Made by a program: the position numbers and the translations under genes
Part shown: in pieces, positions 1-64,000 of the stretch
Layout: each line of letters begins with the position of its first letter
How positions within the stretch are numbered: the first letter of the stretch is position 1
Notes under the pieces: generated by a model
What the model saw: the letters and a program-made list of their open reading frames with translations, nothing else
Told to the model about the DNA's origin: nothing
The model's database searches: none
From: a virus
Direction: 5' to 3' (one strand)
DNA length: 64,000 nucleotides
Virus record (IMG/VR): IMGVR_UViG_3300020198_000009
Span: 1 to 64,000 of that record

Positions 1-125
1 GTTGTCCGTGATCCGGCAGTACATCGAGCAACAGGAGGCACCCGAATGAGCCGCTCACGCAGCTATCGCGCTTCACCTCCCGCCAACCGTCCCGGTATGG
101 CGGGCGCACTGCGCGATTCTTTGGT
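1..125 (+). mobile_element. End of an IS200/IS605-family element with subterminal hairpin
   Basis: tnpA 3' end followed by nested inverted repeats atcgcgc..cccgcc..ggcggg..gcgcgat (about 65-117), typical of IS200/605 ends. Exact end not determined. Confidence 0.6.
2..49 (+). CDS. tnpA: IS200/IS605-family Y1 transposase, C-terminal fragment (cut by window edge)
   Basis: Translates LSVIRQYIEQQEAPE*, matching the conserved TnpA C-terminal helix carrying the catalytic Tyr (..IRQYIEQQ). Confidence 0.75.
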   Translation: MSVIRQYIEQQEAPE

Positions 126-158
126 AGGGGGGGCCCGATCGCACCGGGCCCCATGGAA

Positions 159-1658
159 TCAGTCGTCGTCTCCGTAGTCGTTGCTGGCCCTCTTGCGGCC
201 ACCCCATTCCTTGGTAAGCTTGGCCAGGAGCTTGAGGTGCTCGATGGGGAAAGCGTGATCGACGCCGAACATGCGATCGACGTCTTCCAGGAAGGCCCGG
301 TGGAATTCCTCGGAATGCCGCTCGCCGGCCCGGTGCGCCCGCTCGTGAAGCACCGTGGTGAGGGCCTTCGAGAACGGTCCTGCGAAGAGCTCCTCGTTGA
401 GGGCGACCTCGTTCTCCTCGTAAACGCCCAGGAGCTTGATGTCCGCCTCGTTGTGCGCCTTGAAGACCTTGATCCGGGGCATCGGGATGCCGGCCGACTG
501 GAAGGCCTGGGTCAGGAGCATTATTTTGCGGGCATGACGTGAGCCGTCGGTGATCTTGATGGCGCTCGACCGGGTGATGGCGTCACGCTTGGCCTCCAGG
601 GACTCGACCCCCTCGTCCCTGAGGATGTCGATGAGCATGGGATCGGTGACCTGCTGGACGCCGAAGCGCCCCAACTTGTCGTACTCCCACTGGTTGCCGG
701 GCTCGTGCTCGCTGTAGCTGAAGCGCTTGAGGTTGAAGCTGTTCACTTCGCGCCAGATCTCGTGCCAGTTGTCGAGCCGCTTGAAGGCGGCGATTTCCGG
801 ATTGCCGGCGTAGTGCTGGATCATGTCGCCGCCGCGCTTCTCGATGAGGGTGGTGAACACCGACTTGGGGCAGAACGGCGAGGCGTAGCACTTGTGGATG
901 GCCGTGACCAGGGCCTCGAAGGACAACGTCTTGCGGTCGCGATCGTTGTCCTCGGGAAGCTTGTCGTCAATGCGGTAGATGAAACTAAGCCGGTAGTCCT
1001 CGCCGCGGTCGATGCCGGCCAGGAAGACCCGGCCGTAGGGCTGCCCTTCCGGTCGGGCATAGATCCCCGCGCCGATCGGTTGGGCCAGGAAGGGATTCCG
1101 GGATCCCGCGAAGAACGTGTCGACCGAGATGTCGTAGAATTCGCCGATGCGATCGATCGACCCGACCAATTCGACCTCCGAGAAGGTCGGGCCGTCGTAG
1201 CGATCCTCCTTGCTGATCTCGAAATGCAGGATCTTGGTGGGATGGTCGTCGATGTCGCGCTCGACCCAGACGGCCCTGGCCTCCCACTGACCGTCATATC
1301 GACCGGACCGATAGGTCACGTCGATGCCGAAATCCCGCAGCAGGAGCAGGGCGCAGATCTTGAGGCCTTCGCCCTTGTCGCCAATCTGTCCCTGGACACC
1401 CGCCTTGTCGGTAGCACCCAGGATGAGCACGTAGTCCAGGTTGAAGGCCGAGGGCCCGCGAACCACCAGGCGCTTGCGCCCGTCCGGGAGGTATTCGCTC
1501 CGCACGACGATTTGCGCCAGGGGATCGGCGATCCCTAGCTTGGTCATACCATCGAAGAAATTCTGGTAGAGGTCGCGCTTGACCCAGGTCAAGCTGTTCT
1601 TGACCCCGTAGGTCTCGGCGATGTTGGCGCTTTCGCGCAAGGTGGTCACACCCGACAT
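159..1658 (-). CDS. GHKL (HATPase-like) ATPase fused to C-terminal HEXXH zincin metallopeptidase domain
   Basis: N-terminal LGATDK...IGDKGEGLK (GHKL lid motifs). C-terminal VLHERAH..HSEEF (SprT/WLM-like). RBS GGAGG before ATG 1658. Confidence 0.65.
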   Translation of the reverse strand: MSGVTTLRESANIAETYGVKNSLTWVKRDLYQNFFDGMTKLGIADPLAQIVVRSEYLPDGRKRLVVRGPSAFNLDYVLILGATDKAGVQGQIGDKGEGLKICALLLLRDFGIDVTYRSGRYDGQWEARAVWVERDIDDHPTKILHFEISKEDRYDGPTFSEVELVGSIDRIGEFYDISVDTFFAGSRNPFLAQPIGAGIYARPEGQPYGRVFLAGIDRGEDYRLSFIYRIDDKLPEDNDRDRKTLSFEALVTAIHKCYASPFCPKSVFTTLIEKRGGDMIQHYAGNPEIAAFKRLDNWHEIWREVNSFNLKRFSYSEHEPGNQWEYDKLGRFGVQQVTDPMLIDILRDEGVESLEAKRDAITRSSAIKITDGSRHARKIMLLTQAFQSAGIPMPRIKVFKAHNEADIKLLGVYEENEVALNEELFAGPFSKALTTVLHERAHRAGERHSEEFHRAFLEDVDRMFGVDHAFPIEHLKLLAKLTKEWGGRKRASNDYGDDD

Positions 1659-1669
1659 GATTCCTCCCA

Positions 1670-1703
1670 AACAAAAAGGACCACGATCCGGCTTGATCGG
1701 GTC
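1670..1703 (-). terminator. Intrinsic terminator/attenuator upstream of the GHKL-zincin gene
   Basis: Minus strand ggacccgatc-aagccg-gatcgtggtcc hairpin followed by TTTTTGTTT. Confidence 0.55.
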
Positions 1704-1720
1704 CGGAACTGGGGTTGTCC

Positions 1721-1879
1721 TTATCGAGCCTTGGTCAGGTTACCGGCAGCCCACATGCACTTGAGGGCCAACGGCGAAAGAGGCGGCACGGCTGCGAGAT
1801 CGCGACCCTTGGGTGGTTGCACGATCACGACCTCGTGCATGACCCGCGCCTGTTCGATCTTGATCTCTTTGTCGCTCAT
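1721..1879 (-). CDS. Small hypothetical protein
   Basis: MSDKEIKIEQ...; RBS AGGAGG; ATGA overlap with upstream gene. Confidence 0.55.
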   Translation of the reverse strand: MSDKEIKIEQARVMHEVVIVQPPKGRDLAAVPPLSPLALKCMWAAGNLTKAR

Positions 1880-2190
1880 GCCAGCACCTCCTGCTGGAAT
1901 CCGGCCTGCTTGAGGATGTCCCAGACAAACCCGGGCACCGGATCGCTCTTTCCGAACTGGGCGATCAGCCCCTCGGGGGTATCGGCCACCATGACCGACG
2001 TGTGATCGATGGCGTGTTCGATCCGTGTCCTCTCGTGGATCTCCAGAACCAGCCGACCGTAGTCGGTCTCGTACAGTGTGGCCTCTATCCACTTGGGATT
2101 ATCGGGGGTCCGGGTATCGAGGCTGGCCAGCTGGCGACCCCGGAAGGTCATGGGCCATTTGGCGCTGGGGCGGACGGTATACTTGGGCAA
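1876..2190 (-). CDS. Hypothetical phage protein
   Basis: TTG start after AAGGAG; protein-like sequence (..TFRGRQLAS..W.E..LYET..G..). Confidence 0.6.
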   Translation of the reverse strand: MPKYTVRPSAKWPMTFRGRQLASLDTRTPDNPKWIEATLYETDYGRLVLEIHERTRIEHAIDHTSVMVADTPEGLIAQFGKSDPVPGFVWDILKQAGFQQEVLA

Positions 2191-2204
2191 GGCGAGGACT
2201 CCTT

Positions 2205-2321
2205 TCAAGTGCGCTGCATTTCGCCCGGCGGCCTGACCGGCACGGGCCTGGCGCCGCAATGGGGGCAGGCCGTCGCCAGCACGTCGTAACGGCGCCGGCA
2301 ATTTGGACAAGGCTTCTTCAT
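2205..2321 (-). CDS. Small zinc-ribbon protein
   Basis: MKKPCPNC...CPHCG; coupled to the dam stop (ATGA). Confidence 0.55.
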   Translation of the reverse strand: MKKPCPNCRRRYDVLATACPHCGARPVPVRPPGEMQRT

Positions 2322-3205
2322 GTGTGGTAATTCCTGATCGCCAGCTCCCGGCGCACGCCGCGCTTGTCCTTGCTGGCGGCAATCGGCTGGCGCGCGGTTA
2401 CTTCGGTTAGATTCCAGATCGGCTCCTGGTAGAGTTCGCGCACCAGCGGCACATCGCTGTTGCTCAAGAAGATCCTGGCTCCCTGCCCGTGCCAATCCGT
2501 GAGCACCCTGGCGAGCGCGATGTGCTCGGCGTAGCCGAAGGCGTCCTGCTGGTAGCGGGTGAAGCTGGTCTCGTTGGCCGGCGCGTAGGGGGGATCGACC
2601 ACGATCAGGTAGTCCGGGAACTCCAGGGCGCCCATGACCGGATCGTCGTGACGCATCGTCCGCAACTCGACACCCTGGAGGGCCGCCGAGCAGGCGCGCA
2701 GGTTGTCGACATCGAACAGCCCGGCCCCGGGGTAGATAGCGCCATGCGAATTGCGACCGATCGGGACGTTGTGCCGCCCCCGGAAGTTGACCCGCCAGAG
2801 CCCGTTGTAACCAGCCCGGCACAGATACAGGAAGCGGGCGGCCCGCTCGATATCGGTCATCTCCCCGGGATCGAGGGCGCGGATTTCATAGTAGTACGGC
2901 TCCGAGTGCAGCCCTGCGATGCACTCCAGCTTGCCAAGCAACGCGCCGGGCCGATCGCGCAGCGCCCGGTAGGTACACATGAGATCGGTGTTGACATCCG
3001 AAATGATGGGGTGGCCGGTGATGCGCGGCCGCAGGCACCAGAAGACCGCAGCCCCTCCCGCCATGGGTTCCCAGTAATGTGTTATCTCCCGAGGAAGCAA
3101 CGGCTCGTACTGCCCCAGCAGTTGCCGCTTGCCGCCGGCCCACTTGACGAACGGGTGCGCCAGGGGGGCGACTTGCCCCACTTCCGGGGCGGGTTGGCAA
3201 GTCAT
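2318..3205 (-). CDS. dam: DNA adenine methyltransferase, Dam (D12) family
   Basis: PFVKWAGGKRQL, EPMAGGAAVF, SDVN, AARFLYL..GYNGLWRVN..G..NVP.G, DPPY, FTRY, LSNSD. Confidence 0.9.
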   Translation of the reverse strand: MTCQPAPEVGQVAPLAHPFVKWAGGKRQLLGQYEPLLPREITHYWEPMAGGAAVFWCLRPRITGHPIISDVNTDLMCTYRALRDRPGALLGKLECIAGLHSEPYYYEIRALDPGEMTDIERAARFLYLCRAGYNGLWRVNFRGRHNVPIGRNSHGAIYPGAGLFDVDNLRACSAALQGVELRTMRHDDPVMGALEFPDYLIVVDPPYAPANETSFTRYQQDAFGYAEHIALARVLTDWHGQGARIFLSNSDVPLVRELYQEPIWNLTEVTARQPIAASKDKRGVRRELAIRNYHT

Positions 3206-4044
3206 GGCTGGCCGATTCTCGCCGCGCGGCGTGCCAGGAAGTCGGCCGGCTCGGGGATCGACGGAGTCTGCATCCCGAAACCGCGCATCTGCTGATACAC
3301 GGCTTCGAGAGCCGCCTTGGCATGGCGCGGATCCCGGATCTGGTTGCGCGGGCGACCGCCGGCCGCCGCCTTGGCGATCTTGTTGATCTGATGGAACTCG
3401 ACCGTGCGCTTCTGCTTCCAGGTGACCAATCTCCCGGGATCGTTGGGGCGCGGTCCTACCAGACGATCGACCAGCTCGGAAACCGCGTGCGAAGTCCGGA
3501 AGTTGAGAGCCTGGGTGAGGGTCTCGCGCTCCTCCCAGGCAACCATGCCCTCGTTGACCTTGGTCTCGACGGTCTGTTCGAGGTTGTCGGTGACCGCCTC
3601 GGCCTTCTGCTCGACCAACGCCACCCGCTCCTCGATGGCCGACTGCCGGGCCTCGATAGCGGGCACGTACCGGCCGATCAGGATGGCCAGCTTGTCCACT
3701 TCGGTCATCGGCCGAACCGAATAGGAGCCGGTCTTCCGGATGCTCGGCATGACCTCGCCGGCCACCTTCTTCTGGTAAGACAGGGCGCCCGGCTTGTCGC
3801 TCCTACCCAGGAAGAAGTACAAGCCCTGCTCGGAAAGCGTCAACATCTCCTGGTCTCCCGAGGGGGTCTGAACGGAATAGACCCCCCGCCACTCCTCTGG
3901 TACATGGCCGATCGTGGCGACGCCCTTCCAGGCATAGCCCAGGGCCTCGGCGACGTCTTTGGCGACGAACCAGTACTCGTCATCGATCATGAGGATACGG
4001 TTCTCGCGACCCTCGAATTCGAACGGGACGATGGCATTGCTCAT
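3202..4044 (-). CDS. Bro-N domain protein (phage antirepressor-like)
   Basis: FEFEGRENRIL...WFVAKDVAEALGY...TPSGDQEM..LSEQGLY....RSDKP.A......EVMPSIRKTGSY. Start at 4044 after AGGAG. Confidence 0.88.
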   Translation of the reverse strand: MSNAIVPFEFEGRENRILMIDDEYWFVAKDVAEALGYAWKGVATIGHVPEEWRGVYSVQTPSGDQEMLTLSEQGLYFFLGRSDKPGALSYQKKVAGEVMPSIRKTGSYSVRPMTEVDKLAILIGRYVPAIEARQSAIEERVALVEQKAEAVTDNLEQTVETKVNEGMVAWEERETLTQALNFRTSHAVSELVDRLVGPRPNDPGRLVTWKQKRTVEFHQINKIAKAAAGGRPRNQIRDPRHAKAALEAVYQQMRGFGMQTPSIPEPADFLARRAARIGQP

Positions 4045-4214
4045 GTTGCGACTTCTCCTTGTATGGCAACTTCCTCGATCTGGATCTCGCCACGCACGAC
4101 TACCCGCTTGTCGCCAGACAGCGTGATGACCAGGTTGTGGATCGCGCCCGGGTGGCCGTCGTAGCTGGCCTGGACGATCTTTCGGCCGACCAGCGACCCG
4201 AACGGCGCAATCAT
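4041..4214 (-). CDS. Small hypothetical protein (57 aa, not in ORF track)
   Basis: MIAPFGSLVGRKIVQASYDG...; ATGA overlaps with both neighbours. Confidence 0.55.
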   Translation of the reverse strand: MIAPFGSLVGRKIVQASYDGHPGAIHNLVITLSGDKRVVVRGEIQIEEVAIQGEVAT

Positions 4215-4390
4215 GCGGACTTCGCATCGGCCTGGAGATCGGCCAACTGGTCCTCGATGGCGTTGATCGCCGCAAAGTCGAGGACGTTATGGGCATGGCG
4301 CAGGGCGCGCTTGAGTCCGGCGGCGGCCATGAAGTAGCCGTGCCTCCAGGCATGGAAGCACGCGCGGTCCTGGACGATGTCGTCGGCCAT
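4211..4390 (-). CDS. Small hypothetical protein (59 aa, not in ORF track)
   Basis: MADDIVQDRACFHAWRHGYF...; RBS GAGGAG; AT-rich promoter-like region upstream (about 4420-4475). Confidence 0.55.
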   Translation of the reverse strand: MADDIVQDRACFHAWRHGYFMAAAGLKRALRHAHNVLDFAAINAIEDQLADLQADAKSA

Positions 4391-4559
4391 GGATGACTCC
4401 TCGTTATGTTCGCTTGGCTGATACTACCATTCTCGGCGAGACCTAAAGGTAATACCAATGAAAAACTTTACAATCCCGCCATGCCGGGCACCGCTTGTCG
4501 GTAGGACCAACCTGGTCCCAGACGAGAAGCGATGCCCTGCACGGCAGGACTCTTTGACG

Positions 4560-5048
4560 CTAAGCGAGCAGCAGCGACTCGAACCAGCGCAGCAGCCGGC
4601 GCTTGTCCGGTTGGGGCTGACAGAGCGGCTCGACCAGGACCGTGTAGGCCCCGATCAACTTGCCGCCCAGGATGTCGGCCGTGAGGCGGTCGCCGATGAC
4701 GGCCACCTCATTGGCCCCTAACGAGATCATCCCGAGCGCCTTGCGAAACCCCCACGGCCCTGGCTTGTAGGCCAGGTGGACGTAAGGGCACCCCAGGCGC
4801 TCGGCCAAGCGCCGGGCCCGCCCCTCATTCCTGGTGTTGCTGACGATCGCCAACCGCAAGGTGTTGCTGGCGATCGTCAACCAGGCCGCGATGCGCGGCG
4901 ATACAACGTCGTCGCGACCATTTCCCCCGGGGTCCGGCAGGATGGTGTCATCGATGTCGATGAGCACCCCCTTTACGCGAGTCGCCAGATCTCCGACGTC
5001 GATGTCGGCGACCGAGGCGGCCCGCATGTCGGGCCTGATTATTGACAT
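4560..5048 (-). CDS. YqeG-like HAD-IIIA phosphatase
   Basis: DIDDTI (motif I), IVSN (II), KP (III), VIGDRLTADILGG (IV). Confidence 0.88.
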   Translation of the reverse strand: MSIIRPDMRAASVADIDVGDLATRVKGVLIDIDDTILPDPGGNGRDDVVSPRIAAWLTIASNTLRLAIVSNTRNEGRARRLAERLGCPYVHLAYKPGPWGFRKALGMISLGANEVAVIGDRLTADILGGKLIGAYTVLVEPLCQPQPDKRRLLRWFESLLLA

Positions 5049-5057
5049 ACCCCTGCC

Positions 5058-5255
5058 TCACTTGATGGGGATCTGCGCCCCCAGGGCGGCCCCCAGGGCG
5101 AAGAGATCCCCCTTGAGGGGGACCTCCACGTAACCCTCCGAGCGCCCCACCCGGACCGGGACAGCCAGATCCCGGCCCGAGCTCGGATGGGTGCCGACCA
5201 AGGTCAGCGACCCATCCGCATGGATGCGCAGCGCATTGGCACCCTTAGAGGCCAT
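5058..5255 (-). CDS. Hypothetical protein
   Basis: RBS GGAGG; part of a tightly packed minus-strand operon. Confidence 0.55.
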   Translation of the reverse strand: MASKGANALRIHADGSLTLVGTHPSSGRDLAVPVRVGRSEGYVEVPLKGDLFALGAALGAQIPIK

Positions 5256-5520
5256 GGCGACCTCCCAGGAGCGCCACCAGGCGCTCGCGCATCCGCCCGA
5301 ACCCTACCGGATCCGGATCGTAGGGGCGGTAAGGGGGGTATGGTAAGCCGCCTGCCGGCCGGGCGCAGATCGCCACCTCCGCGCCAAAGGCCAGGCCCTC
5401 GCCATACACCCATGTCCGAGCCAGTTCCTTGCAAACCAGATCAGGGTCGGCCGCCTCGACGATCCCGGCGAGGATCGGCGTGGGCTGGGCGCTGGAGATG
5501 ATCTCATACTCTACGCGCAT
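5245..5520 (-). CDS. Hypothetical protein
   Basis: MRVEYEIISSAQ...; RBS AGGAGGAG. Confidence 0.55.
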   Translation of the reverse strand: MRVEYEIISSAQPTPILAGIVEAADPDLVCKELARTWVYGEGLAFGAEVAICARPAGGLPYPPYRPYDPDPVGFGRMRERLVALLGGRHGL

Positions 5521-6488
5521 GGGATCTCCTCCTGCCAGGCCAGGCCCCGGTCGAGGAACCGGGAATCCGGCCGCAGTCCCAGCAGCTGCATCACCTCGCA
5601 GTGAAGCAGCTTGATGCCGGGGTGCGCCGCCCGCAGCGCCGGGTGGCCGACCAGCAAGCGAACCCGGTACTCGATCAACCGGGCCGCCCGGGCATCCCCC
5701 GGCCCGGGATCCTCGACGTCCAGCAACAACCCAGCCAGGTCGTCGACGGCGTCGAGGACGGCCATGCCGGTTCCCTGCCGCTCCAGGGTGCCGAGGACCC
5801 GGCCCAGGGCCGAGAGGTCGACATGACCCGCGAGGGCCGAGTCGGCCGGGTTGCCATGGGCCTCGTCCCAGGTCCCGCCCTTGCGGACGTGGGCGTGGCT
5901 GACCGCCACCCCGAAGGCCGAGGCCGCCCTGGAGACCATGGAATGGCACTGCGGCGACCGCCAGGTCTCCGGGTGCTCCCCCAGCAGGGCCACCCGGTTG
6001 CGGAGCCATATGAGCATCTTGCGATGCTCATCCGACCCCCCGAGCAGGGCCGTAATCCGATCGGCGTTGGCCAGCACGACGGCCAGCCAGGCCGCAATCA
6101 GGCCGCCATCCCAGGCCTCGATGGCCGGCAGTCGCCGGTTGGCCGGCCGGTAGCTGCGGTCGCAATGCGCCCGAGCTGCCACCACCCGATCGGCGTTGAC
6201 GCCGACCAGGTATAACCAGGCGGCGACCTGGTCGATGTCCCAGGTCTCGACCTGGGAGTCGCCCAGAAAGGCCGACAGGTCGGCCATTCTGGGGTTGATG
6301 ATGACCCCCGGGGCGGTAATCTGTGCCTGGACAATCGGCACGCCGCCGATGATGGCGGCCTGCGACCGGCAGGCGCCGATCGGGAGCACCCGGCCGGCCC
6401 GGGCCGTGGTGTCCATGAGCGTCTGCCCGAGCCGGGCGAGACGCTCGACCTGGTCGGTCGTGGGCTTGGTCCTGACAACTGTGGCCAT
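5511..6488 (-). CDS. Hypothetical protein
   Basis: MATVVRTKPTTDQ...; RBS AAAGGAGG. Confidence 0.6.
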   Translation of the reverse strand: MATVVRTKPTTDQVERLARLGQTLMDTTARAGRVLPIGACRSQAAIIGGVPIVQAQITAPGVIINPRMADLSAFLGDSQVETWDIDQVAAWLYLVGVNADRVVAARAHCDRSYRPANRRLPAIEAWDGGLIAAWLAVVLANADRITALLGGSDEHRKMLIWLRNRVALLGEHPETWRSPQCHSMVSRAASAFGVAVSHAHVRKGGTWDEAHGNPADSALAGHVDLSALGRVLGTLERQGTGMAVLDAVDDLAGLLLDVEDPGPGDARAARLIEYRVRLLVGHPALRAAHPGIKLLHCEVMQLLGLRPDSRFLDRGLAWQEEIPCA

Positions 6489-6523
6489 GGGGGACTGCCT
6501 CCTTTCAAGAGACGCGACGGGGT

Positions 6524-6961
6524 CTACGGGAACTGGCACTGGCGTTCGAGATCCGCCAGTGTGGTCTTGAGCAGCGCGACCCCCTGCGTCAGCTCAAGCA
6601 CGAAGAATGCCGCCGTGAAGGTCAACCGGGGGCGATCGCCCACGATCTCGGCCAGGATCGCGGGCTCCTGGCGGTCCATGGCGACATGGATACCGCCAGA
6701 GCCCTGAATGATTCGCCACCAGAACAGCTCCCGCACCGAGAGTCGATGCACAACCCCCAGTAGCTGGATCTCGGGGGCGCGGACGCCGTCGGGAACGGCG
6801 TCCATTACCGAGGGTGGCCCCTTGTGGCCGGAATAACCACGGGGCTTGGTGGCAACCCGTGCCTTGGCGGCCGGTGCGGCCGCCCCCGGCTGCTGGCGGC
6901 CGAGCAGATGCACGCCGACGCCCGCCGCCAGGGCACCGACGACTACAATCAGGGGAAGCAT
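6524..6961 (-). CDS. Hypothetical protein with N-terminal membrane anchor
   Basis: MLPLIVVVGALAAGVGVHLL hydrophobic N-terminus; TGATG coupling to upstream gene. Confidence 0.6.
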   Translation of the reverse strand: MLPLIVVVGALAAGVGVHLLGRQQPGAAAPAAKARVATKPRGYSGHKGPPSVMDAVPDGVRAPEIQLLGVVHRLSVRELFWWRIIQGSGGIHVAMDRQEPAILAEIVGDRPRLTFTAAFFVLELTQGVALLKTTLADLERQCQFP

Positions 6962-7233
6962 CAGTCGATCCGGTTCAGCAATTGCCAGACCGACATACCG
7001 GTCCCGAGCCGGCCGCCTACCCCCCGAATGGGCGACAGGAATATCGCCGCGACCGAGAGCGCCACCCTGATGGCATTCTTCTGGTCGGGAGACAAACTCC
7101 TAAACGCCTTGGTGACGGTCATACCGGCCGCCACCAGATTTTCCAGGGCGTCGACTGCGCCCTTCACTACGGGTTCCCAGTCCGTTCGCCGCACGCGGCT
7201 GACGAATGAGACCAGGTTGCTCCTCATGCTCAT
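6961..7233 (-). CDS. Hypothetical protein (possible membrane association)
   Basis: MSMRSNLVSF...; RBS AGGAGG. Confidence 0.55.
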   Translation of the reverse strand: MSMRSNLVSFVSRVRRTDWEPVVKGAVDALENLVAAGMTVTKAFRSLSPDQKNAIRVALSVAAIFLSPIRGVGGRLGTGMSVWQLLNRID

Positions 7234-7269
7234 GGGCAATCCTCCTGTGGGGTGTCTTGATGGAGAGAC

Positions 7270-7800
7270 GTGGAAAACCGCCCGCTGATCGGGAGGGGCT
7301 GGCCCCGGGCACCTAAAATCGAACCAGCACATCCGCCACGGATAACCCGCGCCGGCACGAGGCACCAGACGAGACCCGAAGGTCGTCAGGTGCCCCGCAC
7401 CGGCGCGGGACCCGAGAAGGAGGTGCCGGTCCTTGTGATTGCTGGGAAGTTACCAGCCCGGACGCCCTTGGCTGCCGTGAACGGGATGGGTTGCCAATCC
7501 CATCCCGCAGCACGCCTCCGGCGTCCGGTGACTGTCATTGCGGCGGGGTTCAAGCGCTCCAGGCTGTGGGCCCACCTGGAGACGGGCGGTCGTCATCCGC
7601 TCTCGCTAACCCCTTCGGCGGGTCGGGGCCCGCTATGCAATTCTGGGCGAACCGTCGCCCAGGAGGGGCGCCCCGTTCTTGCCACGGGGCCACAGCGCGC
7701 CCGCCAGTCGGGAACCGGCTGGGTGCGCGTCGTGAGACGCCACGAATCTCTCGCCATAACCGCAGGTTTGGCGGGAGAGGTTCAACGGCCGCCGGGATCA
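7270..7800. ncRNA. Candidate large structured non-coding element (about 530 nt, more than 10 hairpins)
   Basis: No credible CDS. Stems include cccgcgccgg/ccggcgcggg, ccggacgcc/ggcgtccgg, cgggatggg/cccatcccg, ctgggcga/tcgcccag, gccccgt/acggggc, tctctcgcca/tggcgggaga. Confidence 0.5.
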
Positions 7801-7801
7801 C

Positions 7802-8107
7802 CTAGCTCCGGATGAGGCAGCGGCAGCCGATGACGGCGCCCGCCTCGTCCCGGACCAGCTCTCCGGGAGCCAGGAGATCACCCCGGCCGCCCGCCGCCGC
7901 GGCGACGAGGGCGGAAACGACGAAGAACGTGTCGGCCTGCGGCTCCGGCAGGTCGACCACGGCGCCGAATTCCCGGCGCTGGCAGGGGATGCCGCCGACC
8001 GACCCGGCGTCGGTCAGCTCGGCGGCGACCCGCGCCACCCGCCCGGAGGGCGGAATGGGCGGGAAGCCAACGACCTGGATCTGGTGAGGGGTTAAATTTA
8101 CGATCAC
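7802..8107 (-). CDS. Conserved phage hypothetical protein (NLTPH family)
   Basis: IVNLTPHQI...PPSG.VARV...LPEP......VVS.LVA.....R.DL..P..LVRD..G..IGC; GTG after GGAGGAGG. Confidence 0.75.
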   Translation of the reverse strand: MIVNLTPHQIQVVGFPPIPPSGRVARVAAELTDAGSVGGIPCQRREFGAVVDLPEPQADTFFVVSALVAAAAGGRGDLLAPGELVRDEAGAVIGCRCLIRS

Positions 8108-8402
8108 TGGGACACCTCCTCCCGCCTGATGCGGGGCAGATTGAGGGGATCCGCGGCCGGTATGTTTAACGTCCCCCGGCCGGGACGGGGCGCATACCCT
8201 CACGAGGTGGCGAGCCTCGCTACGCTTTGCGCTGAATGACCTCCGGCATCACCACGCCGGCCGCCGGGATCACGCCACGTACTGGAGCCTCTTGCGAGAC
8301 CTTTCCTGGCGTGCACCCCGGCGGAATAAGCGCTGGATATTCTCCCACCCTCCAGCGTGGCGGCCACCGCGCCCCCGGTGGCCAGGTGGGGGGGGTAGCT
8401 AG

Positions 8403-8705
8403 CTAGAGAATCGTACCCCCCTGGCAGAACCCGGAGCCGAAGCGCCGGGCTGCCTTGGCGTACCGCCCCTTGCGCCAGGGGCGGTGGGCGGCGGCCTGGC
8501 CCATCCTGACCCGGCCGACCAATTCGGCCAGGGTCAGGACGACCCCGGCCATCTCGACGGCGACCCCGGCCCCGCCCCGCAGGGCGGAGAACGCGGCCTT
8601 CGCCATGTCCTGGGCCTTGGCCCAAGACATGCCGGCTTCGGCGGGGTCGGCGGCTTCGGCGGCTTCGGCGGCGGCGGGGTCGGCGTTGGTGTTGGGATCC
8701 TGCAT
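8403..8705 (-). CDS. Hypothetical Ala-rich protein
   Basis: MQDPNTNADPAAAEAAEAADPAEAG...; RBS GGAGG. Confidence 0.55.
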   Translation of the reverse strand: MQDPNTNADPAAAEAAEAADPAEAGMSWAKAQDMAKAAFSALRGGAGVAVEMAGVVLTLAELVGRVRMGQAAAHRPWRKGRYAKAARRFGSGFCQGGTIL

Positions 8706-8909
8706 GTAGCACCTCCGTGGGCCGCCCCCTGTAAGGGCGGCAGACTTGACCGGGCCCCCAGCGCGTCCCATCCACGGCCCCCGAGGGGACCATGGCTAGA
8801 GGACCGACCCTTACGGCTCAGGCTGCAACCATTCCTGGTCTGTGCCGAGCCTCGGGGGCCGTTTGCCCTGGGGCGGGGAAACTTGCGAGAACCCAAAGGG
8901 GTTCTCAAA

Positions 8910-8925
8910 GATATTTAACAGAAAA
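8910..8925 (-). promoter_or_regulatory. Candidate early promoter motif TTTTCnGnTAAATATC (copy 2)
   Basis: 14/16 identical to 12226-12241; AT-rich, intergenic, oriented into the minus-strand genes. Confidence 0.4.
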
Positions 8926-8936
8926 CGCCGCTACCT

Positions 8937-9233
8937 TTACGGGTCGCAGCGGACCATTTCGGCGGCCACCTGGTCCCGGGCGAGAGCGTCCGACGCCGCC
9001 CACTCGGGAACCCGGTTCTCCCGGACGGCCTCCTTGCAGAGGGTCTTCCGGGTCACGAAGAGCACCGCCATCTCCTCGCGGGCACAGGAATACTCGTCGT
9101 AGGCAGCCTGGGCCAGCGCCCAGGCGCCTGACGACCTGGCATCGGACTCGGCGGTTTCGTAAGCCAGGCGCGCCAGCCTGACCCACCACCAGGTCCGGTG
9201 AAATAGCGTCAAGAACTCCAGGTAGTCCTTCAC
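8937..9233 (-). CDS. Hypothetical protein
   Basis: GTG start overlapping the upstream stop (GTGA); VKDYLEFLTLFHRTWWW... Confidence 0.55.
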   Translation of the reverse strand: MKDYLEFLTLFHRTWWWVRLARLAYETAESDARSSGAWALAQAAYDEYSCAREEMAVLFVTRKTLCKEAVRENRVPEWAASDALARDQVAAEMVRCDP

Positions 9234-9640
9234 GCGCCGCGGCCCCCCCGCGGGGCCTGGTAGTGCCGCCGGCGCTCGGCCAGCTGCGCGCGGATGAGCG
9301 CGCGCAGCCGATCCGCGTGATACCCGAGCCGGTCGGCCCACCAGGCCAACGAGCCCGGGGCCGCCCCTGTGGCGCCGAGCCAGGCCCACGTCTCTCCCCG
9401 GTCGCTCCGGAGGTCGGCGATGGCCTGCCGGACGACCGCCCAGGCGATCGTCCGCTCGGCGCCGGCGGCCAGATCGAGGGGCCGGCCGACCGTGGCCCTG
9501 GCCCGGTCGAGGACCTCCATGGCCTCGACCAGGTGGGCCTGGGCGTAGTCCCGGCCCTCGGGGGTGCGGCAACGCCGCGCGGCCCGTCGCCAGAAGGCGA
9601 CCAGGCGCTCGGCGTTGCCGAGGTAGAGCAGGTCCTGCAT
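9230..9640 (-). CDS. Hypothetical protein
   Basis: RBS AAAGGAGG directly after the tRNA-like RNAs. Confidence 0.6.
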   Translation of the reverse strand: MQDLLYLGNAERLVAFWRRAARRCRTPEGRDYAQAHLVEAMEVLDRARATVGRPLDLAAGAERTIAWAVVRQAIADLRSDRGETWAWLGATGAAPGSLAWWADRLGYHADRLRALIRAQLAERRRHYQAPRGGRGA

Positions 9641-9662
9641 GTGGACCTCCTTTCGACCTTAG

Positions 9663-9740
9663 TGGAACCACCGGGACTCGAACCCGGCTCCCTCCTGTGC
9701 GCTTTGGCTTTCGGGAGGGAGGGCACCTGCGACTGGTCCC
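9663..9740 (-). ncRNA. tRNA-like RNA with alanine acceptor identity, no D-stem and no canonical anticodon loop
   Basis: GGGACCA/TGGTTCC acceptor stem (G3:U70), discriminator A73, T-arm CCGGG-TTCGAGT-CCCGG, 8-bp stem CTCCCTCC/GGAGGGAG closing an 18-nt loop. CCA not encoded. Confidence 0.7.
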
Positions 9741-9741
9741 A

Positions 9742-9806
9742 TGGTGGAGCCGGCGGGTACTGACCCCGCGTGCCAGGCTTGCGCCCGGTCGACCCTTTAC
9801 GGCCCC
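9742..9806 (-). ncRNA. Minimal tmRNA-like RNA (tRNA-like domain only, 65 nt)
   Basis: GGGGCCG TAAAGGGTCGA CCGGGC GCAA GCCTGG CAC GCGGG GTCAGTA CCCGC CGGCTCC ACCA. G3:U70, A73, encoded CCA, ssrA-type stemless D-loop ending TCGAC, P2 capped by a GNRA loop. GATAAT box 5 nt upstream. Confidence 0.78.
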
Positions 9807-9844
9807 ATGAAATTATCGCCAGGGTGGCGCCTGGACTTCCAGTG

Positions 9845-10322
9845 ATGGGGACGGGCTGCTCATACTGCCCGTCGCTCCCGGATCCCGGCTTGGTGTTTTG
9901 GGCCGCAAACCACAATCGGCCTCTTGCACCGGGAGCAAAACTTGGCGAGTGCCCGTCAGCGCTGCACGCAGTACCCCTGGAAACGGGGCAGATCCCGAAG
10001 GACCAGGACGGGTTTCTCGCCAGTATGGAGTATACCAGCCGACCCGGGGTTGGGTCAAGCTGGGGTTGCCCCTCGGCCTCCGGCCCCGGGCCGGGGGTCA
10101 TCGGACGCGACCGAAATCCCGGCGCCTCCCGTCCTCTGCGCCTGCCGGTCTATGGCTGCGCCGACGAGGACGGGAGTCGCCGAAAAGCCCTCGCGCGCTG
10201 TGTCGATGTTGTCGTTACGCGAGATGCGAGGGCCCGGGGGAGATCCCACCCGAGCGCCTGCTGCATGCTGCGCCGAGTGGGTGGGATCTCCTCGTAGCTG
10301 GCATCAGATCTCGATGCCAGCC
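9845..10322. ncRNA. Candidate large structured non-coding element (about 480 nt)
   Basis: Stems gacgggc/gcccgtc, gctcccgg/ccgggagc, tggcgag/ctcgcca, ctcccgtcctc/gaggacgggag, gccctcgc/gcgagggc, ggagatcccaccc/gggtgggatctcc, gctggcatc/gatgccagc. Confidence 0.5.
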
Positions 10323-10422
10323 TCCTCATGACTACCCCTTCCTGTCCCTCGCGGGACGGTCGCGGCGCAGTGGCGGCGGCTCGATGCCAGGCCTTGCGCC
10401 AGGTGGTGGTGGTGGGGGGGGG

Positions 10423-10782
10423 CTACTCGGCGCGGTAGGTGGGGTCCCCCGGCCTCTGGTTGCAGAGGCCCGGGGGCACCCCGGCCGCCTGCGCCACGGC
10501 CGACGCGGCCAGGGCGGCGTCCAGCGCCACCTGCGGGCCGACCGTGTCCCGCGCCACGCGGGCGGCCGCCCGCGCGGACAAACCCTTCGTGGCGGCCTCC
10601 CACGCCTGCCACGACGCCTCCTCGGCGTCGTTAGCGGCGGCGAAGGCCGCCCGTGCCGCCTCGACGAGCACTACTTGCGTCGCGCTCAGGACGATGCGCC
10701 CGTCGGGCGCTATGGTCCGGGGCCGTGGGTCGTCGAGGTGGCGGCCGGACCCGCCGCCGATGTGCTCCCAGATCCCGCTCAT
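10423..10782 (-). CDS. Hypothetical Ala-rich protein
   Basis: RBS AAAGGAGG before ATG. Confidence 0.55.
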   Translation of the reverse strand: MSGIWEHIGGGSGRHLDDPRPRTIAPDGRIVLSATQVVLVEAARAAFAAANDAEEASWQAWEAATKGLSARAAARVARDTVGPQVALDAALAASAVAQAAGVPPGLCNQRPGDPTYRAE

Positions 10783-11099
10783 GCCCCCTCCTTTCTTCGC
10801 CCGTACTGGGCGTCCTTGTCCTCGGAACGGCCGGGAGCCGGGGAGTATTTCGCCACCCCCATGGCGCCCGCCCGAGATGGCGGGAAAAATCTTCGGCCGG
10901 AGCGGGCTTTGCCAGCAGCATGCCAGCGCCAGCCACCCGTACTACCCAGCCCTTCCGGACCGGGGTTCCTCGTGTTGGCAGCCCCTAGAACCACGCCGGC
11001 CCGCTGGATAGAAACCAGCAAGCCAGCGCCATGCCAAGCGCCCCAAGAATGTACCTGACGACCGGCGGCTGGCGCCCGAGCCACCGGTCGAGGAGGGCC

Positions 11100-11291
11100 T
11101 CAAGCCGACGCATGAAACCCTCCCACCAGTTGCCGCAGCGACATGGTGGCCAGCGGGCCGACCAGCCGCTGCGGCGGCGGGGTCGTCGGGGGCGGTGTGG
11201 TGGTCCTGGCCTCGACGACGGCCACCCGGCGCTCCAGGGCGCCGAGGGCCGCCAGGACGACCAGGGCGGCGGAGAGGTCTCCTGCGCTCAC
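11100..11291 (-). CDS. Small hypothetical protein
   Basis: GTGA overlap with upstream gene; hydrophobic N-terminus. Confidence 0.45.
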   Translation of the reverse strand: MSAGDLSAALVVLAALGALERRVAVVEARTTTPPPTTPPPQRLVGPLATMSLRQLVGGFHASA

Positions 11292-11614
11292 GAGCCCAGG
11301 AGGTCCACCGCCTGGTCGTCGAGCTGGCCGGCGGCATAGTGCCGCCCCTGCTCCCTGAGGCGGTCCGCCATCGCCCGGAGCTCTCGGCTCCGGGCGATCT
11401 TGTCGCTGACCGGGGTCGTGTCGCTCGGCGGCGCGGCCATATCGGCCTCGGCCGCGAGGCGGTCGCGCTCGGCCCTATCGGCCTCGGCCTGCTCGGCCGC
11501 CTCGACCGAGGCCGCAGCCGCGCCGACGATGGCCAGGCCGGTGAGCACGGCCAAGCCGATGACGCCCAGGACGTTACCGGCGATCTCGCCGGCCTTCTTC
11601 GAATCAAAACCCAT
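11288..11614 (-). CDS. Hypothetical membrane-anchored protein
   Basis: MGFDSKKAGEIAGNVLGVIGLAVLTGLAIVGA; RBS AGGAGG. Confidence 0.6.
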   Translation of the reverse strand: MGFDSKKAGEIAGNVLGVIGLAVLTGLAIVGAAAASVEAAEQAEADRAERDRLAAEADMAAPPSDTTPVSDKIARSRELRAMADRLREQGRHYAAGQLDDQAVDLLGS

Positions 11615-11851
11615 TTTACACCTCCTGGAAAGGGAGGCCGGATGCCCAAAGGGCCGGCACCTGTCGATCGGCGCGGCCACCAAGATGGTGTAGCCGTCCG
11701 ACCTACCGGGTGCCGTTGCTCGGCCCATCTTGACGAAATGGCGGCAGCGGGGCATTGAACCCCGCTCGGGACCTTCAGACGACCGCGACACCCCGGAGGG
11801 GCTCGTTTGATCGCCTCTATGCCAGGCTGACACCCGGCATGTCCTTCAGCC

Positions 11852-11960
11852 CTCGCAGCCTGTCAGAGCCGCTTCCGCTTGCCGCTTGCTAAATAAATGA
11901 ATAACCCCTCCTAAGTAAAATTACTCGCAGCCTGTCAGAGCCGCTTCCGCTTGCCGCTTG
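11852..11960. repeat. Perfect 37-bp direct repeat x2 flanking a 35-bp AT-rich spacer (possible mini-CRISPR-like unit)
   Basis: CTCGCAGCCTGTCAGAGCCGCTTCCGCTTGCCGCTTG at 11852-11888 and 11924-11960; spacer CTAAATAAATGAATAACCCCTCCTAAGTAAAATTA. Confidence 0.9.
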
Positions 11961-12225
11961 GGATCCCCATGGCAGACGAGCATGGCCCGCCTGCCATGGG
12001 GATGCCGGGGAAGCTTCCCCGGCAAAAGGCGACCTGCCCGTGGACGACACGGCCTACGCCGTACCGGGGCCGATACGAGGTTCGCCACGCCCCGACCCCT
12101 TCACATCGCTACCCACGGGCACTTTTCTCGAAGCGCCGCGAAACACCGCCTTTCCGCCCGGCGGCAGGGGCATCGCTTAATTCATGGCGATCCTCCCTTC
12201 AACGAGCCCAAAAGCGCGTTTCAGG

Positions 12226-12241
12226 GATATTTAGCCGAAAA
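12226..12241 (-). promoter_or_regulatory. Candidate early promoter motif TTTTCnGnTAAATATC (copy 1)
   Basis: Sits at the head of the whole leftward accessory region; near-identical copy at 8910-8925. Confidence 0.4.
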
Positions 12242-12301
12242 ACACGGCTTTTTTAGGTGCGCGTTAGCACCACAATGGCGCGATTTTTGGCGCGATTCGG
12301 G

Positions 12302-13765
12302 CTATTGGGATAGGGCCGTGAGCAGGATGCCCTCGTTGATGTACCGCGAGATTCGCGCCGTGAAACTGATCTCGGGCCGGGCGGGCACCGTCAGGAACGT
12401 GTCTGACTCCCGCTCGATCAGCGACCCGTCAGGCAGGAAGACCTGGGCGCCGATCATGAAGTCCTGGTGGACCAATCGTACTCCGGCCGCATGGATGGCC
12501 TCGGTGATCTTCGAGACGACGATGCCGTCCTGGCCCGAGACCGAGTTGACGTAGGCGTCCATCAGCCGACCGGCCTCGACGATCTGCCCGTCGGCGCCGT
12601 CCACGAAGATGTTGCCGTACAGCCAGACCGGCACGAAGTGGCGCACCAGGACGTTGGCCATCGACAACCGGTTGTCGGCGCCGTTGACCCAGTCGTTGAT
12701 GAGCACGACGTCCGGAGCGTAGGAGATGTCGAGCACCAGCACCCGATCGGCCAGGCCGGGGTCGACCGCCAAGGCCACTGGATCTACTGCCGAAAAACGG
12801 TAGCGCGGATCGCAGTTGACCAATTCGGTGTAGGGCGTGACGCCGTCCTGGCCCTTGACGGTCGCGCCGTGGATCTTGAGCAGCGCCCGGTACGGAGAGA
12901 GATCGACCGTCAGCGCGCCGGCGGGCACCGGGATTTCGACGGCCCGGCGCGTGATGGGGGTCCGGACATAGATGTCCGAATGGTTGCCCAGGTGGATGAG
13001 CATCTCGCCCAGCTCGGCATCGACGATGCGCTTGAGATCCCGGCGCATCTCGGGATCGGACATACCCACCGTGAGCAGGTCCTGGATGGTCTGACCGAAG
13101 ACCTCGCGCAGCAGGAAGTCCACCGACGGCGCATTGACGAGGTTGCGGGTGTAGCGGGCCTTGCGCGTGCGCTCGAAGAGCTCCTGGTTCCCCTCGCGAT
13201 CGAGACCACCCTGGATCGCCGAAACCACCAGGGCCTCGATGAAGTTGGCGTCCGAGGCGAGATCGGCAATCTCGGCCACCGCCCCCACGGCCACATCGAA
13301 GGCGGCGCCGACGTCTTCGGCCTCGATCGGGATGTCGACGAAGTAGTGGCCCAGGGTGCCGTCGCGGGAGAAGTCGAATTCCTCAAGGGCCACGGCCACC
13401 TGGGGGTGGTAGACGTTCTCGCCGATGCCGATGACGGCCTGCGCGTCGAGCGAGACGTCGCCGGGGGCCACGTACTTCAAGCGCAGGGTCCCGCGGCTCT
13501 TGGCGCCCTCGCTGCGAACGGCGAAGTTCTGGTAGGCCAGGGCGTCCGCCTGTTCGTCGCTGAAGTCGAGCCAGTTCGAGGCGTTGCGCGCCACCTCGGC
13601 ATCGTTGAGTTTCTCGACGATGCTGGCCACCATCGGCACATGGGGGGCGACAAGGGCGCTGTACTGCGGCGTGCCCTCACGCAAATCGAGGGAGGGATCG
13701 GCCTCGGTCATCGCCGCGATGATGAGATCCTTGGCCTGGCTGTAGATGATATCGCCAGCTGACAT
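12302..13765 (-). CDS. Baseplate J-like wedge protein
   Basis: DLREGT...LV.P; R.EG.K.RG.L; IPIEAEDVG..FDV..G; IQGGLDRE.N.EL..R. Confidence 0.8.
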   Translation of the reverse strand: MSAGDIIYSQAKDLIIAAMTEADPSLDLREGTPQYSALVAPHVPMVASIVEKLNDAEVARNASNWLDFSDEQADALAYQNFAVRSEGAKSRGTLRLKYVAPGDVSLDAQAVIGIGENVYHPQVAVALEEFDFSRDGTLGHYFVDIPIEAEDVGAAFDVAVGAVAEIADLASDANFIEALVVSAIQGGLDREGNQELFERTRKARYTRNLVNAPSVDFLLREVFGQTIQDLLTVGMSDPEMRRDLKRIVDAELGEMLIHLGNHSDIYVRTPITRRAVEIPVPAGALTVDLSPYRALLKIHGATVKGQDGVTPYTELVNCDPRYRFSAVDPVALAVDPGLADRVLVLDISYAPDVVLINDWVNGADNRLSMANVLVRHFVPVWLYGNIFVDGADGQIVEAGRLMDAYVNSVSGQDGIVVSKITEAIHAAGVRLVHQDFMIGAQVFLPDGSLIERESDTFLTVPARPEISFTARISRYINEGILLTALSQ

Positions 13766-13766
13766 C

Positions 13767-14231
13767 CTAGAAACTCCCCGTTATCACCGCGGTGGGCACT
13801 TCGAGTCCGACGGCCTGTTCGAGCTGGTTCACGATGGCGATTCGCAACGTAGCCTCGGCCTGCTCGCCATCCACCTCGACCTCGTCGAGCACGATGCGCG
13901 CGAGCTTCTCGGAAGGTGGTAGGGCCGCGGCGGCCTGCCTGAACTTGATGCGAGATTCTGCCTTATGGACTTCGATCGCCAACAAGGAGGCGATCTCCTT
14001 CTCGCTTCCGCCTATGGGCAACGTCCCGATGTAGGTACCGAGCAGCGTGCCACAGGTCGGATCGTCATGAATCGATCCCTCGGTCGTCAACAGGAAGAAG
14101 AGGACTTCCGACGCCAGCTTTTCCAGGCCGGTCGCACGACGTACGCTCAACGCGGCCGACTTGTCGAATTTGAGCCGGAACAGCCCGGCGCTGATGCGCT
14201 CGAAGGTCCCGATCGAGAATCCGACCGACAT
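13767..14231 (-). CDS. gp25-like baseplate wedge / sheath initiator
   Basis: GLEKL...V...LLT..GS..DDP..GT.L; LPPSEKL; adjacent to baseplate J. Confidence 0.7.
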   Translation of the reverse strand: MSVGFSIGTFERISAGLFRLKFDKSAALSVRRATGLEKLASEVLFFLLTTEGSIHDDPTCGTLLGTYIGTLPIGGSEKEIASLLAIEVHKAESRIKFRQAAAALPPSEKLARIVLDEVEVDGEQAEATLRIAIVNQLEQAVGLEVPTAVITGSF

Positions 14232-14232
14232 A

Positions 14233-14583
14233 TCAGAGCAGGAAACTCTCGAACCGCTGCAAGCGACGGGCTTCGTAGGCGTCCTGGAAGCGCCTGGCCT
14301 CCATGTATCGCCGAGCATGATCACGGAAGGACAGTTTCCGCATATCTACCGCTCGCTTGGTTGCCATGATCAGATCCGAGGCCTGCTGAATGACGCCATG
14401 GACGCGGCCCGGCTCCCCCAGTCGTGGCAACATCGCCTTGAGACCGTCGATCCGGAACAACCCCGGATCGTCCGGAAACGCGGTGAACTTCCGGCTGGCT
14501 ACATCGTCCCGATAACGCTTGCGAAGCACCAGTAGGCGCGACAAGGCCTGATCGGTCGGTACTTTGTTTCCCATCATGGACAT
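14233..14583 (-). CDS. Hypothetical protein
   Basis: Protein-like ORF coupled to the gp25-like gene. Confidence 0.5.
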   Translation of the reverse strand: MSMMGNKVPTDQALSRLLVLRKRYRDDVASRKFTAFPDDPGLFRIDGLKAMLPRLGEPGRVHGVIQQASDLIMATKRAVDMRKLSFRDHARRYMEARRFQDAYEARRLQRFESFLL

Positions 14584-14600
14584 GATAGACTCAAGCAAGG

Positions 14601-17039
14601 ATGGCGAGCAGGAAGCCAGGCACAAAAAATGAGAAGTTGGCCCGCGCCGACTTCGGTACCGTGCTGGCCGTCGATCCCGTACGGCAAACGGCCACTGTCG
14701 AGAGCGACCAGGGGAAACCCTACCCGGATTGTGGAATCGGCCTGGGGGGCCCGGCCAACTTCTCGACACCAGAGCCGGGCTGGCTCGCAGAAGTATCCGA
14801 ACATTTCGGCCTGGCGCAGATAGAGCGCTATCTTACCGGTTCAGGATCTCCGGAGTATCCGGAGCGGGATCCGGCAGGCCAGATAGACAGTTTCGTGACC
14901 ATGACGGGTGGCATCGACCTGTACCGACAGATTGCAGGCAAGCGCCTGAATTTCCGCGACAACAGACCCGTCGATCTGATCGCTGGCGATCAGGGATTCC
15001 GCTCGTCCGACGGCGCCATGGTGTTCGCCGGCCGGGGCCCCATCGCCGGCATGAAGGTCTCCGACCTCTGCCAGCTGCTGCTCAACGCGGTCGACGACCA
15101 TGCACGTCTGATCGGGCGCAATCTGGAAATAATGACCGACTGGGGGCAATTGCGGTTCGAGAACGCCAAGGGCCAGACGCGCCTGATCCTGCGCGGCGCC
15201 GGACAGGCCGACAAGACCTACGACGAAAGGCTTGACTTCGAGCTCAAGCTGGGCGGGCCAGATACGGCGGACGATCCCTTCCTGCAACTGGCGCTCTACG
15301 ACCGGAAAGGCAGGGCCGAGGGCGCCGGGGATGGCGACATCGCACTGGCGGTTCGTGCCGATCAACGCGGCCAGATCAGCCTGTTCTCTGCCGGCGATCG
15401 CTGGGACACGGTCCACGGCCAATCCGTCGCGACCGTGACACGGAGCGAAAAGCGCATCATCGGCGACTCGGCAAGTCATGAGATCGACGGAGATCTCGAA
15501 ACGATCGTCGGCAACGAGCACCAGCTGAGGGCCAGAAACTCGATCGAGACCCTCGCGGGCCACGCGTCGCCATCCGGAAAGATGCAGGGGAAAGTCATCA
15601 ACGCCCCGGCGGTCGCCCTGGGTAGTGAGGAGGGGCAAGCGGCCCCCATGGGAGAGACGCTCAAGGGCTTTCTGGAGTCGCTGGTCGACTGTATCCAGAG
15701 CCAGATCCTGGTGATCCAGGGCAAGCCGGGAACGCTGCTGCCCGTGCCGGGCGTGCCGGGAGATCTCCTGAGCGACGTCGTAACCTACCCGCAAAAACCA
15801 CGACCGGCCGGCGAACTCCGCGACGTGGTCCCGAGCCCCGCCACCCGCGTCGCCGCGCCAGCGGCGCCCATCAAGTGGCGGTCACTGGAGCCCACGGTGG
15901 TAATACCATCAAACGTCTTTCGGATGCTGATCAGTGCCTGGGCGATTCAATCAAACCTGGGATATGGCCAACTGTTTCCGGCCGAGCACCTCAAACCCGT
16001 CACCGCCCTGCGACGAGACATCTCGAAGAATTTCGGCGGCACCTTCGATCCCGAGGCAACCGAACTCCTGCGACAGATAGCCACCCAGATCAACGACAAG
16101 CTTCGAACTCTCGGTTGGTCATTCCGGATGGCGCGCGACATCCATGTCTTCACGATCAAAAAGATGCCGGCCGGCTTCGAGGCCTTCGCCAATCCGGGAG
16201 AGCGCTGGATCATGGCGACCCCGCAAGGGGCGTTCCGCACCGATGGTCGGGCCACATCCTGGCCAATGTTGCAAAATCAACTCAAGAACAAGCCGCAAGA
16301 TGTCATTCCGCTCCTGAATACCCTCGTGCACGAATTGGTCCACTGCTCGATGTCGATTGTGTTGACCAACTGGCTGTACCACGAAAGCACTTGGGCGGAT
16401 CTCGGCATCATCCCCGGGGTGCTCCCGTTGCCCTCCGGCCATGCGGGGACCCTGTGGGGCCGCGTGTTCCGGGAAAACCAGATGGAATCCCTAACGGACT
16501 ACCTATCCTTCATCCTCACCGGCCTCCTGGTCGGCGACGACGAGACGGCGTACGCGACTCGCAAGACGAGGCGCGGAGGCTACACGCTGTGGCCGAACGC
16601 CTTTTTCGCGCGCAACTGGGGGTATCTGGTCAACGAAATCCTAGCCAGCCACGCCGGCAACTCGACATCGGTCGGCCACAAGTTGCTGGGCATGTTGTCG
16701 AAATGGGGCATCCGGGATACCGATCTAGGTGCCGCACGGGCCTCTCATACCGTCAGGCCCGGCACGCGCATCATCCTGGTCGAGGAACTCCCGGCCACCA
16801 CTCTGGTAGAAGATCCCGGAGGCCGGGGCCTGGTTGCAGCCGGCGGCACCATGTACCTCGACCAGAACGGCGACCCGGGCCGCGGACCCGACAAGCTTGG
16901 CGCCGGTACTGATAGTTACGACCTGCCTTACGGCCTGGTCGATCTGCCCCAGGAAATGATCGAGACAATCGCAGACACGGATGTCGAGACCTTCGCGGTA
17001 CTGGCGGCCTTCGCCAAGCCCGGGGAGGGAATCGCCTGA
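14601..17039 (+). CDS. gp5/VgrG-like baseplate spike with C-terminal HEXXH (zincin-like) extension
   Basis: N-terminal OB-like GTVLAVDP..TATV; beta-helix-type repeats (TVHGQS..IIGDS..EIDGDL..IVGNE); V.LGSE...APMGE.L..FL; then LVHELVH at about 16329-16343. Confidence 0.6.
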   Translation: MASRKPGTKNEKLARADFGTVLAVDPVRQTATVESDQGKPYPDCGIGLGGPANFSTPEPGWLAEVSEHFGLAQIERYLTGSGSPEYPERDPAGQIDSFVTMTGGIDLYRQIAGKRLNFRDNRPVDLIAGDQGFRSSDGAMVFAGRGPIAGMKVSDLCQLLLNAVDDHARLIGRNLEIMTDWGQLRFENAKGQTRLILRGAGQADKTYDERLDFELKLGGPDTADDPFLQLALYDRKGRAEGAGDGDIALAVRADQRGQISLFSAGDRWDTVHGQSVATVTRSEKRIIGDSASHEIDGDLETIVGNEHQLRARNSIETLAGHASPSGKMQGKVINAPAVALGSEEGQAAPMGETLKGFLESLVDCIQSQILVIQGKPGTLLPVPGVPGDLLSDVVTYPQKPRPAGELRDVVPSPATRVAAPAAPIKWRSLEPTVVIPSNVFRMLISAWAIQSNLGYGQLFPAEHLKPVTALRRDISKNFGGTFDPEATELLRQIATQINDKLRTLGWSFRMARDIHVFTIKKMPAGFEAFANPGERWIMATPQGAFRTDGRATSWPMLQNQLKNKPQDVIPLLNTLVHELVHCSMSIVLTNWLYHESTWADLGIIPGVLPLPSGHAGTLWGRVFRENQMESLTDYLSFILTGLLVGDDETAYATRKTRRGGYTLWPNAFFARNWGYLVNEILASHAGNSTSVGHKLLGMLSKWGIRDTDLGAARASHTVRPGTRIILVEELPATTLVEDPGGRGLVAAGGTMYLDQNGDPGRGPDKLGAGTDSYDLPYGLVDLPQEMIETIADTDVETFAVLAAFAKPGEGIA

Positions 17040-17623
17040 TGCCAATCGTCAAGGGCACGGAACTCGTTGCCTGGCTCAGCACTGACCAGACGCGCAGGAA
17101 GCTGGCCGACGCCATCGAGAATGCGCTCAAGCCGGAAACCGACCTCACCGGCTCGCAGGACCTGTTCTTGCCGGGCGGCTTCCTGCCGAATCCCGCATAC
17201 AACAAGAACTACGGCAACCCAATCCTGACGCGCCCGGATCCGCTGAGGCACATCGACGAACGAACCGGTCGGGCTGTCGAAGCCGGCAAGGCGGATGAAC
17301 AACGCCCGCATGCCGCCGCCGATCTGACGACCGCCCTGCTGGACACCCTTAAAACCGCGTTGACGACGTTCGCACAAGAGACCGAGGTGCAGTTCAACGC
17401 CCTGGAGAACAGACACAACGAACTAGAGGCCAGACACAACGCCCTGCGCGCGGAGCACGACGCCCTCAAGGTGGCGTTCGACGAATTGGCCGCGAGACAC
17501 GGCGGGCATGTCCATACCTCGCTGGTCATCGACTGGCCCGGCGGCTTGCCGGTCCCGCACATTATCACGCCACTCGATATCTTGTGCCTGTTCCCGACCT
17601 CGCCACCGGTCGCTGCCGACTAA
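17039..17623 (+). CDS. Spike-tip-like structural protein with coiled coil and HxH motif
   Basis: PIVKGTELVAWL start, heptad repeat LENRHNELEARHNALRAEHDAL, GHVH and PTSPP at the C-terminus. Confidence 0.5.
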   Translation: MPIVKGTELVAWLSTDQTRRKLADAIENALKPETDLTGSQDLFLPGGFLPNPAYNKNYGNPILTRPDPLRHIDERTGRAVEAGKADEQRPHAAADLTTALLDTLKTALTTFAQETEVQFNALENRHNELEARHNALRAEHDALKVAFDELAARHGGHVHTSLVIDWPGGLPVPHIITPLDILCLFPTSPPVAAD

Positions 17624-17625
17624 CG

Positions 17626-20037
17626 ATGGCGTTTCGTTTCGCCCTCAAGGGGACGCTCAAGCAAGCGTTCCCTGGCTTCGCGCCCGTGGTCAACATCCTC
17701 GAACTGATCGCTGTACCGCTCGCGGCAATCGGCAGTGTCGCCGGTGCCGCAATCGCCGTCGTGGACACGGTTCTGGCCGTCGTTGGCTTCATCCTGAAAT
17801 TGGCTCTTGCCCTGGTCTCGGGAGCCGGTGACGCCCTGGCCGGCATGCGCACGCCCATCACGGCGCTCGCCGACGAGATCTTCCGGCTCAAGGACATGGC
17901 CGCCAACGGTGCGGTCAGCCAGTACAAGTTCGAGGGTCCCATTACCAGACTGACCGCCGAGCTGCGTCACTTCTTCCAGAAGGGCATTCCCAACTCCCGC
18001 GGCACCCCGGCGCAACCCATCAGGGCCATGATGGTAATTGCAACGGCCCGCGCATCCTTCCAAGGACTTGGCGGACTGCTCGGCAGCCAGAAGGCCCAAG
18101 GCAAGATGATCATCCGCGCACCGCTGGGAATGACCATGGTCTTCCCCAAGGGCGCCACCTTCACCCGCGGAACCGGCGGCAACCTCCGGAAATACCGGCT
18201 GGTCAACGAGAATGCCGCACCGCTCAAATTCGATCCGATCGGCAAGCAGATCAGAATCGACGCGGACGATATGCTGGAACTGATGGACCAGCGCGCCGTC
18301 GCAGCCGGATCCGTTCGGCTCACCGTGCATCAGAAGAGGGATCTGTACTTCGATCCGGCCTGGTACCTGAAGACCGATCGCCAGGTAGGTCAAGCCCGTG
18401 CCGGTGCCCGGGTGGACTTTGCCTTCGAGCAGGCACCGTTCGCCAGGCCAGCGGGAGAGATGGCGCATCCCGCCTTTGGCGCCTTTCATCGGATTCCCGC
18501 TGAAACCTTGCTTGACAACCCCGAGGCCGCCGGACAGTTCTACGTCGACCTGCCGGTACGCGCCGGACGCCCGGGTGCCAAGTACAACTTCCCGATCGGC
18601 ACTGGCACCGTCCTGCAAGAAAGCAAGGTAGGCACCCCACGGCTCGCCAGGCCGTCGACCGTCAAGGCACGCGGCAAGGCGCAAATCATCCTGAACCGCC
18701 ATACGGATGTCCACCTACACAAATGGCGAACGCTCCTGTTCAGCGGGGAGCAGATCTACCGCCTGGAAGCCCCAGAGTACGACGATGGGTTCATTGCGCC
18801 CGGATCGGCGCTCACCGAGATCCTCACGGCTTCGGGGGCGCGTTACGGCCTGGAAGTCGACATCGTCGCCACGCAGCCGGGCGCGAGCGCCAATCGCGCG
18901 GCTGGGGCCATGTTCAGCCATATCGACATCACACCGGTCCAGGAGGCGCGCGTGCTGGCCATCGTCGCCAGCTCCCCCATCGCGGGCGGCCAGGACGTTC
19001 CGGTCCCCGGCTTCGAGGAGGGCAACGCGATCTCCTGGGGCCTGCTGGGCCTGGCGGGCGGAATGGATCCCGAATACCCGGAGGCCTTCATCGAGCTGGA
19101 TATCGTCGCCTTCAGCGACAACCCGGAAATCCCCGACACCGACGAGAGTTTCAATTGCCCCAAGGGTGCCGAGTTCCGGTTCGGGTCGTCCTCGGAGCTG
19201 ATCAAGATGGAAGCCTCTACCGATATCGGCGGGGGAAGGCCGGCGCTGGCCAACAAGCCAAGCCCGCCCGTCGAGGGGACGGACTACGGCTGGGACCCGG
19301 CAAGGAAGCCCCCGCCGAGCAACCCGAGCTCCGCGGCGCAGCACGCGGCGATCGGCGACCTGCTCGGCCAGCTCGAATGGACCGAGGCGCGACTCCTGCT
19401 GCCGGGGCGTACCTGGATTTACCCGGATCAGCCGATTTCCGGCCTCGATCGCATCGAGGCCGACATCGTCCTGGGTAAGCTCCGGACCTACCTCAGGAAG
19501 GCACCGCGCAAGCCGTCGGAGCCGGATCTCATCCCGGTACCCAGGGCCAGCCAACCCCAGGCCTTCAAGATGGACTTCGAGGGTCGGGTGGCCATGGGGG
19601 TAGCCTTCTCGTTCCTGAACGCAGCCGTATCCGTACTCGACAACCTCCGTGGCTTCATGGACGAGGCTGTAACGATGCTGGCCGCCTGGGTCAACAAGAT
19701 GCTGAACTTCAAGATCCAGATAGAGCGAGTCATCTGGGGCTTCGACCAACTGAGGGCCGAAGTGCTCTTCACGGTCGCCCTGGCCTCCTGGCACCTGGAG
19801 CAGGTCAACTTCTTCCTGGGCTTCTCGACCGGCCTGTTCGAGCTGGGCGACTACTGGATCTTCAAATACGAGGGTCCGGCCTGCGATTTCGCGGACGACG
19901 CGGAATTCCTGCTTGGCAACGGCCTGCCCGATGATCCCGAGGGCGCCGCGCAAAAGGTCTTCGGCAAGATCATCGTGGCGGAGGACAAGGCCAGCTGGGC
20001 CATCATCTCGGCCCTGGTGGTAGGGGGCGATGCCTGA
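17626..20037 (+). CDS. Putative baseplate/tail structural protein
   Basis: Internal baseplate-J-like segments (V.IVATQPGASAN...PIAGGQD; LAGGMDPE); operon context. Confidence 0.5.
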   Translation: MAFRFALKGTLKQAFPGFAPVVNILELIAVPLAAIGSVAGAAIAVVDTVLAVVGFILKLALALVSGAGDALAGMRTPITALADEIFRLKDMAANGAVSQYKFEGPITRLTAELRHFFQKGIPNSRGTPAQPIRAMMVIATARASFQGLGGLLGSQKAQGKMIIRAPLGMTMVFPKGATFTRGTGGNLRKYRLVNENAAPLKFDPIGKQIRIDADDMLELMDQRAVAAGSVRLTVHQKRDLYFDPAWYLKTDRQVGQARAGARVDFAFEQAPFARPAGEMAHPAFGAFHRIPAETLLDNPEAAGQFYVDLPVRAGRPGAKYNFPIGTGTVLQESKVGTPRLARPSTVKARGKAQIILNRHTDVHLHKWRTLLFSGEQIYRLEAPEYDDGFIAPGSALTEILTASGARYGLEVDIVATQPGASANRAAGAMFSHIDITPVQEARVLAIVASSPIAGGQDVPVPGFEEGNAISWGLLGLAGGMDPEYPEAFIELDIVAFSDNPEIPDTDESFNCPKGAEFRFGSSSELIKMEASTDIGGGRPALANKPSPPVEGTDYGWDPARKPPPSNPSSAAQHAAIGDLLGQLEWTEARLLLPGRTWIYPDQPISGLDRIEADIVLGKLRTYLRKAPRKPSEPDLIPVPRASQPQAFKMDFEGRVAMGVAFSFLNAAVSVLDNLRGFMDEAVTMLAAWVNKMLNFKIQIERVIWGFDQLRAEVLFTVALASWHLEQVNFFLGFSTGLFELGDYWIFKYEGPACDFADDAEFLLGNGLPDDPEGAAQKVFGKIIVAEDKASWAIISALVVGGDA

Positions 20038-21506
20038 TGCCCGGTGTCAAGCCGTTCTGGATGAGCAGCGAGCTCGGTCGACTGGAAATCGAGAACGCCC
20101 CGATCGGCGGCCTGGCCACCGCGATCGAGAAGAAGGTGGCCGAAGCCGCCAAGCCGCTCAAGCTCGACCAGGCCAAATTGGCGGACATCCTGGAACGGGC
20201 GGGCGCCTGGTATGACGCCCAGGTCGACAACACCGCGCAGCCAATCGTCGACCTGCTCGACGCCAGCGCAGGGTACCTCGACGACACCTGGACGACGGGG
20301 ATTCACCTGTTCCTACCCTACCCGGACTACGGCGGCTTCGGCTATCTCCGCTCGGCCCTGCTCGAAGCCATGGATCGCCAGACGGATCCGAACCGACCGC
20401 TGTTCAGCGACGACCTGTACGCCGGCGGAATCCTCCTGGTCTTTGCCGGCAGCGAGCTTACCGTACTGTCGGCCATGGCCGCCGTCGCATCCCTTTATGG
20501 CGGCAGTCCGCAGGTAATCATGGAGGTCATCGGCGAACTCCTGCTCACCAGCGCCCCCATGGCCAAGCTCGCGGACGGCTTCATCGAACTGGCCAACACC
20601 CCGGCACAGCTCTGGTCCCAGGGCACCAGGGCGCTCGATGGCTGGTATCGGGGCTCGGTGATCTCGAAGATCGCATCAGGCGGCTTCCCGGCGGATTTGC
20701 TAGCCGCGGCGACAGCCCCGCCCGATCCGGTCACTCCGTCCCAGCTCCAGGAAGGCCGAACGGCCAACGTCACCCTGCGGGGCAAATTTCCGCCCAACCT
20801 GGTGCTGTTCTATGGCAATACCGGCTTGCGACCCTATTCGCAGGACACCGAACGCATCGAGATTTCGGTGCCGGGTCGACTCATCAAGGCCGGCAGGGGG
20901 CAGTTCATCGGGCGAACGCTTGACGGGGCGGGCAACCTTTCCCAGGAACGCGTCCTGCTCGGCGAAGTGAGCGTCTCGCCAAAGAACCCGTACGATGCCC
21001 TGCCAGATCCTGGCGATGACAAGGTCTTCGATTTCTGGCGGGCCATGTCGGTCGGGACGGCCGTCGGAAGCGCCTTCCCGGGATCGATCAGCTTGGTCAG
21101 GATGGCCGTCAATGCCATCGATCAAGCCGGCCAGGCCCTCACTGAAACCGGAAACATGGTCAAGAGCTCCGTACGGTCCATCGGCCAGGCGGCAAACGGC
21201 ATCACGGGCAAAGTCAATTCCTTGATCGACCAGGTCCCGCCCGCAGCGGCCAGCCTGGTCTCGAATCTGGGCACCGCGGCAGCCGCCACCCTGATCATTC
21301 CACCCGAGAAGGGCGGTATCCACCAACTGGGCTTCGCGCTCGGGCAGGGATTGTCCGACCACGCCCTCAACGCCCCGGACATCAGCGAATCCGATGTGGT
21401 CGGGGCGGTATTCCTGTGCGCGGGCGCCGCGACGACCGAAGAGGTCTACCGGGCCATGCGGCAGTTCGGCCAATCGTTCGGCATCACCGCGCTCGCCAAC
21501 CTTTAG
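20037..21506 (+). CDS. Putative virion structural protein
   Basis: Coupled operon in the baseplate cluster; internal duplicated GG..L...L....RP...VG.V motif. Confidence 0.45.
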   Translation: MPGVKPFWMSSELGRLEIENAPIGGLATAIEKKVAEAAKPLKLDQAKLADILERAGAWYDAQVDNTAQPIVDLLDASAGYLDDTWTTGIHLFLPYPDYGGFGYLRSALLEAMDRQTDPNRPLFSDDLYAGGILLVFAGSELTVLSAMAAVASLYGGSPQVIMEVIGELLLTSAPMAKLADGFIELANTPAQLWSQGTRALDGWYRGSVISKIASGGFPADLLAAATAPPDPVTPSQLQEGRTANVTLRGKFPPNLVLFYGNTGLRPYSQDTERIEISVPGRLIKAGRGQFIGRTLDGAGNLSQERVLLGEVSVSPKNPYDALPDPGDDKVFDFWRAMSVGTAVGSAFPGSISLVRMAVNAIDQAGQALTETGNMVKSSVRSIGQAANGITGKVNSLIDQVPPAAASLVSNLGTAAAATLIIPPEKGGIHQLGFALGQGLSDHALNAPDISESDVVGAVFLCAGAATTEEVYRAMRQFGQSFGITALANL

Positions 21507-21519
21507 GAGGGAACGACCC

Positions 21520-21909
21520 ATGGAGACCATCACGCAGCGGGACATCGTCGAGAAGCTCACCCGCAAGGACAAGCCCCTGATTGGGCCGACCACCCAGTTC
21601 GTCCTGATCCGGCCGGACGCGAACTTCCCCTCGCCACGCGACGGCTTGCTCACCGTGCAAATCAACCAGAGCGAATCGGCCAAGACCACGCGCTTCGAAA
21701 CCGACGGCCAATGGACCGACGGCGTGGCCGTCAGCTGGAGTGACGGCTGGACCAAGCAGCGTACCGTCGCCGACTGGTCCTACGTGGTCATCGAAAACGC
21801 CGTCAAACAGCAGGATGGCCGCAAGCTCGTGCAGACCTGCTACGCCAACGACAAGCCCCTGCTGCTGGCGTTGCGCGAAGCGGTAGGACTCCCACGAAGT
21901 CTGCGGTAG
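21520..21909 (+). CDS. Hypothetical protein
   Basis: RBS AGGAGG; METITQRDIVEK... Confidence 0.55.
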   Translation: METITQRDIVEKLTRKDKPLIGPTTQFVLIRPDANFPSPRDGLLTVQINQSESAKTTRFETDGQWTDGVAVSWSDGWTKQRTVADWSYVVIENAVKQQDGRKLVQTCYANDKPLLLALREAVGLPRSLR

Positions 21910-21931
21910 GACCCACCCGCCCGCCGCGAGC

Positions 21932-21938
21932 CTATAAT
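21932..21938 (+). promoter_or_regulatory. Putative late promoter CTATAAT
   Basis: One of 8 CTATAAT(T/C) boxes pointing into structural genes. Confidence 0.6.
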
Positions 21939-21978
21939 TTCCATGGAGGGCGCCCGGGCGTCCCACTTGGAGAGCTGC

Positions 21979-23109
21979 ATGGCGATCGACTTCTACGACG
22001 ACACGACCGGCGACATCCTGCGCCTCATCCTGGAAGAAAAGGGCGCCGCAGTCATTCCTGACTACGTGCGCGGCGACGACGCGCTGTATCCGGCCGAGGA
22101 GATCCGGCAATCCAAGGTCGCCTTCGCCTGGCCAGAGCGTAAGAAGTTCGCCCTCGACACCCGCGGGGACGTCTGGTTCTCGTGCATGTACTTCGAGAAG
22201 ACCGCCAGCCGCATCCCGTTCCAGCACCGCGAAGCCATCAGGGAGCGCATCGCCAAGGCTGCCGATCTTTTCGGGGTCGAACTACCGGCCGAGGAAGTCA
22301 AGGTCGCCATGATTCCCGACGAGGCATTCCTGGTGGTCCATCAGGTGGCCGGCGGCCACGAACTGGCCAAACGCGCCCACGACGCCATCGAGCATGACGA
22401 CCAGACCGTGACGCTGCGCCTGTACCCCGTCCACGACCGCGAGCATGCCGAGAAGTCCGCCATATGGTTCCCGCGCGACCTCTCGGGCGAGCTGGCAGGC
22501 TACCGCAAGAAAGTCGCCAACGGCCTGATGCAGGCCTGCGAACGATTCGCCCTCAACGCGCCCCTGGTCCTGGTCGACGAACTGGCGCCCATCAAACTCT
22601 CGACCCTGCTCTCGCACATCGAGGGGCGCATCAACATCCTGGCCGAGCAGGATCGCCGTGCCCAGAAGGCCGCGCGCTACACCGCGGGCGCCCAGGCGCG
22701 CGGCGTGACCTTGCCATACCCGATGCCCGATCAGCCGGCCGATCAGCGGCTGGCGGCCGGCTACCGGGAGCTCTTCAAGCAGGCGCAAGCCGACCCGCTA
22801 CCGGCCGGGTTCTGGGAAGCCTTCTGGCGCCTGGACAAGCTCGCCGGCTTCGACCTGCGCCCCGACGTGATGCCGGTAAGCGCCCTCGATCGGCCCATCT
22901 GCGACGACCAGCGCGTCAAGCTCTGCAAGGTGGCCGGCACCTTCCTGCCCATCAGCCAGGTCATCGACAAGGTTCCGGGCGAGACCTGGTCGGACATCGC
23001 CCCGGGGCTGGCCGGCAACCTCGCGGACCGGGCCAAGGTCGCCTCGGTCGTCGAGAGCCTCGACGACACGAGCCAGCGCATCATCCTCGCCAAGGTCCGG
23101 GGGTTCTAG
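21979..23109 (+). CDS. Putative head-associated protein with KxA motifs
   Basis: KVAFAWPERKKFAL and KVAMIPDEAFL...RLYPVHD repeats; many KxA sites; upstream of portal. Alternative start 21943. Confidence 0.5.
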   Translation: MAIDFYDDTTGDILRLILEEKGAAVIPDYVRGDDALYPAEEIRQSKVAFAWPERKKFALDTRGDVWFSCMYFEKTASRIPFQHREAIRERIAKAADLFGVELPAEEVKVAMIPDEAFLVVHQVAGGHELAKRAHDAIEHDDQTVTLRLYPVHDREHAEKSAIWFPRDLSGELAGYRKKVANGLMQACERFALNAPLVLVDELAPIKLSTLLSHIEGRINILAEQDRRAQKAARYTAGAQARGVTLPYPMPDQPADQRLAAGYRELFKQAQADPLPAGFWEAFWRLDKLAGFDLRPDVMPVSALDRPICDDQRVKLCKVAGTFLPISQVIDKVPGETWSDIAPGLAGNLADRAKVASVVESLDDTSQRIILAKVRGF

Positions 23110-23114
23110 TCGCC

Positions 23115-23873
23115 ATGGCGGATCCCCGCCAGGATGCCCCGCCGCCGACCGAGCGCGAGCGGCAGATTCGCCTGGTGGTCGGCACGCTCAACAACCTGGC
23201 CAACGCGGCAGAAGGCCGCAACCCGCGGCGGGCGCTCGAACGCGCGGTGTCCAAGTCGCTGGCGATGGCCACCGATCGCCATATCAAGCAGGAAGTCGAG
23301 GAAATCACCAAGGACGCCAATCTACCGGACGATGCCCTGGCGATTGCCACGCGCATCGAGGGCACCCTGGGGTCGGACTGGGTCGACTTCGAACCAGAGA
23401 CTCTCGTCGAGGCCGGCTTCTCACTCCAGGAGGCCGGCCTGGCCCTGTGCGCCAAGCTCGTGCTCTATTCCTGGGCGCCCTTTGCCTACTGGCATGTCTT
23501 CGAGAAGATAGCCGTAGCGCTCGCCGGGCGCCACCCGGACTTCACCCTCCCCCAGGAGCTGACCCTCGAAGAGCTGGCCTGGGCCGTCGACGTCATCCGC
23601 CTCATCGATCCGGCCACACCGTTCTCGGATGAAATCAATAGCTACGTCGCGTGCGTGGCCATCAACCAGGGCTGGGCGGTCCTGCCGGACGCCCTGGGCT
23701 TCGCCGGATCGGCCCTGCGGCGCTTCCAGAGCGATCATGGCCGCCAGGTCGCCGACCAGGTCCGGCGAGGCGAGGAGACCGACGTGGCCGAAATCCAACG
23801 CGAGCGGCTCGGGGTGCTGGACCGATACCTGATAGAGCGCCATAAGCGCCTGGCAGCGGCGCTGGTGACCTAG
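23115..23873 (+). CDS. Conserved phage protein upstream of portal
   Basis: DWVDFEPETL...W.PF..W.VFEK...AL...PDF..Q; real start is inside the listed ORF 22464. Confidence 0.6.
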   Translation: MADPRQDAPPPTERERQIRLVVGTLNNLANAAEGRNPRRALERAVSKSLAMATDRHIKQEVEEITKDANLPDDALAIATRIEGTLGSDWVDFEPETLVEAGFSLQEAGLALCAKLVLYSWAPFAYWHVFEKIAVALAGRHPDFTLPQELTLEELAWAVDVIRLIDPATPFSDEINSYVACVAINQGWAVLPDALGFAGSALRRFQSDHGRQVADQVRRGEETDVAEIQRERLGVLDRYLIERHKRLAAALVT

Positions 23874-23874
23874 C

Positions 23875-25989
23875 ATGTGGCCCGAGAGCACCCGCGGCGA
23901 CACCTGGGAGAGCACGGCGCTCTTCTCGCGCTCGGCCTTCCAGCGAACCATGCTGGCCGAGAGCCAGTTCCAGATGTTCGAGCTGCTCAATCTGCCGCGC
24001 TCGCTGAAGGACGGCTTCCGCTGGGCTCACTACGCGTTCTCGACCAACGACACGGTCAACCCGGCCATCGAGAAGCTGGCCGAGTACCCCATCACCGAGT
24101 GGTTGTTCACACCCGAGCTCGACATCGATCCCACCGACAAGAACTACCAGCAGAACCTCAAGAGCCGCGAGGCGGCCGTCAAGAGCTGGCGTGAACTGTT
24201 CAACATCCAGATCCAGGCTAAAACCTTCGCCATCAGTCGCGCGATGGATTTCCTGCTCTACGGCAACAGTTTCGTCAGCGTCTACCAGCCATTTGATCGC
24301 ATCCTGGTCTGCGGCCGCAAGGGCTGCCGCGAGCAGGTCCTGATCCAGAAGGCCGACTACGAGTGGGACAGGGCTCGACTGGAATTCAAGCTCAAGTGCA
24401 AGAAATGCAGTCATCGCGGCTTTGCCAAGGTCATCGACCGGCCGGTACGCGACTGGCGGCGCATCAATCTCATCCACTTCTATCCGGGCAACATCGACAT
24501 CGACTTCGATCCCTACTCGGGCGAGCGGCAATACTACTACCACATCCCCCAGGAAGAGGCCGACAAGCTGCGCGAGGGTAACAAGCTCAAGCTCCAGTTC
24601 ACGCCCTGGGAAATCATCCAAGCCGTCAAGATTGGCGGGCGTGGGCGCTCGGCCAGCCCCAAGATCCGGTTGCACAAGCACAACGTCTTCCACCTGGTCC
24701 GCCAGGGGCCGTCGCGGCCCGGAACCGAGAGCCCCTGGGGGGCCTCGACGGTCACGCCGGTGTTGCGCAGCCTCCTGTACCTGAACATGATGCGCCGGGC
24801 GCAGACCAGTTTGCTCATGGATCATGTCATCCCCTTCCGCTGGATCTTCCCGGCGCACGATACCGGCCCGCAGAGCACCATCGGGGCCGTGGACCTGGGG
24901 TCGTGGTCCCGGCGCATGAAGGGCGAGATCGAGAAGTGGAAGCGCGATCCGCTCTACATCATGATCGCGCCGGTCGCCGTCGGACAGGGACAGATGGGCG
25001 GAGACGGCAAGGCGCTGATGCTCTTCCCGGAGATGGACCAGGTCAGGCTCGACATCACCAGCGGCCTCAACGTCCCCCAAGAGTTCATTCGTGGCGGTTT
25101 GCAGTACACCGGCAGCTCGGTTTCCCTGCGCATGCTCGAAAACAGCCTCCTGAACATGGTCGAGCAGGTCGAGAAGTGCTTCAACTGGGTGGCCGGCCGC
25201 ATCAGCCAGATAACCGGCCTGGCCGCCATGAACGTCTCGCTCAAGCGCTTCAAGATGGCCGACGACGTCCAGATGCGCCAGCTCGCCGTGACGATGTGGC
25301 AATTGCGGGCGATCTCCGGCCAGGCGCTGGGGCAGATCATGGACTTCGACTACCTGTCCGAGATGCGCCAGCGCAATGCCGAGGACGTCGACGCGGCCGT
25401 CGCGACCGCCCGGGCCCAGGCCGAGGCTGCCGCCAAGCTCATGAGTCTCCAATTCCTGCTCCAGAACATCCTGCCCCCCGAGGCCCAGGCGACGGTCAAC
25501 CAGGCCGACCCCATGGCCGTCGATCAGGTCTACCAGGGCATCCGCCAGATGAAGCCCATGGACCAGGCCTTCGCTATCGGCCAGATAGTCCAGCAGAACC
25601 CCGAGATGGCCCGCATGCTCCAACAAAAAGCCATGTCCGACACCGGTAACTGGGCGTCGCAGTTCCAGGCCCTGGCTGCGATGAACCCCCAGCAGCAGCA
25701 GGACTACATGGCCCAGCTCAAGGCAAACAGTCCCATCATGGCCATGCTGATGGCCAACCTGGCCCGGCAGTTCGGCCTCGACAACCTCATCGGCGGCCAG
25801 GATCCCACCGGAGCCAAGGCCCAAGCCCAACCCGGCCAGCCGGCCATGCTACCCTCGGTGCAGGCCCAGCTGATGCCGCAAGGCCCCGCCTTACCGCCGG
25901 GGATGGGCGGACCACCGGCCACGCCAGGAGTCGAACCGCCCATGCCAGAGCAGAAGCCGCCGCGCCGCCAGGGCGGCAGCCCCATGTAG
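23875..25989 (+). CDS. Portal protein (Zn-finger insertion, Gln/Pro-rich C-tail)
   Basis: LP.SLK..FRW..Y; I.KL.EYPIT; D..LYGN.FVS; CxxxxC/CxxC insertion; WG......L; GLNVP.EFI.GG..Y.GSSVSLRMLEN. Confidence 0.75.
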   Translation: MWPESTRGDTWESTALFSRSAFQRTMLAESQFQMFELLNLPRSLKDGFRWAHYAFSTNDTVNPAIEKLAEYPITEWLFTPELDIDPTDKNYQQNLKSREAAVKSWRELFNIQIQAKTFAISRAMDFLLYGNSFVSVYQPFDRILVCGRKGCREQVLIQKADYEWDRARLEFKLKCKKCSHRGFAKVIDRPVRDWRRINLIHFYPGNIDIDFDPYSGERQYYYHIPQEEADKLREGNKLKLQFTPWEIIQAVKIGGRGRSASPKIRLHKHNVFHLVRQGPSRPGTESPWGASTVTPVLRSLLYLNMMRRAQTSLLMDHVIPFRWIFPAHDTGPQSTIGAVDLGSWSRRMKGEIEKWKRDPLYIMIAPVAVGQGQMGGDGKALMLFPEMDQVRLDITSGLNVPQEFIRGGLQYTGSSVSLRMLENSLLNMVEQVEKCFNWVAGRISQITGLAAMNVSLKRFKMADDVQMRQLAVTMWQLRAISGQALGQIMDFDYLSEMRQRNAEDVDAAVATARAQAEAAAKLMSLQFLLQNILPPEAQATVNQADPMAVDQVYQGIRQMKPMDQAFAIGQIVQQNPEMARMLQQKAMSDTGNWASQFQALAAMNPQQQQDYMAQLKANSPIMAMLMANLARQFGLDNLIGGQDPTGAKAQAQPGQPAMLPSVQAQLMPQGPALPPGMGGPPATPGVEPPMPEQKPPRRQGGSPM

Positions 25990-25992
25990 CGC

Positions 25993-26181
25993 GTGGGCCG
26001 CAAGAACCGCTTCAAGGCCGCAACCAGTTTATCCCGGGAACCTTCCCCCGCCTGCCAACACCTCTGGCAGACACACCAAACCATCAACGGCACCAAGTAC
26101 CAGTACTGCACGAAGAATTGCGGGGAATGGCGCTGGGTCCACACGCTCGATCCGCTTGAGGATGAGCCGGACTCCTGCTAG
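25993..26181 (+). CDS. Small Cys/His protein
   Basis: CQHLW...CTKNCG; fills the gap between portal and methylase. Confidence 0.45.
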   Translation: MGRKNRFKAATSLSREPSPACQHLWQTHQTINGTKYQYCTKNCGEWRWVHTLDPLEDEPDSC

Positions 26182-26195
26182 ACTGGTAGGACCAA

Positions 26196-27272
26196 TTGAA
26201 CTACATCGGCAGCAAGGCGGGCCTGGTGGGACCACTCATCACCCGGGCCATGGCCGAACTCGGTATCGCCCCGCCCGGGATCTTCGTCGACGCCCTGGCG
26301 GGTACCCATGCGGTCGGGCGCGCCATGCAACACGCCGGCTGGTCGGTCATCGCCAACGACCAGATGCGCTACAGTGAAGTCGTCGGCCGGGCCCTGCTGG
26401 GCACCAAGGTGTTGCCCTTCTCGGAGCTCGCCGGCAAGATCTTCCTGGCGGGCCTGCCGGGCGGAGCCCGCTCGCAGGCCGTCATCGCTCACCTGGCCGA
26501 GCAACTGGCAGACCCTGAAGCCCATTACATCGCGCGCATCCATGGCTCCTGGTTCCTTGACAAGTACTGCGAGGGCGGCTCCGGGGGGAGGCTGTACTTC
26601 TCGCGCGATAACGGCAAGCGCATCCAGATAGCCCGCTGGCTCATCGACGAGTGGCCCCTGACGGCTTACGAGCGCGACACGCTCATCTACGCGGTCATGC
26701 GCGGGGCCGACAAGGTAGCCAACACGGCCTCGGTGTTCTACACCTTCCTCAAGCAGCTGAAACCCAGCGCACGCAAGCCCCTGAAACTGGAGGCACCCTC
26801 GCTGGCCACCGGCCCGGAAGCCACGGTCCGCAAGATGGAGCTCATAGACTTCCTGCAAAACCTCGACGGGGCCACGGTGGTCTACATCGATCCGCCCTAC
26901 AACGCGCGTCAATACGCCCCCAACTACCACCTACTCGAAACCATCTGCTGCTGGGATGATCCGGTGGCCTTCGGCCGCGGCGGGTTGCGCGACTACTCGA
27001 CCCAGAAGAGCAACTGGTGTTACCGCTCGGCGGTCCACGACGAACTCGACACGGCGTGTTTACTGGCCCCTGCCCACTGGGTACTCCTGAGCTACTCGTC
27101 CGAGGGCCTCATGGAACGCCGGGAAATCGCCGACATCATGGGCCGCCACGGACCGGTGCGTATCTTCGAGCACGAGCACCCGCGCTTCCGGGCCGACAAC
27201 GACGGGCCACATCGGCAATATGCCCGGAACCGGACCGTCGTCGAGTACCTGTTCGCCCTCAGGAAACTCTGA
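26196..27272 (+). CDS. Adenine-specific DNA methyltransferase (D12 class, FokI-like)
   Basis: MNYIGSK, DALAGT..VG, IAND, RLYFS..N...I, YIDPPYN.RQY..NYHLLETI, LSYSSEG, EYLF. Confidence 0.88.
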   Translation: MNYIGSKAGLVGPLITRAMAELGIAPPGIFVDALAGTHAVGRAMQHAGWSVIANDQMRYSEVVGRALLGTKVLPFSELAGKIFLAGLPGGARSQAVIAHLAEQLADPEAHYIARIHGSWFLDKYCEGGSGGRLYFSRDNGKRIQIARWLIDEWPLTAYERDTLIYAVMRGADKVANTASVFYTFLKQLKPSARKPLKLEAPSLATGPEATVRKMELIDFLQNLDGATVVYIDPPYNARQYAPNYHLLETICCWDDPVAFGRGGLRDYSTQKSNWCYRSAVHDELDTACLLAPAHWVLLSYSSEGLMERREIADIMGRHGPVRIFEHEHPRFRADNDGPHRQYARNRTVVEYLFALRKL

Positions 27273-27285
27273 AAGGAGCCAAGCC

Positions 27286-27909
27286 ATGAGCATCGGGAAG
27301 ACCGTCGCATGCCGACGCTGCCGCGAGCGCGGCAAGGACTGGGAGGGCGGCGATCCGGTCTGCGGCTTCGACCAGGGTGGGCTGTTCAGCGCAAGCAACT
27401 GGATGTGTGCGACGCTCTGCGACTTGCGCGAGCGCATCGAAGCGAGCGGCCAGGTGAGCTGGTGCAACGACACGTACTTTGGCACCGTCGGCTTCGAGTT
27501 CGAAGACGAGGACTTCGGCTTCCTGACCATGGCGTGGTACAAGCACCACGGCGAGACCTACTGGGCCGGCGTGGTCTTCGATGGCCGCACGCCCAAGCCG
27601 TTGACGCTGGACGTCGCCGAACGCATCCTGGGCGCCCTGCCGGCGCCAGACGGTCAATCTCCTGGCGCGGTCGGGACGTTGAACACCATCAAGGCCGACG
27701 AACCCCCCGTCAGGCTCCCGGTCGGCCAGACCCCTCTGCGCGTCGATGCCTGGGCGGTTTTGTCCCGCTGCGTCGAGGAAGGTATCGCCTACGGTTGGCG
27801 GCGCGCCCGCAAACACGTCGACAACCCCAGCGAGGACGCCGTCAAGGTCGAGATCGAAAACGCGGTGATGAACGCCGTCTGCGAGTACTTCCGCTTCTCG
27901 GACGACTAG
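27286..27909 (+). CDS. Hypothetical Cys-rich phage protein
   Basis: RBS AAGGAG; CxxC..R..DW.G.DP.C.F....F...NW.C.T...LR; W YK..G. Confidence 0.6.
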   Translation: MSIGKTVACRRCRERGKDWEGGDPVCGFDQGGLFSASNWMCATLCDLRERIEASGQVSWCNDTYFGTVGFEFEDEDFGFLTMAWYKHHGETYWAGVVFDGRTPKPLTLDVAERILGALPAPDGQSPGAVGTLNTIKADEPPVRLPVGQTPLRVDAWAVLSRCVEEGIAYGWRRARKHVDNPSEDAVKVEIENAVMNAVCEYFRFSDD

Positions 27910-29414
27910 CGGTACACGAAGACGAACTTGTCGTCTGCCTTGACCGGCACACGCGGGTCGAGGTAACGGAAGACGTCGTCGAGGATCAGGAACTGGGCAG
28001 TCGGCCGCAACCGCAGGCCGTTCATGAGCACCAGGGCCTGCCCGGGATCATGCGGTGGTCGGGACAGACGGTAGCCCAGCGAAGTGCCGACATCGTCCAT
28101 GCCCGCCACGTAGTAGTCGTATTCGAGCGCTCCCGCCACGAAGGCGTCCTTCCAAAAGAGCACGACGGCCTTGTCGGTATTCTTGAGATCGAAGGCCCCG
28201 TTCCAGGTGATGTGCGAATCGTCGGGGAACAGCAGGTAACGCTCGCCGGCAAACCATTGACCGCCGAAGCTGCCGTCGGCCGACAGGAACAGGAGAGACT
28301 TGTGGATCTCGGGCACGCGTTCCCTCAGGTTCCAGGTCGGCTTGCCCGCCGAAACCGACAATTCCTTGATCTTGACCCCGACCCCGACCCGCTCGGACAG
28401 AAAGCCGATGAGTTCGAGGGTCTCGCCGGCCCGCAACGCCAGATCGTCCCAGGTCAGACCCCCGAGTGTCTGCTCGAAGCCATGGCCCTGGGCATAGCCA
28501 AGACCGTTCAGGGACACCATTGCCGCATGGCGGTAGGGCGGACGATCTCCGCCCAGCGCGAAGGCGACCTGGTCGTCCTCGGCGACCGGCACGTCCAGCC
28601 GGGTCAGGAAATGCTGGGGCACCCAGAGATCGTCGCGGGTCCGGTCCAGGTAGCCCCGAGCCGGCAGCGAGCTGATCGTGAGTACCGATCCGTGATCGAA
28701 CGGCACCGCCGAGCCCACCGTGAGCCGAAACTCTCCCAGAGCCCACTGATCGGTACCCTGGCCTTCGAAGTAACGCAGGCCATCGACATGGACTCGCACG
28801 TCACCTGCCCGACTGGGCACGACCGACAGTGTAAAGGTGCGGTTGCGACCAGGCCTGAGGGCGAAACTCTGCTGGGCGCATAGCCCGGCGCTGTCGCGCG
28901 TGCGCGGGTAAACCGCCACGATGCTCGCCCCGGCGCGCAGCCGGACCGACGGGTGGGTAAACGTCAGTCGATTGCCCGCTACACGCAAGAAGCCAGCCGC
29001 CTGCGGATAACACGATCCTTCGTAGTAGAGCTCAGCCCGGTCGCCCACGGGTATCCCGTCGAGCCGGAAATCGACCTGACCGGTCGCGGTGACGACGTGA
29101 CGCTCGGCGTGCAGTTGACCGGCAGCGGTCGACTGACCCAGGACCTCGACGACCACCTGTTTGCCCGGCGGCAAGGGCGGGAGGTGCCAGGATAGCGTCG
29201 AGCCCCTGACCGAGACGTCGGGCATAAAATAGGTCTTGCGATCGACGATGGCCGTCAGAATACCGGCCGGATTCGGAGTGAATCCGAGCGCAAAGGTCGC
29301 CTGGCCTGACGTGGCCACTGTGACCGTCACGCGCTGATGCGCGAAGCCTTGGTTCTCAGCCGGGACGGGCAGCGACGCGAACGGGATGTCGGACGCCCCA
29401 CGGTTGATGGCCAT
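27906..29414 (-). CDS. Putative tail/baseplate structural protein with repeated small beta domains
   Basis: Repeated G...F.L...P.....V..NG units; tail-fibre operon. Confidence 0.55.
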   Translation of the reverse strand: MAINRGASDIPFASLPVPAENQGFAHQRVTVTVATSGQATFALGFTPNPAGILTAIVDRKTYFMPDVSVRGSTLSWHLPPLPPGKQVVVEVLGQSTAAGQLHAERHVVTATGQVDFRLDGIPVGDRAELYYEGSCYPQAAGFLRVAGNRLTFTHPSVRLRAGASIVAVYPRTRDSAGLCAQQSFALRPGRNRTFTLSVVPSRAGDVRVHVDGLRYFEGQGTDQWALGEFRLTVGSAVPFDHGSVLTISSLPARGYLDRTRDDLWVPQHFLTRLDVPVAEDDQVAFALGGDRPPYRHAAMVSLNGLGYAQGHGFEQTLGGLTWDDLALRAGETLELIGFLSERVGVGVKIKELSVSAGKPTWNLRERVPEIHKSLLFLSADGSFGGQWFAGERYLLFPDDSHITWNGAFDLKNTDKAVVLFWKDAFVAGALEYDYYVAGMDDVGTSLGYRLSRPPHDPGQALVLMNGLRLRPTAQFLILDDVFRYLDPRVPVKADDKFVFVYR

Positions 29415-29416
29415 GG

Positions 29417-32400
29417 CTAGACCTGCATGCGCGCGTGCGGGTAGGTCAGGAAGGCCTTGGCGGGATCGTCGGCCGTGAACGCCCCCTCGTTGCTGACGAC
29501 CGATAGGCCATAGAGCGCCCCGTCGAGTTCGACCAGGCTCATCCAGGCCATGAAGCCGCCATTGGGCACCACCACGCCCGCGCCCAGGGTGATGGTGCCA
29601 TCGAGCGCAAGGTCCATGCCTTCGAGCGGTATGGGTCCGCTCTGAGGCAGGGTGAGGATGTCCCGGAAGGTCGTCTCGGGGTCCTCGTCGACGCCGACCA
29701 GCTCACCGGCCATGGACGGGAACTTCTCGGTAACCGGATCGACATAGGCCTCCGGAGTGTTGGCGATGCTCGAATTCGAGGCCAGCAGGTAGCCCCTGGC
29801 CGCCAGCTTGAAACTGTCGTCGGCCGTCACGGGCAGGGATGGCATCCCGGCGTAGTCGTAGGTCAGCAGGAGCGTCTCCTGCGCGCCCAGCGAACTGGCC
29901 CGCAGCAAGGGGAGCTTGAGACCGTAGGCCCCCGCCCGCAACTGGTAGACCTGGCCACCGAGAGTCTCCCACTTGGTCTGTTCGGGCGCCGGCAACGCCA
30001 GGTACTCGGCGCTGGAAATCGTCAGATCGATCTGGACGCGGTTACGATCGAAGCCGCCGTAGGTGCATGGGTATAGCCGATCGTCGACATAGACGCCACC
30101 CACCTTGTTGCCGCCGCTCTGGTGGACGAATCCCAGCGCGCCCAGCAGGACCGAGTTGGCTGGCAGTGCCAGGCCGTAGCCGGTCGCGCCGCCCGCGATT
30201 TCCAGTTCCTGCCAGCTGGCGATTGCCAGATCGTCGAGACTGCGATTGCGCGGCCGGTAGTTGGCCACCTGGCCGCCCAGCGCCAGCACGACCTTGACCT
30301 GCCGGCCAGCCACGATCACGTCGGCGAATTCCAGGGAATGATTCTGCTCTCCGAGCTTGAAGGTCTGTATACCGACCACGTCCCCGAGGATCTCGGCCGA
30401 GATGGGCCCGAGCACCGCCCGGCCAGCCAAGGACAGCGGGATACTGATGGCATTGGTGCCGTTGGCCACGAAGACCTTCTCGATGGCGACCGCGTCCCCC
30501 TTGGTCGTCGCACCGACGGGTGTACGCAGCTCGGTGCCGTCGGCCACCACGACCCGCGTCTCGGGCACGGCGCCGTCGACCAGTTGAACGTCAGTAGCCC
30601 CGCGGATCGCGCCGTAGACCGTGACGGGCACATGGGCCAGGAAACTTCCAGCACTCTGCCGGACCCGGTACGAAACGCAGACCGTGCCGGCTGGATCGTA
30701 GTCGGGATCCTCGATGTCGAACAGGATGGATGCCGAATCCGGGCTCTCGCCCACCGACCAGGGGCCCAGGACCCCGACCGGCCCGCCGCTGCCCAACCAG
30801 GTAAGGGCAGTGACGGGCTGATCCGATCCGGGGCCGCCAAGGTAGAGATGGCCGTCGACGGGCGCGTTGATGATCAAGGTCTTGGACCCGTCCTCGTAGG
30901 TCACCAGGGCGTCGGTGTAATCGCCTGAAACCGCAAAGTGCGTACCCACCCAGTAAGGATCGGCGCCCGGCGTCCAGCGCCGGCGTATGCCATCGGCCGC
31001 TCCCAGCCAGTTGGCGCCATCAACCGCCTCGGGAGCGATGGCCTCGACCTGGAGCGGCCGCTTCGAATAGTGGCCAGCCACCAGGCTCGACGCGCCCATC
31101 TGGTTGGGGTGATTGGCACGCAGGACACTGTCGACGACCTGGCCGAGCAGCATGGAGTAGTTGAGGCTGCCGAAATGCAACACCGGGGCGACCACCTCGA
31201 TTTCATCCTGGTGGAAACGATCGTGGCGCTTGTCGTCCGGGCGCGTGGGATTGCCGTTGTTCAGGCCGCCACCGGCCAGGTTGGAAACCAGGTAGGGATC
31301 GCGATTGAAGCGCGAGACCAGAGCGACCGGAACGGCCCAACTCTCGCCGTCCGACGACGCCCCATACGCGCTCTTGTAGTAACCGCCCTCGGCGAGCGCG
31401 TAGGCGCCGCCGCCGATCGCCACGACTGCCGGATTGGCCATGAGCTTCTCGGCCCGATCGTAGGCAACCCCGGCTGCCACTGTGACGCGCACGCGGGTGG
31501 CTACATAGCCCACGCCCGTCAGCGGCACGTAGAACGATCCGTCGGTGGGCGGCGCGGCCAGGATCACCCGCCAGGCCTCCAGGAACAGGAGATCCGTGCG
31601 CACTCCAGCAAGCGGTGCCTCGGGTAATACGACATGCTGGGTAGGGACCGGGAACATCACGCCATTGAGTATGGCCAGGTTGGCCGCGATGTCGAGCTGA
31701 TTGGCCGCCTCGGCGCCCGAGACCGCCAACGGCCGCGCAAACCCCGAGCGGCGCGCCTTGCGGTGCAACTCGACCTCGGCGCCGGTCTGGATGTTCGCCT
31801 GGGCGATTTCGTTGGCCAGGATCCACAGCAGATCCTGGCAGCCGGCCATGCCGTCTGTCACGTCGGCATAAGCCGCCAGTACGCCCAGTTCGGTCGAATA
31901 GGCCGTGCCCGAGCCTACCGCGCCGGTATCCTGATTGACCCAGACGTAGATCCGCTCATCGACCAACTGCGTGACATCGTAGCTGAACGTCGCCTCGGCC
32001 AGAGTCTGGAGCACACGGTAATGCTCCCTGCCTCCCGAGACCAGGCGCAGGAAGACCTTGAAGGGCGCCACCGCAACCTGTTGCCCAAGACCGTTGATGT
32101 CGCCCGCATTGATGAGCACGACATTGTACTGGGCTCCGCCGCGCAACCGCAGCTCGGCCTGAAGGACTTCCGAGAGGACGGACATCGAGACCAGCGGACC
32201 GTTAAAGGCCGCGTCCCCGAAGTCCATGCCCGCATCGTACAGATCGCCGGGCGCCAGGGGGTCTGGTGTGTCTATGACCCGGCTCTGGGTGCGCTCGTCG
32301 GTTGCCAGGGATAGGTCGGCCATGGCGTCGGAATTAGCCCCCCAACTGACCTTGGCCAGCACGATGTGGGTATTGGCCGCCTGGGGTACGACAGTGACTT

Positions 32401-32674
32401 CCCGGGTGTCGTCGGGCTCGAAGACCACATAGGCCGACCCGGCGGTCGCCGGCAAGTCGAGCCCGAAGATGGGCGGATCCAGATCGCTGGGGCGGTAGAC
32501 CGTCGCGGCGAAGCCCGCTTGCCCGAAGCGCACCGAGATCTCGCGATCGCCGATCGCCAGGTTGTCGCCGCCCTTGTCGCGCATGATGGCCGCACCCACC
32601 ACGAGCTTGTCGGCACTGGGATGCTTGCTGACGACCCCGCCTGCATAGACCCCGTAGGTCCCGTTGACCGGCAT
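29417..32674 (-). CDS. Large tail fibre/baseplate structural protein
   Basis: 1085 aa, beta-rich; LP.AP..G.R.DL.FLEAWR and A.P.A.V.R.N...RPD motifs of myophage baseplate/fibre proteins. Confidence 0.55.
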   Translation of the reverse strand: MPVNGTYGVYAGGVVSKHPSADKLVVGAAIMRDKGGDNLAIGDREISVRFGQAGFAATVYRPSDLDPPIFGLDLPATAGSAYVVFEPDDTREVTVVPQAANTHIVLAKVSWGANSDAMADLSLATDERTQSRVIDTPDPLAPGDLYDAGMDFGDAAFNGPLVSMSVLSEVLQAELRLRGGAQYNVVLINAGDINGLGQQVAVAPFKVFLRLVSGGREHYRVLQTLAEATFSYDVTQLVDERIYVWVNQDTGAVGSGTAYSTELGVLAAYADVTDGMAGCQDLLWILANEIAQANIQTGAEVELHRKARRSGFARPLAVSGAEAANQLDIAANLAILNGVMFPVPTQHVVLPEAPLAGVRTDLLFLEAWRVILAAPPTDGSFYVPLTGVGYVATRVRVTVAAGVAYDRAEKLMANPAVVAIGGGAYALAEGGYYKSAYGASSDGESWAVPVALVSRFNRDPYLVSNLAGGGLNNGNPTRPDDKRHDRFHQDEIEVVAPVLHFGSLNYSMLLGQVVDSVLRANHPNQMGASSLVAGHYSKRPLQVEAIAPEAVDGANWLGAADGIRRRWTPGADPYWVGTHFAVSGDYTDALVTYEDGSKTLIINAPVDGHLYLGGPGSDQPVTALTWLGSGGPVGVLGPWSVGESPDSASILFDIEDPDYDPAGTVCVSYRVRQSAGSFLAHVPVTVYGAIRGATDVQLVDGAVPETRVVVADGTELRTPVGATTKGDAVAIEKVFVANGTNAISIPLSLAGRAVLGPISAEILGDVVGIQTFKLGEQNHSLEFADVIVAGRQVKVVLALGGQVANYRPRNRSLDDLAIASWQELEIAGGATGYGLALPANSVLLGALGFVHQSGGNKVGGVYVDDRLYPCTYGGFDRNRVQIDLTISSAEYLALPAPEQTKWETLGGQVYQLRAGAYGLKLPLLRASSLGAQETLLLTYDYAGMPSLPVTADDSFKLAARGYLLASNSSIANTPEAYVDPVTEKFPSMAGELVGVDEDPETTFRDILTLPQSGPIPLEGMDLALDGTITLGAGVVVPNGGFMAWMSLVELDGALYGLSVVSNEGAFTADDPAKAFLTYPHARMQV

Positions 32675-32678
32675 CAGG

Positions 32679-33194
32679 CTACCTCACGAAGACGATTTGC
32701 CAGGAGACCGTCAGGCGCAACCGGGCGAACTTGTCGAGGGGCGGGAAGGTGAAGCGCGCGAACAGCTTACCGTTGCCGCTCTTGAGCCCCACCTCGCTGA
32801 ACTGCTGGCCGGTTCCCACTCCAGGAGCCATCGTACTGGTGAAGACCACGCTGTCGACCGTCGGATAGGCCGCCGGGCTGATGACCTCGGTGGCCAGCAC
32901 TTCGTTTTCGAGGGCCTCGTCGGTGGCGGCCGGCTCGGTGGCGCCATCCCCCCAGCCGACGCTCGTGACGAACCCGCCCTCGTCGCCGGCCAGGGCCCGG
33001 GCCAGGATGCCGCGTGCGTCGTTGACGATGGTATTGTACGCGTAGCAGTAGGCGACCTGGCCGTGATCGGGGGAAAAAATGTCGTCGACCACGCCCTTGA
33101 TCTCGACCCGGCCGAAGACGGGCCGGCGCAAGCGGCTGATGTGCTTGATGAGGCCGCCAACGGCGCCGATAGCACGTTGTAACCAGTCGCGCAC
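32679..33194 (-). CDS. Baseplate/tail-fibre attachment protein
   Basis: NTIVN..R..LA; GWGDG..P...D..L..E; FSEVGL....G.LFAR..F....K......V.WQI. Confidence 0.7.
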   Translation of the reverse strand: MRDWLQRAIGAVGGLIKHISRLRRPVFGRVEIKGVVDDIFSPDHGQVAYCYAYNTIVNDARGILARALAGDEGGFVTSVGWGDGATEPAATDEALENEVLATEVISPAAYPTVDSVVFTSTMAPGVGTGQQFSEVGLKSGNGKLFARFTFPPLDKFARLRLTVSWQIVFVR

Positions 33195-33230
33195 GCTGCC
33201 TTACTCCATGAATGTGGTCCTACCAGTTGA

Positions 33231-33237
33231 ATTATAG
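33231..33237 (-). promoter_or_regulatory. Putative late promoter CTATAAT followed by TGGTAGGACC
   Basis: ctataattcaactggtaggacc; nearly identical to 40442-40463. Confidence 0.6.
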
Positions 33238-33249
33238 AATCGCCGCCGG

Positions 33250-34365
33250 TCAGGCCAGATGACCCAGGTCGGGCCGGTACTTCTCGATGATGGCGCGAAA
33301 ACGCGTCCTGGTGCGATCTATCAGCTTCTTGATGGCCGCCGGAGTCTTGCCCACCTCCAGCCCGAAACCCCGAGATCCAGCGGTCGCGTCCAGCCCGTCG
33401 GGGGTCGCAACGATTTCCGAGACCTCGCCGGCGATGTCGCGCTCGTCGAGGGGCACGGTGTGGTGATAGAGTCCGTGGAATGCCCCGAAGACGCTGCCCT
33501 CCATCGCTGACAGGTGGCTGACCAGCTGATTGAGCGATTCGACCGTCTCGTCGCTGACCAGGTACTCGACCAGATCCGAGCCGATGGGCAGATCGGTGAC
33601 CTGGGCGTAGCCGGTGTCCTCCTTCTGACTGTCGGGGGCATGGCTCACATCGGTCGGGTGAATCGACAATGCCCCGCCCAGCAGTGCCTGAATGTGAATG
33701 GCCTTGGTGGTGCCGAGCATGCGCAACTCGTCATGGAGGGCCGCGGCGCTCTCGGGATCCGGGGCCGAGGTCACCACGACGGCATTTTCTGGGATATCGT
33801 CCTCGGGGCCTATCAACAGCAGCTTGATTTCAGTGGGTTCCGGTTCTTTTTTCAGTTTTTCCGGCTGACCTTCCGGATCTTCCGGGTTTTCCAGGAATTC
33901 CGTACGACTGGGCACGAGCTTGCGGGTCCTGGCCTTCTTGGCGACCGTCACGCGCACGACCTTCCATGGGAGATCCGGGGTGAAGGTCTCGCAGGCGTGC
34001 CGGTTGAGGATCTTCTTGAGCTTCATGATGTCCTGGAAGGGCACCTTGGCGGCATAGCCCATCTCCGAGAGGTACTTGACGATTTCCTTGCGGACATGCC
34101 AACCGGCAAACGTCAGCAACCGGTAGCCCTGGGACATGTCGAAATGCCGGATTCCATGGAGGAGGCCCAGGATGGCCGACTGCTCCAGGTCCGCATGCTC
34201 GACCCAGGTCGGGGCCGTGAAGCGGTTGATCATCGTGGCGACAAAGGGCCGATGCGCCTCGATGAGCTCCTGGACGGCCCACTTGGCTGCCCGCGCATCG
34301 GGCCCCTGGGCAACGGCCAGCAGTTCGTACTCGTGCTTGGCCGTGATGACCTTGTGCGGTTTCAA
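33250..34365 (-). CDS. Phage-encoded sigma70-family factor
   Basis: Region 1.2/2: EYELL..AQ.....A..ELIEAH..FV....RF; DLEQ.A.LGLL..I..FD.SQGYRL.TFA.W.VR..I. Degenerate C-terminal region-4-like HTH. Start probably TTG 34365. Confidence 0.8.
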   Translation of the reverse strand: MKPHKVITAKHEYELLAVAQGPDARAAKWAVQELIEAHRPFVATMINRFTAPTWVEHADLEQSAILGLLHGIRHFDMSQGYRLLTFAGWHVRKEIVKYLSEMGYAAKVPFQDIMKLKKILNRHACETFTPDLPWKVVRVTVAKKARTRKLVPSRTEFLENPEDPEGQPEKLKKEPEPTEIKLLLIGPEDDIPENAVVVTSAPDPESAAALHDELRMLGTTKAIHIQALLGGALSIHPTDVSHAPDSQKEDTGYAQVTDLPIGSDLVEYLVSDETVESLNQLVSHLSAMEGSVFGAFHGLYHHTVPLDERDIAGEVSEIVATPDGLDATAGSRGFGLEVGKTPAAIKKLIDRTRTRFRAIIEKYRPDLGHLA

Positions 34366-34790
34366 GCAGCGGGACTCTTTCCGGCCTTGGCGGCCTCGTA
34401 GGCACGATCGCAACCCAGCGGCAACCCGACGTCATGCCCATGGTGGTAGCCGATCTGGGGATCGCGCCGGTAGCCGACCGCCGCCCGGGCCGGTCGCCAG
34501 GCCTCGCCCCCGAACGGCGACTGCTTGGGATAGCACAAGGTGTAGAGCACGGCCCAGAACGCTTCGAGCTGGTAGTCCGCCGGCACCTGGGGCAAGAAGC
34601 GCACGTGCTCGACCGTCATGCCGCCAGGCGCGAAGGCGAAGACGAGCTCCTCGATGGCAAAACCGCGATCCGCCAGGTCCTTGAGGGCGCATTCGATACC
34701 GATGCAAGCGTCGGCGAACTGGCCACCCCCTTCGCGCAACGCGGCCGCAATGGCCTCTTGGAGGTAGTCGGCTGCGTCGGATTCGGTCAC
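34362..34790 (-). CDS. Hypothetical protein
   Basis: Protein-like ORF coupled to the sigma gene. Confidence 0.5.
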   Translation of the reverse strand: MTESDAADYLQEAIAAALREGGGQFADACIGIECALKDLADRGFAIEELVFAFAPGGMTVEHVRFLPQVPADYQLEAFWAVLYTLCYPKQSPFGGEAWRPARAAVGYRRDPQIGYHHGHDVGLPLGCDRAYEAAKAGKSPAA

Positions 34791-34801
34791 GAGGCCGGCT
34801 C

Positions 34802-34808
34802 CTATAAT
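34802..34808 (+). promoter_or_regulatory. Putative late promoter CTATAAT for the sheath operon
   Basis: Followed by hairpin ggtgggaccg/cggtcctacc and RBS AAGGAG. Confidence 0.6.
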
Positions 34809-34885
34809 CCCAATGGATAGGGTGGGACCGCAGAAAAAACGGTCCTACCACAGAGTTTACCAGTCAACCAAGGAGCTCCGCAACC

Positions 34886-36814
34886 ATGATTGCCAGGTAC
34901 GTCCGGCCAGGCGTCGAGATCCAGCAGGTCTTCCTGTCAGCCAACCCCACGCTGGTAGCCCCCGACCTGCCGACGGTCGTCGTGGGTCCGAACTACCAAA
35001 TCGTCGAGGGCGGCGAGGGCGCGGCCTATGCGGGCGCCGAACTGGCCCTGGCCTACCCGGACCTCGAAGCGGGCGCCATCATCCTGGAAGACGAGGTGGG
35101 CGTCAAGCTCTCGGCCGTGATCAACAAGGTCATGGGCCAGGCCGATTTGACCTGCGACGTGGCAGACGATGCGCTGACCATCGAGCCGGGCGAGAATGAT
35201 CCCACCTTCGAGGCGACGGGCGTGGCGGTGGGCGATAGGATTGCCATCACCAAGGACAACGCGACCTACAGCGTCAAGGTCAAGGCCGTGGTCGACGCCA
35301 CCACGCTGACCATCGACAAGGATCTCGATCTGGCTGGCGCGGCCTTCCTGATCACCCGGCCGCATGCGGCCTTCTACATCCCGGTCGACTCGCTGACGGT
35401 CACGGCCGACGACGTGACCATCGCCGCAGACCTGATGGTCGACGACCTGTCGGTCTACAGCGCGACGGCCACGGTCGATTACCGGGCGTTGCGCACCGGT
35501 ACGGCCAACAAGCTGACGACCGTCAACCGGGCCAGCGACATCACCGCCAAGCTCGGGAAAATCGACGAGCTCAACCCGTTGGCCCTGGGCGCCTCGTTCG
35601 CCAAGGCCAACACGGTCAGCTCGGTGCTGGCCATGGGCATCGAGGGCACCGACGCGGCCGACTGGCTAACGGCCCTCGGCTTCTTGCAGAACGAGGACGT
35701 CTACACGGTGGTCCTGCTCACCCAGGACAGTGCCGTCCAGTCCCAGGTCAAGGCCCATGTCGACGGCATGTCGGTTCCCGAGAAGAGCCGTTTCCGCATC
35801 GGCTTCATCAATCTGGCCCACCCGCGCGAGTCGGTTGCGGCCGAACCGCTCACCCAGGCCTCCCTGGTCCGGGCCGGCGGGGTGGTCAGCGTCTCGCATG
35901 CCCAGGCCAATTTCTCGGGCAACGTCCTGGCCGGCGACTACGTCATCGTCACCAAGCGCACCGCCGCCCCGGCGACCGCCGATCCGACCCTGGAGGGGGC
36001 CTACATGGTCTCCTCGGTCAAGAATGACAGCACGTTGGTCGTCGAGTCCAAGCAGTACACCGGCTCGAATGGCACGTACAGCTTCGTCAAGAATCTCACG
36101 CAGGATTTCGCGGCCAACTCGGTTGACATCAAGGTGGTCCGGGTCCTCGACAAGGACGGCCAGGCGATGGCCATCGCCCGGACCGCCGATTCGTACGGCG
36201 ACCGCCGGATCTTCTACATCACCAACCACGAGTGCGCGGCCACCGTTGGCGGCCAGGACCTGGTGCTGCCGGGCTACTACCTGTGCGCGGGCTTTGGCGG
36301 CATGAACGCCGGCAACCCGCCCCACCAGGGCTTCACCAACCTGGGCCTGCTGGGCTTCAAGAAGGTCCACTACGGGTCGAAGTACTTCAACGAGGATCAG
36401 TGCCAGCTCATCGCGGGATCGGGCGGTTGGCTGGTTATGCAGGAAACCGACGAGGGCCTGCCCTTCGCCTACCTCCAGACCTCGACCGACAACAGCACCA
36501 TCCAGCGCCGGGAGCTGTCCATCACCAAGACCCTCGACTACTACAGCAAGGGCCTCAAGGCAGTGGTGGGTCGCTTCATCGGCCCGTACAACATCGTCGA
36601 CGAGACCCTTACGGCGCTGCACAACGGCATCGAAGGCTTCCATCAGGGTCTCAAGAGCACGCGGTACGACAAGATTGGCGCGGTGCTCCTATCGGCCGAA
36701 ATCGTCGAGATCAAGCAGGACGATCTCGAATCGGATACCACCCGCATCACCACCCAGGTCGACATCCCGACGCCCTTCAACCGTGCCAAGGTGCGGGTCG
36801 AAGTCCAGTCGTAG
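34886..36814 (+). CDS. Tail sheath protein
   Basis: YVRPGVEI.Q; NPL.LG; AL..L....VY.VV.LT; HV..MS.PE; PGYYLCA...G; P.Q..TN; L...G; RELSI.K..DY; P.P.N. Confidence 0.88.
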   Translation: MIARYVRPGVEIQQVFLSANPTLVAPDLPTVVVGPNYQIVEGGEGAAYAGAELALAYPDLEAGAIILEDEVGVKLSAVINKVMGQADLTCDVADDALTIEPGENDPTFEATGVAVGDRIAITKDNATYSVKVKAVVDATTLTIDKDLDLAGAAFLITRPHAAFYIPVDSLTVTADDVTIAADLMVDDLSVYSATATVDYRALRTGTANKLTTVNRASDITAKLGKIDELNPLALGASFAKANTVSSVLAMGIEGTDAADWLTALGFLQNEDVYTVVLLTQDSAVQSQVKAHVDGMSVPEKSRFRIGFINLAHPRESVAAEPLTQASLVRAGGVVSVSHAQANFSGNVLAGDYVIVTKRTAAPATADPTLEGAYMVSSVKNDSTLVVESKQYTGSNGTYSFVKNLTQDFAANSVDIKVVRVLDKDGQAMAIARTADSYGDRRIFYITNHECAATVGGQDLVLPGYYLCAGFGGMNAGNPPHQGFTNLGLLGFKKVHYGSKYFNEDQCQLIAGSGGWLVMQETDEGLPFAYLQTSTDNSTIQRRELSITKTLDYYSKGLKAVVGRFIGPYNIVDETLTALHNGIEGFHQGLKSTRYDKIGAVLLSAEIVEIKQDDLESDTTRITTQVDIPTPFNRAKVRVEVQS

Positions 36815-36827
36815 GAGGAGCAGGTAG

Positions 36828-37598
36828 ATGGGTTCGCTTTCAGAGTTCCTGGCCCAGGAGAACTTCTTCAAGGACACCGCCCTGGTGGGTGGCAGCACTC
36901 CGAACCTCGACTTCGCCAACAAGTTCGTCCAGTTCAACGACGACCCGCTGCGGGTAGCCTCGGGCGAGGCATCCATCCTGTTTGCCGGGCCGCCCATCCT
37001 GGGCAAGCCGGCTGGCGACTTCGCCAGCCTGCTCATGCCCATCGGCGGCGTCCAGGGCATCCAGGACGGGGGCACGGCCAACGTGGTGCCCTATCGCGAG
37101 GTGGGCTCGAAGCTCAAGCGCGCCGCTCGCGCCAGCGCCGACTACCGCATCAGCATCGGCAAGGTCGTGACCTGGCACTCGAACCTGCTCCACGCGTTCT
37201 ACTCCTGGATCCCCAAGCTGACGAGCAAGACCACCACGTCGAAAGAACTGGAGATGCTCCTGGCACCGGGCAGCCCCAACGCGGGCGGCGGCAGCGATTC
37301 GACCGAAAAGAAGGAGGTCGGCCTGGGGCACTGGATCAACCTGGATTCGGACATCTTCGCCGTGCCATTCGGCTGCCTGTTCCTGACCGTCACGGGCGGC
37401 GGCGAGATCCTGTCGCAGGAGTACTGGGAGCGCTGCCTGATCGCCGATCTCGGCAAGACGACCGGCGCGGGCCAACCCATGATCCAGGAGCAGGTCAGCC
37501 TGATCGTGGGCCGGAAGGTCCCGGCCGGCAACATCGCGGTCGGCATGACGGGGGCCAAGTTCAAGATCACGACCGGCAACGTCCCAGCCTCCAGATAG
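36828..37598 (+). CDS. Tail tube-like protein 1
   Basis: Follows sheath; .GPP......L.PIG.VQ; EVGS; INLDSD.F..PFG; Y.E.C. Confidence 0.7.
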   Translation: MGSLSEFLAQENFFKDTALVGGSTPNLDFANKFVQFNDDPLRVASGEASILFAGPPILGKPAGDFASLLMPIGGVQGIQDGGTANVVPYREVGSKLKRAARASADYRISIGKVVTWHSNLLHAFYSWIPKLTSKTTTSKELEMLLAPGSPNAGGGSDSTEKKEVGLGHWINLDSDIFAVPFGCLFLTVTGGGEILSQEYWERCLIADLGKTTGAGQPMIQEQVSLIVGRKVPAGNIAVGMTGAKFKITTGNVPASR

Positions 37599-37607
37599 GC
37601 GGCAGAA

Positions 37608-38417
37608 ATGGCCGGCCTGCGAGATCTCGACGGGCGCCGCTACGACGCCTTCACGAGGCTGGGCGACAGCGAAGCCCCGCCTAATCCGACCTCCAAGGTC
37701 GTCTGGCGAGACGAGCTGGCGGGAGACCTGCCCAACCCGGCCTTCACCTTCCTGCTCTCGGGTCCGCCCGAGGCGGCCATGGCCCATGTCGGGTCCATGA
37801 CCCCCATCGGCATGGTGCAGGGCATCCAGTACGCCACCGCCCGGCAATCGGCCGACATCCCCGAACTGGGCGCCAAGCACTACCACACCTTCGGGTCGCG
37901 GTTCAAGCACAACATCACCATCGGGCGCATCTGGGCGCGATCGGCCAATCTGCTCGGAGCCCTGTACCGCTGGCACATCCGGCAACTCACGACCGATAAC
38001 GTCCAGGGCGGAAGCCCGGGAGCCAGGCTGATGTACGACCCGGCTTACCGGCAGCCCGTCGAGGCCAAGGCGCCCACGGTACCCGCAAGGGATCAGGGGC
38101 GAAGCTACCAGATCATGAGCGTCGATTCCGACCTGCTGGCCATCCCGCTGGGCCTGTACGTGCTCTACCTGACCGACGACGGCCAGGCGATCGCCGGCGA
38201 GTTCTGGGAGCGCTGCATGGTCATGCAGCTCGCCCGGGCGATCGACGTCAACAACCCGCTCATGCTGGAGAACATGCAGCTGGTCGCCCGGCGCGTGGTC
38301 CCTATGCTCTTCGGGGCGCCCTCGGGCGGCTTTGCTCGCCAGAAGGTGATCATCCCGGATCGCTCCGAGGGGCCCGACTTCCGCCCACCCCCGCGCCCCG
38401 CCATGGAATCGGCCTAG
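37608..38417 (+). CDS. Tail tube-like protein 2 (paralogue)
   Basis: Same motifs: SGPP, PIGMVQ, ELG, NLL.ALY, DSDL..IPLGL, E.WERC. Confidence 0.65.
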   Translation: MAGLRDLDGRRYDAFTRLGDSEAPPNPTSKVVWRDELAGDLPNPAFTFLLSGPPEAAMAHVGSMTPIGMVQGIQYATARQSADIPELGAKHYHTFGSRFKHNITIGRIWARSANLLGALYRWHIRQLTTDNVQGGSPGARLMYDPAYRQPVEAKAPTVPARDQGRSYQIMSVDSDLLAIPLGLYVLYLTDDGQAIAGEFWERCMVMQLARAIDVNNPLMLENMQLVARRVVPMLFGAPSGGFARQKVIIPDRSEGPDFRPPPRPAMESA

Positions 38418-38498
38418 GCTTCGAGGCGCGGCAACGGACCGACGTCCGGTGCCAGCCGGGGCAGACCCATGTCGGGCAGGACGGACTCGGACGACGTG

Positions 38499-39443
38499 TC
38501 AGGACCAGACGCCGGTTTCGGGGTTGCGCGTGCCAGGTCCTGCTCCAGTCGCCGAAGGTCGATACCCGGGCCCATCCTCCGCACCGCCGAGCGAATCCTT
38601 TGCCATGGCTGCATCGAGCACCTCCGCGAAGACCGTCTCGAAATCCCGGCCCTCGACCGGATCGAGATACCACATCCGGGATCTGTCTGGAAAGGCGAAG
38701 TCGGGGATGGGCAGGCGCGCCAGCGGCCCACCGATGTCGGCTTCCTTGATCGTGAGGATCTGGCGCACGCCATAGCGCCGGCGCTCGGTGCGCTGGACGC
38801 CCGTGACGTGCCAGACGTGGTTGGGCGGCACCATCTCGACCAGCACATCCTCGGGGGCGATGAGCGTCCAGTTGCTGGTCCAGCAGTTCCCGTTGGAATT
38901 CTCGCTGATGATTTCCTCGCGCACCTCGACCCCCTGGCTCTTGAGGGCCTGGATGCCGATGTAAAAGGGGACCGGTGGGTAGTAGCCGCCCTCCAGGCCA
39001 ACCCCGAAGCACACGGTGCAGTTGCTTCCGGCCGGCCCGCGCACCGGATCGCGCGCGCAGCGCGTACAGCGCTTGCCGCTGCGCCGACGCGCGTAGAGCA
39101 GGGCCGGCACGCCATCGAAACGGGCCAGCTGGAAGCGCTCGCGCCGCCCGAAGCGCAGGGCCGCATCGTCGGGGGCCACCGACAGCGCCGCGACGTTCGA
39201 GACCACCCGCTCGCCCTCGACGATGGCCTCAACCCGGTAGAAAAGTGGATCGAACTTGCCGTGACGCACGATGCGATCGACGTAGGCCAGGGCCTTGACG
39301 GCCCCCACCGGCTCGAAACCCGTGACGGCGCTGCCCGAGCGCTGGACCTCGAAGCGCACGTCGTCCTCGATGTCCTCGGAGGGCTCCCAGCGCAGCGCAA
39401 TGCGATCGTGCGACACGAAGAGCGTCTGGAGCCGGATCTCCAT
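38499..39443 (-). CDS. Neck/head-closure protein (FN3-like N-terminus, CxxC Zn fingers)
   Basis: LRWEP....FEVQRS....GF; RRSGKRCTRC; CTVCFGVG.EGGYY.P. Confidence 0.65.
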   Translation of the reverse strand: MEIRLQTLFVSHDRIALRWEPSEDIEDDVRFEVQRSGSAVTGFEPVGAVKALAYVDRIVRHGKFDPLFYRVEAIVEGERVVSNVAALSVAPDDAALRFGRRERFQLARFDGVPALLYARRRSGKRCTRCARDPVRGPAGSNCTVCFGVGLEGGYYPPVPFYIGIQALKSQGVEVREEIISENSNGNCWTSNWTLIAPEDVLVEMVPPNHVWHVTGVQRTERRRYGVRQILTIKEADIGGPLARLPIPDFAFPDRSRMWYLDPVEGRDFETVFAEVLDAAMAKDSLGGAEDGPGYRPSATGAGPGTRNPETGVWS

Positions 39444-39446
39444 GGC

Positions 39447-39968
39447 CTAGAGCCAGCCCCAGCCGCCGGGCGACCCGACCCCCGACCAGCCGTTGGCGAC
39501 GTTGAGGCGTGCCTTGAGCTTGTTCATGCGATCGTCGTTGCGCGCCTCCTCGTGGCGGGCGATTTGCAGCAATGGCTGCCATTGCTCGTGGATGGGCACC
39601 TGCAAGCCGGCATCCTGGGCCGACCATTGCTGGCGGGCATGCCAGGTGTAGAGCTTCTGGAGGGCGCCCGCGACGGCCATGTCTTCGAGCAGTTTCCGAT
39701 CGGGGAAGTCCTTGGGCCCATACTGGGTGAACATGGGCGGTGCGGCATTGAACTCGGCGATGGCGTCGACCACGCAGTTGCAGTACTCGTCGTCGGTGAG
39801 CTCGTAGCGCACCAGCTCGTTGAGGTGCGGGTAGTCGCGCAACTCGCCCCGCACGTCCTCGATGGTGATGGCCACCTGGTCCATCACGTCGGCCGGAATC
39901 GGCACCTTGGCCTGGTTCTCATCGAGGGTGTAACCCTTGATGAGATCCTTGGCGCCGTAGGTGGGCAT
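39447..39968 (-). CDS. Head-tail adaptor (neck) protein
   Basis: VR..LRDYP.LN.L...E.TD......DA...FN..PP; D.G; K..LN....W.GV.S; lies next to capsid genes. Confidence 0.65.
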   Translation of the reverse strand: MPTYGAKDLIKGYTLDENQAKVPIPADVMDQVAITIEDVRGELRDYPHLNELVRYELTDDEYCNCVVDAIAEFNAAPPMFTQYGPKDFPDRKLLEDMAVAGALQKLYTWHARQQWSAQDAGLQVPIHEQWQPLLQIARHEEARNDDRMNKLKARLNVANGWSGVGSPGGWGWL

Positions 39969-40050
39969 GGTAGGGTCCTTTCACCAGCAGGCGCCCGCGG
40001 CCGAACCGCGAGCGCCGGGCTGTTGTCGGGTGTCTAGGGGGGGGCGTCGG

Positions 40051-40422
40051 TTATCTCTTGCCGCGCCGCCGCGGCTTGGCGCTGACCCGCTCGGGCCCCA
40101 TGGCCTCGGGCTCGGGAGACTGATCGTCGGCGTCGGTGGCCAGCGGGTCGTCGACCAGGATGGCTGGACCTTCCGGGGCCGGCTCGGGCGCCGGTGGCGA
40201 GGCGGCTGCCATGGCCGGCTTAGGCCTGGGCTTGGCCTCGACCTTGACGGGCGCCGGGCCGATGGCAATCCGGGGCGGATTGGCTTCCAGCCAGCGCCGG
40301 CCGTGATGGCGCAGCCAGTGGTCGAACTGGCGCTGCTCGATGTCCCGGCCCTGGCCCGGGCCGATGGACTTGCCGGCCACGACGATCGTGGCGCGATCGA
40401 GCAGATTGGTCACATAGGGCAT
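40051..40422 (-). CDS. Hypothetical protein downstream of capsid, Pro-rich/basic tail
   Basis: Start after CTATAAT promoter and GAGGA RBS. Confidence 0.5.
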   Translation of the reverse strand: MPYVTNLLDRATIVVAGKSIGPGQGRDIEQRQFDHWLRHHGRRWLEANPPRIAIGPAPVKVEAKPRPKPAMAAASPPAPEPAPEGPAILVDDPLATDADDQSPEPEAMGPERVSAKPRRRGKR

Positions 40423-40456
40423 GCCGCTTCCTCGCTCTGTAGGTCCTACCACTTGA

Positions 40457-40463
40457 ATTATAG
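40457..40463 (-). promoter_or_regulatory. Putative late promoter CTATAAT followed by TGGTAGGACC
   Basis: ctataattcaagtggtaggacc. Confidence 0.6.
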
Positions 40464-40513
40464 GCCGCCGCCCTGCGAGGGGCGACGGCCAGACCAGGCT
40501 CGCGGGCGCCGAC

Positions 40514-41443
40514 CTAGGTCAACGTCTGCTTGAGCACGCCGCGCCGGTTCATGATTGACCGACCGATGATTTCGCGCGTATTGGTCGAGAGGATGCCGTC
40601 CTCGAACTTGAGCCACTGCTCGGCGTCGGCGAGCATCTTGGCGACGCCCAGGTACTTCTGGGGGGCCAGGTAGTATAGTATGCCTTCTGGGATGACGTCC
40701 GAATTATTCGTCGTCGCCCAGACAAGGCCGAACCAGGACTTGTAGCTCGTAGCGTCGCCCTTGGCGCCGTGTTCGACGATCGGCTGCATCACCAGCGAGC
40801 CCACTTCGCTGCTATTCCAACGAAGGATGTCTGCGTACGTCGCTTCGTGCAGCGCTACGCTCTGGACCATCAGTCGATTCCGGCTGACGGCCTTGAGCGC
40901 CTCGGACAGGGCGTCCTTGCTGAACGGGGCTGCGCTGGAGATGTCGTTGTCGTCACCGACCGAAGCGACACAGCGCTCGAAAGCGTTCACCAGGAAGATG
41001 TCCTCGACCGCGAGGATGTCATTCTTGGCGACGCTTTCGACAAAAGTTCGTATCGGGTAGTTGTTGGCGAGCAGCTGGGTCTCGGTCAGGCGGATCGTCT
41101 TGGTCTTGATGGGTTTGAAGTACACCGGCGCGACGCTCGACCGGAACCAGAGATCCTTGGACGGCTGCATGAAGTCGACGGCCGTCGCCAAGTACTCGTT
41201 GAACTGAACGGCCACCGGCACGAAAATGACCGGCACGTCGGGATAGTCCTTGTCGGTCGACAGCTGCATGGGCGTCACCGGCTCGAAGGGGAGCAGGCGA
41301 CGGCCGATGCCGTCTTCCCGGAGCAGGGTCAGGACGATGTCCTCGTTGATGGTGTTGGCCACCTTCTCGCGGCCCGCTTCGCCGTTGCGCAATTCGAGCA
41401 AAAGGCCCTGATTGAGCGTCCGGGCGTCTGCCATGTCACTCAT
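40514..41443 (-). CDS. Major capsid protein (HK97-type, inferred)
   Basis: 309 aa; EKVA leader; LREDG..RR.LP..PVT; KNDI...ED..L; P.G..Y..AP.KYLG; REIIG..I.N..GV. Position after protease/scaffold/decoration genes. Confidence 0.75.
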   Translation of the reverse strand: MSDMADARTLNQGLLLELRNGEAGREKVANTINEDIVLTLLREDGIGRRLLPFEPVTPMQLSTDKDYPDVPVIFVPVAVQFNEYLATAVDFMQPSKDLWFRSSVAPVYFKPIKTKTIRLTETQLLANNYPIRTFVESVAKNDILAVEDIFLVNAFERCVASVGDDNDISSAAPFSKDALSEALKAVSRNRLMVQSVALHEATYADILRWNSSEVGSLVMQPIVEHGAKGDATSYKSWFGLVWATTNNSDVIPEGILYYLAPQKYLGVAKMLADAEQWLKFEDGILSTNTREIIGRSIMNRRGVLKQTLT

Positions 41444-41468
41444 TGTTCGTTTCTCCTCGTTGCTGCGC

Positions 41469-41981
41469 TTACAGCGTGATGCGCGCGGCGATTGAGCTCG
41501 CGCCGACCACTGTCGCCGGAGCCAGGACCTGCCCGATGACCGTGTCGTTGTCGCCGGCCACGTCGAGCTTGCCGTTGGTGATGGTGAGGTTGGCGCCGGC
41601 CGTGTAGTCAGCCAGCTGGGTGCCGCCGTCGGCGATGGTGAGCACCGCGCTCGGCCAGACGCCCTCGATGGTGCCGGCCAGGCCGGTGGGAGTGTCGGTG
41701 CGATCCTCGCCCGGGAATGCGCTGTTCTCGTCGACGATCGCGATGATGCGCTCGGAAAACGCCGTGAAGATGAGCACGCGCTTGCCGGCCGCGGTGTCGG
41801 CCGAGACCCACTTGCCCTGGCCGTCCGGCTTGAGGAACATTCCGTCCTTGATCGCGGCCGCCACGTCGACGGTACTCGCGAGCGGGCAGGGCTGCTTGTA
41901 GTAGTTGCCGGCGATCAGATCGAACTTGCCATCGTCGATGGTCTTGCGCAGATCGCCCGGCTTACCGAAACTGATAGGCAT
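41469..41981 (-). CDS. Putative capsid decoration/cement protein
   Basis: 170 aa immediately upstream of the capsid gene; beta-tulip-like Y.AG..LTI..GKL....D.VIG.V. Confidence 0.55.
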   Translation of the reverse strand: MPISFGKPGDLRKTIDDGKFDLIAGNYYKQPCPLASTVDVAAAIKDGMFLKPDGQGKWVSADTAAGKRVLIFTAFSERIIAIVDENSAFPGEDRTDTPTGLAGTIEGVWPSAVLTIADGGTQLADYTAGANLTITNGKLDVAGDNDTVIGQVLAPATVVGASSIAARITL

Positions 41982-41999
41982 GGTCTTTGCGTCTCCTCG

Positions 42000-42887
42000 T
42001 TAGAGCCCGGAATGGCCGCGATAGGCGTCCAGGCACATCTGCTCGAACCCGTTGGTCTGGGGCTTGCCGGGCGTCTCGGCCCCGACGGCCTCGCCCAGTC
42101 CGGCGGTCTTGAGATTCTCCTGACCGCGCAGGAAGGCCGAGAACAGCGTCTGGGCATCCTCGGGGCTGCGTAGGTAGGTGTCCTCGAAGATCCGCGCGTG
42201 CTTGTCGAGCTCGGCATCCGCGATGACCCCGGCGTCGACCAAGTCGCGGGCGTACTTGGCACCATTGGCCATCGCCGGGATGCGTTCGAGCAGGTCGGCG
42301 GCGGCTTGCAGGTGCGCACTGGCACTCATGGACTCGTGACTCCTCTTTTCTTCCAGGTGCCGGGCGATTTCGGTTCCGCCGTAGGCCGCCGCCGCGTCGG
42401 TGGCGATGTTGCGAACGGTCTTACCGGCTTCGCCCGTGAGGCTGGGGACTCGCACCCCGTGGAAAGTCGTGGCGAAATCCCTGTTCTTGCGGGCTTTTGC
42501 CACCAGGCTCCGGATGTCCTCGCTGGGATTATAGTGATTCTCAATGAGATCCCGGAGGTGATCGCGCAGTACTTTTTCACGCCCTGGGTCCGTTTTTCGG
42601 ACGTTTTCGAGTTTTTTCGCGATTCGCTCCCAATCCTCGGCGCGCACCGTGAGATCCTCGCGCCGCACGAAGGCCCGGTGACGTGGCGCCAAGGCGAAAT
42701 CCACCTTCTCGCCCAGGCGCGCCAGGGCCGCCCCCCATTCGCGGGGATCGGCCGCGGCGGGCAGCGATCGGCCCGTGAACTCGCGACTGACGGCCGAGAT
42801 GGGCCGGTACAGCACATGATGGCCGATGTCGGCCAACAGGCTGCCGTTCTCGGGCCGGACCAGCAGGTCGTGGATGTCGGCCCGCAT
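42000..42887 (-). CDS. Putative scaffold/internal head protein; probable in-frame internal start at 42329
   Basis: C-terminal part MSASAHLQAAADLL..DKHA..KTAGLG has its own RBS (AAGAGGAG) and an internal CTATAAT at 42528-42534. Confidence 0.5.
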   Translation of the reverse strand: MRADIHDLLVRPENGSLLADIGHHVLYRPISAVSREFTGRSLPAAADPREWGAALARLGEKVDFALAPRHRAFVRREDLTVRAEDWERIAKKLENVRKTDPGREKVLRDHLRDLIENHYNPSEDIRSLVAKARKNRDFATTFHGVRVPSLTGEAGKTVRNIATDAAAAYGGTEIARHLEEKRSHESMSASAHLQAAADLLERIPAMANGAKYARDLVDAGVIADAELDKHARIFEDTYLRSPEDAQTLFSAFLRGQENLKTAGLGEAVGAETPGKPQTNGFEQMCLDAYRGHSGL

Positions 42888-42904
42888 CGCGGGACCCCCG
42901 GGGC

Positions 42905-43108
42905 CTAGGCCAATGGAGGCTGGTTGCAGAGCTCCATGAAGATCAGGTCCTCATAGATGCCGGCCAGCTTCTCGGTGTAGATCGGGTCGAACCCGGCGGC
43001 CGCAGCGCCCGGCACCGTGCCGGCGGCCTTCTCGGCGCCCAGCTGCATGGCCGCGGCGCGGAGTTCGGCGGCGACCTTGCCCAGCGCTTCTTCGATCTTG
43101 GGATCCAT
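42905..43108 (-). CDS. Small KxA-motif head protein
   Basis: KVA, KAA, KLA in 67 aa. Confidence 0.55.
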   Translation of the reverse strand: MDPKIEEALGKVAAELRAAAMQLGAEKAAGTVPGAAAAGFDPIYTEKLAGIYEDLIFMELCNQPPLA

Positions 43109-43120
43109 GGGGATGATCTC

Positions 43121-43402
43121 CTAAGAGGCGGCGTAGCCGGCGTTGAAGGCGGCCTGCTTGTCGAGTTCGAACAGGATGGCGTCGAACTCGGGATCGGCGG
43201 CGGCGAGTTTGTCGAGCTGGTCGTAGAAGGCCGTGTTGAAGAGATCGGAAGCCGCGTCGTCCTGGGCATAGGCGCTCTTGACGGCCAGTTCTTCCCAGTA
43301 GGCGTTGTTCCAGGCGATCTCGGCGGCCGATTTGGTCTGCTGGAGCTCGGGGACCGCGCCCTGATTGGCCAGCAGGTTCTGGTAGGCGGTGTAGGGATCC
43401 AT
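43121..43402 (-). CDS. Putative internal head/scaffold protein with MDPYTAY leader
   Basis: MDPYTAYQ; KSA x2, KLA, KQA. Confidence 0.6.
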   Translation of the reverse strand: MDPYTAYQNLLANQGAVPELQQTKSAAEIAWNNAYWEELAVKSAYAQDDAASDLFNTAFYDQLDKLAAADPEFDAILFELDKQAAFNAGYAAS

Positions 43403-43543
43403 GTCTTCCTCCTACTGGACGGAACCAGCGGCGTAGCCGGCGTTGAAGGCGGCCTGCTTCTGCTGCTCGAACAAGAGGGCGTCGAACTCGGGGTCGGCCG
43501 CAGCGAGCTTGTCTATCTGATCGAAGAAGGCCTCGTTGAAGAG
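43128..43543. repeat. Diverged direct repeat of about 116 bp (43128-43243 and 43428-43543) encoding paralogous C-termini
   Basis: LFNxAFxDQxDKLAAADPEFDAxLFExxKQAAFNAGYAA in both genes; first 32 bp identical. Confidence 0.85.
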
Positions 43544-43861
43544 GGCCTGCTTGGTCTGGGGATCGAAATCGTACTCGGCGGCCTCTTTGGCGACCAGGTC
43601 GCCCAGCAGCAGGTTGCGCTCGGCCAGGGCCGCGTTGTAGCGGGTGATGGCCGCGGTCGCGTACGCCGCCTTGATGTGATCGGGCAGATTCGCGATGTCC
43701 TGCGCGATCTTCTCGGCCGGGACTTCCGGATTGCCCTGGCCGGCCGCCTTGATCTCCGGGGCGGCCGGGTCGATCGCCGGAGTCTCGGCGGGTGCCGCCG
43801 CAGCGGCCTTGGTGACCTGTTCCTGCTCCATTGCGGTCAGGAGATCGTCGAGGTAGCTCAT
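43412..43861 (-). CDS. Putative internal head/scaffold protein, KxA-rich
   Basis: KAA, KIA, KEA, KQA, KLA; CTATAAT promoter at 43888-43894. Confidence 0.6.
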   Translation of the reverse strand: MSYLDDLLTAMEQEQVTKAAAAAPAETPAIDPAAPEIKAAGQGNPEVPAEKIAQDIANLPDHIKAAYATAAITRYNAALAERNLLLGDLVAKEAAEYDFDPQTKQALFNEAFFDQIDKLAAADPEFDALLFEQQKQAAFNAGYAAGSVQ

Positions 43862-43888
43862 GGTTTTTCGCAGGGCCTCCTGTTCGAA

Positions 43889-44128
43889 TTATAGAGTGGT
43901 GGTATTACCAACGCCGGTGGCGGACTCGATGCCGCCCGCCAGCGCCCGCACGGCCGGCGGGAAGAGTGCGTAGTCGACGACCGCTCCGGCCCCCTGACCG
44001 ATCAGACCGGCCGGCCCGCGGCCCGGGTAGGTGAAGAAACCCACCAGCGCAGGGATGGCCGACGGATGCCGCTCATCGCCTTCGGCCGCGGCCTTGGCGC
44101 GGGCCATGTACAGCTCGTAGGGCGTCAT
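43889..44128 (-). CDS. Small MTPYE-leader protein
   Basis: MTPYELYMARAKAA followed by a Gly/Ala hydrophobic segment; ATGA coupling to the protease gene. Confidence 0.55.
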   Translation of the reverse strand: MTPYELYMARAKAAAEGDERHPSAIPALVGFFTYPGRGPAGLIGQGAGAVVDYALFPPAVRALAGGIESATGVGNTTTL

Positions 44129-45477
44129 GGCAGGGCGATCCCCAGGCTGCCGTACCCGCACGATCCGGTCGCCGCCTTGTAGAGCCCGTGGTAGATCCCG
44201 AGCCATCGGGCCTGCTCGGCCGAGACCGCCGCGGGTTCTGGATGACGCGCGCCGCTCTTGAGCAATCGGGCCGACAGATGCGGCTCGCGGTAGCTACGGG
44301 CCCAGGCATAGGGTTCTAGCCAGCCGTGGGCCAGGGCAATCTTGGTCCGGTCGGTATCGAGCAGGGGGGTCTGGGCCAGCTTGGCAATGCCCGGCACGTC
44401 GCAATCCGGCCGGGGCGGCGTCGAGACGACCAGTTCGTCGAGATCCAGTGCTGCCACCTTGGCCGCGGGCCCGAAGACCACCCCGAGCAGCTCCGAGGGC
44501 CGCAGGGCCATCCCGAGCTGCTCGCAAGCCGCCAGCGCGTTGCCCAGGCCCAAGCCGGCCAACTTGTCCAGCACGAAGCCCGGCAGGGCCGGCTCGCGAT
44601 CGTAGAGCCCCACCAGGTGGTCCAGGGCGATGTCGGCCGGCAGGTCGAGATCCTTCTTGACGATGGTGGCGTCCTTGGAGTTGCGACCTGTATTCTCAGA
44701 AGCGACCTTCATGAGCAGCATGGCCTCGGGCGCGGCCGGACTCTCGACGAGGCTCTCGTCGAAAAAGTCCGGGAAATCATTTATCATCACGACAGCAACG
44801 CCGTCGGGACGTATCTGACGCAGGGCATAGTCGGGAGAGCCTGGGCGCAGATGACCGCAGTATTGCCGGCGTGTCGGGGCCAGGTTGCCGCAGAGCGGGC
44901 AGCGATCGTAAGGCACACGCGCCGCCATTGATGTTGCGACGTTAAGTCCTCGGTCTGCCCGCTCGGCCCACTTGCGCCCCCGGGTGCGATCGAAGCTGAT
45001 GAGGTTCTCGACCCGGTGCATGCGCGGGTTCCAGAAGGTGTCAAGCACGTTACCCAGGGCCGTCCTGGGGTCCTTGTTGCGGTGCTCCTCGAAGACGTGG
45101 GCCTTGCGGAAGGTCGTATAGCCCCAGGTCTTGGGCAGGCGATGGGCGTAGCGATCGAAGAAGCTCATGGGCACGTCGGCTGGTGGCCGGCCCAGGAGGG
45201 CATTCTCGGGCCACGCGTCGCCGTTGTTGTTGGGCCCCCAGTGCTCGGTCGACCCCAGGCCGATGACCAGCAGGTAGCACTTGCCCTTCTCGGGCACCAC
45301 CTCGCTGGCGGCCTTGACGGCTTCTTCGGCCGCGGCGGTCTTGACCTTGCCATGGCCCAGGCGATCGTCGACCTCCAGGCGGCCACGGCACTCGACCAGG
45401 GGCACGCTGTGCTGCTCGCCCTCGCCCAGGTAGTCGTGCTCGCCGGGCGTGACGAACTTGACGAGATCGTCGCTCAT
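44125..45477 (-). CDS. Prohead (capsid maturation) protease with Zn-ribbon insertion
   Basis: GPNNNGDAWP, TF..AHVFEEH.NKD, TSMAARV.YD.CPLCG...C.HL, FFDESLV..PA...A..LMKVA. Confidence 0.75.
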   Translation of the reverse strand: MSDDLVKFVTPGEHDYLGEGEQHSVPLVECRGRLEVDDRLGHGKVKTAAAEEAVKAASEVVPEKGKCYLLVIGLGSTEHWGPNNNGDAWPENALLGRPPADVPMSFFDRYAHRLPKTWGYTTFRKAHVFEEHRNKDPRTALGNVLDTFWNPRMHRVENLISFDRTRGRKWAERADRGLNVATSMAARVPYDRCPLCGNLAPTRRQYCGHLRPGSPDYALRQIRPDGVAVVMINDFPDFFDESLVESPAAPEAMLLMKVASENTGRNSKDATIVKKDLDLPADIALDHLVGLYDREPALPGFVLDKLAGLGLGNALAACEQLGMALRPSELLGVVFGPAAKVAALDLDELVVSTPPRPDCDVPGIAKLAQTPLLDTDRTKIALAHGWLEPYAWARSYREPHLSARLLKSGARHPEPAAVSAEQARWLGIYHGLYKAATGSCGYGSLGIALP

Positions 45478-47510
45478 CGTTGGGAGCCAACCGGCCCGAG
45501 GGCAATCGGCTTTGGCGTGGGGCGACCCAATGGTCCCCCCATCCCCCAGTCGGCCCGCGTCGGCCGGGCATAGTGCTGCGGCAACAGCGCCGCTAAATCG
45601 CCGCGGGCGCGAAGTGACGCCCTGCCATCTGCCATGATGGCCATTCCTTCATCCCATCCCAAGGGCGCCCCGGGAAGGGAGGGGTGTGGCATGCGGCCGC
45701 TATTGAAGAGCCTGGTAATTCGCTCGGCCTTGGGGTTGATCTGGGCCTTGGCGGCCATTACCTGGCTGACAGCCCGCTGGCGAGCCGCGGGGTAGACGCG
45801 ATCCAATGCCCGAAATTCGTCGGCCTTCCTGGCGTAACCGACAGCATGTCCTACCCCCCGAAGGGCACTGTCCAGGAAGCCGGCCTCCTTGACCTGCTCG
45901 CGCGCAAACGCAAACCCCTCCCAGTAGAGCCTTCCGAGTTCAGCCTGCTTGACGACCCGGGCCGGAGAATCGGCGGGCACGGGGCGACCTTTCAACTTGG
46001 CCAGGGCGGCCGCCACGGCTTCGAGGCCGCGGCCCAAGTGGTCCTTGCCGATGATTTCCTGGGCGATTGGCCAGAGCGGATCGTCGGGACCGACCGGTCG
46101 CAAGGTACCGGGCGGCAGGAAGCCGGCGGCACGCTTGACGCGGCGGCCCGACCAGGCCAGGCGGTTCATCACCTGGGGTGATTGTGCAGCGCTGGCCTGC
46201 GCGGAAGCCATAGCCGCGGCGAACGTATCACGGTTCGTGCGATCCAGGGCGATCGGCAACCTGGCCGACCAGCGACCTCCGGCGTCGCCATGCAAGGCGT
46301 CGATGTGCGCGAAGGCATCGCTCAAAATGGGTCGACGAAACGTTCCATCGCCCGCCTCGGCAGCTGGCACGACTTGGGGTGTCTTTTGCCAGGCGCGCGT
46401 CAGCAAATCACGACTCTGTTGCGTGCGCACGGCGGCTTGTTGGGCCTTCTCGGCCCGCCGTGCCGCCTGGGTGGTGGGCATGTACTTGGCGATATCTCGC
46501 GCCGCCTCGGCCCCGAAAAGATGCTCATTAGCCCGGGCGCCCATCTGATGCACCAGCGTGTCCTGGCCCATCTGCATGAGTTTTGACCCCTGGGGGCCAC
46601 TCGCGAACTCGAATACTTTCTCGAAAATCTGCGCCTGGCGTTGCGGATCGTTGCGCGCCGTGAGGCCATGGACCACCCCGAAGCCGTTCGCGGTGGTAAG
46701 GGCATGCATTTCGGTCGCCTTGCGCGCCGCGAGTAGATCAAGGACGGGCTCATGAGGAACGGGTTGCCCGGTCCGTAACTCGTCGCCCCGGATTTGCAGC
46801 CGATTAGCGACAGCATGGGGATCGACTCGCCGCAACGACCGAGACAAGCCCTCGACACCCTCGGCCCGATAAGGCGCGATGGCCTGCCCGATGCGATGCG
46901 CCCGCAGCAGCTGGGCCGGAGTGTCGGCCGTACGCAGGATTTGCGCCAAGCGCGTCGCGGCCACCTTCTCGGGCACCCCGGCGCCGAACTTGGGTGGCAG
47001 ATGCTCCAGCAGATTGCCGGCCGGACGAAAAAGGCCAGCGGCTGGTCCATGGCTCGCCGGCAACGGCTCGAACAACGGCATGCCAGCCGAAAGGCGCCCC
47101 TTCTGCCGCATGTCTCTCGGATCGGCGGCGCCGAGCCCTAACTTCCTGGGGGGCGCCAAGCGCAGCGCGCCGTCCGGCAATCTCTCCACCAGCGGCGTGT
47201 TGAATTGCCGCATTTCATTCCGCTGACGCGCGTAAGACGCCTCCAGGGCCTCCTCGATGTCATCGGCCGCGCTCTTGTACCCCAGCTGCATGAGCAAGGC
47301 GTCCCGGTGCATGTTGGCCCGGTTGAACCCCGAGGCCGCCCCTACCAATCCGCCGATTGCCGATCCCGCCCCCATGGCCTCCAGGTTCCGCCTGAAGACC
47401 AACCCCGCCAGAGCCCCCAAACCCAGGCCCTTGACCGAGTCCTTGGCCACCTCACCGCCGGTGTAGGCAATGGGGTTGGTCAGGGGTTCGTTGGGGTCGC
47501 CGTAGCTCAT
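45474..47510 (-). CDS. Large putative internal head polyprotein (glycine-zipper N-terminus, multiple KxA sites)
   Basis: GLGLGALAG..GAGSAIGGLVGAASG; KSA, KVA, KRA, KQA, KEA punctuate the protein. Confidence 0.5.
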   Translation of the reverse strand: MSYGDPNEPLTNPIAYTGGEVAKDSVKGLGLGALAGLVFRRNLEAMGAGSAIGGLVGAASGFNRANMHRDALLMQLGYKSAADDIEEALEASYARQRNEMRQFNTPLVERLPDGALRLAPPRKLGLGAADPRDMRQKGRLSAGMPLFEPLPASHGPAAGLFRPAGNLLEHLPPKFGAGVPEKVAATRLAQILRTADTPAQLLRAHRIGQAIAPYRAEGVEGLSRSLRRVDPHAVANRLQIRGDELRTGQPVPHEPVLDLLAARKATEMHALTTANGFGVVHGLTARNDPQRQAQIFEKVFEFASGPQGSKLMQMGQDTLVHQMGARANEHLFGAEAARDIAKYMPTTQAARRAEKAQQAAVRTQQSRDLLTRAWQKTPQVVPAAEAGDGTFRRPILSDAFAHIDALHGDAGGRWSARLPIALDRTNRDTFAAAMASAQASAAQSPQVMNRLAWSGRRVKRAAGFLPPGTLRPVGPDDPLWPIAQEIIGKDHLGRGLEAVAAALAKLKGRPVPADSPARVVKQAELGRLYWEGFAFAREQVKEAGFLDSALRGVGHAVGYARKADEFRALDRVYPAARQRAVSQVMAAKAQINPKAERITRLFNSGRMPHPSLPGAPLGWDEGMAIMADGRASLRARGDLAALLPQHYARPTRADWGMGGPLGRPTPKPIALGPVGSQR

Positions 47511-47592
47511 GGGGTCCTTTACGGCCGATCGGCGGTCGGCCTTGGGAGACCGCCGCCGATCGGGCTTGCCTTGCTTGCGTAAGGGGAGGTTG

Positions 47593-48261
47593 TCAGGAAA
47601 CCTGGAACCCGGCCGCCTTGAAGGCCGTGCCTTCCTGGTAGAGGGCCTCCAGGATGGCCTGGCGTTCGGCGGCTACGTCGTGGGCAGCCTTCCCGAAGAG
47701 CGCCCCGGCGCCCACCTGGGCGGCATCCATCGGGTACTGGGCGGCCAGCTGCTGCGCCCGGATGAGGGCAAGCTGCTTGGCGTTCGCGGCGCCCTGGGCG
47801 GCCAGCGGCAGGGCCGGCACCGGCGCCCCGGCGGCCATCGCGGCCGCGGTGGGCTGCCCGGCGTTCATGGCTTCCTTGGCTACCTGGCCGGGAAAGGGGG
47901 CATCCACGGCGCCTGCCGCCCCCTTGACCTCCAGGTACCAGGCGTTGGCGAACTCGCGCGCCTCGTTCTCGATCGCCGCGGCCTTGACATCCGCGAACAT
48001 CTGGAGGCTGGGCGAGGTGCCGGGCGCCGGGTTCGACCAGCCGGCCCCGCCGTCGGCGCTGGGGTTCTGCATGATCGGTGCGGCTCCCTGCGCGGCGCGC
48101 TGGAGTGCGATCTGCGTGTTGGTGGCCATGGCCGGATTCGAGTCCATCGAACCGGTGGTCCCCGGGTTGGGGCCCGCACCGACCTGGCCGGGCACCAGAG
48201 CATCGACCGCCTGCTTCTGGCTCTGGGCCAGCAGCTGCTGATAGGCCGTGTACGGATCCAT
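47593..48261 (-). CDS. Putative internal head protein with MDPYTAY leader
   Basis: MDPYTAYQQLLAQSQKQA; KAA, KGA, KEA; promoter CTATAAT at 48304-48310. Confidence 0.6.
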   Translation of the reverse strand: MDPYTAYQQLLAQSQKQAVDALVPGQVGAGPNPGTTGSMDSNPAMATNTQIALQRAAQGAAPIMQNPSADGGAGWSNPAPGTSPSLQMFADVKAAAIENEAREFANAWYLEVKGAAGAVDAPFPGQVAKEAMNAGQPTAAAMAAGAPVPALPLAAQGAANAKQLALIRAQQLAAQYPMDAAQVGAGALFGKAAHDVAAERQAILEALYQEGTAFKAAGFQVS

Positions 48262-48327
48262 TAGTCGTCGTCCTCCTGGAAAAGTGATCTGACCTTCGAA
48301 GGAATTATAGAGATTACCCTCTTGGTC

Positions 48328-48858
48328 CTACGGCCTCCCATAGGCGTGAGCCAATGAGAGCCCGTGGTGGATGAAATTGATGGCATTGGACTCGGCCCCA
48401 CGCGCCGCGGCGTCGATGGTGCCCTGGGCACTGATGAGATCCTTGAAGGCCCCGTGATCGACCCCGTCGTAGGCGATGAAGCGCTTGATCAGGTTGCCGA
48501 CCACCAGCGGGTTCTCGGCGGTGCTCGGCGAGCCCTGGGCGATCGAGTCGAAGTAGAGCCGGACCTTCTCGGGCTTCTCGCGCTGGAGCTCGGGATAGAC
48601 TTGAAGCATCTTGGAGTAGGACTGCTGGAGCTTGATCGAATCCGACAGCATCCCCACGCCCTTGAGGGCCAGCGCCCCGCCGGCCAGCATGCCGGCATGC
48701 TGGGCCAGCGCCCCGAAGCCCAGGGGCTTGGGCCGGGTGGCATACTCCAGACCCTTGAACGCCAGGCCCCCCAGAGTGCCGATGGCACCAACCGCGGCAT
48801 TGGTTCGCCCCATCCAGTCGGGCCTGAAGATGCGCTGAGCATCGGTATACCAGGGCAT
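48328..48858 (-). CDS. Putative virion protein with Gly-rich hydrophobic helices
   Basis: MPWYTD..; Y..M....PEL....E.V..YF.SI....P....NPLV.G..I. Confidence 0.55.
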   Translation of the reverse strand: MPWYTDAQRIFRPDWMGRTNAAVGAIGTLGGLAFKGLEYATRPKPLGFGALAQHAGMLAGGALALKGVGMLSDSIKLQQSYSKMLQVYPELQREKPEKVRLYFDSIAQGSPSTAENPLVVGNLIKRFIAYDGVDHGAFKDLISAQGTIDAAARGAESNAINFIHHGLSLAHAYGRP

Positions 48859-48859
48859 A

Positions 48860-49618
48860 TTACCCCTCCTGGAGCTGGACCAGATGGTCCCGGACATTGC
48901 GGCGCCGCGCCCGCAGATCGATCACCGCGGCCATCCGGGCGGCTGCGGTCTTGGCGAGTTCGACCAGGTCGGTGGCGTGCCGCTGGGTCTCGGGCACCAG
49001 GATGCGCAGTTGCCCGCGAGTAAACGCGTGCTTCTCGATCGCCGTAGCCTCGAAGACCCGATCGACCAGCTGGCGCTCGAAAGGAGAGAGTGTCTCGAAC
49101 TGCTGCTGGTAGACCCCCAGCTTCTCGATGCCGAGCTCCTTGGCGCGAGCCACCCGGGACTCCATGGTGGCGAGCAGGTCGCGAATTTCGGCCATGGCCA
49201 CCTTGATCTGCGAATCGAGCTGGCTACGACGGGCGGCGAGTTTTTGCAGGAGTGCCGGCGTGTCGTCGAAGGCGATGCCGCCCGGGCGGGCGCTGGAGTA
49301 CCCAGACCCCGAGCCGAGCGTCGTACGCACGGCCAGGCCGGGACTTGCCGACGCGGCCTTGACGGCCTGTTTTTCGCCATGCATGGCCAGTAGCACCCTT
49401 TCGGCGTAAGCGGGCGGGAACTCGTCGCACTTGTCGAGCTCCATGGCCTTCTTGAAGGCATGGCGGTTCACCAGCTGCGTCAGGCTCCGGACGGTATGGT
49501 CGTTGTAGCCGAGCGCCGAGGCGTGCTTGGCGATGGCCTCATGGATATCGGCGCCCTGGCGGACCGACTCGACGATTTGCTGGGCCTCGGCATCCAGCTT
49601 GGGCTTGATGTTTCCCAC
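48860..49618 (-). CDS. Putative virion/head protein, KxA-rich; possibly leaderless
   Basis: KHA x2, KQA, KLA, KVA, KTA; GTG start 6 nt after CTATAAT (49625-49631). Confidence 0.55.
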   Translation of the reverse strand: MGNIKPKLDAEAQQIVESVRQGADIHEAIAKHASALGYNDHTVRSLTQLVNRHAFKKAMELDKCDEFPPAYAERVLLAMHGEKQAVKAASASPGLAVRTTLGSGSGYSSARPGGIAFDDTPALLQKLAARRSQLDSQIKVAMAEIRDLLATMESRVARAKELGIEKLGVYQQQFETLSPFERQLVDRVFEATAIEKHAFTRGQLRILVPETQRHATDLVELAKTAAARMAAVIDLRARRRNVRDHLVQLQEG

Positions 49619-49732
49619 GCTGGGATTATAGATGTCGCCCGCCGAGCACCGCGGAGGACGGTTCCGGCCCAGCGCAAGAGGCGCCCGAGGACCCCCGGCC
49701 GCAGCCGGAGGCCGAGGAGCCAGCCCGGGAGC

Positions 49733-50104
49733 CTAGCCCCCGATGGCCATGGCCGAGGCGTTGGGATCGGTGATGCGGCTGTTGTCGAACTTGGGCATGT
49801 TGAGGACCCGCTGGCGCATGTCGTCATCGGCGGCGAACTTGGCCTTGCCATCCTGCCGGTAGTAGTTCTCGATGAACCGCTCCATGTCGGGCAGCTGATG
49901 AGCGCAGCCTGGCTCGATGCGGAAGATCAGGGGCTTGCGGTCGTCCTTGAAATGCCACTCGCTCTCGTCGTCCGAATTCACGACGATGTCGAAGTCGTCG
50001 TATGGATAGATGGTGCCCTTGTAGGTCAGGCCGTCACGAATGAGCTCGGGAACGGGAACTTGGGTGTTGACGGTGGCGCCGCGCAACGGCAGTCGAAAAC
50101 CCAT
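49733..50104 (-). CDS. Hypothetical protein, divergent from terminase
   Basis: MGFRLPLRG...; protein-like composition. Confidence 0.5.
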   Translation of the reverse strand: MGFRLPLRGATVNTQVPVPELIRDGLTYKGTIYPYDDFDIVVNSDDESEWHFKDDRKPLIFRIEPGCAHQLPDMERFIENYYRQDGKAKFAADDDMRQRVLNMPKFDNSRITDPNASAMAIGG

Positions 50105-50160
50105 CTTTTCACGATCTCCTTGTATCTGAGTGTCTGGTGGTATTACCATACTAGCACAGG

Positions 50161-53058
50161 ATGTCGAGCGAGACCTTCATCGAGGACGGCGAAACCGGAC
50201 GCCGCGTCATCGTCACGGACCGAAAGAAGATTGCCGAGGCGGTACTGCATCTCAAGGGCAGGCCCCTCAAGCTCGACAACTACCGGCCCTTCCATGCCAT
50301 CTACCGCACTTCGGCACAAAACCTTGTGATACAGGCGGGACGGCAAGTGTCAAAATGTGGCACCGGCGAGAACATGATCCCCATGTTCAACGGCATGCCG
50401 GCCAGGCTCGGCGCCCTCCGGCCAGGCGATAAGGTTTTGTCTCTGGCATCTGGCTACCGCCTGGTGACTGGACAGGTGAGCGACACCATCCAAGCCGGCA
50501 GGAAGCCATGCGTGCGCCTGACGACCCGCTTGGGGCACGAGCTGGAGGTCGCCCGGAGTCATCCGATTCGCGGTCTGTTCGACTACTATCCGGCGGGCGA
50601 ACTCAAGATTGGCGACCGAGTGGCGGCTGTGCGTCGCGGCGGCTCCTTCACAGACCTGAACCCCATAACGCCGACCGAGGCCATGGTGCTCGCCTACATG
50701 ATTGGCGACGGCAGCGCTCAGGGTAAGCAGAACTTCGGCTTCACGAACTCCAAACCGGAGATCTTGGCCGAGTTCCGGTCATGCTGCGCCATGCTGGGCC
50801 AGGTCGCGCCACGAGAGTACGAACGCAAGGGCTCCTTGACGCTTCGGCTCTCGCTGGCATCGGATGCCCCGGTTCGTCGTCTCCTGGAACATCAGGGTAT
50901 CTATGGCAAGACCTCGGAAACGAAGTTCATCCCAGCCGAGGTATTCGACCTCGATCGCGAGCGCACGGCGCTCTTCCTGAATCGACTCTGGGCGTGCGAT
51001 GGCCATGCCAAGCAACTCAATCCTGGGAAATATGAAATCCACTACGCCACAATCTCGAAAAAACTGGCCCATGGCGTTCAAGCGCTCCTGTGGAAGTTCG
51101 GAATCCCGGCCTCGGTATCCCGGAGTCAACCGAAAGTCTATATAGGCACCAACAAATTCGCCTACAAGGTGCGAATTGAAACCCAAGAAGGTATCCGCCG
51201 CTTCTTGACCGAGATCGGCGCTTTCATGAAGAGCGAGAGCATCCCACTTCCGGCAGCCGAGAGTAACAATAACCGCGATACCATCCCGCAGGACGTGCAA
51301 AAGCTCATCACGGCACTCTACGAGCGCGCCCTGGCCCGGGATGCCCTGTGCGGACCCGGGCGTGCGGGGCGGCCTAGGGCTAGCATCACGGATCACGGCC
51401 TGCGCGCCACCCTAAAATACCCCCCCTCGCCACGAAAGATCGCCCAATACGTCGAGTTCTTTCAGCAGATCGGGCTCGGAGACGAACCGGAAACCATTAC
51501 CCTCGAATCACTGATCAACAACGACGTGATCTGGGATAAGATTATTGCGATCGAAGACATCGGCATGCAGGATTGTTACGACATCGAAGTCGATGTTCTG
51601 CACAACTACATCCTGGGCGGCGTTGTCACCCATAACTCGACCACCCTGGGAAACTGGTCCATCACCGACGCCATCGGCGTGCCCCATTCCGAGCAGTTGA
51701 TCGTCCTGCCCTCGATCATGCAGATGCGCCGCTTCTCATCGGACAAAGTGGGAAAAATCGTCGCCACCAGCCCGCTTGTCAAGAAATGGTTCGTCGACCA
51801 CACCTGCGAGCGCGCCATCTACAAACGCAGCTTCCTCAACGGCTCGACCATGGAATTCGCCGCCATGACCCAGATGGAATCCATACGCGGCGGCGCCAAG
51901 AACCGGGTGTCGGAAGACGAAGTGCAGGACATGGACCTGGACGCGCTTGCCATAGTGGAGGAGGTGCTAAGCGGACAAGCAAGTGACAAGATAGCAATTG
52001 CCCGCACCGGCACGGCCAAGACCGTCGGCAACACGCTGGATGTGACGTTCAAGAAATCGAGCCAGTGCGAATGGATAGTGCCATGCCCAAGCGGTCACCA
52101 CAACGTCCCGAGCCCGGACAACATCGGCGATCGGGGCTTCATTTGCAAGAAATGCCGCAGCCTCTGCGACGTGCGCGGTGGCTACTGGCGCTCCATGGCG
52201 GGCCTCGACGCCGAGTGGATGGGCTTCCACATCCCCCAGATCATCCTGCCGCTCCATACCGAGGACCAAGGAAACTGGCGCAAGCTCCTGCGAAAGCGCA
52301 ACGGCGGCGTCAGCCCGGTCGTCTTTCTCAACGAGGTCATGGGCATTCCTGCCGGCTCGGGCATCACCGCCCTGACCGAAGAGGACCTGATCAAGTGCTG
52401 CGAACCGGTCTACGAGATAGACCCCCACTACTTCCGCGGCAAGGACCACGACATCGCCGTGGTATTCGGTACCTGCGACTGGGGCCTGATGGCCATCAAG
52501 AGCTTCACGATTGCCAGCATCTGGGGGATCACCAAGGCCGGGCGCATCAAGCTGCTGTTTGCCTATCGCTTCCTGGACCCCGATCCCTACAAGCAGGTCG
52601 AGCAGATCATCCGGCTCTTCACGAACGCGGGGGTCGAGCTGGTCGGCTGCGACTGGGGCATGGGCATGATCCAGAGCCGCATCATCGAGGAGCAGATGCC
52701 CCAGGTCCCGGTCCATCGCTTTATGTACGTCGGCGAGCAGCGGGCCCTGATGAGCTGGTACAAGGAGGGCAAGCTCTGGCGGGTGAACCGTACCCAGGCC
52801 ATGACCGAAGCTTTCGTCTGGATGAAGCGCCAGCGTTTCTGGTTCCCGAACTGGTCATGGTTCAAGGAATACATCGCGCCGGATATATTATGTATTTACG
52901 AAGAGGCAGTAAATCAAGTCACATTCAAGAACGATGTCATACGGTACGCACACCCCGATTCCCAGGCCGATGACGCCACTCACACCTGCGTCTACGCCCT
53001 GCTGCTCCTTTGGATCCTTTATGACCGCGGCCGTACGGAGTTCCATCTGGCAGGCTAG
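50161..53058 (+). CDS. terL: Terminase large subunit (GpA-like) interrupted by an intein
   Basis: Walker A AGRQVSK|STT, Walker B IRG....RVSEDEVQD, GTAKT, SSQ.EW...C, GFHIPQ, NEVMG, nuclease G.DWG and HPD...DD..H. Confidence 0.9.
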   Translation: MSSETFIEDGETGRRVIVTDRKKIAEAVLHLKGRPLKLDNYRPFHAIYRTSAQNLVIQAGRQVSKCGTGENMIPMFNGMPARLGALRPGDKVLSLASGYRLVTGQVSDTIQAGRKPCVRLTTRLGHELEVARSHPIRGLFDYYPAGELKIGDRVAAVRRGGSFTDLNPITPTEAMVLAYMIGDGSAQGKQNFGFTNSKPEILAEFRSCCAMLGQVAPREYERKGSLTLRLSLASDAPVRRLLEHQGIYGKTSETKFIPAEVFDLDRERTALFLNRLWACDGHAKQLNPGKYEIHYATISKKLAHGVQALLWKFGIPASVSRSQPKVYIGTNKFAYKVRIETQEGIRRFLTEIGAFMKSESIPLPAAESNNNRDTIPQDVQKLITALYERALARDALCGPGRAGRPRASITDHGLRATLKYPPSPRKIAQYVEFFQQIGLGDEPETITLESLINNDVIWDKIIAIEDIGMQDCYDIEVDVLHNYILGGVVTHNSTTLGNWSITDAIGVPHSEQLIVLPSIMQMRRFSSDKVGKIVATSPLVKKWFVDHTCERAIYKRSFLNGSTMEFAAMTQMESIRGGAKNRVSEDEVQDMDLDALAIVEEVLSGQASDKIAIARTGTAKTVGNTLDVTFKKSSQCEWIVPCPSGHHNVPSPDNIGDRGFICKKCRSLCDVRGGYWRSMAGLDAEWMGFHIPQIILPLHTEDQGNWRKLLRKRNGGVSPVVFLNEVMGIPAGSGITALTEEDLIKCCEPVYEIDPHYFRGKDHDIAVVFGTCDWGLMAIKSFTIASIWGITKAGRIKLLFAYRFLDPDPYKQVEQIIRLFTNAGVELVGCDWGMGMIQSRIIEEQMPQVPVHRFMYVGEQRALMSWYKEGKLWRVNRTQAMTEAFVWMKRQRFWFPNWSWFKEYIAPDILCIYEEAVNQVTFKNDVIRYAHPDSQADDATHTCVYALLLLWILYDRGRTEFHLAG
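50356..51636 (+). mobile_element. Intein with LAGLIDADG homing endonuclease (427 aa) in the terminase Walker A
   Basis: Begins C(GTGE), ends VVTHN before Ser; block B T..G.EL.V...HP; LAYMIGDGS and FLNRLWACDG; YDIEV..HNY. Confidence 0.92.
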
Positions 53059-53204
53059 GCCCGATGCGTCGCCCCGCAGTCCCGGCAAATCACGACCTGC
53101 TCGCTCTGGGCCAACGCACCGTCCGAGCCGCGCTTTTCGAGTTCCTGGGTATCGACGTTGCCCGACTCGCAGACCTGGCAGTGGAGGCGTCCGTCCTTGA
53201 TCAT
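53055..53204 (-). CDS. Small zinc-ribbon protein
   Basis: MIKDG..CQVC...EKRG...CRDCG. Confidence 0.5.
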   Translation of the reverse strand: MIKDGRLHCQVCESGNVDTQELEKRGSDGALAQSEQVVICRDCGATHRA

Positions 53205-53206
53205 GG

Positions 53207-53698
53207 CTAGGCCGCCAGATTGAGGTAACGCAGCGCGTAGCGCTTGTCGAGGGATATCAGATGGCGTGAATACGCTGGGTCGGTGGCGTACCCGCACTCG
53301 CGCAGCCCGTTGGCCCAGCCCTCGAAATCCCCCTTGGCCAGCTTGAAGAGCGGTCGATACCGCTTGCCCAGTAGGAACTTGGCGTGATCCACGAAGGACT
53401 CGACCATGCTAGGGTAGGCCCGGAAGTAGTGGTACTCGGTCACGTAGCGGCCATGGCGCCACTCCTTGGTGCGTCGCAGGACCTTGGGGCCGGCCCAACG
53501 CTCGTCGGCCTTGACCCCGAAGTAGTTCTTGGCGCCGCCGGCATCGCTCTTGCCGCCGTTGGATTCGAGTAGCCACTGGGCGAACGTGATGCCGGCCGGC
53601 ACCCCGAAGAGCCGCTCGGTGGCCTGGGAGGCCTTGGCGGCCTCGTCCCAGAGGGCCCGGGCGGACGTGCCGGGCTTGGGCCAGTTGCTATTGGGCAT
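53207..53698 (-). CDS. GH73/FlgJ-like glucosaminidase (endolysin or virion muramidase)
   Basis: AQWLLES.GGKS...NYFGVKA...W.G...T.E....FRAY.S..ES..DH..FL...RY; GYATDPAY. Confidence 0.9.
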   Translation of the reverse strand: MPNSNWPKPGTSARALWDEAAKASQATERLFGVPAGITFAQWLLESNGGKSDAGGAKNYFGVKADERWAGPKVLRRTKEWRHGRYVTEYHYFRAYPSMVESFVDHAKFLLGKRYRPLFKLAKGDFEGWANGLRECGYATDPAYSRHLISLDKRYALRYLNLAA

Positions 53699-54137
53699 CC
53701 GATGTTCCCTCTATCGCGGCGACGTAAGCCTGACGGGAGACCTTCTCGAAGGTCTTGTTGAGCGAAATCGTCCAACAGTCGGCCTTCATCACCAGGACCA
53801 GGGTGGCACCTGGCAAGACGCCAACCCATTGCGACGATTGCTCGTGGAGAATGGACATTCGAACACCGCGCAAAGCGGCCTCAAGCTTGAGGGTTTGCTT
53901 CCGATCGCTGGTGTCGTCAATCAGCACGAAGCTGAACGCGTCATCCTGGTTGACCCCGCTCCAGCGGGCCAGTTTCCCCTGCACATCGACGTACTCGAAC
54001 TCGCAGCCCACCTGGGGGATCTGGGGCTCGTAGTAGAGCTGGAAGGCGATCAGGTTGCCGGGATCGATGGCCTGGCCATCGAGATCGATCCGGGTGGTCG
54101 CGAGCGTGCCTTCCGAGGTGGCCTTGACGACGCTCAT
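53688..54137 (-). CDS. Hypothetical protein
   Basis: MSVVKATSEG...; RBS GGAGG. Confidence 0.5.
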   Translation of the reverse strand: MSVVKATSEGTLATTRIDLDGQAIDPGNLIAFQLYYEPQIPQVGCEFEYVDVQGKLARWSGVNQDDAFSFVLIDDTSDRKQTLKLEAALRGVRMSILHEQSSQWVGVLPGATLVLVMKADCWTISLNKTFEKVSRQAYVAAIEGTSDAQ

Positions 54138-54427
54138 GGGGTAGCCTCCCCGGACGGCTCCTGCGCCTCCATGAAGTCCGGAAGCAAGCGCCGACTGATG
54201 CCGCTCTCCGAGAGAATGTTCCAGACGACACCGCCATTGACGAGCCGAGCAGCCTGGTCTTCGAGGACGTCGACACCGACCCATGCCTCCTCGTCGGTCT
54301 CGAACTGCGAACGGATGGACCGGAAGACCTCCTGGCGCTCGGCGGCGGGCTTGCGCATGGCGAGCGGATTTGCGCGCAGCGCCGCCAGAAAGCCCTGGTC
54401 GAGTTGGCGCGCCTCGTCTATTCCCAT
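54134..54427 (-). CDS. Hypothetical protein
   Basis: MGIDEARQLDQGFL...; overlaps a short upstream ORF (54418-54528). Confidence 0.45.
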   Translation of the reverse strand: MGIDEARQLDQGFLAALRANPLAMRKPAAERQEVFRSIRSQFETDEEAWVGVDVLEDQAARLVNGGVVWNILSESGISRRLLPDFMEAQEPSGEATP

Positions 54428-54568
54428 GGATCGATCTCGCTCTCGAACTCCTTGTCGGCCAGCGCCTGGCGCAACCAGGGATCGATCGGGGCCACCTCGC
54501 CCGGGATGGTCTGACTGGTCTCGTCCATGAATAATAAGGATAGCAGGTAGGACCAGCAGGAGCAACCA

Positions 54569-55123
54569 TTGGATCGAGCCTGGGAAATCGCCGCCGCCCT
54601 CGACTTCGTGGCCGAGTGCCGGGGCAAGGCGGCCGCCATCCACATCGGCCCCAACTCGGAGCGCCTGGCCGAGAAACTCCTGGTCATGCGCCGCATTCCT
54701 ACCGAACGCGCCCCGCTCGACGCAATCGGCAAGCAGCGATTTGCGCGGGCATTCGAGAATCTTTCCGAAGAAGGGAAAGACCGCCTGTCGGTGCGCGTCC
54801 AGCCCTTCAAGCAGGCCAGCGAGTTCGCCTACATCTCCGAAGTGCCCATCGCCGGCGAGCACTTCTCGAACCAGCGCCTGGAAAACGACTACATGTTCAA
54901 GCATCCGGTCATCAGCACGCTCCATCCAGCCCCCTGGGTCGGGGCGGCGCTGGGGGCCGTCGTGGGCCGACGGTTACACAAGAACCTCCTGGGCTCGGCC
55001 ATGATCGGCGGCTCCGCCGGCCTGCTCGCCGAGGGCGCCCATCGCCTGAATTTCCTGCTCGGGGCCCGCAAACAGCTCCAGGCAGGCAAGAACCCGCTCG
55101 ATCGCAGGTTCGCCAAGCTGTGA
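54569..55123 (+). CDS. Putative virion protein with glycine-zipper C-terminus
   Basis: KAA, KQA; GAALGAVVG..GSAMIGGSAG; RBS AGGAG. Confidence 0.5.
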   Translation: MDRAWEIAAALDFVAECRGKAAAIHIGPNSERLAEKLLVMRRIPTERAPLDAIGKQRFARAFENLSEEGKDRLSVRVQPFKQASEFAYISEVPIAGEHFSNQRLENDYMFKHPVISTLHPAPWVGAALGAVVGRRLHKNLLGSAMIGGSAGLLAEGAHRLNFLLGARKQLQAGKNPLDRRFAKL

Positions 55124-55314
55124 CCAGCGAGTTCCTGGTGAACTGGCACCACGTCGCCCTGGCGGGATTGTTCGCCGTCAGCCCCCTCCTGCTCGCCGGC
55201 CTCATCATCCTGGCCAGCATCCTCCAGGGCCGCTGTACGGCCTGCGCCGGGAAGCTCGCCGGCAGGCACTTCCCCTGGTGGCTGTGCGCGGCATGCAAGG
55301 CGGGCAGACCATGA
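55120..55314 (+). CDS. Small membrane protein with CxxC pairs
   Basis: Hydrophobic VALAGLFAVSPLLLAGLIILA; CTAC, CAAC; GTGA/ATGA overlaps. Confidence 0.45.
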   Translation: MTSEFLVNWHHVALAGLFAVSPLLLAGLIILASILQGRCTACAGKLAGRHFPWWLCAACKAGRP

Positions 55315-56426
55315 TCCGCACCACCAAGTCGCTCTACCTGCGCACGGTCGAACTGGCCAAGGACACGGTACCCGAGCCCTTCCTGAATTACGGCCACGCC
55401 GACGATCTGGGCCTGGGCTGGTTTCCATCGCGCGAGGCGTTCTCGGACAATGCCGATCCGGTCTTTTGGCGTGGGTTGCCACGCTTCTGCGGGGCGGTCT
55501 TCCCCTACCGCCACAACTTCCAGACCCTCTCACACCTGACCATCATCCCCTATACCGAATTCAATCAGCTCGATCGCCAGAAACGCTTCTGTCTGCCCAA
55601 CCGGCGACGCACCGGCAAGACGCCCGCCGGAGTCTTCGGCATCGAGCGCCTGCGCCGCAAACACAAGGTCCTGGTGGTCACCGACGACGAGGCCGCGGTC
55701 TGCAAGGATCCCGACACGATCGCCGTGAGCAACCTCGACGCCACCCTGATTCGCTTCATCTGCCGCGCGGCCCACAACATCGAGGTACAGGGCTCGACCG
55801 CGGGCTGGACGGCCAGGATGTTCGATCTCGCGCGCCATGGCACCCCGGTGAGCGTCAACGGCGTGGACATGGTCGAGCACGTCGCGGGCAAGATCCTGGA
55901 GATGTTCCACCAGCGCGCATCGCTGCCCATCCTGACCCACCGCGCCGTCGAGTACCTCAACTGCCTGCTGCCCATCCAGCGCATGGCCGTCATCGGCATC
56001 CTCAAGCAGGAGCACAACCTCGATCTGTCCCGCACGTTGCCCGACGACTTCCATGTCTTCCGCCGCGAGGGGGATTTCTATGATGCCGTGGGGCAGGCGC
56101 TCCGTGCCAAGCTGGCCGACGCGCGCTTCGAACCGCCTTTCGGGATCCAGGTGACCAGCCGGGACGGCAGGCGCCTGCTGGTGCCCTACGAACGGGGAGT
56201 CCTGGGGGCGGTACTGGCCGAGCTGGTGGGCGCCAGGCTCGACCTGCTCGACTGGGCCTATGATCAATTGCAGGAGCTCCCTCACTTCTATCTCTTCAAG
56301 GAGCACGAGCAGCTGGCCACCCGGGCCGAGGTCTCGCGCAAGGTCGAAGAGGTGGCCCTGGCCGTCTTGAGCCGCATGGCCGCCGAGGCCGACGCCCGCA
56401 AACCGATCGGGAGGATAGCGCAATGA
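55311..56426 (+). CDS. Hypothetical protein (weak, unconfirmed primase/TOPRIM-like look)
   Basis: VFPYR..., GVFGIE.L....VLVVTDD; function not established. Confidence 0.45.
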   Translation: MIRTTKSLYLRTVELAKDTVPEPFLNYGHADDLGLGWFPSREAFSDNADPVFWRGLPRFCGAVFPYRHNFQTLSHLTIIPYTEFNQLDRQKRFCLPNRRRTGKTPAGVFGIERLRRKHKVLVVTDDEAAVCKDPDTIAVSNLDATLIRFICRAAHNIEVQGSTAGWTARMFDLARHGTPVSVNGVDMVEHVAGKILEMFHQRASLPILTHRAVEYLNCLLPIQRMAVIGILKQEHNLDLSRTLPDDFHVFRREGDFYDAVGQALRAKLADARFEPPFGIQVTSRDGRRLLVPYERGVLGAVLAELVGARLDLLDWAYDQLQELPHFYLFKEHEQLATRAEVSRKVEEVALAVLSRMAAEADARKPIGRIAQ

Positions 56427-57883
56427 CCCCCTACGAGCACTACCTGCTGGCCAAGGAAGCGAACTGGCTGGGGAATATCGGCCAGGGGTTTGCGCAAGCC
56501 GGCCGCAACGTCGGCCAGGCCGCCAAGCAGACCTGGACATTCGCGCGCAACCAAGGCCAGGAGCAGTCGGCCAATTGGTTTGGCCGCCAGCTGGGTGAAA
56601 ACGCCATACGGGGCTATCGCAACGAGCCCCTCTCAGCCTGGGGGCAACTCAAGGCCTTCGGGGTCGGCGTCTTGAGTCCGACTGCCGGCCAGGCCATGCT
56701 CGCCAGCCACTCGGGCGGGCGGGCAGTCGGGGGCGCTCAGGCGATCGCCGACTGGGCGCGGCCCCACCTGGCTCGCTTCGGTCGGCCCAAGCCCCAACCG
56801 GTCCATCCGGGGCTGCTGATCGCCGGCGGCCTGGGTGCCGGGGCGGCGGGCTACGGGGCCGCCCGGCTCATCGACGCCAAACAGCAGGAGGCCCAGGCGC
56901 AACGCCAGAACGCCCTGCTATCGCGCCAATTGACGCCCTACGAGGAGGCTCCGTACCAGAAGGTCGCCCAGATCCGGGCCCTGCTGGACACCGAGCGCGA
57001 CCTGCGCGCGGGCCTGATGGCCTCAGCCAAGGCCGCCGCGGCCCGGCGTGCCGAAGCCTGGCGCCACGGATCCCGCGAGGCCGAAGCCGAATCGGAAGGC
57101 GAGCCGGGCGGCGTCAAGCGGGCCGAGCTCGATCGCACCGCCACCAGGCTCCTGCGCGCCATCGAGCCGAAGTATGGCGGCTGCTGCCAGGATCTCGTCG
57201 AAGGCAAGGCGCTCGACAACGCCCATGCCCGTGGTGACCACCTACTAACCGAAAACGATGTCCAGAAAGCCTGGCGGGAGCATGGCCGGCCCTACCTCAT
57301 CCGTGAGAAGCTCGAAAAATCCGAGAGCTTGCCACACAAACTCGCCAGCCGCATCTTCCTGGGCGGGGCGGTCTCGGGCCCGCAGGCCAACTGGCGTGAG
57401 GGGATCAAGCGCAAGCTCTGGGAGAAGGGCCACAGCGTCATCGATCCCCGCAAGCCCTTCGTCAAGTGGAATCCGCTCTCGGACATCTACAAGGAGCTCG
57501 CGGGCATGATGAGGGCCGACAAGGTGTTCTTCTTCCGGCCCGGGGGCTTTTCTGAGCGCGAGAAGGCCGTGCTGGAGGCCGCGAAGAAACCCTACCAGGT
57601 GGTGCGCAAGCCCGAGGAGATCGTCCAGGCCGTCGAACAGAAGCGGGCCTACGATGCTATGCTGCCGGTCGATCTGCGCGGGGCCGGGACCCAGACGCCC
57701 TCGGCCTTCCCGGTCGACCAGCACGGCCAGCCCATGACCACCTTGCGCGGCATGCTCGAAGGCGACCTCGCTATGATCACCCTGGCAAGGTACCTGCGCG
57801 ACAAGAAGCTCAGCGAATTCGATCCCATCCTCTTGTCGCTGCTCGAACAGGCGGGCAAGCGCGCACTGACCAGGAGGCCCTGA
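56423..57883 (+). CDS. MTPYE-leader virion polyprotein containing a nucleoside 2-deoxyribosyltransferase-like domain
   Basis: MTPYEHYLLAKEA; internal LTPYEE..YQKVA; IFLGG......WR..I.......VIDPR....W.....E...M.RAD.V.F (about 57347-57640) bounded by KLA and KRA. Confidence 0.6.
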   Translation: MTPYEHYLLAKEANWLGNIGQGFAQAGRNVGQAAKQTWTFARNQGQEQSANWFGRQLGENAIRGYRNEPLSAWGQLKAFGVGVLSPTAGQAMLASHSGGRAVGGAQAIADWARPHLARFGRPKPQPVHPGLLIAGGLGAGAAGYGAARLIDAKQQEAQAQRQNALLSRQLTPYEEAPYQKVAQIRALLDTERDLRAGLMASAKAAAARRAEAWRHGSREAEAESEGEPGGVKRAELDRTATRLLRAIEPKYGGCCQDLVEGKALDNAHARGDHLLTENDVQKAWREHGRPYLIREKLEKSESLPHKLASRIFLGGAVSGPQANWREGIKRKLWEKGHSVIDPRKPFVKWNPLSDIYKELAGMMRADKVFFFRPGGFSEREKAVLEAAKKPYQVVRKPEEIVQAVEQKRAYDAMLPVDLRGAGTQTPSAFPVDQHGQPMTTLRGMLEGDLAMITLARYLRDKKLSEFDPILLSLLEQAGKRALTRRP

Positions 57884-57884
57884 C

Positions 57885-58493
57885 ATGACCCCGTACGAGT
57901 GCTACATGGAGCTGATGAAGACGGCCCATTCGGCCGAGATGGATCGCCTATCGGACCTGGAAAAGGAAGCTTTCTTCGGGGCGCTGGCAGCGGGACTTGG
58001 TCGCGGTTTCGCGGGGGCGGGCGCGGCGATGCGCGCGGGTGGCGGATTGGGGCAAACCCTCGGCGCTTTTACCAGCCGGTTCAGCCGGGGATGGAGATCC
58101 GCCACGCAGCCGCGAGTAGCGAGCCGGGGCCTCGGCACCAACCAAACCTTCAGACGGCCCCCAAGACCGGCAGCGCCCACTTCAACCGCCACGGCGAGTG
58201 GCCAGACGTCTTCGGGAGTCGCCAGCGGCAACGCCCCGGGCTTCATGGGCACGCCCATCGGAACGACCATGAAGAACTGGAAACAGATGACCCCGGCTGA
58301 GATGATGCAAGGGGCAGGATCGGTCCTGGCGGGCGCCGGCGGCCTGCTCACCGGCCTGGGGCTCATGCGGCCGGCCGCCAAGGCGCGCAGCCTCATGGGT
58401 CCGGCCGCGACGGTCGCCACCGGCCTGGCCATCGGCGGTGGCCTCTCGGGAGCGGGCAAGGCCCTGGCGGGTCCGGGATACACCAACTACTAG
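57885..58493 (+). CDS. MTPYE-leader Gly/Ala-rich putative ejection protein
   Basis: MTPYECYMELMKTA..EKEA then FFGALAAGLGRGFAG. Confidence 0.6.
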   Translation: MTPYECYMELMKTAHSAEMDRLSDLEKEAFFGALAAGLGRGFAGAGAAMRAGGGLGQTLGAFTSRFSRGWRSATQPRVASRGLGTNQTFRRPPRPAAPTSTATASGQTSSGVASGNAPGFMGTPIGTTMKNWKQMTPAEMMQGAGSVLAGAGGLLTGLGLMRPAAKARSLMGPAATVATGLAIGGGLSGAGKALAGPGYTNY

Positions 58494-58506
58494 GAGGGCA
58501 GGCACC

Positions 58507-58929
58507 ATGACCCCATACGAGCTGTACATGGCCAGGCAGAAGGAAGCGGCCTGGTCCGACTTCACCGATGCGTTCGTGAACGCCAAGAACTACTTCGGCG
58601 GTCGCAATCCCCAGGGGCTCAGGCAGGCCGCCACCGCCGCCAAGTTCGGCTTGGGCGATCTCGGCCGAGGGGCCGCCAATGTCTTGGGGCACATCCCCCA
58701 GGCCTATCCCCACCTGGCCGGCGCCGCCACCGCCGCCAGCCTCGGCAGCATGGCCCTGGGGGGTCTGCGGGCCCTGCGCGAAGACCGCATGGCCGCCCAG
58801 GCCGGCCAGGAAGTCACCAGGGCCTTCAAGCCGCAGGCCACCAGACTGACCGACAGCGGCAAACTCGCCCTGGTAGGGGCTGCCGGCGTCGGCGGCGGCT
58901 ACCTGCTCGGCCGGGCCGGCAACCAGTAG
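58507..58929 (+). CDS. MTPYE-leader Gly/Ala-rich putative ejection protein
   Basis: MTPYELYMARQKEA; RBS AGGAGG; C-terminal GAAGVGGGYLLG. Confidence 0.6.
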   Translation: MTPYELYMARQKEAAWSDFTDAFVNAKNYFGGRNPQGLRQAATAAKFGLGDLGRGAANVLGHIPQAYPHLAGAATAASLGSMALGGLRALREDRMAAQAGQEVTRAFKPQATRLTDSGKLALVGAAGVGGGYLLGRAGNQ

Positions 58930-58936
58930 GCACGCC

Positions 58937-59341
58937 ATGTCTCCCTACGGCCTGTACATGGCGCAAAAACGCGGCAGTATCCACGGCGTGTTTCCCGAAC
59001 TCGCCGCCGGGCCCGGGGTGCTCGACGCCATGGCCACGGCCTGGCGAGACATGCGCCATACCCGCATCCGCTCGCAGCGCGACGCACTCCTGGCCCAGGC
59101 CGATACGGCCGCCAGCCCCGCCCAGGCCAGCCGCCTGCGCGTCCAGGCCAACCAGCTGAGAGCCAAGCTGCCACTTCCGCCGCGACACGGACCGGCAGCC
59201 CCCGCGCGGGCCGATAGCCGGCATCACCCCGCCTTCGATCCGCCGCCGATTCCCGAATCGCCCGGCTCCTACGAGGAGCTGGCGGCCATGCGCGATCGGG
59301 CACGCCAGCTCGCCCAGGGCCAGACACCAGCCAAGCGATAA
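58937..59341 (+). CDS. MSPY-leader small protein
   Basis: MSPYGLYMAQKRG; directly precedes the RNAP gene. Confidence 0.5.
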   Translation: MSPYGLYMAQKRGSIHGVFPELAAGPGVLDAMATAWRDMRHTRIRSQRDALLAQADTAASPAQASRLRVQANQLRAKLPLPPRHGPAAPARADSRHHPAFDPPPIPESPGSYEELAAMRDRARQLAQGQTPAKR

Positions 59342-59345
59342 GGCC

Positions 59346-62300
59346 ATGCGCGCGCCAGCCGAGACCCACCAGGCGATGACCCGGGCGCTGGAAGCCGGCC
59401 TCAAGCAGGTATTCCCGGTTGCGGCCGGCAACCGCATGCTCGATCTGGTCGCGGTCCATGCCCCCGACCTGCCGGATCCCCATGACTGGAACGGCCAGAA
59501 GGACGCGGTCATGGATGGTAGGACCTGGGGCAGCCCACTGCGCGCCACCCTGGCGCTCAAGGATGCACAGGGCAAGGTGCTCGACCAGAAGGCCGTGAGG
59601 CTGGCCACCATACCGGCTCCGACCAATCGCCACACGTTCATCGTCGATGGCCGGGAGTACCAGGTCAACTACCAGCGCCGGCTGAAACCCGGGATCTACA
59701 CCAAGGTCGATCGCACCGGCGCACCGGTGGCCGACTTCAACCTCGGACATGGCCGCAACTTCGCCGTCACGCTCGACCCGGAACGGAACCAGTTCCATCT
59801 GCGCCTGGGCAACGCCCACATCCCCCTGGGCCATGTCCTGGCTGGCCTGCGCGAATCGGGAGATCCCTCCCTGGGGCTGGGCAAGGCCTTCGAGCACCCG
59901 GCGGGCCCGGAGGAGACCGAGCGCGCCTTGCGGGAATTCTATGTCCAGACCCACCGCAACAAACCCATCCCTGCCGACCTGGCAGGCCTCAAGGCCGCCG
60001 TCCGCACCTGGTTCGACCACGCTACGCTCTCGCCCGAGACCACCCGGCTCACGGTCGGCGAATCCTACGGCCATGTCACCGACCAGGCGTTGCGGACTGC
60101 CGCGAGGCATGTCCTGGAAATCCACCGCGGCGATCGTCATCCGACCCACAAGGATCAGCTGGCTTACCAGGAGATCCACGGGGTCGAGGACTTCCTCAAG
60201 GAACGCCTGGTCAAGAACAAGCTGGGGCTGCACGGCCGGTTGCGCCAGACCCTCGATCGGGCCGACAAGCTCGCGGACCTCAACCTACCGGCGACCTTCG
60301 GGCCGTCAGTGCACCACTTCTTCACCCAGAGCTCGCTCTCGAACCATCCCATGCAGGTCAACCCGCTGGAAATGGCCGAGAACGCCCACAAGATCACCTC
60401 GATGGGCGAAGGCGGCATCGGAGACGCCAACGCCATCCCGATCGAGGTCAGGAACATCCATCCATCCACGTTGGGCTTCATCGACCCGGTCCGCACGCCC
60501 GACAACGCCCATGCCGGCGTGGATGTCCGCACCACCGTGCGCTCCCGCAAGGTCGGGAACCAGCTGGCGATTCCCGTCCGCGATGCCAGGACCGGCCGGG
60601 AGGTCTTCAAGACCCCTGGCGAGCTGTTCGACACGCACGTCGCCCACGACAGGGAGCCCGCCGAGAACGGCGTGGTACGCGCCATCCACCAGGGCCATGT
60701 CGTCTGGGCAAAGCCAGAGCAGATAGACTACCACCTCCCGACCGAGCACCAGTTCACGGTCAGTACGGCCCTGGTGCCCTTCATCCCCAACAGCCACGCC
60801 CACCGGGTGGCCATGGGCGCCAAGATGCTGGGCCAAGCCGTCAGTCTCGACGACCGCGAGGCGCCGATCGTGCGGACCGCCCATGCAAATACCGCGATCT
60901 CGGGCCTGTTGCCGCGCAGCCCGGTCGACGGGACCGTGGCCACGATCGTGAACGGAGCCATCAAGATCCAGGACAAGGACGGCAAGAGTCACCTCGCGCA
61001 CTATCCGCACGAGTTTCCGCTCAACGGCGGCTCGTTCCTGCATGCAGACCTGCATGTCAAGCCCGGCGACCGGGTCTCGCAAGGGCAGGTCCTCGGCGAC
61101 TTGAACTTCACCCGCGACGGCAACCTTGCACTTGGAAAAAATTTAACCGTTGCTTATCTGCCGTATCGTGGCCATAACTTCGAAGACGGCCTGGTGGTTA
61201 CCGAACAGGGTGCCCGCAAGCTTACCAGCAGCCACCTGCATACCGAAGTCGCCCTCAAGGACGGCCGCAACGTCTACGATCTCAAGCAGTTCAAGGGCCA
61301 CTTCCCCTCGACCTACACCCACGAGCAGCTCGGCAAACTCGATCCCCATGGCGTGGTACGCGTGGGCCAGGAGGTCGTCGAGGGCGACCCGCTGGTCGCG
61401 GGCCTGCGCAAGCGCGTGGTCGATCCCGAGCAGCTCATCCTGGGTAAGGCCCACAAGGGCCTCATGGAGCCCTACCGGGACGCCAGCCTGACCTGGGACA
61501 AGCCCTACGCCGGCAAGATCACGGCCGTATCCAAGACCGGCGACCAAATAAAGGTGACCATCCAGGCCAAGGCGCCGCTCCAGTTGGCCGACAAAATCTC
61601 TAATTTGTACGGCGCGAAGGGCGTCGTGACAACGATCATCCCCGACCACGAGGCGCCCCGGACAGCCAGCGGTGAGATCCCCGACGTCATCCAGAACTCG
61701 GCGGGCCTGATCAGCCGCATGAACAACGGCCAGCTCTACCACCTGACCGCCGCCAAGGCCGTCAAGGCCCTGGGGCTCGATCACATGGTCTTCCCGCAGT
61801 TCCTGGGCCAGGACGCCCACGAAGTGGTCTCGCGCCTGGCCGAAAAGGCCGGCATCGCCCCGGAAGAAGAGCTGTTCGACCCCAAGACCAATCGCAGTCT
61901 GGGTAAGGTGATGATCGGCCCGCAGTACATGCTCAAGCTCTTCAAACAAGCCGAGACCGGCTTCTCGGCGCGGGCCGGCGGGCGTTATGACGTCGATCTG
62001 CGACCGGCCAAGGGCGGCGAGGAGGGGGCCAAGTCCATCGGCTACCTCGACGTCTTCGGGTTGCTCAGTCACGGCAGCCGTGGCCTGTTGCGCCAGGCGG
62101 CGACCACCAATGCCGAATTCAACCCCGAGGTCTTGCAAGCCATATGGCGGGGCCAGCCCCTGCCGCCCCCCAGGCCCACGTTTGCCTGGCGGAAGTTCGA
62201 GGCCATGTTGCGCGGGGCGGGCGTCAACGTCACCCAGGACGGCCACAAGCTGGTCATGCTGCCGATGACCGACCAGGACACCCTGCGAGTCTCGCAGGGC

Positions 62301-63635
62301 CAGATCCGCAAACCCCTGCTGGTCAACGCCAAGGAGGACCCTCGCACCGGCCTGCCCTTCCGGCCCGAAACGGGCGGTCTGTTCGATCACGAGTCCACCG
62401 GCGGCCTGGTCGGCAACAAGTGGTCGCATATCACGTTGCCCGAGCCCGTGGTGAGCCCGCTGTTCGCCCGGCCGGCCCGCATCCTGCTCGGAATGAGCCA
62501 GCAGGCTTTCGGTGAGACGATGGCCACCGAGGGCGGGGCGGGTATCGCCAAGCGCCTGGCCGGGATCGATCCGAAGACGCGCATCGCCGAACTCGGCGAG
62601 CGGCTCAAGACGACCAGCGCGGCGGCCAAGCGCGACCAGATCCACAAGCAGCTCAAGTACCTCAAGCCGCTGGCCGCCCACGGCATCAGCCCGGCCGACG
62701 CGTACGTCGTGCGCCATGTGCCGGTCATCCCTCCCGCGATGCGGCCCATCTACCCGGACGCCGACACCGGCAAGCTGGTCAACTCGGATGCCAACCTGCT
62801 CTACCAGCACCTGCTGCTCATCGGGGATCAGCTGGCCCACCACCAGCACGAGGGCGATCCCGACACCGTGCGCGAATTGCGCCTGGGGCTGCATGACGCC
62901 CTGGCCAAGGTGCAGGGCCTCGACCCGACCACTGAATCCATGGGCAAGGGCTACGAGCCGCAGGGCTTCCTCAAGCTCATCACGGGCTCGCGCGCCAAGG
63001 AAGGCTTCTTCCAGAGTAAATTGCTCTCGCGGCGCCAGGACATCGCCGGCCGCGGGGTCATCACGCCCAATCCGGCGCTGGGTATCGACGAGCTGGGCTT
63101 GCCTGAGCCGATGGCCTGGAAGCTCTACCGCAACCATGTGGTGGGTGAGTTGACCCGGGCCGGCCTGCCGCTCGAAAGTATCGCCAAGCATGTCGAAGAG
63201 CAGACACCCCTGGCGCGCAAGGCCCTGCAAGCAACCATGGCCGACAATCCGGTGATCATGACCCGGGCGCCCAGCCTGCACCGCTTCAACCTCATGGCCT
63301 TCAAGCCGCAACTGACCAGCGGCAAGCACATCGAGGTTCCAAACCTGGTCGTCAAGGGCTTTAACGCTGACTTCGACGGTGACGCGGTCAACGTCCACAT
63401 CCCCATCACCCCGGAGGCCAAGGCCGACGCCTGGCGCGTGCTGCCATCGAAGAACCTATTCTCGACGCTCAACAAGAGCCCGATGCACACGCCCAGCCAG
63501 GAGGTCACCATGGGGCTCTGGAAGCTCGGCCAGCCCAATGGTAAGGCCACCCGGACCTTCAAGAGCCGCGCCGAAGCCATCGCCGCCTACAAGAAGGGCG
63601 ACATCGGCATCGCCGACCCGATCGAAATAGGTTGA
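59346..63635 (+). CDS. Multisubunit RNA polymerase: beta fused to the N-terminal half of beta'
   Basis: beta: FIVDGRE.....PG, NPLE..., EVRNIHP...IDPV.TP, LVPF...RV.MGAKM.GQAV, LALGKN...Y.P..G.NFED, DKI...G.KGV, SRMN.GQ, YMLKL. beta': GLFD, HI.L, VPVIPP..RP, D.N.LY, K.G.F...LL.RR.D..GR.VI, RAPSLHR, FNADFDGD, PSQE...GL. Confidence 0.95.
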   Translation: MRAPAETHQAMTRALEAGLKQVFPVAAGNRMLDLVAVHAPDLPDPHDWNGQKDAVMDGRTWGSPLRATLALKDAQGKVLDQKAVRLATIPAPTNRHTFIVDGREYQVNYQRRLKPGIYTKVDRTGAPVADFNLGHGRNFAVTLDPERNQFHLRLGNAHIPLGHVLAGLRESGDPSLGLGKAFEHPAGPEETERALREFYVQTHRNKPIPADLAGLKAAVRTWFDHATLSPETTRLTVGESYGHVTDQALRTAARHVLEIHRGDRHPTHKDQLAYQEIHGVEDFLKERLVKNKLGLHGRLRQTLDRADKLADLNLPATFGPSVHHFFTQSSLSNHPMQVNPLEMAENAHKITSMGEGGIGDANAIPIEVRNIHPSTLGFIDPVRTPDNAHAGVDVRTTVRSRKVGNQLAIPVRDARTGREVFKTPGELFDTHVAHDREPAENGVVRAIHQGHVVWAKPEQIDYHLPTEHQFTVSTALVPFIPNSHAHRVAMGAKMLGQAVSLDDREAPIVRTAHANTAISGLLPRSPVDGTVATIVNGAIKIQDKDGKSHLAHYPHEFPLNGGSFLHADLHVKPGDRVSQGQVLGDLNFTRDGNLALGKNLTVAYLPYRGHNFEDGLVVTEQGARKLTSSHLHTEVALKDGRNVYDLKQFKGHFPSTYTHEQLGKLDPHGVVRVGQEVVEGDPLVAGLRKRVVDPEQLILGKAHKGLMEPYRDASLTWDKPYAGKITAVSKTGDQIKVTIQAKAPLQLADKISNLYGAKGVVTTIIPDHEAPRTASGEIPDVIQNSAGLISRMNNGQLYHLTAAKAVKALGLDHMVFPQFLGQDAHEVVSRLAEKAGIAPEEELFDPKTNRSLGKVMIGPQYMLKLFKQAETGFSARAGGRYDVDLRPAKGGEEGAKSIGYLDVFGLLSHGSRGLLRQAATTNAEFNPEVLQAIWRGQPLPPPRPTFAWRKFEAMLRGAGVNVTQDGHKLVMLPMTDQDTLRVSQGQIRKPLLVNAKEDPRTGLPFRPETGGLFDHESTGGLVGNKWSHITLPEPVVSPLFARPARILLGMSQQAFGETMATEGGAGIAKRLAGIDPKTRIAELGERLKTTSAAAKRDQIHKQLKYLKPLAAHGISPADAYVVRHVPVIPPAMRPIYPDADTGKLVNSDANLLYQHLLLIGDQLAHHQHEGDPDTVRELRLGLHDALAKVQGLDPTTESMGKGYEPQGFLKLITGSRAKEGFFQSKLLSRRQDIAGRGVITPNPALGIDELGLPEPMAWKLYRNHVVGELTRAGLPLESIAKHVEEQTPLARKALQATMADNPVIMTRAPSLHRFNLMAFKPQLTSGKHIEVPNLVVKGFNADFDGDAVNVHIPITPEAKADAWRVLPSKNLFSTLNKSPMHTPSQEVTMGLWKLGQPNGKATRTFKSRAEAIAAYKKGDIGIADPIEIG

Positions 63636-63689
63636 ATTAGAACACCCTTTCGATTGCAACCAACCAAGGAAGCGTCGTATCGTGGTTGC

Positions 63690-64000
63690 ATGTCCGAGAA
63701 GCGCTACAAGCCCTACGTCTGGGTCACCTGGATCACCAAGCTGCTGGCTGGCGAATCGCATTGTCGCTGGTCGGCCTGGTTCCGGGCCAACTACAAGTAC
63801 AGCAAGCTGCCGAGCGATTTCTCGTTCGCCAAATGGAAGGCCGAGCACTCGGAACTGGTCAGCAGGCGCGCCAAGGAGCTGCGCGACGCGGGCTACACGG
63901 TCAAGCTGGAAGACCAGAACGCCTTCAAGCTCGACGGCCGAAACGGCGTGACACTCGCGGGCAAGCCCGATCTGATCGCCTTCCGGACGGCCGTCGAGAA
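63690..64000 (+). CDS. PD-(D/E)XK nuclease (RecB/Cas4-like), cut by window edge
   Basis: YVWVTWITKLLAGE..C.W.AWF...; E.QN.F.L.G..G.TLAGKPDLIA. Preceded by TTGCAA-18-TATCGT promoter-like sequence. Confidence 0.7.
   Translation, partial: MSEKRYKPYVWVTWITKLLAGESHCRWSAWFRANYKYSKLPSDFSFAKWKAEHSELVSRRAKELRDAGYTVKLEDQNAFKLDGRNGVTLAGKPDLIAFRTAVE

What the first reader, a model, noticed from the sequence alone, without database searches (positions are those of the whole stretch)
43121..59341. Shared N-terminal M(T/D/S)PYxxY...KxA leader: candidate capsid-targeting signal and protease code for injected cargo
Seen: seven genes start with the same motif: MDPYTAY (43402, 48261), MTPYELY (44128, 58507), MTPYEHY (56423), MTPYECY (57885) and MSPYGLY (58937). 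Most are followed within about 5-20 residues by KEA/KTA/KQA/KAA/KSA, after which the sequences are unrelated and often Gly/Ala-rich glycine-zipper helices. KxA also punctuates the scaffold-like proteins, the capsid N-terminus (EKVA) and the end of the protease domain (MKVA). Known: T4 internal proteins carry a short N-terminal capsid-targeting sequence removed by the gp21 protease, and phiKZ head proteins are cut at a short recurring motif. Inference: an analogous, portable address-and-release system with Lys-x-Ala specificity, processed by the protease at 44125-45477.
Basis: partly seen in the sequence, partly recalled or inferred. Interest (0 to 1): 0.82.

Follow-up and report, generated by a model that had tools for sequence, protein, structure and literature searches.

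The report
Shared head-loading leader on phage proteins
An uncultured large phage starts at least twelve unrelated proteins with the same short tag (MTPYxxYM…KxA); the tag ends in what looks like the cutting motif of the phage's capsid-maturation protease, so it most likely loads proteins into the capsid and is then clipped off, as in phage T4, but with a different tag and cut site.

Summary
All seven window genes start with M[TDS]PYxxY. The 80.4-kb record (about 39% of a roughly 200-kb genome) holds 12 such genes plus a truncated 13th, against 0.0005 expected by composition. Eleven of the 12 continue with K-x-A within 3-17 residues. The mature parts are unrelated, and codons vary synonymously.

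K-x-A is the only over-represented gapped dipeptide in the head module (50 seen, 19.4 expected, z 7.6-7.8). It is not enriched elsewhere, apart from one gene beside the portal. Orthologues in three IMG/VR relatives and in cultured Salmonella phage Arash show the same enrichment. The motif brackets the protease domain and is invariant at residue 27-29 of the capsid protein. Its extended form is [LIM]-x-K-x-A-[S/A].

The protease has the T4 gp21/herpesvirus assemblin fold (Z 9.5 to 5JBL). T4's own [LI]xE motif gives the same statistical signature in gp22, gp21 and gp68.

T4 internal proteins share the leader's layout, with aromatics at positions 4 and 7 followed by the cut motif. One cargo has an ADP-ribosyltransferase fold, as T4 Alt does.

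Packaging and cleavage remain unobserved. I class this as a new variant of the T4 capsid-targeting system. The scan has noted similar leaders on other DNA, one of them with the same hydrophobic-x-K-x-A-S motif.

The parts
43121..43402 (-). Leader gene 1 (93 aa): MDPYTAYQNLL...TKSA. All 4 Lys are in KxA. The C-terminal 40 aa are paralogous to the scaffold-like gene 43412-43861.
43889..44128 (-). Leader gene 2 (79 aa): MTPYELYMARAKAA, followed by a Gly-rich domain. Its ATG overlaps the protease stop codon (ATGA). Orthologues in L001, L002, L003 and L015 keep the leader, followed by a spacer of 0-45 aa.
47593..48261 (-). Leader gene 3 (222 aa): MDPYTAYQQLLAQSQKQA|VDALVPGQVG. 6 of 7 Lys are in KxA. 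In 15 orthologues, [TS]P[YF]xx[YFW] is kept in 13, a K-x-A/S site in all 15 and the VDALVPGQVG block in nearly all, with variable spacing between them.
56423..57883 (+). Leader gene 4 (486 aa): MTPYEHYLLAKEA. It has a Gly-zipper segment, an internal leader-like TPYEEAPYQKVA, and a weak match to a nucleoside 2-deoxyribosyltransferase-like domain. Its ATG overlaps the stop of the upstream gene.
56936..56977 (+). Internal leader-like stretch in gene 4 (aa 172-185, TPYEEAPYQKVA). It may be a joint left by a fusion of two cargo genes, or an internal processing site.
   Evidence: inference
57885..58493 (+). Leader gene 5 (202 aa): MTPYECYMELMKTA. Gly/Ala-rich, with membrane-like segments.
58507..58929 (+). 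Leader gene 6 (140 aa): MTPYELYMARQKEA, with an AGGAGG ribosome-binding site upstream. Gly/Ala-rich.
58937..59341 (+). Leader gene 7 (134 aa): MSPYGLYMAQKRG. This is the only leader without KxA. It ends 4 nt before the RNA polymerase gene.
44125..45477 (-). Prohead protease (450 aa). The T4 gp21/assemblin-fold domain spans about aa 49-259 and is bracketed by near-invariant KTA(46-48) and KVA(257-259). A low-confidence linker with KDA(268) follows, then a helical C-terminal domain with 5 more KxA sites. 10 of 20 Lys are in KxA.
43412..43861 (-). Scaffold-like protein (149 aa). All 8 Lys are in KxA (expected 2.0). A KQA lies 12-14 residues from the C-terminus, before an AFNAGYAA tail.
42905..43108 (-). 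Small head-core protein (67 aa); 3 of 4 Lys are in KxA.
48860..49618 (-). Head-module protein (252 aa); 8 of 14 Lys are in KxA. Orthologues in L001, L002 and L003 have 10/13, 11/18 and 8/13.
40514..41443 (-). Major capsid protein (309 aa). K27-V-A29 is invariant in five capsid proteins, including Arash at 20% identity, and lies after a poorly conserved N-terminus. This is the candidate maturation site.
21943..23109 (+). 14 of 20 Lys are in KxA (expected 2.7). It is a probable further protease substrate.
23875..25989 (+). Portal protein (homologue of Arash gp204, E 3e-62).
59346..63635 (+). Fused beta/beta'-N RNA polymerase (1429 aa), the last gene of the operon that holds leader genes 4-7. Its Arash homologue gp206 is the most abundant virion protein. 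It has no leader itself.
   Evidence: PMC10585845

Best explanation
The leader is a two-part N-terminal propeptide.

Part 1 is (M)-[TS/D/N]-P-[YF]-x-x-[YFW]-hydrophobic. It probably starts a short amphipathic helix with an aromatic face. I infer that it acts as an address that binds the assembling prohead core, so that unrelated proteins are enclosed when the capsid shell forms.

Part 2 lies 0-17 residues further on (0-10 across the orthologues of gene 3). It is the motif [LIM]-x-K-x-A-[S/A]. I infer that this is the recognition site of the phage's own gp21/assemblin-type prohead protease (44125-45477).

After shell assembly, the protease would do four things:
- cut itself out of its precursor at the KxA sites flanking its catalytic domain;
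- chop the KxA-dense scaffold and core proteins into small peptides;
- trim about 29 residues from the capsid protein;
- clip the leaders.

This would leave mature cargo in the head, to be ejected with the DNA. The cargo would include glycine-zipper membrane-active proteins, an ADP-ribosyltransferase-fold enzyme and a deoxyribosyltransferase-like enzyme. By analogy with assemblins, which cut after Ala before Ser/Thr, the scissile bond is most likely K-x-A|S/A.

Shown here: the motifs, their statistics, their conservation, and the protease fold. Inferred: binding, packaging, cleavage, and the exact bond.
For: 1. There are 12-13 leader genes against 0.0005 expected. Conservation is at the protein level, on unrelated mature parts.

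2. The leader is more conserved than the rest of the protein. The 15 orthologues of gene 3 keep a K-x-A/S site and nearly all keep VDALVPGQVG; 13 keep [TS]P[YF]xx[YFW]. The distance from the Met (1-4 aa) and the spacer (0-10 aa) both vary. A 31%-identical homologue of the ART-like cargo starts MTPYEFYMAKVASSAW. Orthologues of gene 2 keep Y7 and K12 before a spacer of 0-45 aa.

3. In an unbiased scan of all gapped dipeptides, KxA is the single outlier in the head module defined by position (50 vs 19.4, z 7.6-7.8). AxK, KA, KxxA and RxA are flat, and nothing stands out in the other 65 genes. Per gene, the fraction of Lys in KxA is 8/8, 4/4, 6/7, 10/20, 8/14 and 14/20.

4. The orthologous genes are enriched in L001-L003. 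Arash gp218-226 shows KxA at z 6.2 and LxK at z 5.2.

5. Positive control: T4's known [LI]xE motif is enriched in gp22 (16 vs 5.6), gp21 (7 vs 2.5) and gp68.

6. The near-invariant KxA sites at 46-48 and 257-259 bracket the high-confidence protease domain and abut the low-pLDDT linkers at 40-45 and 263-279. K27/A29 are invariant in the capsid protein.

7. Protease fold: T4 gp21 5JBL at Z 9.5 (129 aa, rmsd 3.2) and herpesvirus assemblins at Z 7-9; PHROG 'head maturation protease' at E 9e-12; tblastn hits to jumbo-phage prohead core proteases.

8. Pooled over 193 sites, Ser is 4.9-fold enriched immediately after K-x-A, and L/I/M about 2.5-fold at -2. Assemblin sites are YLQA-T and VQA-S (PMC4498786).

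9. T4 ipII and ipIII start MKTYQEFIAE, and ipI starts MKTFKEF. These have aromatics at 4 and 7 and a hydrophobic residue at 8 before the cut motif, the same layout as MTPYELYM..KxA. T4 reviews state that diverse internal proteins share only the CTS (PMC3012670; PMC5694885).

10. The mature cargo (residues 21 to end) is not KxA-enriched.

11. Context: three leader genes flank the protease, and four are co-operonic with the RNA polymerase. In Arash, the RNA polymerase beta and beta' subunits and the helicase are abundant virion proteins. In relative G002 the helicase carries the leader MTPYQCYLAKMGA.

12. One cargo (64478-65290) has an ADP-ribosyltransferase-superfamily fold. Its best match is an RNA 2'-phosphotransferase at Z 10.0, and nearly all of the top 25 matches are ART folds. 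T4 Alt is a head-packaged, processed ART (PMC5694885).
Against: - There is no virion proteome or N-terminal data for any phage that carries the leader.
- The Arash proteome listed 116 proteins, and the scaffold-like gp223 had 100% coverage. It therefore does not discriminate, and it does not show cleavage.
- One leader (58937) lacks KxA.
- The probable virion RNA polymerase and helicase of this phage lack the leader, so it cannot be the only route into the head.
- Many leader proteins carry membrane-like glycine zippers, so they could act at the membrane of the producing cell.
- The complete relative G003 (204 kb) has only about five leader genes and Arash has none, so the address function is not essential to the clade.
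- All characterised gp21-family phage proteases cut after Glu (PMC5694885). A K-x-A specificity would be unprecedented for that family.
- The ART-like model has low overall confidence (pLDDT 47; 60-79 in the matched domain).
Confidence: 0.6

Rival explanations
1. KxA is indeed the protease site, but the aromatic part of the leader is not an address. It would be a removable propeptide that keeps membrane-active or toxic cargo inert, or holds it for a chaperone, until it is inside the head. Incorporation would be directed by other parts of each protein.
For: Many cargo proteins have glycine-zipper or enzyme domains that could harm the producing cell. The RNA polymerase and helicase probably enter heads without the leader. 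SPN3US propeptides are long and varied, and their targeting role is only inferred.
Against: The mature parts are unrelated, so a shared inhibitory mechanism acting through 8 residues is hard to picture. The same layout in T4 is sufficient to package foreign proteins (PMC3012670, PMC5694885). The spacer between the aromatic core and KxA varies from 0 to 45 aa, which fits a separate docking element.
Confidence: 0.15
2. The leader works outside capsid assembly. It could be a tag for membrane insertion, a phage chaperone, a compartment or a host protease. Its adjacency to KxA would then reflect a different processing enzyme, or none.
For: Half of the leader proteins have membrane-like Gly/Ala segments. 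JGI names some orthologues of gene 3 as membrane-anchored ElaB/YqjD-like. Precedent recalled from memory: Staphylococcus phage 80alpha capsid and scaffold leaders are cut by a host protease.
Against: The leader also sits on a scaffold paralogue and on a soluble ART-fold enzyme. It ends in the motif that is enriched only in head-core proteins and brackets the phage protease. It has no signal-peptide-like hydrophobic core and no twin-arginine motif.
Confidence: 0.12
3. The shared start is a nucleic-acid-level feature: either a translation-initiation region or a recombination cassette that spreads by duplication. There would be no selection on the peptide.
For: A near-identical repeat of about 62 nt (RBS plus the first 10 codons) occurs at 79591-79652 and at the contig end, 80368-80429.
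Against: Third-codon positions vary (ACG/ACC/ACT, CCC/CCG/CCA/CCT, TAC/TAT) and the upstream regions are unrelated. In orthologues the motif keeps its sequence but shifts 1-4 residues from the start codon. It is conserved in homologues at 31% identity.
Confidence: 0.03

Closest known systems
Phage T4 capsid targeting sequence (CTS) of internal proteins IPI, IPII, IPIII (also Alt and gp24), removed by the gp21 prohead protease
   Same: Both are short N-terminal tags (10-20 aa) shared by otherwise unrelated proteins and ending in the prohead-protease motif. Aromatics sit at positions 4 and 7 and a hydrophobic residue at 8: MKTYQEFIAE in ipII/ipIII against MTPYELYM..KxA here. The proteases share a fold. 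The cleavage motif is over-represented in scaffold, core and protease proteins in both. Both have an ART-fold cargo (Alt). Literature: PMC3012670, PMC5694885.
   Different: There is no detectable sequence homology between the tags. The cut motif is [LIM]-x-K-x-A-[S/A] instead of [LI]-x-E. There are at least 12 tagged genes in 80 kb, against a handful in T4. A variable spacer lies between address and cut site. The host phage belongs to the Arash-like clade with a virion multisubunit RNA polymerase, not Straboviridae. Packaging is untested here.
Propeptides of phiKZ / 201phi2-1 / SPN3US head and ejection proteins, cut by gp175/gp245
   Same: These are large phages with virion RNA polymerase and many ejection proteins processed by a gp21-family protease. 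The protease auto-cleaves its C-terminal part. The paralogues gp53 and gp54 share an identical 15-residue N-terminus that contains the motif (PMC5694885).
   Different: Their motifs end in Glu (A-x-E, S/A/G-x-E). Their propeptides are mostly 80-160 aa and are not a common portable tag.
Herpesvirus assemblin precursor (pUL26: protease, R-site, scaffold, M-site)
   Same: The fold is the same (Z 7-9). Assemblins cut after Ala before Ser/Thr (YLQA-T, VQA-S; PMC4498786), which matches K-x-A-[S/A]. The protease domain is followed by a linker site and a helical C-terminal domain. KxA sites lie 5-22 residues from the C-termini of the protease and scaffold-like proteins, an arrangement like the M-site.
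   Different: Herpesviruses have no N-terminal cargo tag. The requirement for Lys at P3 is new. The R- and M-like cuts here are inferred only.
Staphylococcus phage 80alpha capsid and scaffold N-terminal leader, cut by the host protease Prp (recalled from memory, not checked here)
   Same: A short N-terminal motif shared by two head proteins and removed during assembly.
   Different: It is cut by a host enzyme and is present on two structural proteins only. It is not a cargo address.

Membership tests
T4-type capsid targeting sequence system | A short conserved N-terminal peptide on otherwise unrelated proteins | tested here: met
   12 genes plus a truncated 13th. The mature parts are unrelated by BLASTP.
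T4-type capsid targeting sequence system | The tag ends in the prohead protease's cleavage motif | tested here: met
   11 of 12 leaders end in KxA. KxA is the one over-represented motif of the head module. That KxA is the cleavage motif is itself an inference.
T4-type capsid targeting sequence system | The phage encodes a gp21-family prohead protease | tested here: met
   VIA-align Z 9.5 to T4 gp21 5JBL_A; phrog_18299 at E 9e-12.
T4-type capsid targeting sequence system | Tagged proteins are found inside heads, and the tag is necessary and sufficient for packaging | not testable with these tools
   This needs virion proteomics and leader-reporter fusions. No cultured phage carries the leader, and Arash lacks it.
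T4-type capsid targeting sequence system | The tag is absent from the mature virion protein | not testable with these tools
   No N-terminal data exist. The Arash supplement holds only the feature table.
T4-type capsid targeting sequence system | Sequence relatedness to the T4 CTS | tested here: inconclusive
   The pattern is shared (aromatic at 4 and 7, hydrophobic at 8). The stretch is too short to tell homology from convergence.
T4 gp21 / herpesvirus assemblin protease fold (clan SH) | Assemblin-type fold of the catalytic domain | tested here: met
   Model pLDDT 86.5, domain 50-260. T4 gp21 at Z 9.5; VZV, PRV and HCMV proteases at Z 7-9. Foldseek alone was weak (E 0.045-0.13).
T4 gp21 / herpesvirus assemblin protease fold (clan SH) | Conserved catalytic Ser and His | tested here: inconclusive
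   H132 and S183 are invariant in 31 homologues. I could not superpose them on the catalytic residues of 5JBL.
gp21-family phage proteases as characterised (T4, phiKZ, 201phi2-1, SPN3US) | Cleavage C-terminal to Glu at [LI]/A/[SAG]-x-E | tested here: not met
   In the head module A-x-E has z 0.6, [SAG]-x-E z 1.1 and [LI]-x-E z 2.5, against K-x-A at z 7.6. This is statistical evidence, not biochemical.
ADP-ribosyltransferase superfamily (cargo 64478-65290, outside the window) | ART/Tpt1-type fold of the C-terminal domain | tested here: met
   9ld3_A at Z 10.0 (94 aa, rmsd 2.4) and 7kw9 at Z 8.2; nearly all of the top 25 matches are ART folds. The Atlas gave weak leads to PARP, Tox-ART and PTS_2-RNA. 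Model confidence is modest. Pfam found nothing. Activity and target are unknown.

The most novel reading that the evidence does not exclude
The address-plus-cut-site design may be an ancient companion of assemblin/gp21-type proteases rather than a T4 peculiarity. The same core (Met, two residues, aromatic, x-x, aromatic, hydrophobic) occurs in T4 internal proteins and in this unrelated clade. Here it is paired with a herpesvirus-like Ala|Ser specificity (K-x-A|S), and the protease precursor is laid out like herpesvirus pUL26, with a protease domain, an R-like site, a helical scaffold-like domain and an M-like site. At least 497 metagenomic stretches encode this protease and show KxA near the N-termini of neighbouring proteins. 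On this reading the clade would bridge phage and herpesvirus maturation chemistry, and it would offer a second, orthogonal protein-packaging tag.
Probability: 0.22. Interest if true: 0.8.

Novelty: new variant of a known kind. Interest (0 to 1): 0.62.

Why it matters
If true, it gives a sequence rule for reading the injected-protein arsenal of a large uncultivated phage clade straight from genomes: a tag plus [LIM]-x-K-x-A-[S/A]. At least 497 metagenomic stretches encode this protease.

It would also show that gp21-family phage proteases are not restricted to cutting after Glu. An Ala|Ser specificity would link them to herpesvirus assemblins.

Finally, it would supply a second portable tag, orthogonal to the T4 CTS, for loading foreign proteins into phage heads. 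The tagged set here includes an ART-fold enzyme, a deoxyribosyltransferase-like enzyme and many glycine-zipper proteins, which are candidates for early host take-over and counter-defence functions.

Tried and rejected
- blastn of 40001-48000 against GenBank phages found no match.
- PHROGs and Pfam on all 12 leader proteins found nothing, apart from a sub-threshold Nuc_deoxyri_tr2 hit on gene 4. PHROGs on other head-module genes also found nothing.
- One Pfam call was wasted on a 50-aa fragment.
- The protease sequence and its profile gave no real match against PDB sequences. The fold was only recognised from the AlphaFold model.
The closest relative (P0002, 62% identical protease, on a 79-kb ENA contig) could therefore not be read.
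- The exact DNA pattern for MTPYELYM in IMG/VR gave 0 hits. The looser pattern gave 50 single hits that are mostly chance or non-coding.
- IMG/VR scans with the gene-3 and ART-like alignments added no new relatives.
- The word-based homologue search for the ART-like cargo found only itself.
- Across the 80 wider-clade metagenome loci, the aromatic leader itself is rare: 11 pattern hits against 5 control hits. It is therefore a feature of this subclade, although K-x-A near N-termini is widespread.
- Arash has no leader, and its published tables cannot show cleavage.
- I considered and rejected three readings. The leader as a Sec/Tat signal: it has no hydrophobic core and no RR. KxA as a coiled-coil composition effect: only the K-to-A pair at gap 1 is enriched. 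The 678-aa gene at 45474-47510 as the portal: the portal is at 23875-25989.

Full report
WHAT THE RECORD IS

The window is the first 64 kb of an 80,429-bp linear virus record. It is about 65% G+C, and CheckV rates it 39% complete. The protease, capsid protein and RNA polymerase place it in an uncultivated clade.
- The nearest genomes are three IMG/VR contigs with proteases 49-56% identical. One of them is a complete 203.7-kb genome with terminal repeats.
- The nearest cultured relatives are Salmonella phage Arash (181 kb) and Vibrio phages D181, D148 and D69.
- At least 497 metagenomic stretches encode the same protease family.

THE OBSERVATION

Searching the whole record adds five more: 65290-, 68159+, 69409+, 69899+ and 79621+. 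A 13th copy is cut off by the contig end; it repeats the start of the 79621 gene.

The consensus is M-[T/D/S/N]-P-Y-x-x-Y-[M/L/Q]-x(1-3 in most; 7 and 15 in the two MDPYTAY genes)-K-x-A. From amino-acid composition, 0.0005 such starts are expected among 77 genes and 0.0085 among all 1231 long ATG-initiated frames; 12 are seen. Synonymous positions differ between copies and the upstream DNA is unrelated, so selection acts on the peptide. Beyond residue 18 the proteins have no significant similarity to each other. Eleven of the 12 have K-x-A starting at residues 10-24; the gene at 58937 has KRG.

THE K-x-A MOTIF

I shuffled each protein and counted every residue pair at gaps 0-3.
- For the head module defined only by position (all 12 genes from 40514 to 49618), K-x-A is the single outlier: 50 seen, 19.4 expected, z 7.6-7.8.
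- A-x-K (z 0.3), KA (0.0), K-x-x-A (1.4) and R-x-A (-1.1) are flat.
- The Glu-ending motifs of known phage proteases are weak: A-x-E at 0.6, [SAG]-x-E at 1.1 and [LI]-x-E at 2.5.
- The other 65 genes show no K-x-A excess.

Per gene, the fraction of Lys that lies in K-x-A is as follows:
- 8/8 in the scaffold-like 149-aa protein;
- 4/4 in its leader-bearing paralogue;
- 6/7 in gene 47593-48261;
- 10/20 in the protease;
- 8/14 in 48860-49618;
- 3/4 in 42905-43108;

That last gene lies just upstream of the portal. I located the portal at 23875-25989 by its match to Arash gp204.

The same orthologous genes are enriched in the three IMG/VR relatives. In Arash gp218-226, K-x-A is again the top pair (z 6.2) and L-x-K is second (z 5.2).

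As a positive control, the same test on T4 recovers its known [LI]-x-E motif in the scaffold gp22 (16 vs 5.6), the protease gp21 (7 vs 2.5) and gp68. The mature parts of the leader proteins are not enriched.

Pooling 193 sites gives the extended motif [L/I/M]-x-K-x-A-[S/A]. Ser is 4.9-fold enriched right after the Ala, while L, I, D, K and P are depleted there. Orthologous sites are not independent, so this is a description, not a test.

WHERE THE SITES LIE

In an alignment of 31 protease homologues, K46/A48 and K257/A259 are at least 90% conserved, and H132 and S183 are invariant. The AlphaFold model has mean pLDDT 86.5. It shows a confident domain at 50-260. Low-confidence linkers at 40-45 and 263-279 adjoin those two sites, and a helical C-terminal domain carries five more K-x-A.

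In the capsid protein, K27 and A29 are invariant across five sequences, including Arash at 20% identity. They follow a poorly conserved N-terminus.

Several core proteins have a K-x-A 5-22 residues from the C-terminus, before a short aromatic or Gly tail: KQA|AFNAGYAAS in both scaffold paralogues, KAA|TGSCGYGSLGIALP in the protease and KAA|GFQVS in gene 3. This arrangement recalls the release and maturation sites of the herpesvirus protease-scaffold precursor (PMC4498786).

THE PROTEASE

Sequence evidence is modest: phrog_18299 'head maturation protease' at E 9e-12, and tblastn hits to jumbo-phage 'prohead core protease' genes. Pfam and PDB sequence searches found nothing.

The model's domain at 54-260 aligns best to T4 gp21 (5JBL_A: Z 9.5, 129 residues, rmsd 3.2). 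Varicella-zoster, pseudorabies and cytomegalovirus assemblins follow at Z 7-9. Foldseek ranked the same proteins, but weakly.

All characterised phage members of this family cut after Glu (PMC5694885). Assemblins cut after Ala before Ser or Thr (PMC4498786). On the [S/A] preference, I infer that the cut here is K-x-A|S/A. That remains an inference.

THE LEADER IN RELATIVES

Fifteen orthologues of gene 47593-48261 from metagenomes read M-x(1-4)-[TS]-P-[YF]-[DE]-x-[YFW]-x(0-10)-K-[QS]-A-[VA]-DALVPGQVG. Thirteen keep the aromatic core, all keep a K-x-A/S site, and nearly all keep the block that follows. The distance from the start codon and the spacer both vary.

This pattern fits two separate functional elements followed by a conserved mature N-terminus. 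It argues against an effect of start-codon context.

- The small protein after the protease keeps Y7 and K12 in five phages, before a spacer of 0-45 residues.
- The only clear homologue of the 270-aa cargo (31% identical) starts MTPYEFYMAKVASSAW.
- In relative G002, a helicase related to the virion helicase of Arash begins MTPYQCYLAKMGA.

Leader copy number differs sharply between genomes: 13 in this 80-kb fragment, about five in the complete 204-kb relative, and none in Arash. In the wider clade the aromatic core is rare. However, the protein upstream of the protease often carries ...E-K-[QVLI]-A-[S]... within its first 10-25 residues.

COMPARISON WITH T4

T4 ipII and ipIII both begin MKTYQEFIAE, and ipI begins MKTFKEFTS...ITE. 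These have aromatics at positions 4 and 7 and a hydrophobic residue at 8, followed by the [IT]-x-E cut motif. The leader here has the same layout with a different cut motif.

Reviews state that the diverse T-even internal proteins share only this capsid targeting sequence. It places them in the scaffolding core, it is removed by gp21, and it can carry foreign proteins into heads (PMC3012670; PMC5694885).

WHAT THE CARGO IS

Six or so of the leader proteins are Gly/Ala-rich with membrane-like glycine-zipper segments. The same is reported for some ejection proteins of SPN3US.

The 270-aa protein at 64478-65290, outside the window, was modelled from only three sequences (pLDDT 47 overall, 60-79 in residues 130-256). 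Its C-terminal domain matches RNA 2'-phosphotransferases (Z 10.0 and 8.2). The matches below that consist almost entirely of ADP-ribosyltransferase folds. The protein atlas gave weak leads to the same superfamily.

Gene 56423-57883 has a sub-threshold deoxyribosyltransferase-like match (E 4e-4) and an internal leader-like TPYEEAPYQKVA.

Leader genes 4-7 form one tightly spaced operon with the fused beta/beta' RNA polymerase. Its Arash homologue is the most abundant protein in virions, together with beta' and the helicase.

VERDICT

The protease-motif reading has strong, conserved and controlled statistical support. The head-targeting reading is the best explanation by analogy and context, but it is untested.

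The main caveats are these:
- there are no proteomic data for any phage that carries the leader;
- one leader lacks the motif;
- the probable virion polymerase and helicase lack the leader;
- several cargo proteins look like membrane proteins.

I give the combined mechanism 0.6. I class it as a new variant of the T4 capsid-targeting system: a new tag, a new cut motif and a new clade.

Earlier notes of this scan describe comparable leaders on other phage DNA. One of them has the same hydrophobic-x-K-x-A-S motif.

Noticed in passing
window 50161-53058 (+): The large terminase is 965 aa, against 522 aa for its orthologue in L001 (2037-3605). The extra roughly 440 aa in the middle look like an intein with a homing-endonuclease domain. 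The local G+C falls to 0.59.
   Followed up: partly
window 59346-63635 (+) and G000 77719-79569 (+): The RNA polymerase is split unusually. One 1429-aa chain matches Arash gp206 end to end (33% identity) and includes the NADFDGD motif. A separate 616-aa gene carries Rpb1 domains 4-5 and is the Arash gp216 homologue.
   Followed up: partly
window 21943-23109 (+): A 388-aa protein upstream of the portal has 14 of its 20 Lys in K-x-A, the densest in the genome. It has no family match. It may be a portal-proximal core protein destined for complete degradation.
   Followed up: partly
G000 79591-79652 and 80368-80429 (L005 17591-17652 and 18368-18429): A near-identical direct repeat (one mismatch) covers the RBS and the first 10 leader codons. 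The contig ends inside the second copy, so the assembly may have broken at a leader-gene repeat.
   Followed up: partly
window 63654-64367 (+); G000 67733-68158 (+): Two further genes begin with a minimal K-x-A-S near the start (MQPTKEAS, MYHKTAS) and lack the aromatic core. They may carry very short propeptides.
   Followed up: no
L098, L104, L113, L127, L109, L131, L142 (IMG/VR contigs, 24-145 kb): A separate family of roughly 150-177-aa proteins in unrelated viral contigs starts MTPYE[QSN]YM[VM].[YH]K.., followed by a membrane-like segment (GVAIAGLTVG). The first eight residues match the leader here, but there is mostly no K-x-A. Their relation to this system is unknown.
   Followed up: no
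window 45474-47510 (-): A 678-aa protein between leader gene 3 and the protease has a glycine-zipper N-terminus and no family match. It is not the portal, as its position might suggest.
   Followed up: partly
window 53207-53698 (-): An endolysin (phrog_3513, E 3e-34) lies between the terminase and the leader-gene/RNA polymerase operon.
   Followed up: no

What the first reader, a model, noticed from the sequence alone, without database searches (positions are those of the whole stretch)
56423..57883. Virion polyprotein that would release a nucleoside-deoxyribosyltransferase-like enzyme
Seen: the protein has the MTPYE..KEA leader, a second internal TPYE..KVA, and KxA sites dividing it into modules. 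One module (about 57347-57640), bounded by KLA and KRA, reads IFLGG......WR..I.......VIDPR....W.....E...RAD.V.F. Known: this pattern fits NDT-like nucleotide N-glycosidase domains, which occur in phage-host conflict systems. Inference: an enzyme pre-packaged and injected with the DNA, possibly to destroy immune nucleotide signals or alter nucleotide pools.
Basis: partly seen in the sequence, partly recalled or inferred. Interest (0 to 1): 0.7.

Follow-up and report, generated by a model that had tools for sequence, protein, structure and literature searches.

The report
Phage cargo protein with NDT-like domain
A large uncultured phage encodes a multi-part protein that carries the same short "address tag" as eight neighbouring genes and contains a small nucleoside-deoxyribosyltransferase-like domain, so it is probably loaded into the phage head, trimmed by the head protease and injected with the DNA; none of this has been shown at the bench.

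Summary
ORF 56423-57883 encodes a 486-aa protein with an MTPYE..KEA leader, an internal TPYE..KVA element and seven KxA sites.

Residues 309-406 are an NDT-superfamily domain:
- The Pfam PF15891 match is sub-threshold (21 bits against a cut-off of 30), but 31 of 36 homologues match PF15891 and 8 pass the cut-off.
- The AlphaFold model has pLDDT above 90 across the domain.
- The 12 best structural matches are all NDT-superfamily folds (Z 8.0-11.2).
- Two glutamates (E358, E380) are invariant in 33 of 33 family members.

The leader heads 9 ORFs of this contig (0 in 100 simulations). It recurs in three related roughly 200-kb phage contigs, always just upstream of a fused beta/beta' RNA polymerase. 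K-x-A is about 4-fold enriched in the head protease and scaffold-like proteins of two phages, which fits a protease site.

The protein also has an 80-aa C-terminal module that relatives attach to DdrB-like ParB or GNAT domains. Elsewhere the NDT-like domain is fused to Acb1-like 2H phosphoesterases and to ART-PolyVal.

Best reading: a polyvalent, head-packaged, protease-processed ejection protein carrying a nucleotide N-glycosidase-type domain. Packaging, cleavage and activity are inferred, not shown.

The parts
56423..57883 (+). Whole gene, 486 aa (P0001): leader / Gly-Ala-rich part / internal leader-like element / 'GGC' module / NDT-like domain / C-terminal module
56423..56461 (+). N-terminal leader MTPYEHYLLAKEA (aa 1-13), ending in K-x-A
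   Evidence: Shared by 9 ORFs of the contig and 0 of 100 simulations. Codons vary between copies, so selection acts on the peptide. Present in relatives.
56462..56929 (+). Gly/Ala-rich region (aa 14-169) with the hydrophobic glycine-zipper-like stretch GLLIAGGLGAGAAGYGAARL (aa 130-149)
   Evidence: Read directly from the sequence. Similar stretches occur in most leader-bearing proteins.
56930..56968 (+). Internal leader-like element LTPYEEAPYQKVA (aa 170-182)
   Evidence: P0004 has QAPYEEEQKAA at the matching place. A 485-aa ORF of L020 has two internal ..PYDLFL..KSA / ..SYDLFM..KSA elements.
57125..57322 (+). Small conserved module with motif GGC-x-x-D (aa ~235-300), function unknown
   Evidence: Motif shared with P0004, P0005, P0006 and P0008. 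phmmer alignments to P0004, P0005 and P0008 start at aa 188-237.
57338..57346 (+). K306-L-A308, candidate protease site just before strand 1 of the NDT-like domain
   Evidence: K-x-A lies within 16 aa upstream of FLGG in 8 of 8 close multi-domain relatives and in 12 of 33 family members overall.
57347..57640 (+). NDT-like domain (aa 309-406): four strands and four helices. Invariant residues F312, L313, G315, W324, D341, P342, W349, I355, Y356, E358, E380; [ST]377.
57641..57880 (+). C-terminal module (aa 407-486): K-x-A-[FY]..P[VF]D...TPSxFPxD..GH..T.LR followed by three helices and a basic end
   Evidence: Occurs without the NDT-like domain in P0009, P0022, P0029 and the G001 793-aa protein. 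Model of low confidence.
57885..58493 (+). Leader-bearing gene, 202 aa (MTPYECYMELMKTA)
58507..58929 (+). Leader-bearing gene, 140 aa (MTPYELYMARQKEA)
58937..59341 (+). Gene with a variant leader, 134 aa (MSPYGLYMAQKRGS; no K-x-A)
59346..63635 (+). Fused RNA polymerase beta/beta' gene (1429 aa) that the leader-gene cluster precedes in all four related contigs
44125..45477 (-). Head maturation protease candidate (450 aa), 10 K-x-A against 2.3 expected
   Evidence: phrog_18299 E=9e-12; orthologue in G001 at 56% identity
43889..44128 (-). 79-aa leader-bearing gene (MTPYELYMARAKAA) overlapping the protease stop codon
42905..43861 (-). Three small Ala-rich, K-x-A-dense genes (149, 93 and 67 aa; 8, 4 and 3 sites) between protease and capsid gene; scaffold-like by position
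40514..41443 (-). HK97-fold major capsid protein candidate (309 aa) with K27-V-A29 near its N-terminus

Best explanation
P0001 is a polyvalent cargo (ejection) protein of a roughly 200-kb myovirus-like phage.

Proposed mechanism:
1. The N-terminal MTPYE..Y[ML]..K-x-A leader acts like the capsid-targeting sequence of phage T4. It brings unrelated proteins into the assembling head.
2. The head protease then removes the leader, cutting after K-x-A.
3. The same motif between modules may let the protease separate a glycine-zipper part, a small GGC module, a 101-residue NDT-like domain and an 80-residue C-terminal module.
4. The NDT-like domain has the nucleoside-deoxyribosyltransferase/DNPH1 fold. 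It keeps an invariant [ST]-x-x-Glu at the start of the helix after strand 3, where these enzymes carry their nucleophile, plus a second invariant Glu.
5. It therefore most likely cleaves, or at least binds, an N-glycosidic nucleotide substrate immediately after injection. The purpose would be to blunt nucleotide-based host immunity or to alter nucleotide pools.

Shown here: the gene, the motifs, the fold, the family, the domain shuffling and the synteny.

Inferred: packaging, cleavage at K-x-A, catalysis, the substrate and the anti-defence role.
For: Fold and family.
- PF15891 matches aa 310-375 at E=4.2e-4.
- An exhaustive phmmer search with aa 300-486 found 37 proteins.
- 31 of the 36 other proteins match PF15891, and 8 pass its cut-off.
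- The AlphaFold model has pLDDT 91-97 over aa 310-399.
- The 12 best of 48,161 chains are NDT-superfamily: 6qai at Z 11.2, then YtoQ, MilB, RCL, MCP and PTD among others.
- The Foldseek top ranks are NDTs and DNPH1. Most of the Atlas structure rows that carry a family name are NDT clan (6 of 10), and half of the 10 rows are mainly viral.

Active-site-like conservation. E358, E380, D341, W324, Y356 and others are invariant in 33 of 33 sequences, and [ST]377 is present in 33 of 33. They lie at the C-terminal ends of the strands or at helix starts in the model. In CtNDT, E88 is the nucleophile, positioned by Y7 and D62 (passages of PMC10913048).

Leader.
- 9 ORFs carry it, against 0 in 100 simulations.
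- Codons vary between copies.
- It is conserved in G001 (4 ORFs), in L021 (3 of 3 genes upstream of the RNA polymerase), and in P0003, P0004, P0007 and P0009.
- One leader-bearing gene overlaps the stop codon of the head-protease gene.

K-x-A as a protease site.
- It is enriched 4.3-fold in the G000 protease/scaffold-like set and 3.8-fold in the G001 set. A.K, KA, AK, R.A and E.A stay at 0.6-1.25.
- The sets are orthologous.
- The capsid protein has KVA at aa 27-29.

Polyvalent character. Relatives combine the same C-terminal module with DdrB-like ParB and GNAT domains. The NDT-like domain is fused to 2H/Acb1-like domains in 7 of 36 homologues and to ART-PolyVal in 3 of 36.

Precedents from the literature.
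- T4 internal proteins are diverse anti-restriction proteins that share only a capsid-targeting sequence (passages of PMC3012670).
- A processed form of P1 DdrB is in the phage head (passages of PMC5512222).
- In the distant relative Arash, the fused RNA polymerase is the most abundant protein in virion mass spectrometry (passages of PMC10585845).
Against: - No experimental data exist for this phage. It is a metagenomic contig estimated 39% complete.
- P0001's own PF15891 score (21 bits) is below the cut-off of 30. The Pfam alignment stops at aa 375, before the proposed nucleophile.
- No residue-level superposition was possible, so the equivalence of E380 to the NDT nucleophile is inferred.
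- The position of NDT Tyr7 appears to hold an invariant Phe.
- The model has 4 strands; canonical NDTs, as I recall them, have 5.
- The K-x-A count in P0001 itself is not significant (p=0.12).
- The enriched protein sets were picked after the fact by that same statistic.
- K407-R-A409 belongs to the conserved start of the C-terminal module and is even present in an 88-aa stand-alone protein (P0029). It may therefore be structural rather than a cut site.
- The neighbouring RNA polymerase has no leader, so the leader is not a general packaging ticket.
- No leader was found in the Arash locus examined.
Confidence: 0.5

Rival explanations
1. The protein is packaged but not cut apart. It travels as one polyvalent polypeptide, perhaps losing only the leader. 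K-x-A elsewhere is part of the domain edges or of a binding motif.
For: - K407-x-A is the first, invariant element of the C-terminal module and also begins the stand-alone P0029.
- The K-x-A count in P0001 is not above chance.
- In the stand-alone family members the stretch before strand 1 is a conserved basic or helical flank.
- Iyer et al. note that the N4 virion RNA polymerase is packaged unprocessed (passages).
Against: - K-x-A precedes the domain in 12 of 17 proteins where the domain is internal, and in 0 of 16 where it is N-terminal (my tally from the domain starts).
- K-x-A is 4-fold enriched in scaffold-like and protease proteins.
- Internal leader-like elements recur.
Confidence: 0.25
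2. The leader proteins are not virion cargo. The leader serves some other purpose, for example membrane or assembly-site targeting of glycine-zipper proteins made during infection. The NDT-like domain works in the infected cell on nucleotide pools or DNA-precursor chemistry.
For: - Most leader-bearing proteins have hydrophobic Gly/Ala stretches.
- NDT-clan proteins are common stand-alone phage genes.
- There is no direct packaging evidence.
- The RNA polymerase next door lacks the leader.
Against: - A leader-bearing gene sits inside the head module directly after the protease.
- The leader ends in the motif that is enriched in protease and scaffold-like proteins.
- A relative carries a DdrB-like ParB domain behind the same leader. 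P1 DdrB is a head protein (passages).
- The leader is neither hydrophobic nor basic like a signal peptide (read).
Confidence: 0.2
3. The NDT-like domain is a non-catalytic nucleotide-binding module, either a sponge or a sensor, and not an N-glycosidase.
For: - The fold is shared with binding proteins: the molybdenum-cofactor carrier at Z 8.2, and TIR/SLOG-like folds at Z 7.4-7.9.
- The Tyr7 position holds Phe.
- No counterpart of the leaving-group acid D111 of CtNDT was identified (passages of PMC10913048; my reading).
Against: - Two invariant glutamates and an invariant aspartate in 33 of 33 sequences are more typical of catalysis.
- A few injected copies would make a poor sponge (my inference).
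- The fusion partners are enzymes: 2H, ART, GNAT and ParB.
Confidence: 0.15

Closest known systems
Phage T4 internal proteins (IPI-III) and Alt, with their capsid-targeting sequence and gp21 processing
   Same: A short conserved N-terminal tag sits on otherwise unrelated proteins and ends at a protease motif. The cargo are counter-defence proteins injected with the DNA (passages of PMC3012670).
   Different: The tag sequence is unrelated, MTPYELYM..K-x-A. The putative site is K-x-A rather than the Glu-ending motifs of T4 (recalled) or of SPN3US-type phages (passages of PMC10052503; the full A/S/G-X-E motif is recalled). Leader-like elements also occur inside proteins. Nothing has been shown experimentally.
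Polyvalent proteins of phages and conjugative elements (Iyer, Burroughs, Anantharaman, Aravind 2017), e.g. P1 DdrB
   Same: Several unrelated effector domains sit in one polypeptide, next to virion genes. Domains are shuffled between orthologous loci. DdrB-like ParB, GNAT, ART and 2H domains are present in relatives (passages).
   Different: The main text of that paper has 0 occurrences of 'deoxyribosyltransferase', 'NDT' or 'SLOG'; I could not see its supplements. The NDT-like domain, the leader, the GGC module and the C-terminal module described here are not covered there, as far as those word searches show.
Nucleoside 2'-deoxyribosyltransferases and DNPH1/Rcl, MilB, YtoQ (NDT clan; Pfam PF05014, PF15891, PF11071)
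   Same: The same flavodoxin-like fold (Z 8.0-11.2). An N-terminal hxxGG loop after strand 1. An invariant acidic residue in helix 2. An invariant [ST]xxE at the start of helix 3.
   Different: The domain is only about 100 residues with four strands. It has Phe where NDT has Tyr7. It has no clear equivalent of the leaving-group acid. Sequence similarity is marginal: 21 bits to PF15891, YtoQ at E=0.021, and no hit to PF05014.
Acb1-type 2H phosphoesterases (anti-CBASS)
   Same: They are found fused to this NDT-like domain in 7 of 36 homologues, which suggests that the two domains act on related nucleotide substrates.
   Different: P0001 itself has no 2H domain. No activity of the NDT-like partner is known.
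Ejection proteins of SPN3US/phiKZ-type giant phages
   Same: Many head-internal proteins carry N-terminal propeptides that a prohead protease removes at a short motif. That motif also occurs repeatedly within the propeptides (passages of PMC10052503).
   Different: This is a different phage lineage. The nearest isolate by RNA polymerase is Salmonella phage Arash at 33% identity. The motif is different, and the propeptide is a short shared leader rather than a long unique one.

Membership tests
Pfam PF15891 (Nuc_deoxyri_tr2) | Whole-protein score at or above the curated cut-off (30 bits) | tested here: not met
   P0001 scores 21 bits, E=4.2e-4, over aa 310-375 against profile positions 3-78 of 105.
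Pfam PF15891 (Nuc_deoxyri_tr2) | Homology to proteins that do pass the cut-off | tested here: met
   phmmer links aa 309-405 to P0010, P0012, P0015, P0016, P0020, P0023, P0025 and P0036 at E 1e-4 to 1e-8. These 8 of 36 score 30.2-38.9 bits, and 31 of 36 match at E<=0.01.
NDT superfamily (fold level) | Flavodoxin-like three-layer alpha/beta fold with a parallel sheet | tested here: met
   The model has pLDDT above 90 for aa 310-399 and order b-a-b-a-b-a-b-a. VIA ranks 1-12 are NDT-superfamily, Z 8.0-11.2, with 99-110 residues aligned. Foldseek and Atlas agree.
Nucleoside 2'-deoxyribosyltransferase / DNPH1 (enzyme level) | Glutamate nucleophile (E88 in CtNDT) | tested here: inconclusive
   E380 is invariant in 33 of 33 sequences, in [ST]-x-x-E at the start of the helix after strand 3. 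No residue-level superposition was available, and the Pfam alignment ends before it. The role of E88 comes from passages of PMC10913048.
Nucleoside 2'-deoxyribosyltransferase / DNPH1 (enzyme level) | Tyrosine at the end of strand 1 that positions the nucleophile (Y7 in CtNDT) | tested here: inconclusive
   Strand 1 reads [VI]FLGG with F312 invariant. In the only sequence-level alignment to a solved relative, YtoQ's VYLAG pairs with VFLGG. That YtoQ's Tyr equals NDT Y7 is recalled, not tested.
Nucleoside 2'-deoxyribosyltransferase / DNPH1 (enzyme level) | Second acidic residue next to the anomeric carbon (D62 in CtNDT) | tested here: inconclusive
   E358 is invariant in helix 2, 22 residues before E380. 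In CtNDT, D62 lies 26 residues before E88. This rests on spacing only.
Nucleoside 2'-deoxyribosyltransferase / DNPH1 (enzyme level) | Oligomer with active sites completed by a neighbouring subunit | not tested
Polyvalent proteins (Iyer et al. 2017) | Several unrelated effector domains in one phage protein, shuffled between related elements, in a virion-gene context | tested here: met
   P0001 has at least four modules. Relatives swap in ParB, GNAT and an ART-like region on the same C-terminal module. The locus precedes the RNA polymerase in 4 of 4 related contigs.
T4-type capsid-targeting-sequence cargo | Short conserved N-terminal tag on otherwise unrelated proteins | tested here: met
   9 ORFs in this contig; 4 in G001; 3 in L021. 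The leader-bearing proteins are otherwise dissimilar: only weak pairwise hits between 58507 and 44128, and between 58507 and 68159.
T4-type capsid-targeting-sequence cargo | Tag removed by the prohead protease at its recognition motif | tested here: inconclusive
   K-x-A closes the leader and is about 4-fold enriched in protease and scaffold-like proteins of two phages, with flat control motifs. There are no cleavage data.
T4-type capsid-targeting-sequence cargo | Presence in the mature head and ejection into the host | not testable with these tools
   Uncultured phage. The nearest isolate with virion proteomics (Arash) lacks the leader in the locus examined.
Acb1 / 2H phosphoesterase | 2H domain present | tested here: not met
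   No 2H, Acb1 or LigT match in P0001. It is present only in 7 of 36 homologues.

The most novel reading that the evidence does not exclude
This phage lineage uses a previously undescribed cargo-loading code: an MTPYELYM tag plus a K-x-A protease site, also used inside proteins. The code packs a rapidly shuffling set of effector modules next to its virion RNA polymerase. The roughly 100-residue NDT-like module, which elsewhere is welded to Acb1-like 2H phosphoesterases and ART domains, would be a new class of injected anti-immunity enzyme. It would destroy nucleotide-derived immune signals or their precursors by cutting the N-glycosidic bond.
Probability: 0.2. Interest if true: 0.8.

Novelty: new variant of a known kind. 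Interest (0 to 1): 0.55.

Why it matters
Pre-packaged, injected proteins are a phage's first move against host immunity, and few enzymatic classes among them are known. This locus contributes three things:
1. A readable, testable tag-plus-cut-site grammar that could be used to find cargo proteins in a whole lineage of uncultured roughly 200-kb phages.
2. A compact NDT-like domain family whose repeated fusion to Acb1-like and ART domains points to an unstudied nucleotide-directed activity.
3. A C-terminal module that different effectors share.

If the domain cleaves immune nucleotides or NAD-derived signals, it would add a new mechanism to phage counter-defence. If it does not, the finding is still a clean example of polyvalent-protein modularity.

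Tried and rejected
Searches that found nothing:
- tblastn of P0001 and of P0015, and megablast of 50000-64000, against 50,697 phage records.
- PHROGs, NCBIfam and PADLOC for P0001.
- phmmer of aa 300-486 against PDB sequences: only E>1 rows.
- PF05014 on the contig.
- The RNA polymerase as a single query in viral contigs.
- The A2 profile in 185,579 species genomes: 18 pattern matches, none a relative.
- Pfam on the protease, portal candidate, capsid and scaffold-like proteins at E<=0.01.
- Earlier-findings look-ups, both empty.
- Paper searches for 'Nuc_deoxyri_tr2', for 'PF15891', and for 'polyvalent proteins'+'deoxyribosyltransferase'+'phage': 0 papers each.
- A broader search (deoxyribosyltransferase, phage, anti-defen, CBASS, Thoeris; at least 3 of 5 terms) listed no paper on a phage NDT-like counter-defence among the 15 shown.
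- YtoQ papers gave no function (listing only).

Jobs that gave no usable answer:
- Complex prediction of the protease (450 aa) with P0001 aa 1-45 returned 'no answer' (score 0.00). It counts neither for nor against binding.
- The model of the C-terminal module alone had mean pLDDT 62, too poor to search with.
I built the narrower A2 instead.
- The listing of cluster members could not be run because the database was off. Sources and names of the homologues are therefore unknown.

Readings rejected:
- P0011, an inverse-autotransporter/Big_1 repeat protein, as a relative. Its eight stretches each have E>=0.003 on their own, so I treated it as spurious.
- TIR as the best fold match. It scores Z 7.4-7.9, below the NDT rows.


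Full report
THE OBSERVATION

The window is the first 64 kb of an 80,429-bp IMG/VR virus contig estimated 39% complete. ORF 56423-57883 (+) is open and 486 aa long. Its third-codon-position GC is 0.85, and a GGGAGG lies 8 nt upstream of the ATG, which overlaps the stop codon of the preceding gene. It begins MTPYEHYLLAKEA and has LTPYEEAPYQKVA at aa 170-182. It has seven K-x-A sites, at aa 11, 180, 203, 232, 306, 407 and 479. It lies between K306-L-A308 and K407-R-A409 and reads exactly as quoted.

THE NDT-LIKE MODULE IS REAL

Sequence evidence:
- Pfam gives one match, PF15891 (Nuc_deoxyri_tr2), at aa 310-375 with E=4.2e-4 and 21 bits. This is below the 30-bit cut-off.
- The word-indexed search found only one relative, P0002. 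It is 66% identical over aa 306-485 and has an unrelated N-terminal half.
- An exhaustive phmmer search with aa 300-486 against 1.84 billion representatives found 37 proteins at E<=0.001.
- Of the 36 proteins other than the query, 31 match PF15891 at E<=0.01 and 8 reach its cut-off at 30.2-38.9 bits.

Structure evidence:
- An AlphaFold model built on 32 sequences has block pLDDT of 91-97 across aa 310-399. Its order is strand-helix four times over.
- A Foldseek-independent scan of 48,161 PDB chains put NDT-superfamily structures in ranks 1-12. These include Leishmania NDT 6qai (Z 11.2, rmsd 2.5, 101 residues aligned), 1t1j, 7m5h, YtoQ 8of6, 7o62, MilB 4ohr, 4mcj, CtNDT 8rh3, 6evs, RCL 2khz, the molybdenum-cofactor carrier 2iz5 and PTD 1s2d. 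Sugar-binding proteins, TIR domains and other Rossmann-like folds follow at Z 8.0 and below.
- Foldseek's top rows are NDTs and human DNPH1, with E about 2e-3 and probability 1.00.
- Of the ESM Atlas structure rows, 6 of 10 carry an NDT-clan family (DUF4406, PF05014, PF15891) and half of the 10 are mainly viral.
- By sequence profile, the nearest solved protein is YtoQ at E=0.021.

IS IT AN ENZYME?

In an alignment of 33 domain sequences these residues are invariant: F312, L313, G315, W324, D341, P342, W349, I355, Y356, E358 and E380. [ST]377 is present in 33 of 33, and R325 and D366 in 32 of 33. In the model they lie at the C-terminal ends of strands 1-3 and at the starts of helices 2 and 3. 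This is where the NDT pocket sits.

In CtNDT, E88 is the nucleophile, and Y7 and D62 sit within 3.5 A of it (passages of PMC10913048). The family's [ST]377-x-x-E380 at the start of the helix after strand 3, together with E358 lying 22 residues earlier, fits that pattern by order and spacing. This is inference, for three reasons:
- I had no residue-level superposition.
- The Pfam alignment stops at aa 375.
- The Tyr7 position appears to be an invariant Phe.

I found no clear equivalent of the leaving-group acid D111.

THE LEADER

The pattern M[TS]PY[EDG].Y[ML] occurs 9 times in the six-frame translation of the contig and 0 times in 100 second-order Markov simulations. All nine sit at ATG starts, most with a GGAG-type ribosome-binding site. 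The positions are:
- 56423, 57885, 58507 and 58937 (the last reads MSPYG).
- 68159, 79621 and 80399 (the last is cut by the contig end).
- 65290 and 44128 on the minus strand.

Thr and Pro codons differ between copies, so the peptide is what is conserved, not the RNA. Seven of the nine are followed by K-x-A within 1-6 residues. The proteins behind the leader are otherwise dissimilar. Most contain Gly/Ala-rich hydrophobic stretches.

RELATIVES AND SYNTENY

A degenerate DNA pattern for the leader found a complete 203,733-bp phage record with terminal repeats, G001. Its fused RNA polymerase is 59% identical to the window's. G001 has four leader-bearing ORFs. One is a 793-aa protein directly upstream of a small leader gene and the RNA polymerase. 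It consists of a leader, a Gly-rich part, a DdrB-like ParB domain (PF18763, E=0.0053, below cut-off) and the same C-terminal module as P0001.

A profile of the close relatives found two more contigs:
- L020/L022, 208 kb. P0006 (ParB + GGC + GNAT + NDT-like + C-terminal module) lies two genes upstream of the RNA polymerase.
- L021, 5.5 kb. All 3 of 3 genes upstream of the RNA polymerase carry the leader with K-x-A. The middle one is P0003: leader + Gly-rich part + NDT-like + C-terminal module.

So in 4 of 4 related contigs a variable polyvalent gene bearing this C-terminal module precedes the RNA polymerase. It holds the NDT-like domain in 3 of the 4.

No relative was found in 185,579 prokaryote species genomes or in the isolate phage collection. 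The nearest isolate by RNA polymerase is Salmonella phage Arash, at 32.9% identity over the full length. In its virion mass spectrometry the fused RNA polymerase had the most spectra (passages of PMC10585845). However, 116 proteins were detected there, and the Arash locus I examined has no such leader.

K-x-A AS A PROTEASE MOTIF

The head module on the minus strand holds, in order:
- a portal candidate;
- a protease candidate (phrog_18299, E=9e-12);
- a 79-aa leader-bearing gene overlapping the protease stop codon;
- three small Ala-rich genes;
- two further genes;
- an HK97-fold capsid protein.

I ranked 71 predicted proteins by K-x-A excess over their own composition. The top five are a 388-aa protein (14 observed against 2.7 expected), the protease (10 against 2.3), the 149-aa protein (8 against 2.0), a 252-aa protein (8 against 2.1) and the 93-aa protein (4 against 0.9). 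P0001 itself ranks eleventh (7 against 4.1, p=0.12).

In G001 the top ranks are the orthologues of these proteins. Pooled, K.A is 4.3-fold (G000) and 3.8-fold (G001) over expectation. A.K, KA, AK, R.A and E.A stay between 0.6 and 1.25. The residue after the Ala is A, S or G in roughly half to two thirds of cases. These sets were chosen by the same statistic, so the fold values are inflated. The recurrence in orthologues that are only 35-56% identical is the more independent part of the evidence.

The capsid protein has K27-V-A29.

Among the 33 NDT-like domains, K-x-A lies within 16 residues upstream of FLGG in 12. All 12 are among the 17 proteins where the domain is internal, and none is among the 16 where it is N-terminal (my tally from the domain starts). 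These sequences are related to one another, so this is not a probability.

Before the C-terminal module, the K is invariant in 11 of 11 rows and the Ala is present in at least 90%; P0002 has KVG. This site is also the first conserved element of that module, and it begins the 88-aa P0029. It could therefore be a binding motif rather than a cut site, or both.

THE C-TERMINAL MODULE

Residues 407-486 occur without the NDT-like domain in P0009 (leader + Gly-rich part + module), P0022 (ParB + module), P0029 and the G001 protein. Its most conserved part, K-x-A-[FY]..P[VF]D...TPSxFPxD..GH..T.LR, is modelled as disordered, and three helices follow. Mean pLDDT is 62 for the module alone. I read it as a shared docking or anchoring element. 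Its partner is unknown.

WHAT THE FUSIONS SAY

The NDT-like domain is fused to a 2H/Acb1-like phosphoesterase in 7 of 36 homologues: P0017, P0021, P0024, P0027, P0030, P0034 and P0037. It is fused to ART-PolyVal in 3 of these (P0017, P0024, P0027), to GNAT in P0006, and to ParB-like domains in P0005, P0006 and P0008. These are the hallmark domains of the polyvalent proteins described by Iyer et al. 2017. Those authors argue that such proteins are delivered with the DNA, and they proposed that the 2H domains degrade nucleotide signals of host defence (passages). The main text of that paper has no occurrence of 'deoxyribosyltransferase', 'NDT' or 'SLOG'; I did not see its supplements. Searches for 'PF15891', for 'Nuc_deoxyri_tr2' and for the three-term combination returned 0 papers.

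VERDICT

Packaging, cleavage at K-x-A, release of a free enzyme, and the substrate are reasonable but unproven.

The closest analogue for the mechanism is the T4 capsid-targeting-sequence system, in which diverse counter-defence proteins share only the tag (passages of PMC3012670). The closest for the protease-motif logic is the SPN3US/phiKZ ejection proteins (passages of PMC10052503). The closest for the architecture is the polyvalent proteins.

I rate it a new variant of a known kind, with moderate interest. The attractive, testable part is a compact NDT-like domain that phages repeatedly couple to Acb1-like and ART domains and, in this lineage, apparently load into the head.

Noticed in passing
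window 50161-53058 (+): The large terminase gene (965 aa) carries an intein with a LAGLIDADG homing-endonuclease domain. Pfam matches: LAGLIDADG_3 at 1.3e-18, Intein_splicing at 7e-11, GpA_ATPase at 4e-7. PHROG terminase at 2.6e-31.
   Followed up: no
window 59346-63635 (+) and L002:15719-17569 (contig 77719-79569): RNA polymerase beta and the N-terminal part of beta' are fused in one 1429-aa gene. The rest of beta' is a separate 616-aa gene 14 kb downstream. The same layout occurs in Salmonella phage Arash as gp206 and gp216.
   Followed up: partly
L020:9112-14979: In the 208-kb relative the fused RNA polymerase gene is 1955 aa. A roughly 500-aa insertion begins right after ...FNLDHDGD, the catalytic Asp loop, with a Cys, and it ends before ...CVTIHVPV. 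By eye this looks like an intein inside the active-site motif.
   Followed up: no
window 21943-23109 (+): This 388-aa protein has the strongest K-x-A excess in the contig: 14 against 2.7 expected, p about 1e-6. It has a weak DUF6582 match (E=1.4e-4). Its G001 orthologue, 37% identical, has 12 against 2.7. It may be a major protease substrate or core protein.
   Followed up: partly
contig 65290-64478 (-), L002:2478-3290: This 270-aa leader-bearing protein shares a domain with the middle of P0005 (aa 400-512, E=1.3e-11) and with P0024 (aa 1783-1855). Motifs read by eye (..YHG[ST]....F[ML]TP....E.E..) recall ADP-ribosyltransferases. Pfam gives only DUF7002 at E=0.034.
   Followed up: partly
contig 79621 and 80399 (outside the window): Two leader-bearing genes start with identical codons and nearly identical 30-nt upstream sequence, 778 nt apart. 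This is a tandem duplication at the contig end.
   Followed up: no
window 57125-57322 (aa ~235-300 of P0001): A small module with the motif GGC-x-x-D is shared with P0004, P0005, P0006 and P0008, always upstream of the NDT-like domain. It matches no family.
   Followed up: no
window 33250-34413 (-): A sigma-factor-like gene (phrog_351, E=4e-14). Arash also encodes a sigma factor near its RNA polymerase genes.
   Followed up: no
window 43121-43402 (-) and G001 66721-67656: Variant leaders MDPYTAYQ... (93 aa) and MHDPYSAYLASKQA (311 aa, 7 K-x-A) suggest that the tag family is wider than the strict MTPYE pattern.
   Followed up: no
window 8001-12000: GC content rises to 0.70, against 0.59-0.68 elsewhere in the window.
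   Followed up: no

Follow-up and report, generated by a model that had tools for sequence, protein, structure and literature searches.

Fused and split RNA polymerases in cells and phages

In Helicobacter-type rpoB-rpoC fusions and in engineered E. coli beta::beta-prime tethers, the C-terminus of beta is set directly on the N-terminus of beta-prime, and the joined chain is compatible with an active enzyme. These fusions are cellular, keep a full-length beta-prime with its zinc ribbon, have alpha2 and omega, and show no second cut. In cyanobacteria and plastids, a cut that parts the catalytic barrel from the bridge-helix module divides beta-prime into gamma/RpoC1 and RpoC2 (PDB 8gzg, 8syi, 8h3v); beta stands as a subunit of its own, and the enzyme has alpha and omega. 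Jumbo phages of the phiKZ/AR9 type encode alpha-less polymerases with beta-prime in an N-terminal (barrel) and a C-terminal piece and an SNF2-type helicase linked to the beta-prime C-terminal gene (PMC7598289, PMC7824862); their beta is also in two to three pieces, unfused to beta-prime, and each genome carries two enzyme sets, one virion and one non-virion, and lacks a sigma factor. Outside the phiKZ group, the multimeric-RNAP-encoding Caudovirales (mReC) are uncultured tailed phages with homologues of both subunits that the cellular COG profiles can recognize, as separate beta and beta-prime matches; their capsid proteins are of the T4 type (PF07068), and a fusion is mentioned for crAssphage only (Weinheimer and Aylward 2020, PMC7481178).

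Salmonella phage Arash (OQ632216.1; PMC10585845) encodes RNA polymerase proteins gp206 (1525 aa) and gp216 (606 aa), sigma factors gp10 and gp196, and helicase gp217. Its paper labels the polymerase genes simply beta and beta-prime, with no mention of a fusion-plus-split layout (PMC10585845). We found no published description of the fused-then-split layout analyzed here.

Chain 1 joins beta to the N-terminal part of beta-prime

We analyzed a 64,000-nucleotide stretch (the window) of the virus record IMGVR_UViG_3300020198_000009, which comes from an uncultured phage of lake water. Positions 59346-63635 were confirmed to be one ORF, in which a complete beta is joined without a linker to beta-prime residues ~26-550. 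Its main parts and its surroundings at the 3' end are as follows.

59346-63635, + strand: RNA polymerase chain 1 gene (beta plus N-terminal beta-prime); ORF with translation of 1429 aa, ATG to TGA
59346-62255, + strand: beta part, aa 1 to ~970, with lobes, fork, flap and second double-psi barrel (structure alignments)
62256-63632, + strand: N-terminal part of beta-prime, aa ~971-1429 (corresponding to bacterial ~26-550), with clamp, clamp helices and catalytic barrel (hhalign, PDB matches)
62397-62420, + strand: place where the zinc ribbon of beta-prime, 32 residues including four Cys, is missing; a profile-alignment gap between TGGL and VGNKW
63630-63635, + strand: fission point, last codon G1429 plus TGA stop; single-chain relatives continue, after about one residue, into the beta-prime C-terminal part
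63690-64000, + strand: first gene after the fission point, an ORF of 225 aa that continues beyond the window end

The Pfam domains Rpb2_3 (aa 337-392) and Rpb2_6 (aa 587-883, E 5e-39) are followed in the same chain by the beta-prime domains Rpb1_1 (weak) and Rpb1_2 (aa 1297-1364, E 8e-24), and the motifs YMLKL, NADFDGD and PSQE lie at aa 861, 1340 and 1383. Solved bacterial beta subunits matched aa 73-983 (E to 8e-64), whereas solved beta-prime subunits matched aa 1054-1420, which correspond to 171-542 in E. coli-type numbering (E ~3e-48). For the beta part, the alignment spans residues 91-1038 of cyanobacterial beta and, in Streptomyces beta (1178 residues), runs as far as residue 1160. By hhalign, family positions 973-1427 were aligned to bacterial beta-prime 26-550 (probability 100%, E 1e-43); the beta/beta-prime boundary is approximate, with the beta-prime alignment of chain 1 starting at aa 975. 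Homologues were aligned from residue 1 to 1428/1429. The Pfam, structure and profile matches thus bear out the first-pass annotation, made from the letters alone, which had read beta and beta-prime motifs in a single 1429-aa ORF. It had also reported that the N-terminal zinc-finger cysteines of beta-prime are absent, in agreement with the ribbon gap and with the complete lack of Cys in chain 1. A second deletion relative to bacterial beta-prime, of 38 residues near 141-178, was found in the profile comparison. The 225-aa gene at 63690 gave no Pfam or PHROG match and no tblastn match in the IMG/VR loci L010-L023.

The C-terminal part of beta-prime is encoded downstream

The remaining part of beta-prime had been expected in a separate gene outside the window, and it was found on the same contig, 14.1 kb downstream of the chain 1 gene.

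Contig 77719-79569, same strand as chain 1: beta-prime C-terminal gene (chain 2), 616 aa, intact ORF

Chain 2 carries the bridge helix, the trigger loop and a second zinc site, has exactly four Cys (230, 288, 295 and 298), and was aligned to Streptomyces beta-prime 659-1165 (E 2e-40); its trigger-loop Arg is substituted (TQLALQSKHSGG). The lack of this complementary gene, which was to have spoken against the original reading, is thus contradicted by an intact one. The description "lacking bridge helix and trigger loop" is correct for the ORF at 59346-63635 but not for the enzyme, as both elements are on chain 2, and "compact" is only moderately true, since the chains sum to 2045 aa (1429 + 616), whereas the smallest bacterial pair of beta and beta-prime among the matches reaches ~2200.

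The seam lies close to known breaks. Chain 2 residues 23-29 align with RpoC2 14-19, so that the earlier comparison with the rpoC1/rpoC2 split holds for the C-terminal piece, which starts ~10 residues ahead of the RpoC2 start, but not for the N-terminal piece, which stops ~75 residues short of the C-terminus of cyanobacterial gamma. Likewise, phiKZ-type polymerases are split differently, as had been stated, in beta but not in beta-prime, where their profiles place the break only ~27-40 residues from the seam of this phage. The similarity of chain 1 to phiKZ-type proteins is much weaker (E 1e-17 to 1e-23) than to bacterial subunits (1e-60). With the mReC phages this phage shares the likeness to cellular subunits, but no PF07068 match was found in its capsid protein.

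A cultured phage with this layout is Arash. Like chain 1, gp206 has beta fused to N-terminal beta-prime (33% identity, 100% cover), and like chain 2, gp216 is separate and begins at this seam, with 28% identity across residues 4-616. Both phages have an adjacent SNF2-type helicase, a sigma-like factor and no alpha gene, and have portal, capsid, terminase and tail genes in common. Arash differs in being a cultured 181-kb Salmonella myovirus of lower G+C, in having the halves ~7 kb apart with the helicase after chain 2 instead of between them, and in lacking MTPY leaders.

Split forms and single-chain relatives

About 80 members of the family were recovered. For chain 2, the top 149 cluster representatives comprised 69 standalone chains beginning at the seam, 47 full fusions, 23 N-truncated or partial forms and 10 unclear ones. 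Single-chain fusions from uncultured phages (~2030-2170 aa; P0024, P0041, P0054 and the IMG/VR locus L014, a single ORF of 2150 aa with the whole beta-beta-prime) belong to the same family at 33-38% identity and match chain 1 followed by chain 2 in order, with roughly one residue at the join; they differ in being uncut, with the whole catalytic core in one polypeptide, and are basal to the split clade. On the full fusions P0024, P0043 and P0051, residue 1429 of chain 1 (P0001) and residues 1-3 of chain 2 (P0003) map 1-4 residues apart. The earlier note had missed that the two-chain layout is a re-cut of the single-chain form and that this layout is common in metagenomes.

In a tree rooted with eight bacterial beta sequences (beta-only outgroups, fast methods), the full fusions were basal and the split forms fell in one group. 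A tree constraining all split forms to one clade was not rejected and outscored the free search (p-AU 0.66). These results are compatible with the split forms, including Arash, being one derived clade. The phage family formed its own clade apart from the outgroup, which included no cyanobacterial beta, and to our knowledge it is not descended from the Helicobacter-type fusion lineage. A single-chain beta-beta-prime of ~2050 aa was thus probably cut at a break-tolerant seam to give the two-chain layout, after which the halves would have been separated by an SNF2 helicase gene, joined in this phage by ~9 kb of accessory genes. An SNF2 gene lies between the halves in this phage and in five IMG/VR relatives.

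The most likely product is an alpha-less, sigma-using, two-chain phage polymerase of bacterial type. Chain 1, with beta, the clamp, the sigma-binding clamp helices and the NADFDGD barrel, would pair with chain 2, which would contribute the bridge helix, trigger loop, second zinc site and C-terminal clamp part; non-covalent assembly of the two would be required to close the active-site cleft.

Gene neighbourhood and possible packaging

The surroundings of chain 1 include a leader-bearing gene block and a candidate promoter element.

54545-54555, + strand: AGGTAGGACCA, one mismatch from the TGGTAGGACCA element, candidate promoter element
56423-57883, 57885-58493, 58507-58929 and 58937-59341, + strand: four genes with an N-terminal MTPY/MSPY leader, upstream of chain 1

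The leader genes are spaced by -4 to 13 nt in a tight same-strand block, and the last ends 4 nt before the polymerase gene, in agreement with the first-pass annotation, which had set the polymerase gene 4 nt after the PY-leader cluster. In L010 and L013, too, a g60 homologue precedes the polymerase gene. AGGTAGGACCA follows a TAATAA box; 14 nt further on begins the first gene of the same-strand block that includes chain 1. A perfect TGGTAGGACCA copy lies 2 nt before the ATG of the chain 2 gene (contig 77706). Besides the chain 1 block and chain 2, a TATAAT-like box with the TGGTAGGACCA element precedes the terminase gene and other genes beside capsid and tail genes. The chain 1 gene is near the terminase gene in this phage; in L014, L020 and L021 it has portal or capsid genes on one side and terminase on the other. 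Both features speak for a setting of the late type.

Gene position alone does not imply that the polymerase is packaged in the virion. Neither chain has a clear MTPY leader and Arash has none, which makes the positional argument weak. Indirect support comes instead from the Arash virion proteome, in which gp206 had the most spectra (3516), above the major capsid protein, with gp216 (1210), helicase gp217 (1148) and sigma gp10 (467) alongside (PMC10585845), and from the location of the polymerase genes within the morphogenesis module in several lineages. Moreover, the SNF2 partner in relatives bears the same N-terminal leader as putative head cargo. On this basis we lean slightly towards an enzyme that would be made late with the structural genes, packaged in the capsid and injected to start transcription.

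It is possible, though rather doubtful, that the enzyme is not a virion protein, and that host RNA polymerase reads the early genes, including both chains, before the phage enzyme and its sigma transcribe the middle and late genes. The leader of the neighbouring putative cargo is, after all, missing from both chains, and the box upstream of the shared TGGTAGGACCA element resembles the host -10 hexamer, so that host polymerase could read it. The Arash authors allow that virion preparations might be contaminated by abundant intracellular enzymes (PMC10585845). Only one catalytic beta-prime gene each was found in this contig, Arash and three complete relatives, and one polymerase set per genome contrasts with the two of phiKZ-type phages, in which a virion enzyme is established; the contig covers ~39% of a genome of ~200 kb, and the remainder could hold a second polymerase, more sigma factors or an alpha-like protein. 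Against these points stand the abundance of gp206 and its partners in Arash virions, the morphogenesis-module location and the leader on the SNF2 partner.

Partner subunits

One gene for a putative partner lies in the window.

33250-34413, - strand: sigma-like factor gene, 387 aa; Sigma70_r2, E 2.6e-11 and 4e-9, above cut-off

The product also matched phrog_351 (sigma factor, E 4e-14) and, weakly, Arash gp196. It is probably the specificity subunit, through which the polymerase would choose its promoters. The first-pass annotation had proposed a search for an alpha-like subunit; Pfam-level searches, which would miss diverged relatives of alpha or omega, gave neither gene in this contig, Arash, or three complete relatives of 183-208 kb. 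Because no such gene was found, we infer that the covalent beta-beta-prime tether may take over the role of the alpha dimer as assembly platform.

The same absence would fit a hybrid enzyme, in which the phage core is not self-sufficient and its chains borrow the host alpha dimer, perhaps with omega, and the near-complete coverage of bacterial beta by the beta part means that alpha-contact surfaces may persist. We consider this unlikely: the tether is conserved family-wide, including the single-chain forms, which fits tether-driven self-assembly, a packaged enzyme would need host alpha carried into the capsid, and phiKZ-type phage polymerases do not need alpha (PMC7824862).

Integrity of the active site

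Two catalytic elements of chain 1 were inspected.

61587-61622, + strand: beta active-site loop, reading ADKISNLYGAKG; family consensus GDKLAGRxGNKG
63363-63383, + strand: NADFDGD, Mg-binding catalytic motif, aa 1340-1346, intact

Across 16 relatives, D1342, D1344 and D1346 never vary, and the loop retains both catalytic lysines, K750 and K758. The loop departs from the consensus (R754L and other changes), its coding DNA is an AT-rich patch, and inteins occupy its position in some relatives (P0018, P0037, P0074, L019 and L020). Short contigs from three lake-water runs other than that of this phage are identical to parts of the chain 1 gene, and the loop is identical in contigs from runs X3 and X4. 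The unusual loop, its AT-rich DNA and the lost zinc ribbon could suggest a relic that is decaying or no longer works, with a truncated rpoBC-like gene and an unrelated or inactive partner half, but this already disfavoured reading is very improbable given two intact ORFs, an invariant Asp triad and invariant catalytic lysines, the same loop changes in Arash and a whole clade of relatives, a two-gene layout conserved at 55-70% identity across many contigs, and identical sequence in independent runs.

Taken together, we hold with good confidence the account of a two-chain enzyme cut from a fusion, with its proposed steps for alpha and sigma, and less firmly its packaging. As the layout is common to a large phage lineage, this phage is one more member of it and not a one-off.

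Two complementary polymerase chains

The polymerase ORF at window 59346-63635 runs uninterrupted on the plus strand from ATG to TGA (1429 codons), and we refer to its product as chain 1. The first ~970 residues of chain 1 make up a complete beta subunit, in which Pfam detected Rpb2 domains 3 and 6 (E 5e-7 and 5e-39) and residues 73-983 matched solved bacterial beta chains (E down to 8e-64). Beta then passes into beta-prime without a linker. With hhalign and a profile of 16 relatives, positions 973-1427 were aligned to residues 26-550 of bacterial beta-prime (probability 100%, E 1e-43), and residues 1054-1420 matched solved beta-prime chains (E ~3e-48). All of the elements listed for this ORF in the first-pass annotation were found where it had placed them, including these motifs:

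aa 861 of chain 1: YMLKL
aa 1340-1346 of chain 1: NADFDGD, Mg-binding, in the beta-prime double-psi barrel (Pfam Rpb1_2, E 8e-24)
aa 1383 of chain 1: PSQE

The Asp triad of NADFDGD was unchanged in 16 of 16 relatives. The beta double-psi barrel is present as well, with the catalytic lysines K750 and K758 (GDK...GNKG loop) invariant, and alignments to solved chains show that the clamp helices and the flap tip are retained. As had been noticed at first reading, the zinc-finger cysteines are missing: chain 1 has no cysteine in its 1429 aa, and a 32-residue deletion in the profile alignment coincides with the N-terminal Cys4 zinc ribbon of bacterial beta-prime, so that on both counts chain 1 lacks the ribbon. 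A second deletion in the beta-prime part, of 38 residues, lies near residues 141-178. Contigs from three other lake-water runs were letter-identical to the chain 1 gene over the parts they covered.

The window spans positions 1 to 64,000 of an IMG/VR virus record of 80,429 bp (hereafter the contig; CheckV completeness ~39%). The gene for the rest of beta-prime, which the first-pass annotation had expected outside the window, was found there:

Contig 77719-79569, same strand as chain 1: beta-prime C-terminal gene (chain 2), 616 codons, 14.1 kb downstream

Chain 2 matched Rpb1 domains 4 and 5 in Pfam (Rpb1_5, E 6e-16) and aligned with solved beta-prime chains, for example with residues 659-1165 of the Streptomyces chain (E 2e-40). 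Both the bridge helix and the trigger loop are on chain 2 and neither is on chain 1; the description of a polymerase lacking them is thus right for the chain 1 ORF but wrong for the enzyme. Its trigger loop retains the catalytic His and has another residue in place of the adjacent Arg. Chain 2 contains exactly four cysteines, which coincide with those of the second zinc site.

Single-chain relatives and the origin of the split

Searching 5.8 billion proteins, we obtained ~80 members of the chain 1 family. They comprise proteins of 1420-1505 aa that share the end residue of chain 1, proteins of 2030-2170 aa that extend through the C-terminal half as well, a small number of ~1093-aa proteins ending at position ~1060, and intein-bearing versions. 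The closest relative of chain 1, the database homologue P0004 (70% identity), is encoded on a 79-kb contig. Termination at chain 1 position 1428/1429 was seen in 37 homologues. In the long forms, residue 1429 of chain 1 and residues 1-3 of chain 2 map 1-4 residues apart, and the IMG/VR locus L014 carries one uninterrupted ORF of 2150 codons across the junction. This spacing and the single ORF indicate that a single-chain beta-beta-prime was cut cleanly, without loss of sequence.

The same architectures appeared from the other side in a profile-free exhaustive search with chain 2, whose top 149 new cluster representatives (50% identity) all had E <= 1e-67.

Architecture of the top 149 clusters found with chain 2
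Standalone chain that begins no more than 15 residues from the seam: 69
Fused chain covering all of beta-beta-prime: 47
Fusion that is partial or N-truncated: 23
Unclear architecture: 10

Twelve standalone beta-prime C-terminal chains of other phages (P0133, P0136, P0148, P0156, P0162, P0206, P0221, P0227, P0229, P0230, P0256 and P0269) carry an extra 260-680 aa C-terminally, which did not match the SNF2 domain of IMGVR_UViG_3300020198_000009.

Trees were built from positions 320-1429, with the family aligned to an HMM built from 16 close relatives, a step that strips out inteins, and with eight bacterial beta sequences as the outgroup. In these trees the family forms a clade of its own apart from the eight outgroup sequences. 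FastTree (85 rows) and IQ-TREE (55 rows) alike placed single-chain forms on the basal branches and gathered all forms split at 1429, including that of Salmonella phage Arash, in one group whose sister is a single-chain form. Two intein-bearing single-chain rows fell into an unresolved fork inside this group; when the 24 split rows were constrained as one clade, the likelihood was above that of the unconstrained quick search, and the constraint was not rejected by the AU test (p 0.66). The forms cut at ~1060 arise separately, within a single-chain clade. The trees are most simply read as showing a fused ancestor whose chain underwent fission twice, independently, with one of the events founding the clade of IMGVR_UViG_3300020198_000009; because the root was set on beta-only outgroups and fast methods were used, the trees support fission from a fusion without proving it.

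The products of the second, independent fission are 'beta' proteins of ~1093 aa (P0067, P0068, P0072, P0074 and P0078), whose end at ~1060 comes after the first ~170 residues of beta-prime. Their partners P0160, P0189 and P0241, of ~980-1020 aa (1384 aa with an intein), start at ~1060.

Comparison with known split and fused polymerases

Among cultured phages, full-length matches to chain 1 were confined to Arash and the Vibrio phages D69, D148 and D181; in D148 and D181 the chain 1-type gene is interrupted by a homing endonuclease. Arash gp206 (1525 aa) shares 33% identity with chain 1 at 100% cover, and gp216 (606 aa), the counterpart of chain 2, is followed directly by the SNF2 helicase gp217. 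The contig has the features of the Arash-type lineage, namely a fused ORF ending at the seam between the chains, a separate C-terminal gene, a linked SNF2 gene and a sigma-like factor.

Natural beta-beta-prime fusion is known in Helicobacter, and split beta-prime in cyanobacteria. Bacterial contamination or a Helicobacter-like rpoBC was rejected on the phage context (portal, capsid, terminase) and the trees. The likeness to rpoC1-rpoC2 proposed in the first-pass annotation is roughly correct. Residues 14-19 of cyanobacterial RpoC2 align with residues 23-29 of chain 2, so the C pieces start within ~10 residues of each other, chain 2 ~10 residues earlier; the N piece, however, ends ~75 residues before the end of cyanobacterial gamma, which extends past that of chain 1 by this length. 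Moreover, beta is separate in cyanobacteria and plastids but fused in chain 1, so chain 1 is not of the rpoC1-rpoC2 type.

The phiKZ-like enzymes had been said to be split differently. This is correct for beta, which lies in two to three polypeptides in phiKZ/AR9 and is whole and fused here, but less so for beta-prime, whose phiKZ/AR9 pieces (PHROG profiles) end or begin only ~27-40 residues from the chain 1/chain 2 seam. Furthermore, phiKZ/AR9 have two enzyme sets per genome and no sigma factor, whereas a sigma gene is present here and one catalytic beta-prime gene was found in each of Arash and three complete relatives (183-208 kb, terminal repeats). The multimeric-RNAP-encoding Caudovirales (mReC), which may overlap with the lineage of chains 1 and 2, have T4-type capsids, PF07068, and a deep-branching polymerase clade (PMC7481178); our capsid candidate, window 40514-41443, had no match to PF07068 in Pfam.

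Partner genes and the interval between the halves

Two putative partner genes lie on the contig:

Window 33250-34413: sigma-like gene
Contig 71060-73975: SNF2 gene, equivalent of Arash gp217, syntenic in the relatives' loci L010-L013 and L016

A sigma70-region-2 gene was present in Arash and in all but one of the relatives searched. The search for an alpha-like subunit suggested at first pass came up empty: neither alpha nor omega (PF01000, PF01193, PF01192; E <= 1) was detectable by Pfam in the contig, Arash or the three complete relatives, in a search that matched 14 of 14 control genomes and that divergent forms could escape. In tblastn, the contig and Arash had in common the portal, major capsid protein, terminase and tail genes, the sigma-like gene, the SNF2 helicase and both chains. 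The large terminase gene (window 50161-53058, plus strand, 965 aa) is the equivalent of Arash gp1 and carries an intein of ~400 aa, which interrupts the protein before its ATPase domain and contains a homing endonuclease of the LAGLIDADG type (PF14528, E 1e-18; Intein_splicing, E 7e-11).

A search of IMG/VR by chain 2 alone returned no loci, and an alignment-based scan did recover those of relatives. Five of these (55-59% identity) show the order chain 1, 1.4-3.6 kb, SNF2, a small conserved gene and chain 2, with 4.25-5.1 kb between the two chains, compared with ~7 kb between gp206 and gp216 of Arash and 14.1 kb here. The extra DNA encodes a protein without assigned function and, on the minus strand, an MTPY-leader gene; a large protein whose kinase-domain match is weak and below threshold; and a response-regulator receiver joined to a GGDEF diguanylate cyclase (L001:12056-13072, contig 74056-75072; E 2.5e-36), directly followed by an HNH endonuclease gene (L001:13079-13483, contig 75079-75483). 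The extra genes have no counterparts in the five IMG/VR relatives. Directly after the fission point lies a gene of 225 aa (window 63690-64000, on to contig 64367), which matched nothing in Pfam or PHROG and is without counterpart among the relatives examined; single-sequence AlphaFold gave its product an unusable mean pLDDT of 36.

The stretch comes from lake-water metagenomes, and one run, X1, contains two further contigs, of 157 kb and 36 kb, that carry parts and the whole of it, respectively. More of the genome, which is estimated at ~200 kb, could thus be recovered. The closest complete relatives are 204-208 kb in size, with direct terminal repeats.

An unusual active-site loop at an intein position

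Apart from the invariant lysines, the beta active-site loop of chain 1 is atypical: ADKISNLYGAKG. Six of its 12 residues are unlike those of close relatives, and the codons of the loop (window 61587-61622) form an AT-rich stretch, AAA ATC TCT AAT TTG TAC, in a gene with a GC3 of 87%. Relatives have inteins at precisely this position. The AT-rich loop may be a scar left by intein loss or co-conversion, or may reflect a changed homing site. An inactive enzyme, of which the odd loop (R754L) would be the mark, was rejected since L or V stands at 754 in Arash and in a whole clade of relatives, and the two catalytic lysines are retained. An artefact of sequencing or assembly was rejected because contigs of two lake-water runs, X3 and X4, are identical across the patch. 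Further intein sites of the family are at ~385-415, ~545-585, ~803-837, ~922 and ~1346-1352, the last just after NADFDGD.

A promoter-like element, a leader peptide and possible packaging

Chain 1 is encoded near the end of a tightly packed same-strand block (54569-64367), whose last five genes are separated by gaps of -4 to 13 nt. The gap between the PY-leader gene cluster and the polymerase gene is 4 nt, as had been read at first pass. We found no convincing terminator in the block; this and the tight packing make co-transcription of chain 1 with the upstream genes plausible. Scans of the region for sigma-70 promoters and terminators gave nothing above chance.

A palindromic-armed element, TGGTAGGACCA, occurs at contig 26184, 33215, 34840, 40441, 43900, 50138, 54545, 65413 and 77706 (the first seven within the window), and for the less strict pattern TGGT-N3-ACCA there are 12 occurrences where 0.7 would be expected. 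Copies that are intergenic and oriented follow a TATAAT/TACAAT/TATCAT box by 2-5 nt and precede a start codon by 1-50 nt; they have no -35 element. A TATAAT-like box followed by TGGTAGGACCA is found upstream of the terminase gene, of other capsid- and tail-adjoining genes, of the block with chain 1 and, at 2 nt from the ATG, of chain 2. We regard TGGTAGGACCA as a candidate promoter, initiator element or operator common to the structural and both polymerase genes. In the relatives' loci it was not found, with two unrelated matches only.

At least 11 ORFs of the contig begin with the leader M-(T/S/D)-P-Y-x-x-Y, which was also seen in loci of relatives:

Window: 43402(-), 44128(-), 48261(-), 56423, 57885, 58507, 58937
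Contig: 65290(-), 68159, 69409, 79621
Relatives' loci: L010:7188, 9573, 14682; L011:17219; L016:8023, 17842

Three leader ORFs are located between the capsid gene and the terminase, and in L010, L011 and L016 the SNF2 gene itself starts with the leader. It is absent from Arash, and the polymerase chains carry no clear copy, showing only a loose resemblance (MRTPQETF in the close subclade). The leader looks like a lineage-specific capsid-targeting or processing signal, similar in principle to the capsid-targeting peptides of T4 internal proteins. A 98-bp direct repeat (contig 79554-79651 and 80332-80429, 96/98 identical) spans the chain 2 gene end, the spacer and the first leader codons; as its second copy is the last 98 bases of the contig, the assembly ends inside a repeated leader-gene unit.

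The first-pass annotation had suggested, from the position of the gene, that the polymerase is packaged into the virion. The shared box and TGGTAGGACCA fit late co-expression with structural genes, as expected of a packaged enzyme, and in L014, L020 and L021 the polymerase gene lies between the portal/capsid genes and the terminase. Presence of both chains in virions is known for Arash only: in mass spectrometry of its purified particles, gp206 gave the most spectra of any protein (3516), with 1210 for gp216, 1148 for gp217 and 467 for the sigma factor gp10; the authors name carry-over of abundant enzymes as an alternative (PMC10585845). Weighing these indirect lines, we lean slightly towards packaging.

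Proposed mechanism and meaning

What the sequences show is the domain content of the two chains, how exactly they complement each other and that the catalytic residues are conserved. Beyond this, we infer that chain 1 and chain 2 would assemble non-covalently into one core, in which the covalent beta-beta-prime tether may stand in for the alpha platform and the clamp helices and flap tip would bind the phage sigma-like factor. The SNF2 protein may work together with the enzyme; the same has been proposed of the helicase that is linked to phiKZ-type polymerases (PMC7824862). We put forward the following combined picture tentatively, holding it as a whole to be possible and somewhat doubtful: a phage lineage of ~180-210 kb would transcribe with a single self-assembling, bacterial-type, sigma-guided polymerase without alpha or omega; its ancestor would have been one beta-beta-prime chain of ~2050 aa, re-cut in this clade at the seam that cyanobacteria use and near the phiKZ-like one; both chains, sigma and SNF2 would be packaged and injected with the DNA; and an MTPYELYM-like leader would address cargo to the capsid, of which the degenerate MRTPQETF may head chain 1.

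Multisubunit polymerases are already known in phages (phiKZ/AR9, mReC, crAss, P23-45). Our literature search yielded only crAss, P23-45, phiKZ/AR9, mReC and the Arash isolation paper, and for tailed phages we found no paper describing a fused or split beta-beta-prime layout. As read from the sequence, the layout combines four things: a fusion of beta with the N-terminal portion of beta-prime, a separate gene for the remainder of beta-prime, a sigma of its own, and neither alpha nor omega. It is already in public records, and Arash is published. The polymerase of IMGVR_UViG_3300020198_000009 belongs to a large lineage whose architecture is a new variant among the multisubunit RNA polymerases of phages. 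To this lineage the phage adds the largest interval so far seen between the halves, distinguished by an unusually large, 14-kb insert of accessory genes, as well as the promoter-like element abutting chain 2 and an atypical beta loop at a hot spot of inteins.

In bacterial RNA polymerase, an alpha dimer is required for joining beta and beta-prime. This lineage appears to dispense with alpha by tethering the large subunits, and then accepts a further break at another point of the chain. The seam between domains of beta-prime is recurrent, being cut in cyanobacteria and plastids, in the lineage of chains 1 and 2, and nearby in phiKZ-like phages. The result is a small natural version of the bacterial core of ~2045 aa, in two chains or one, that keeps the sigma-binding clamp helices and flap tip and would be attractive for structural work, assembly studies and as an orthogonal transcription module. 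Two strategies of host-independent early transcription by a cellular-type enzyme are known, that of phiKZ-type virion polymerases and that of the crAss, N4 and P23-45 types; if packaging is confirmed, the lineage described here would add a third.
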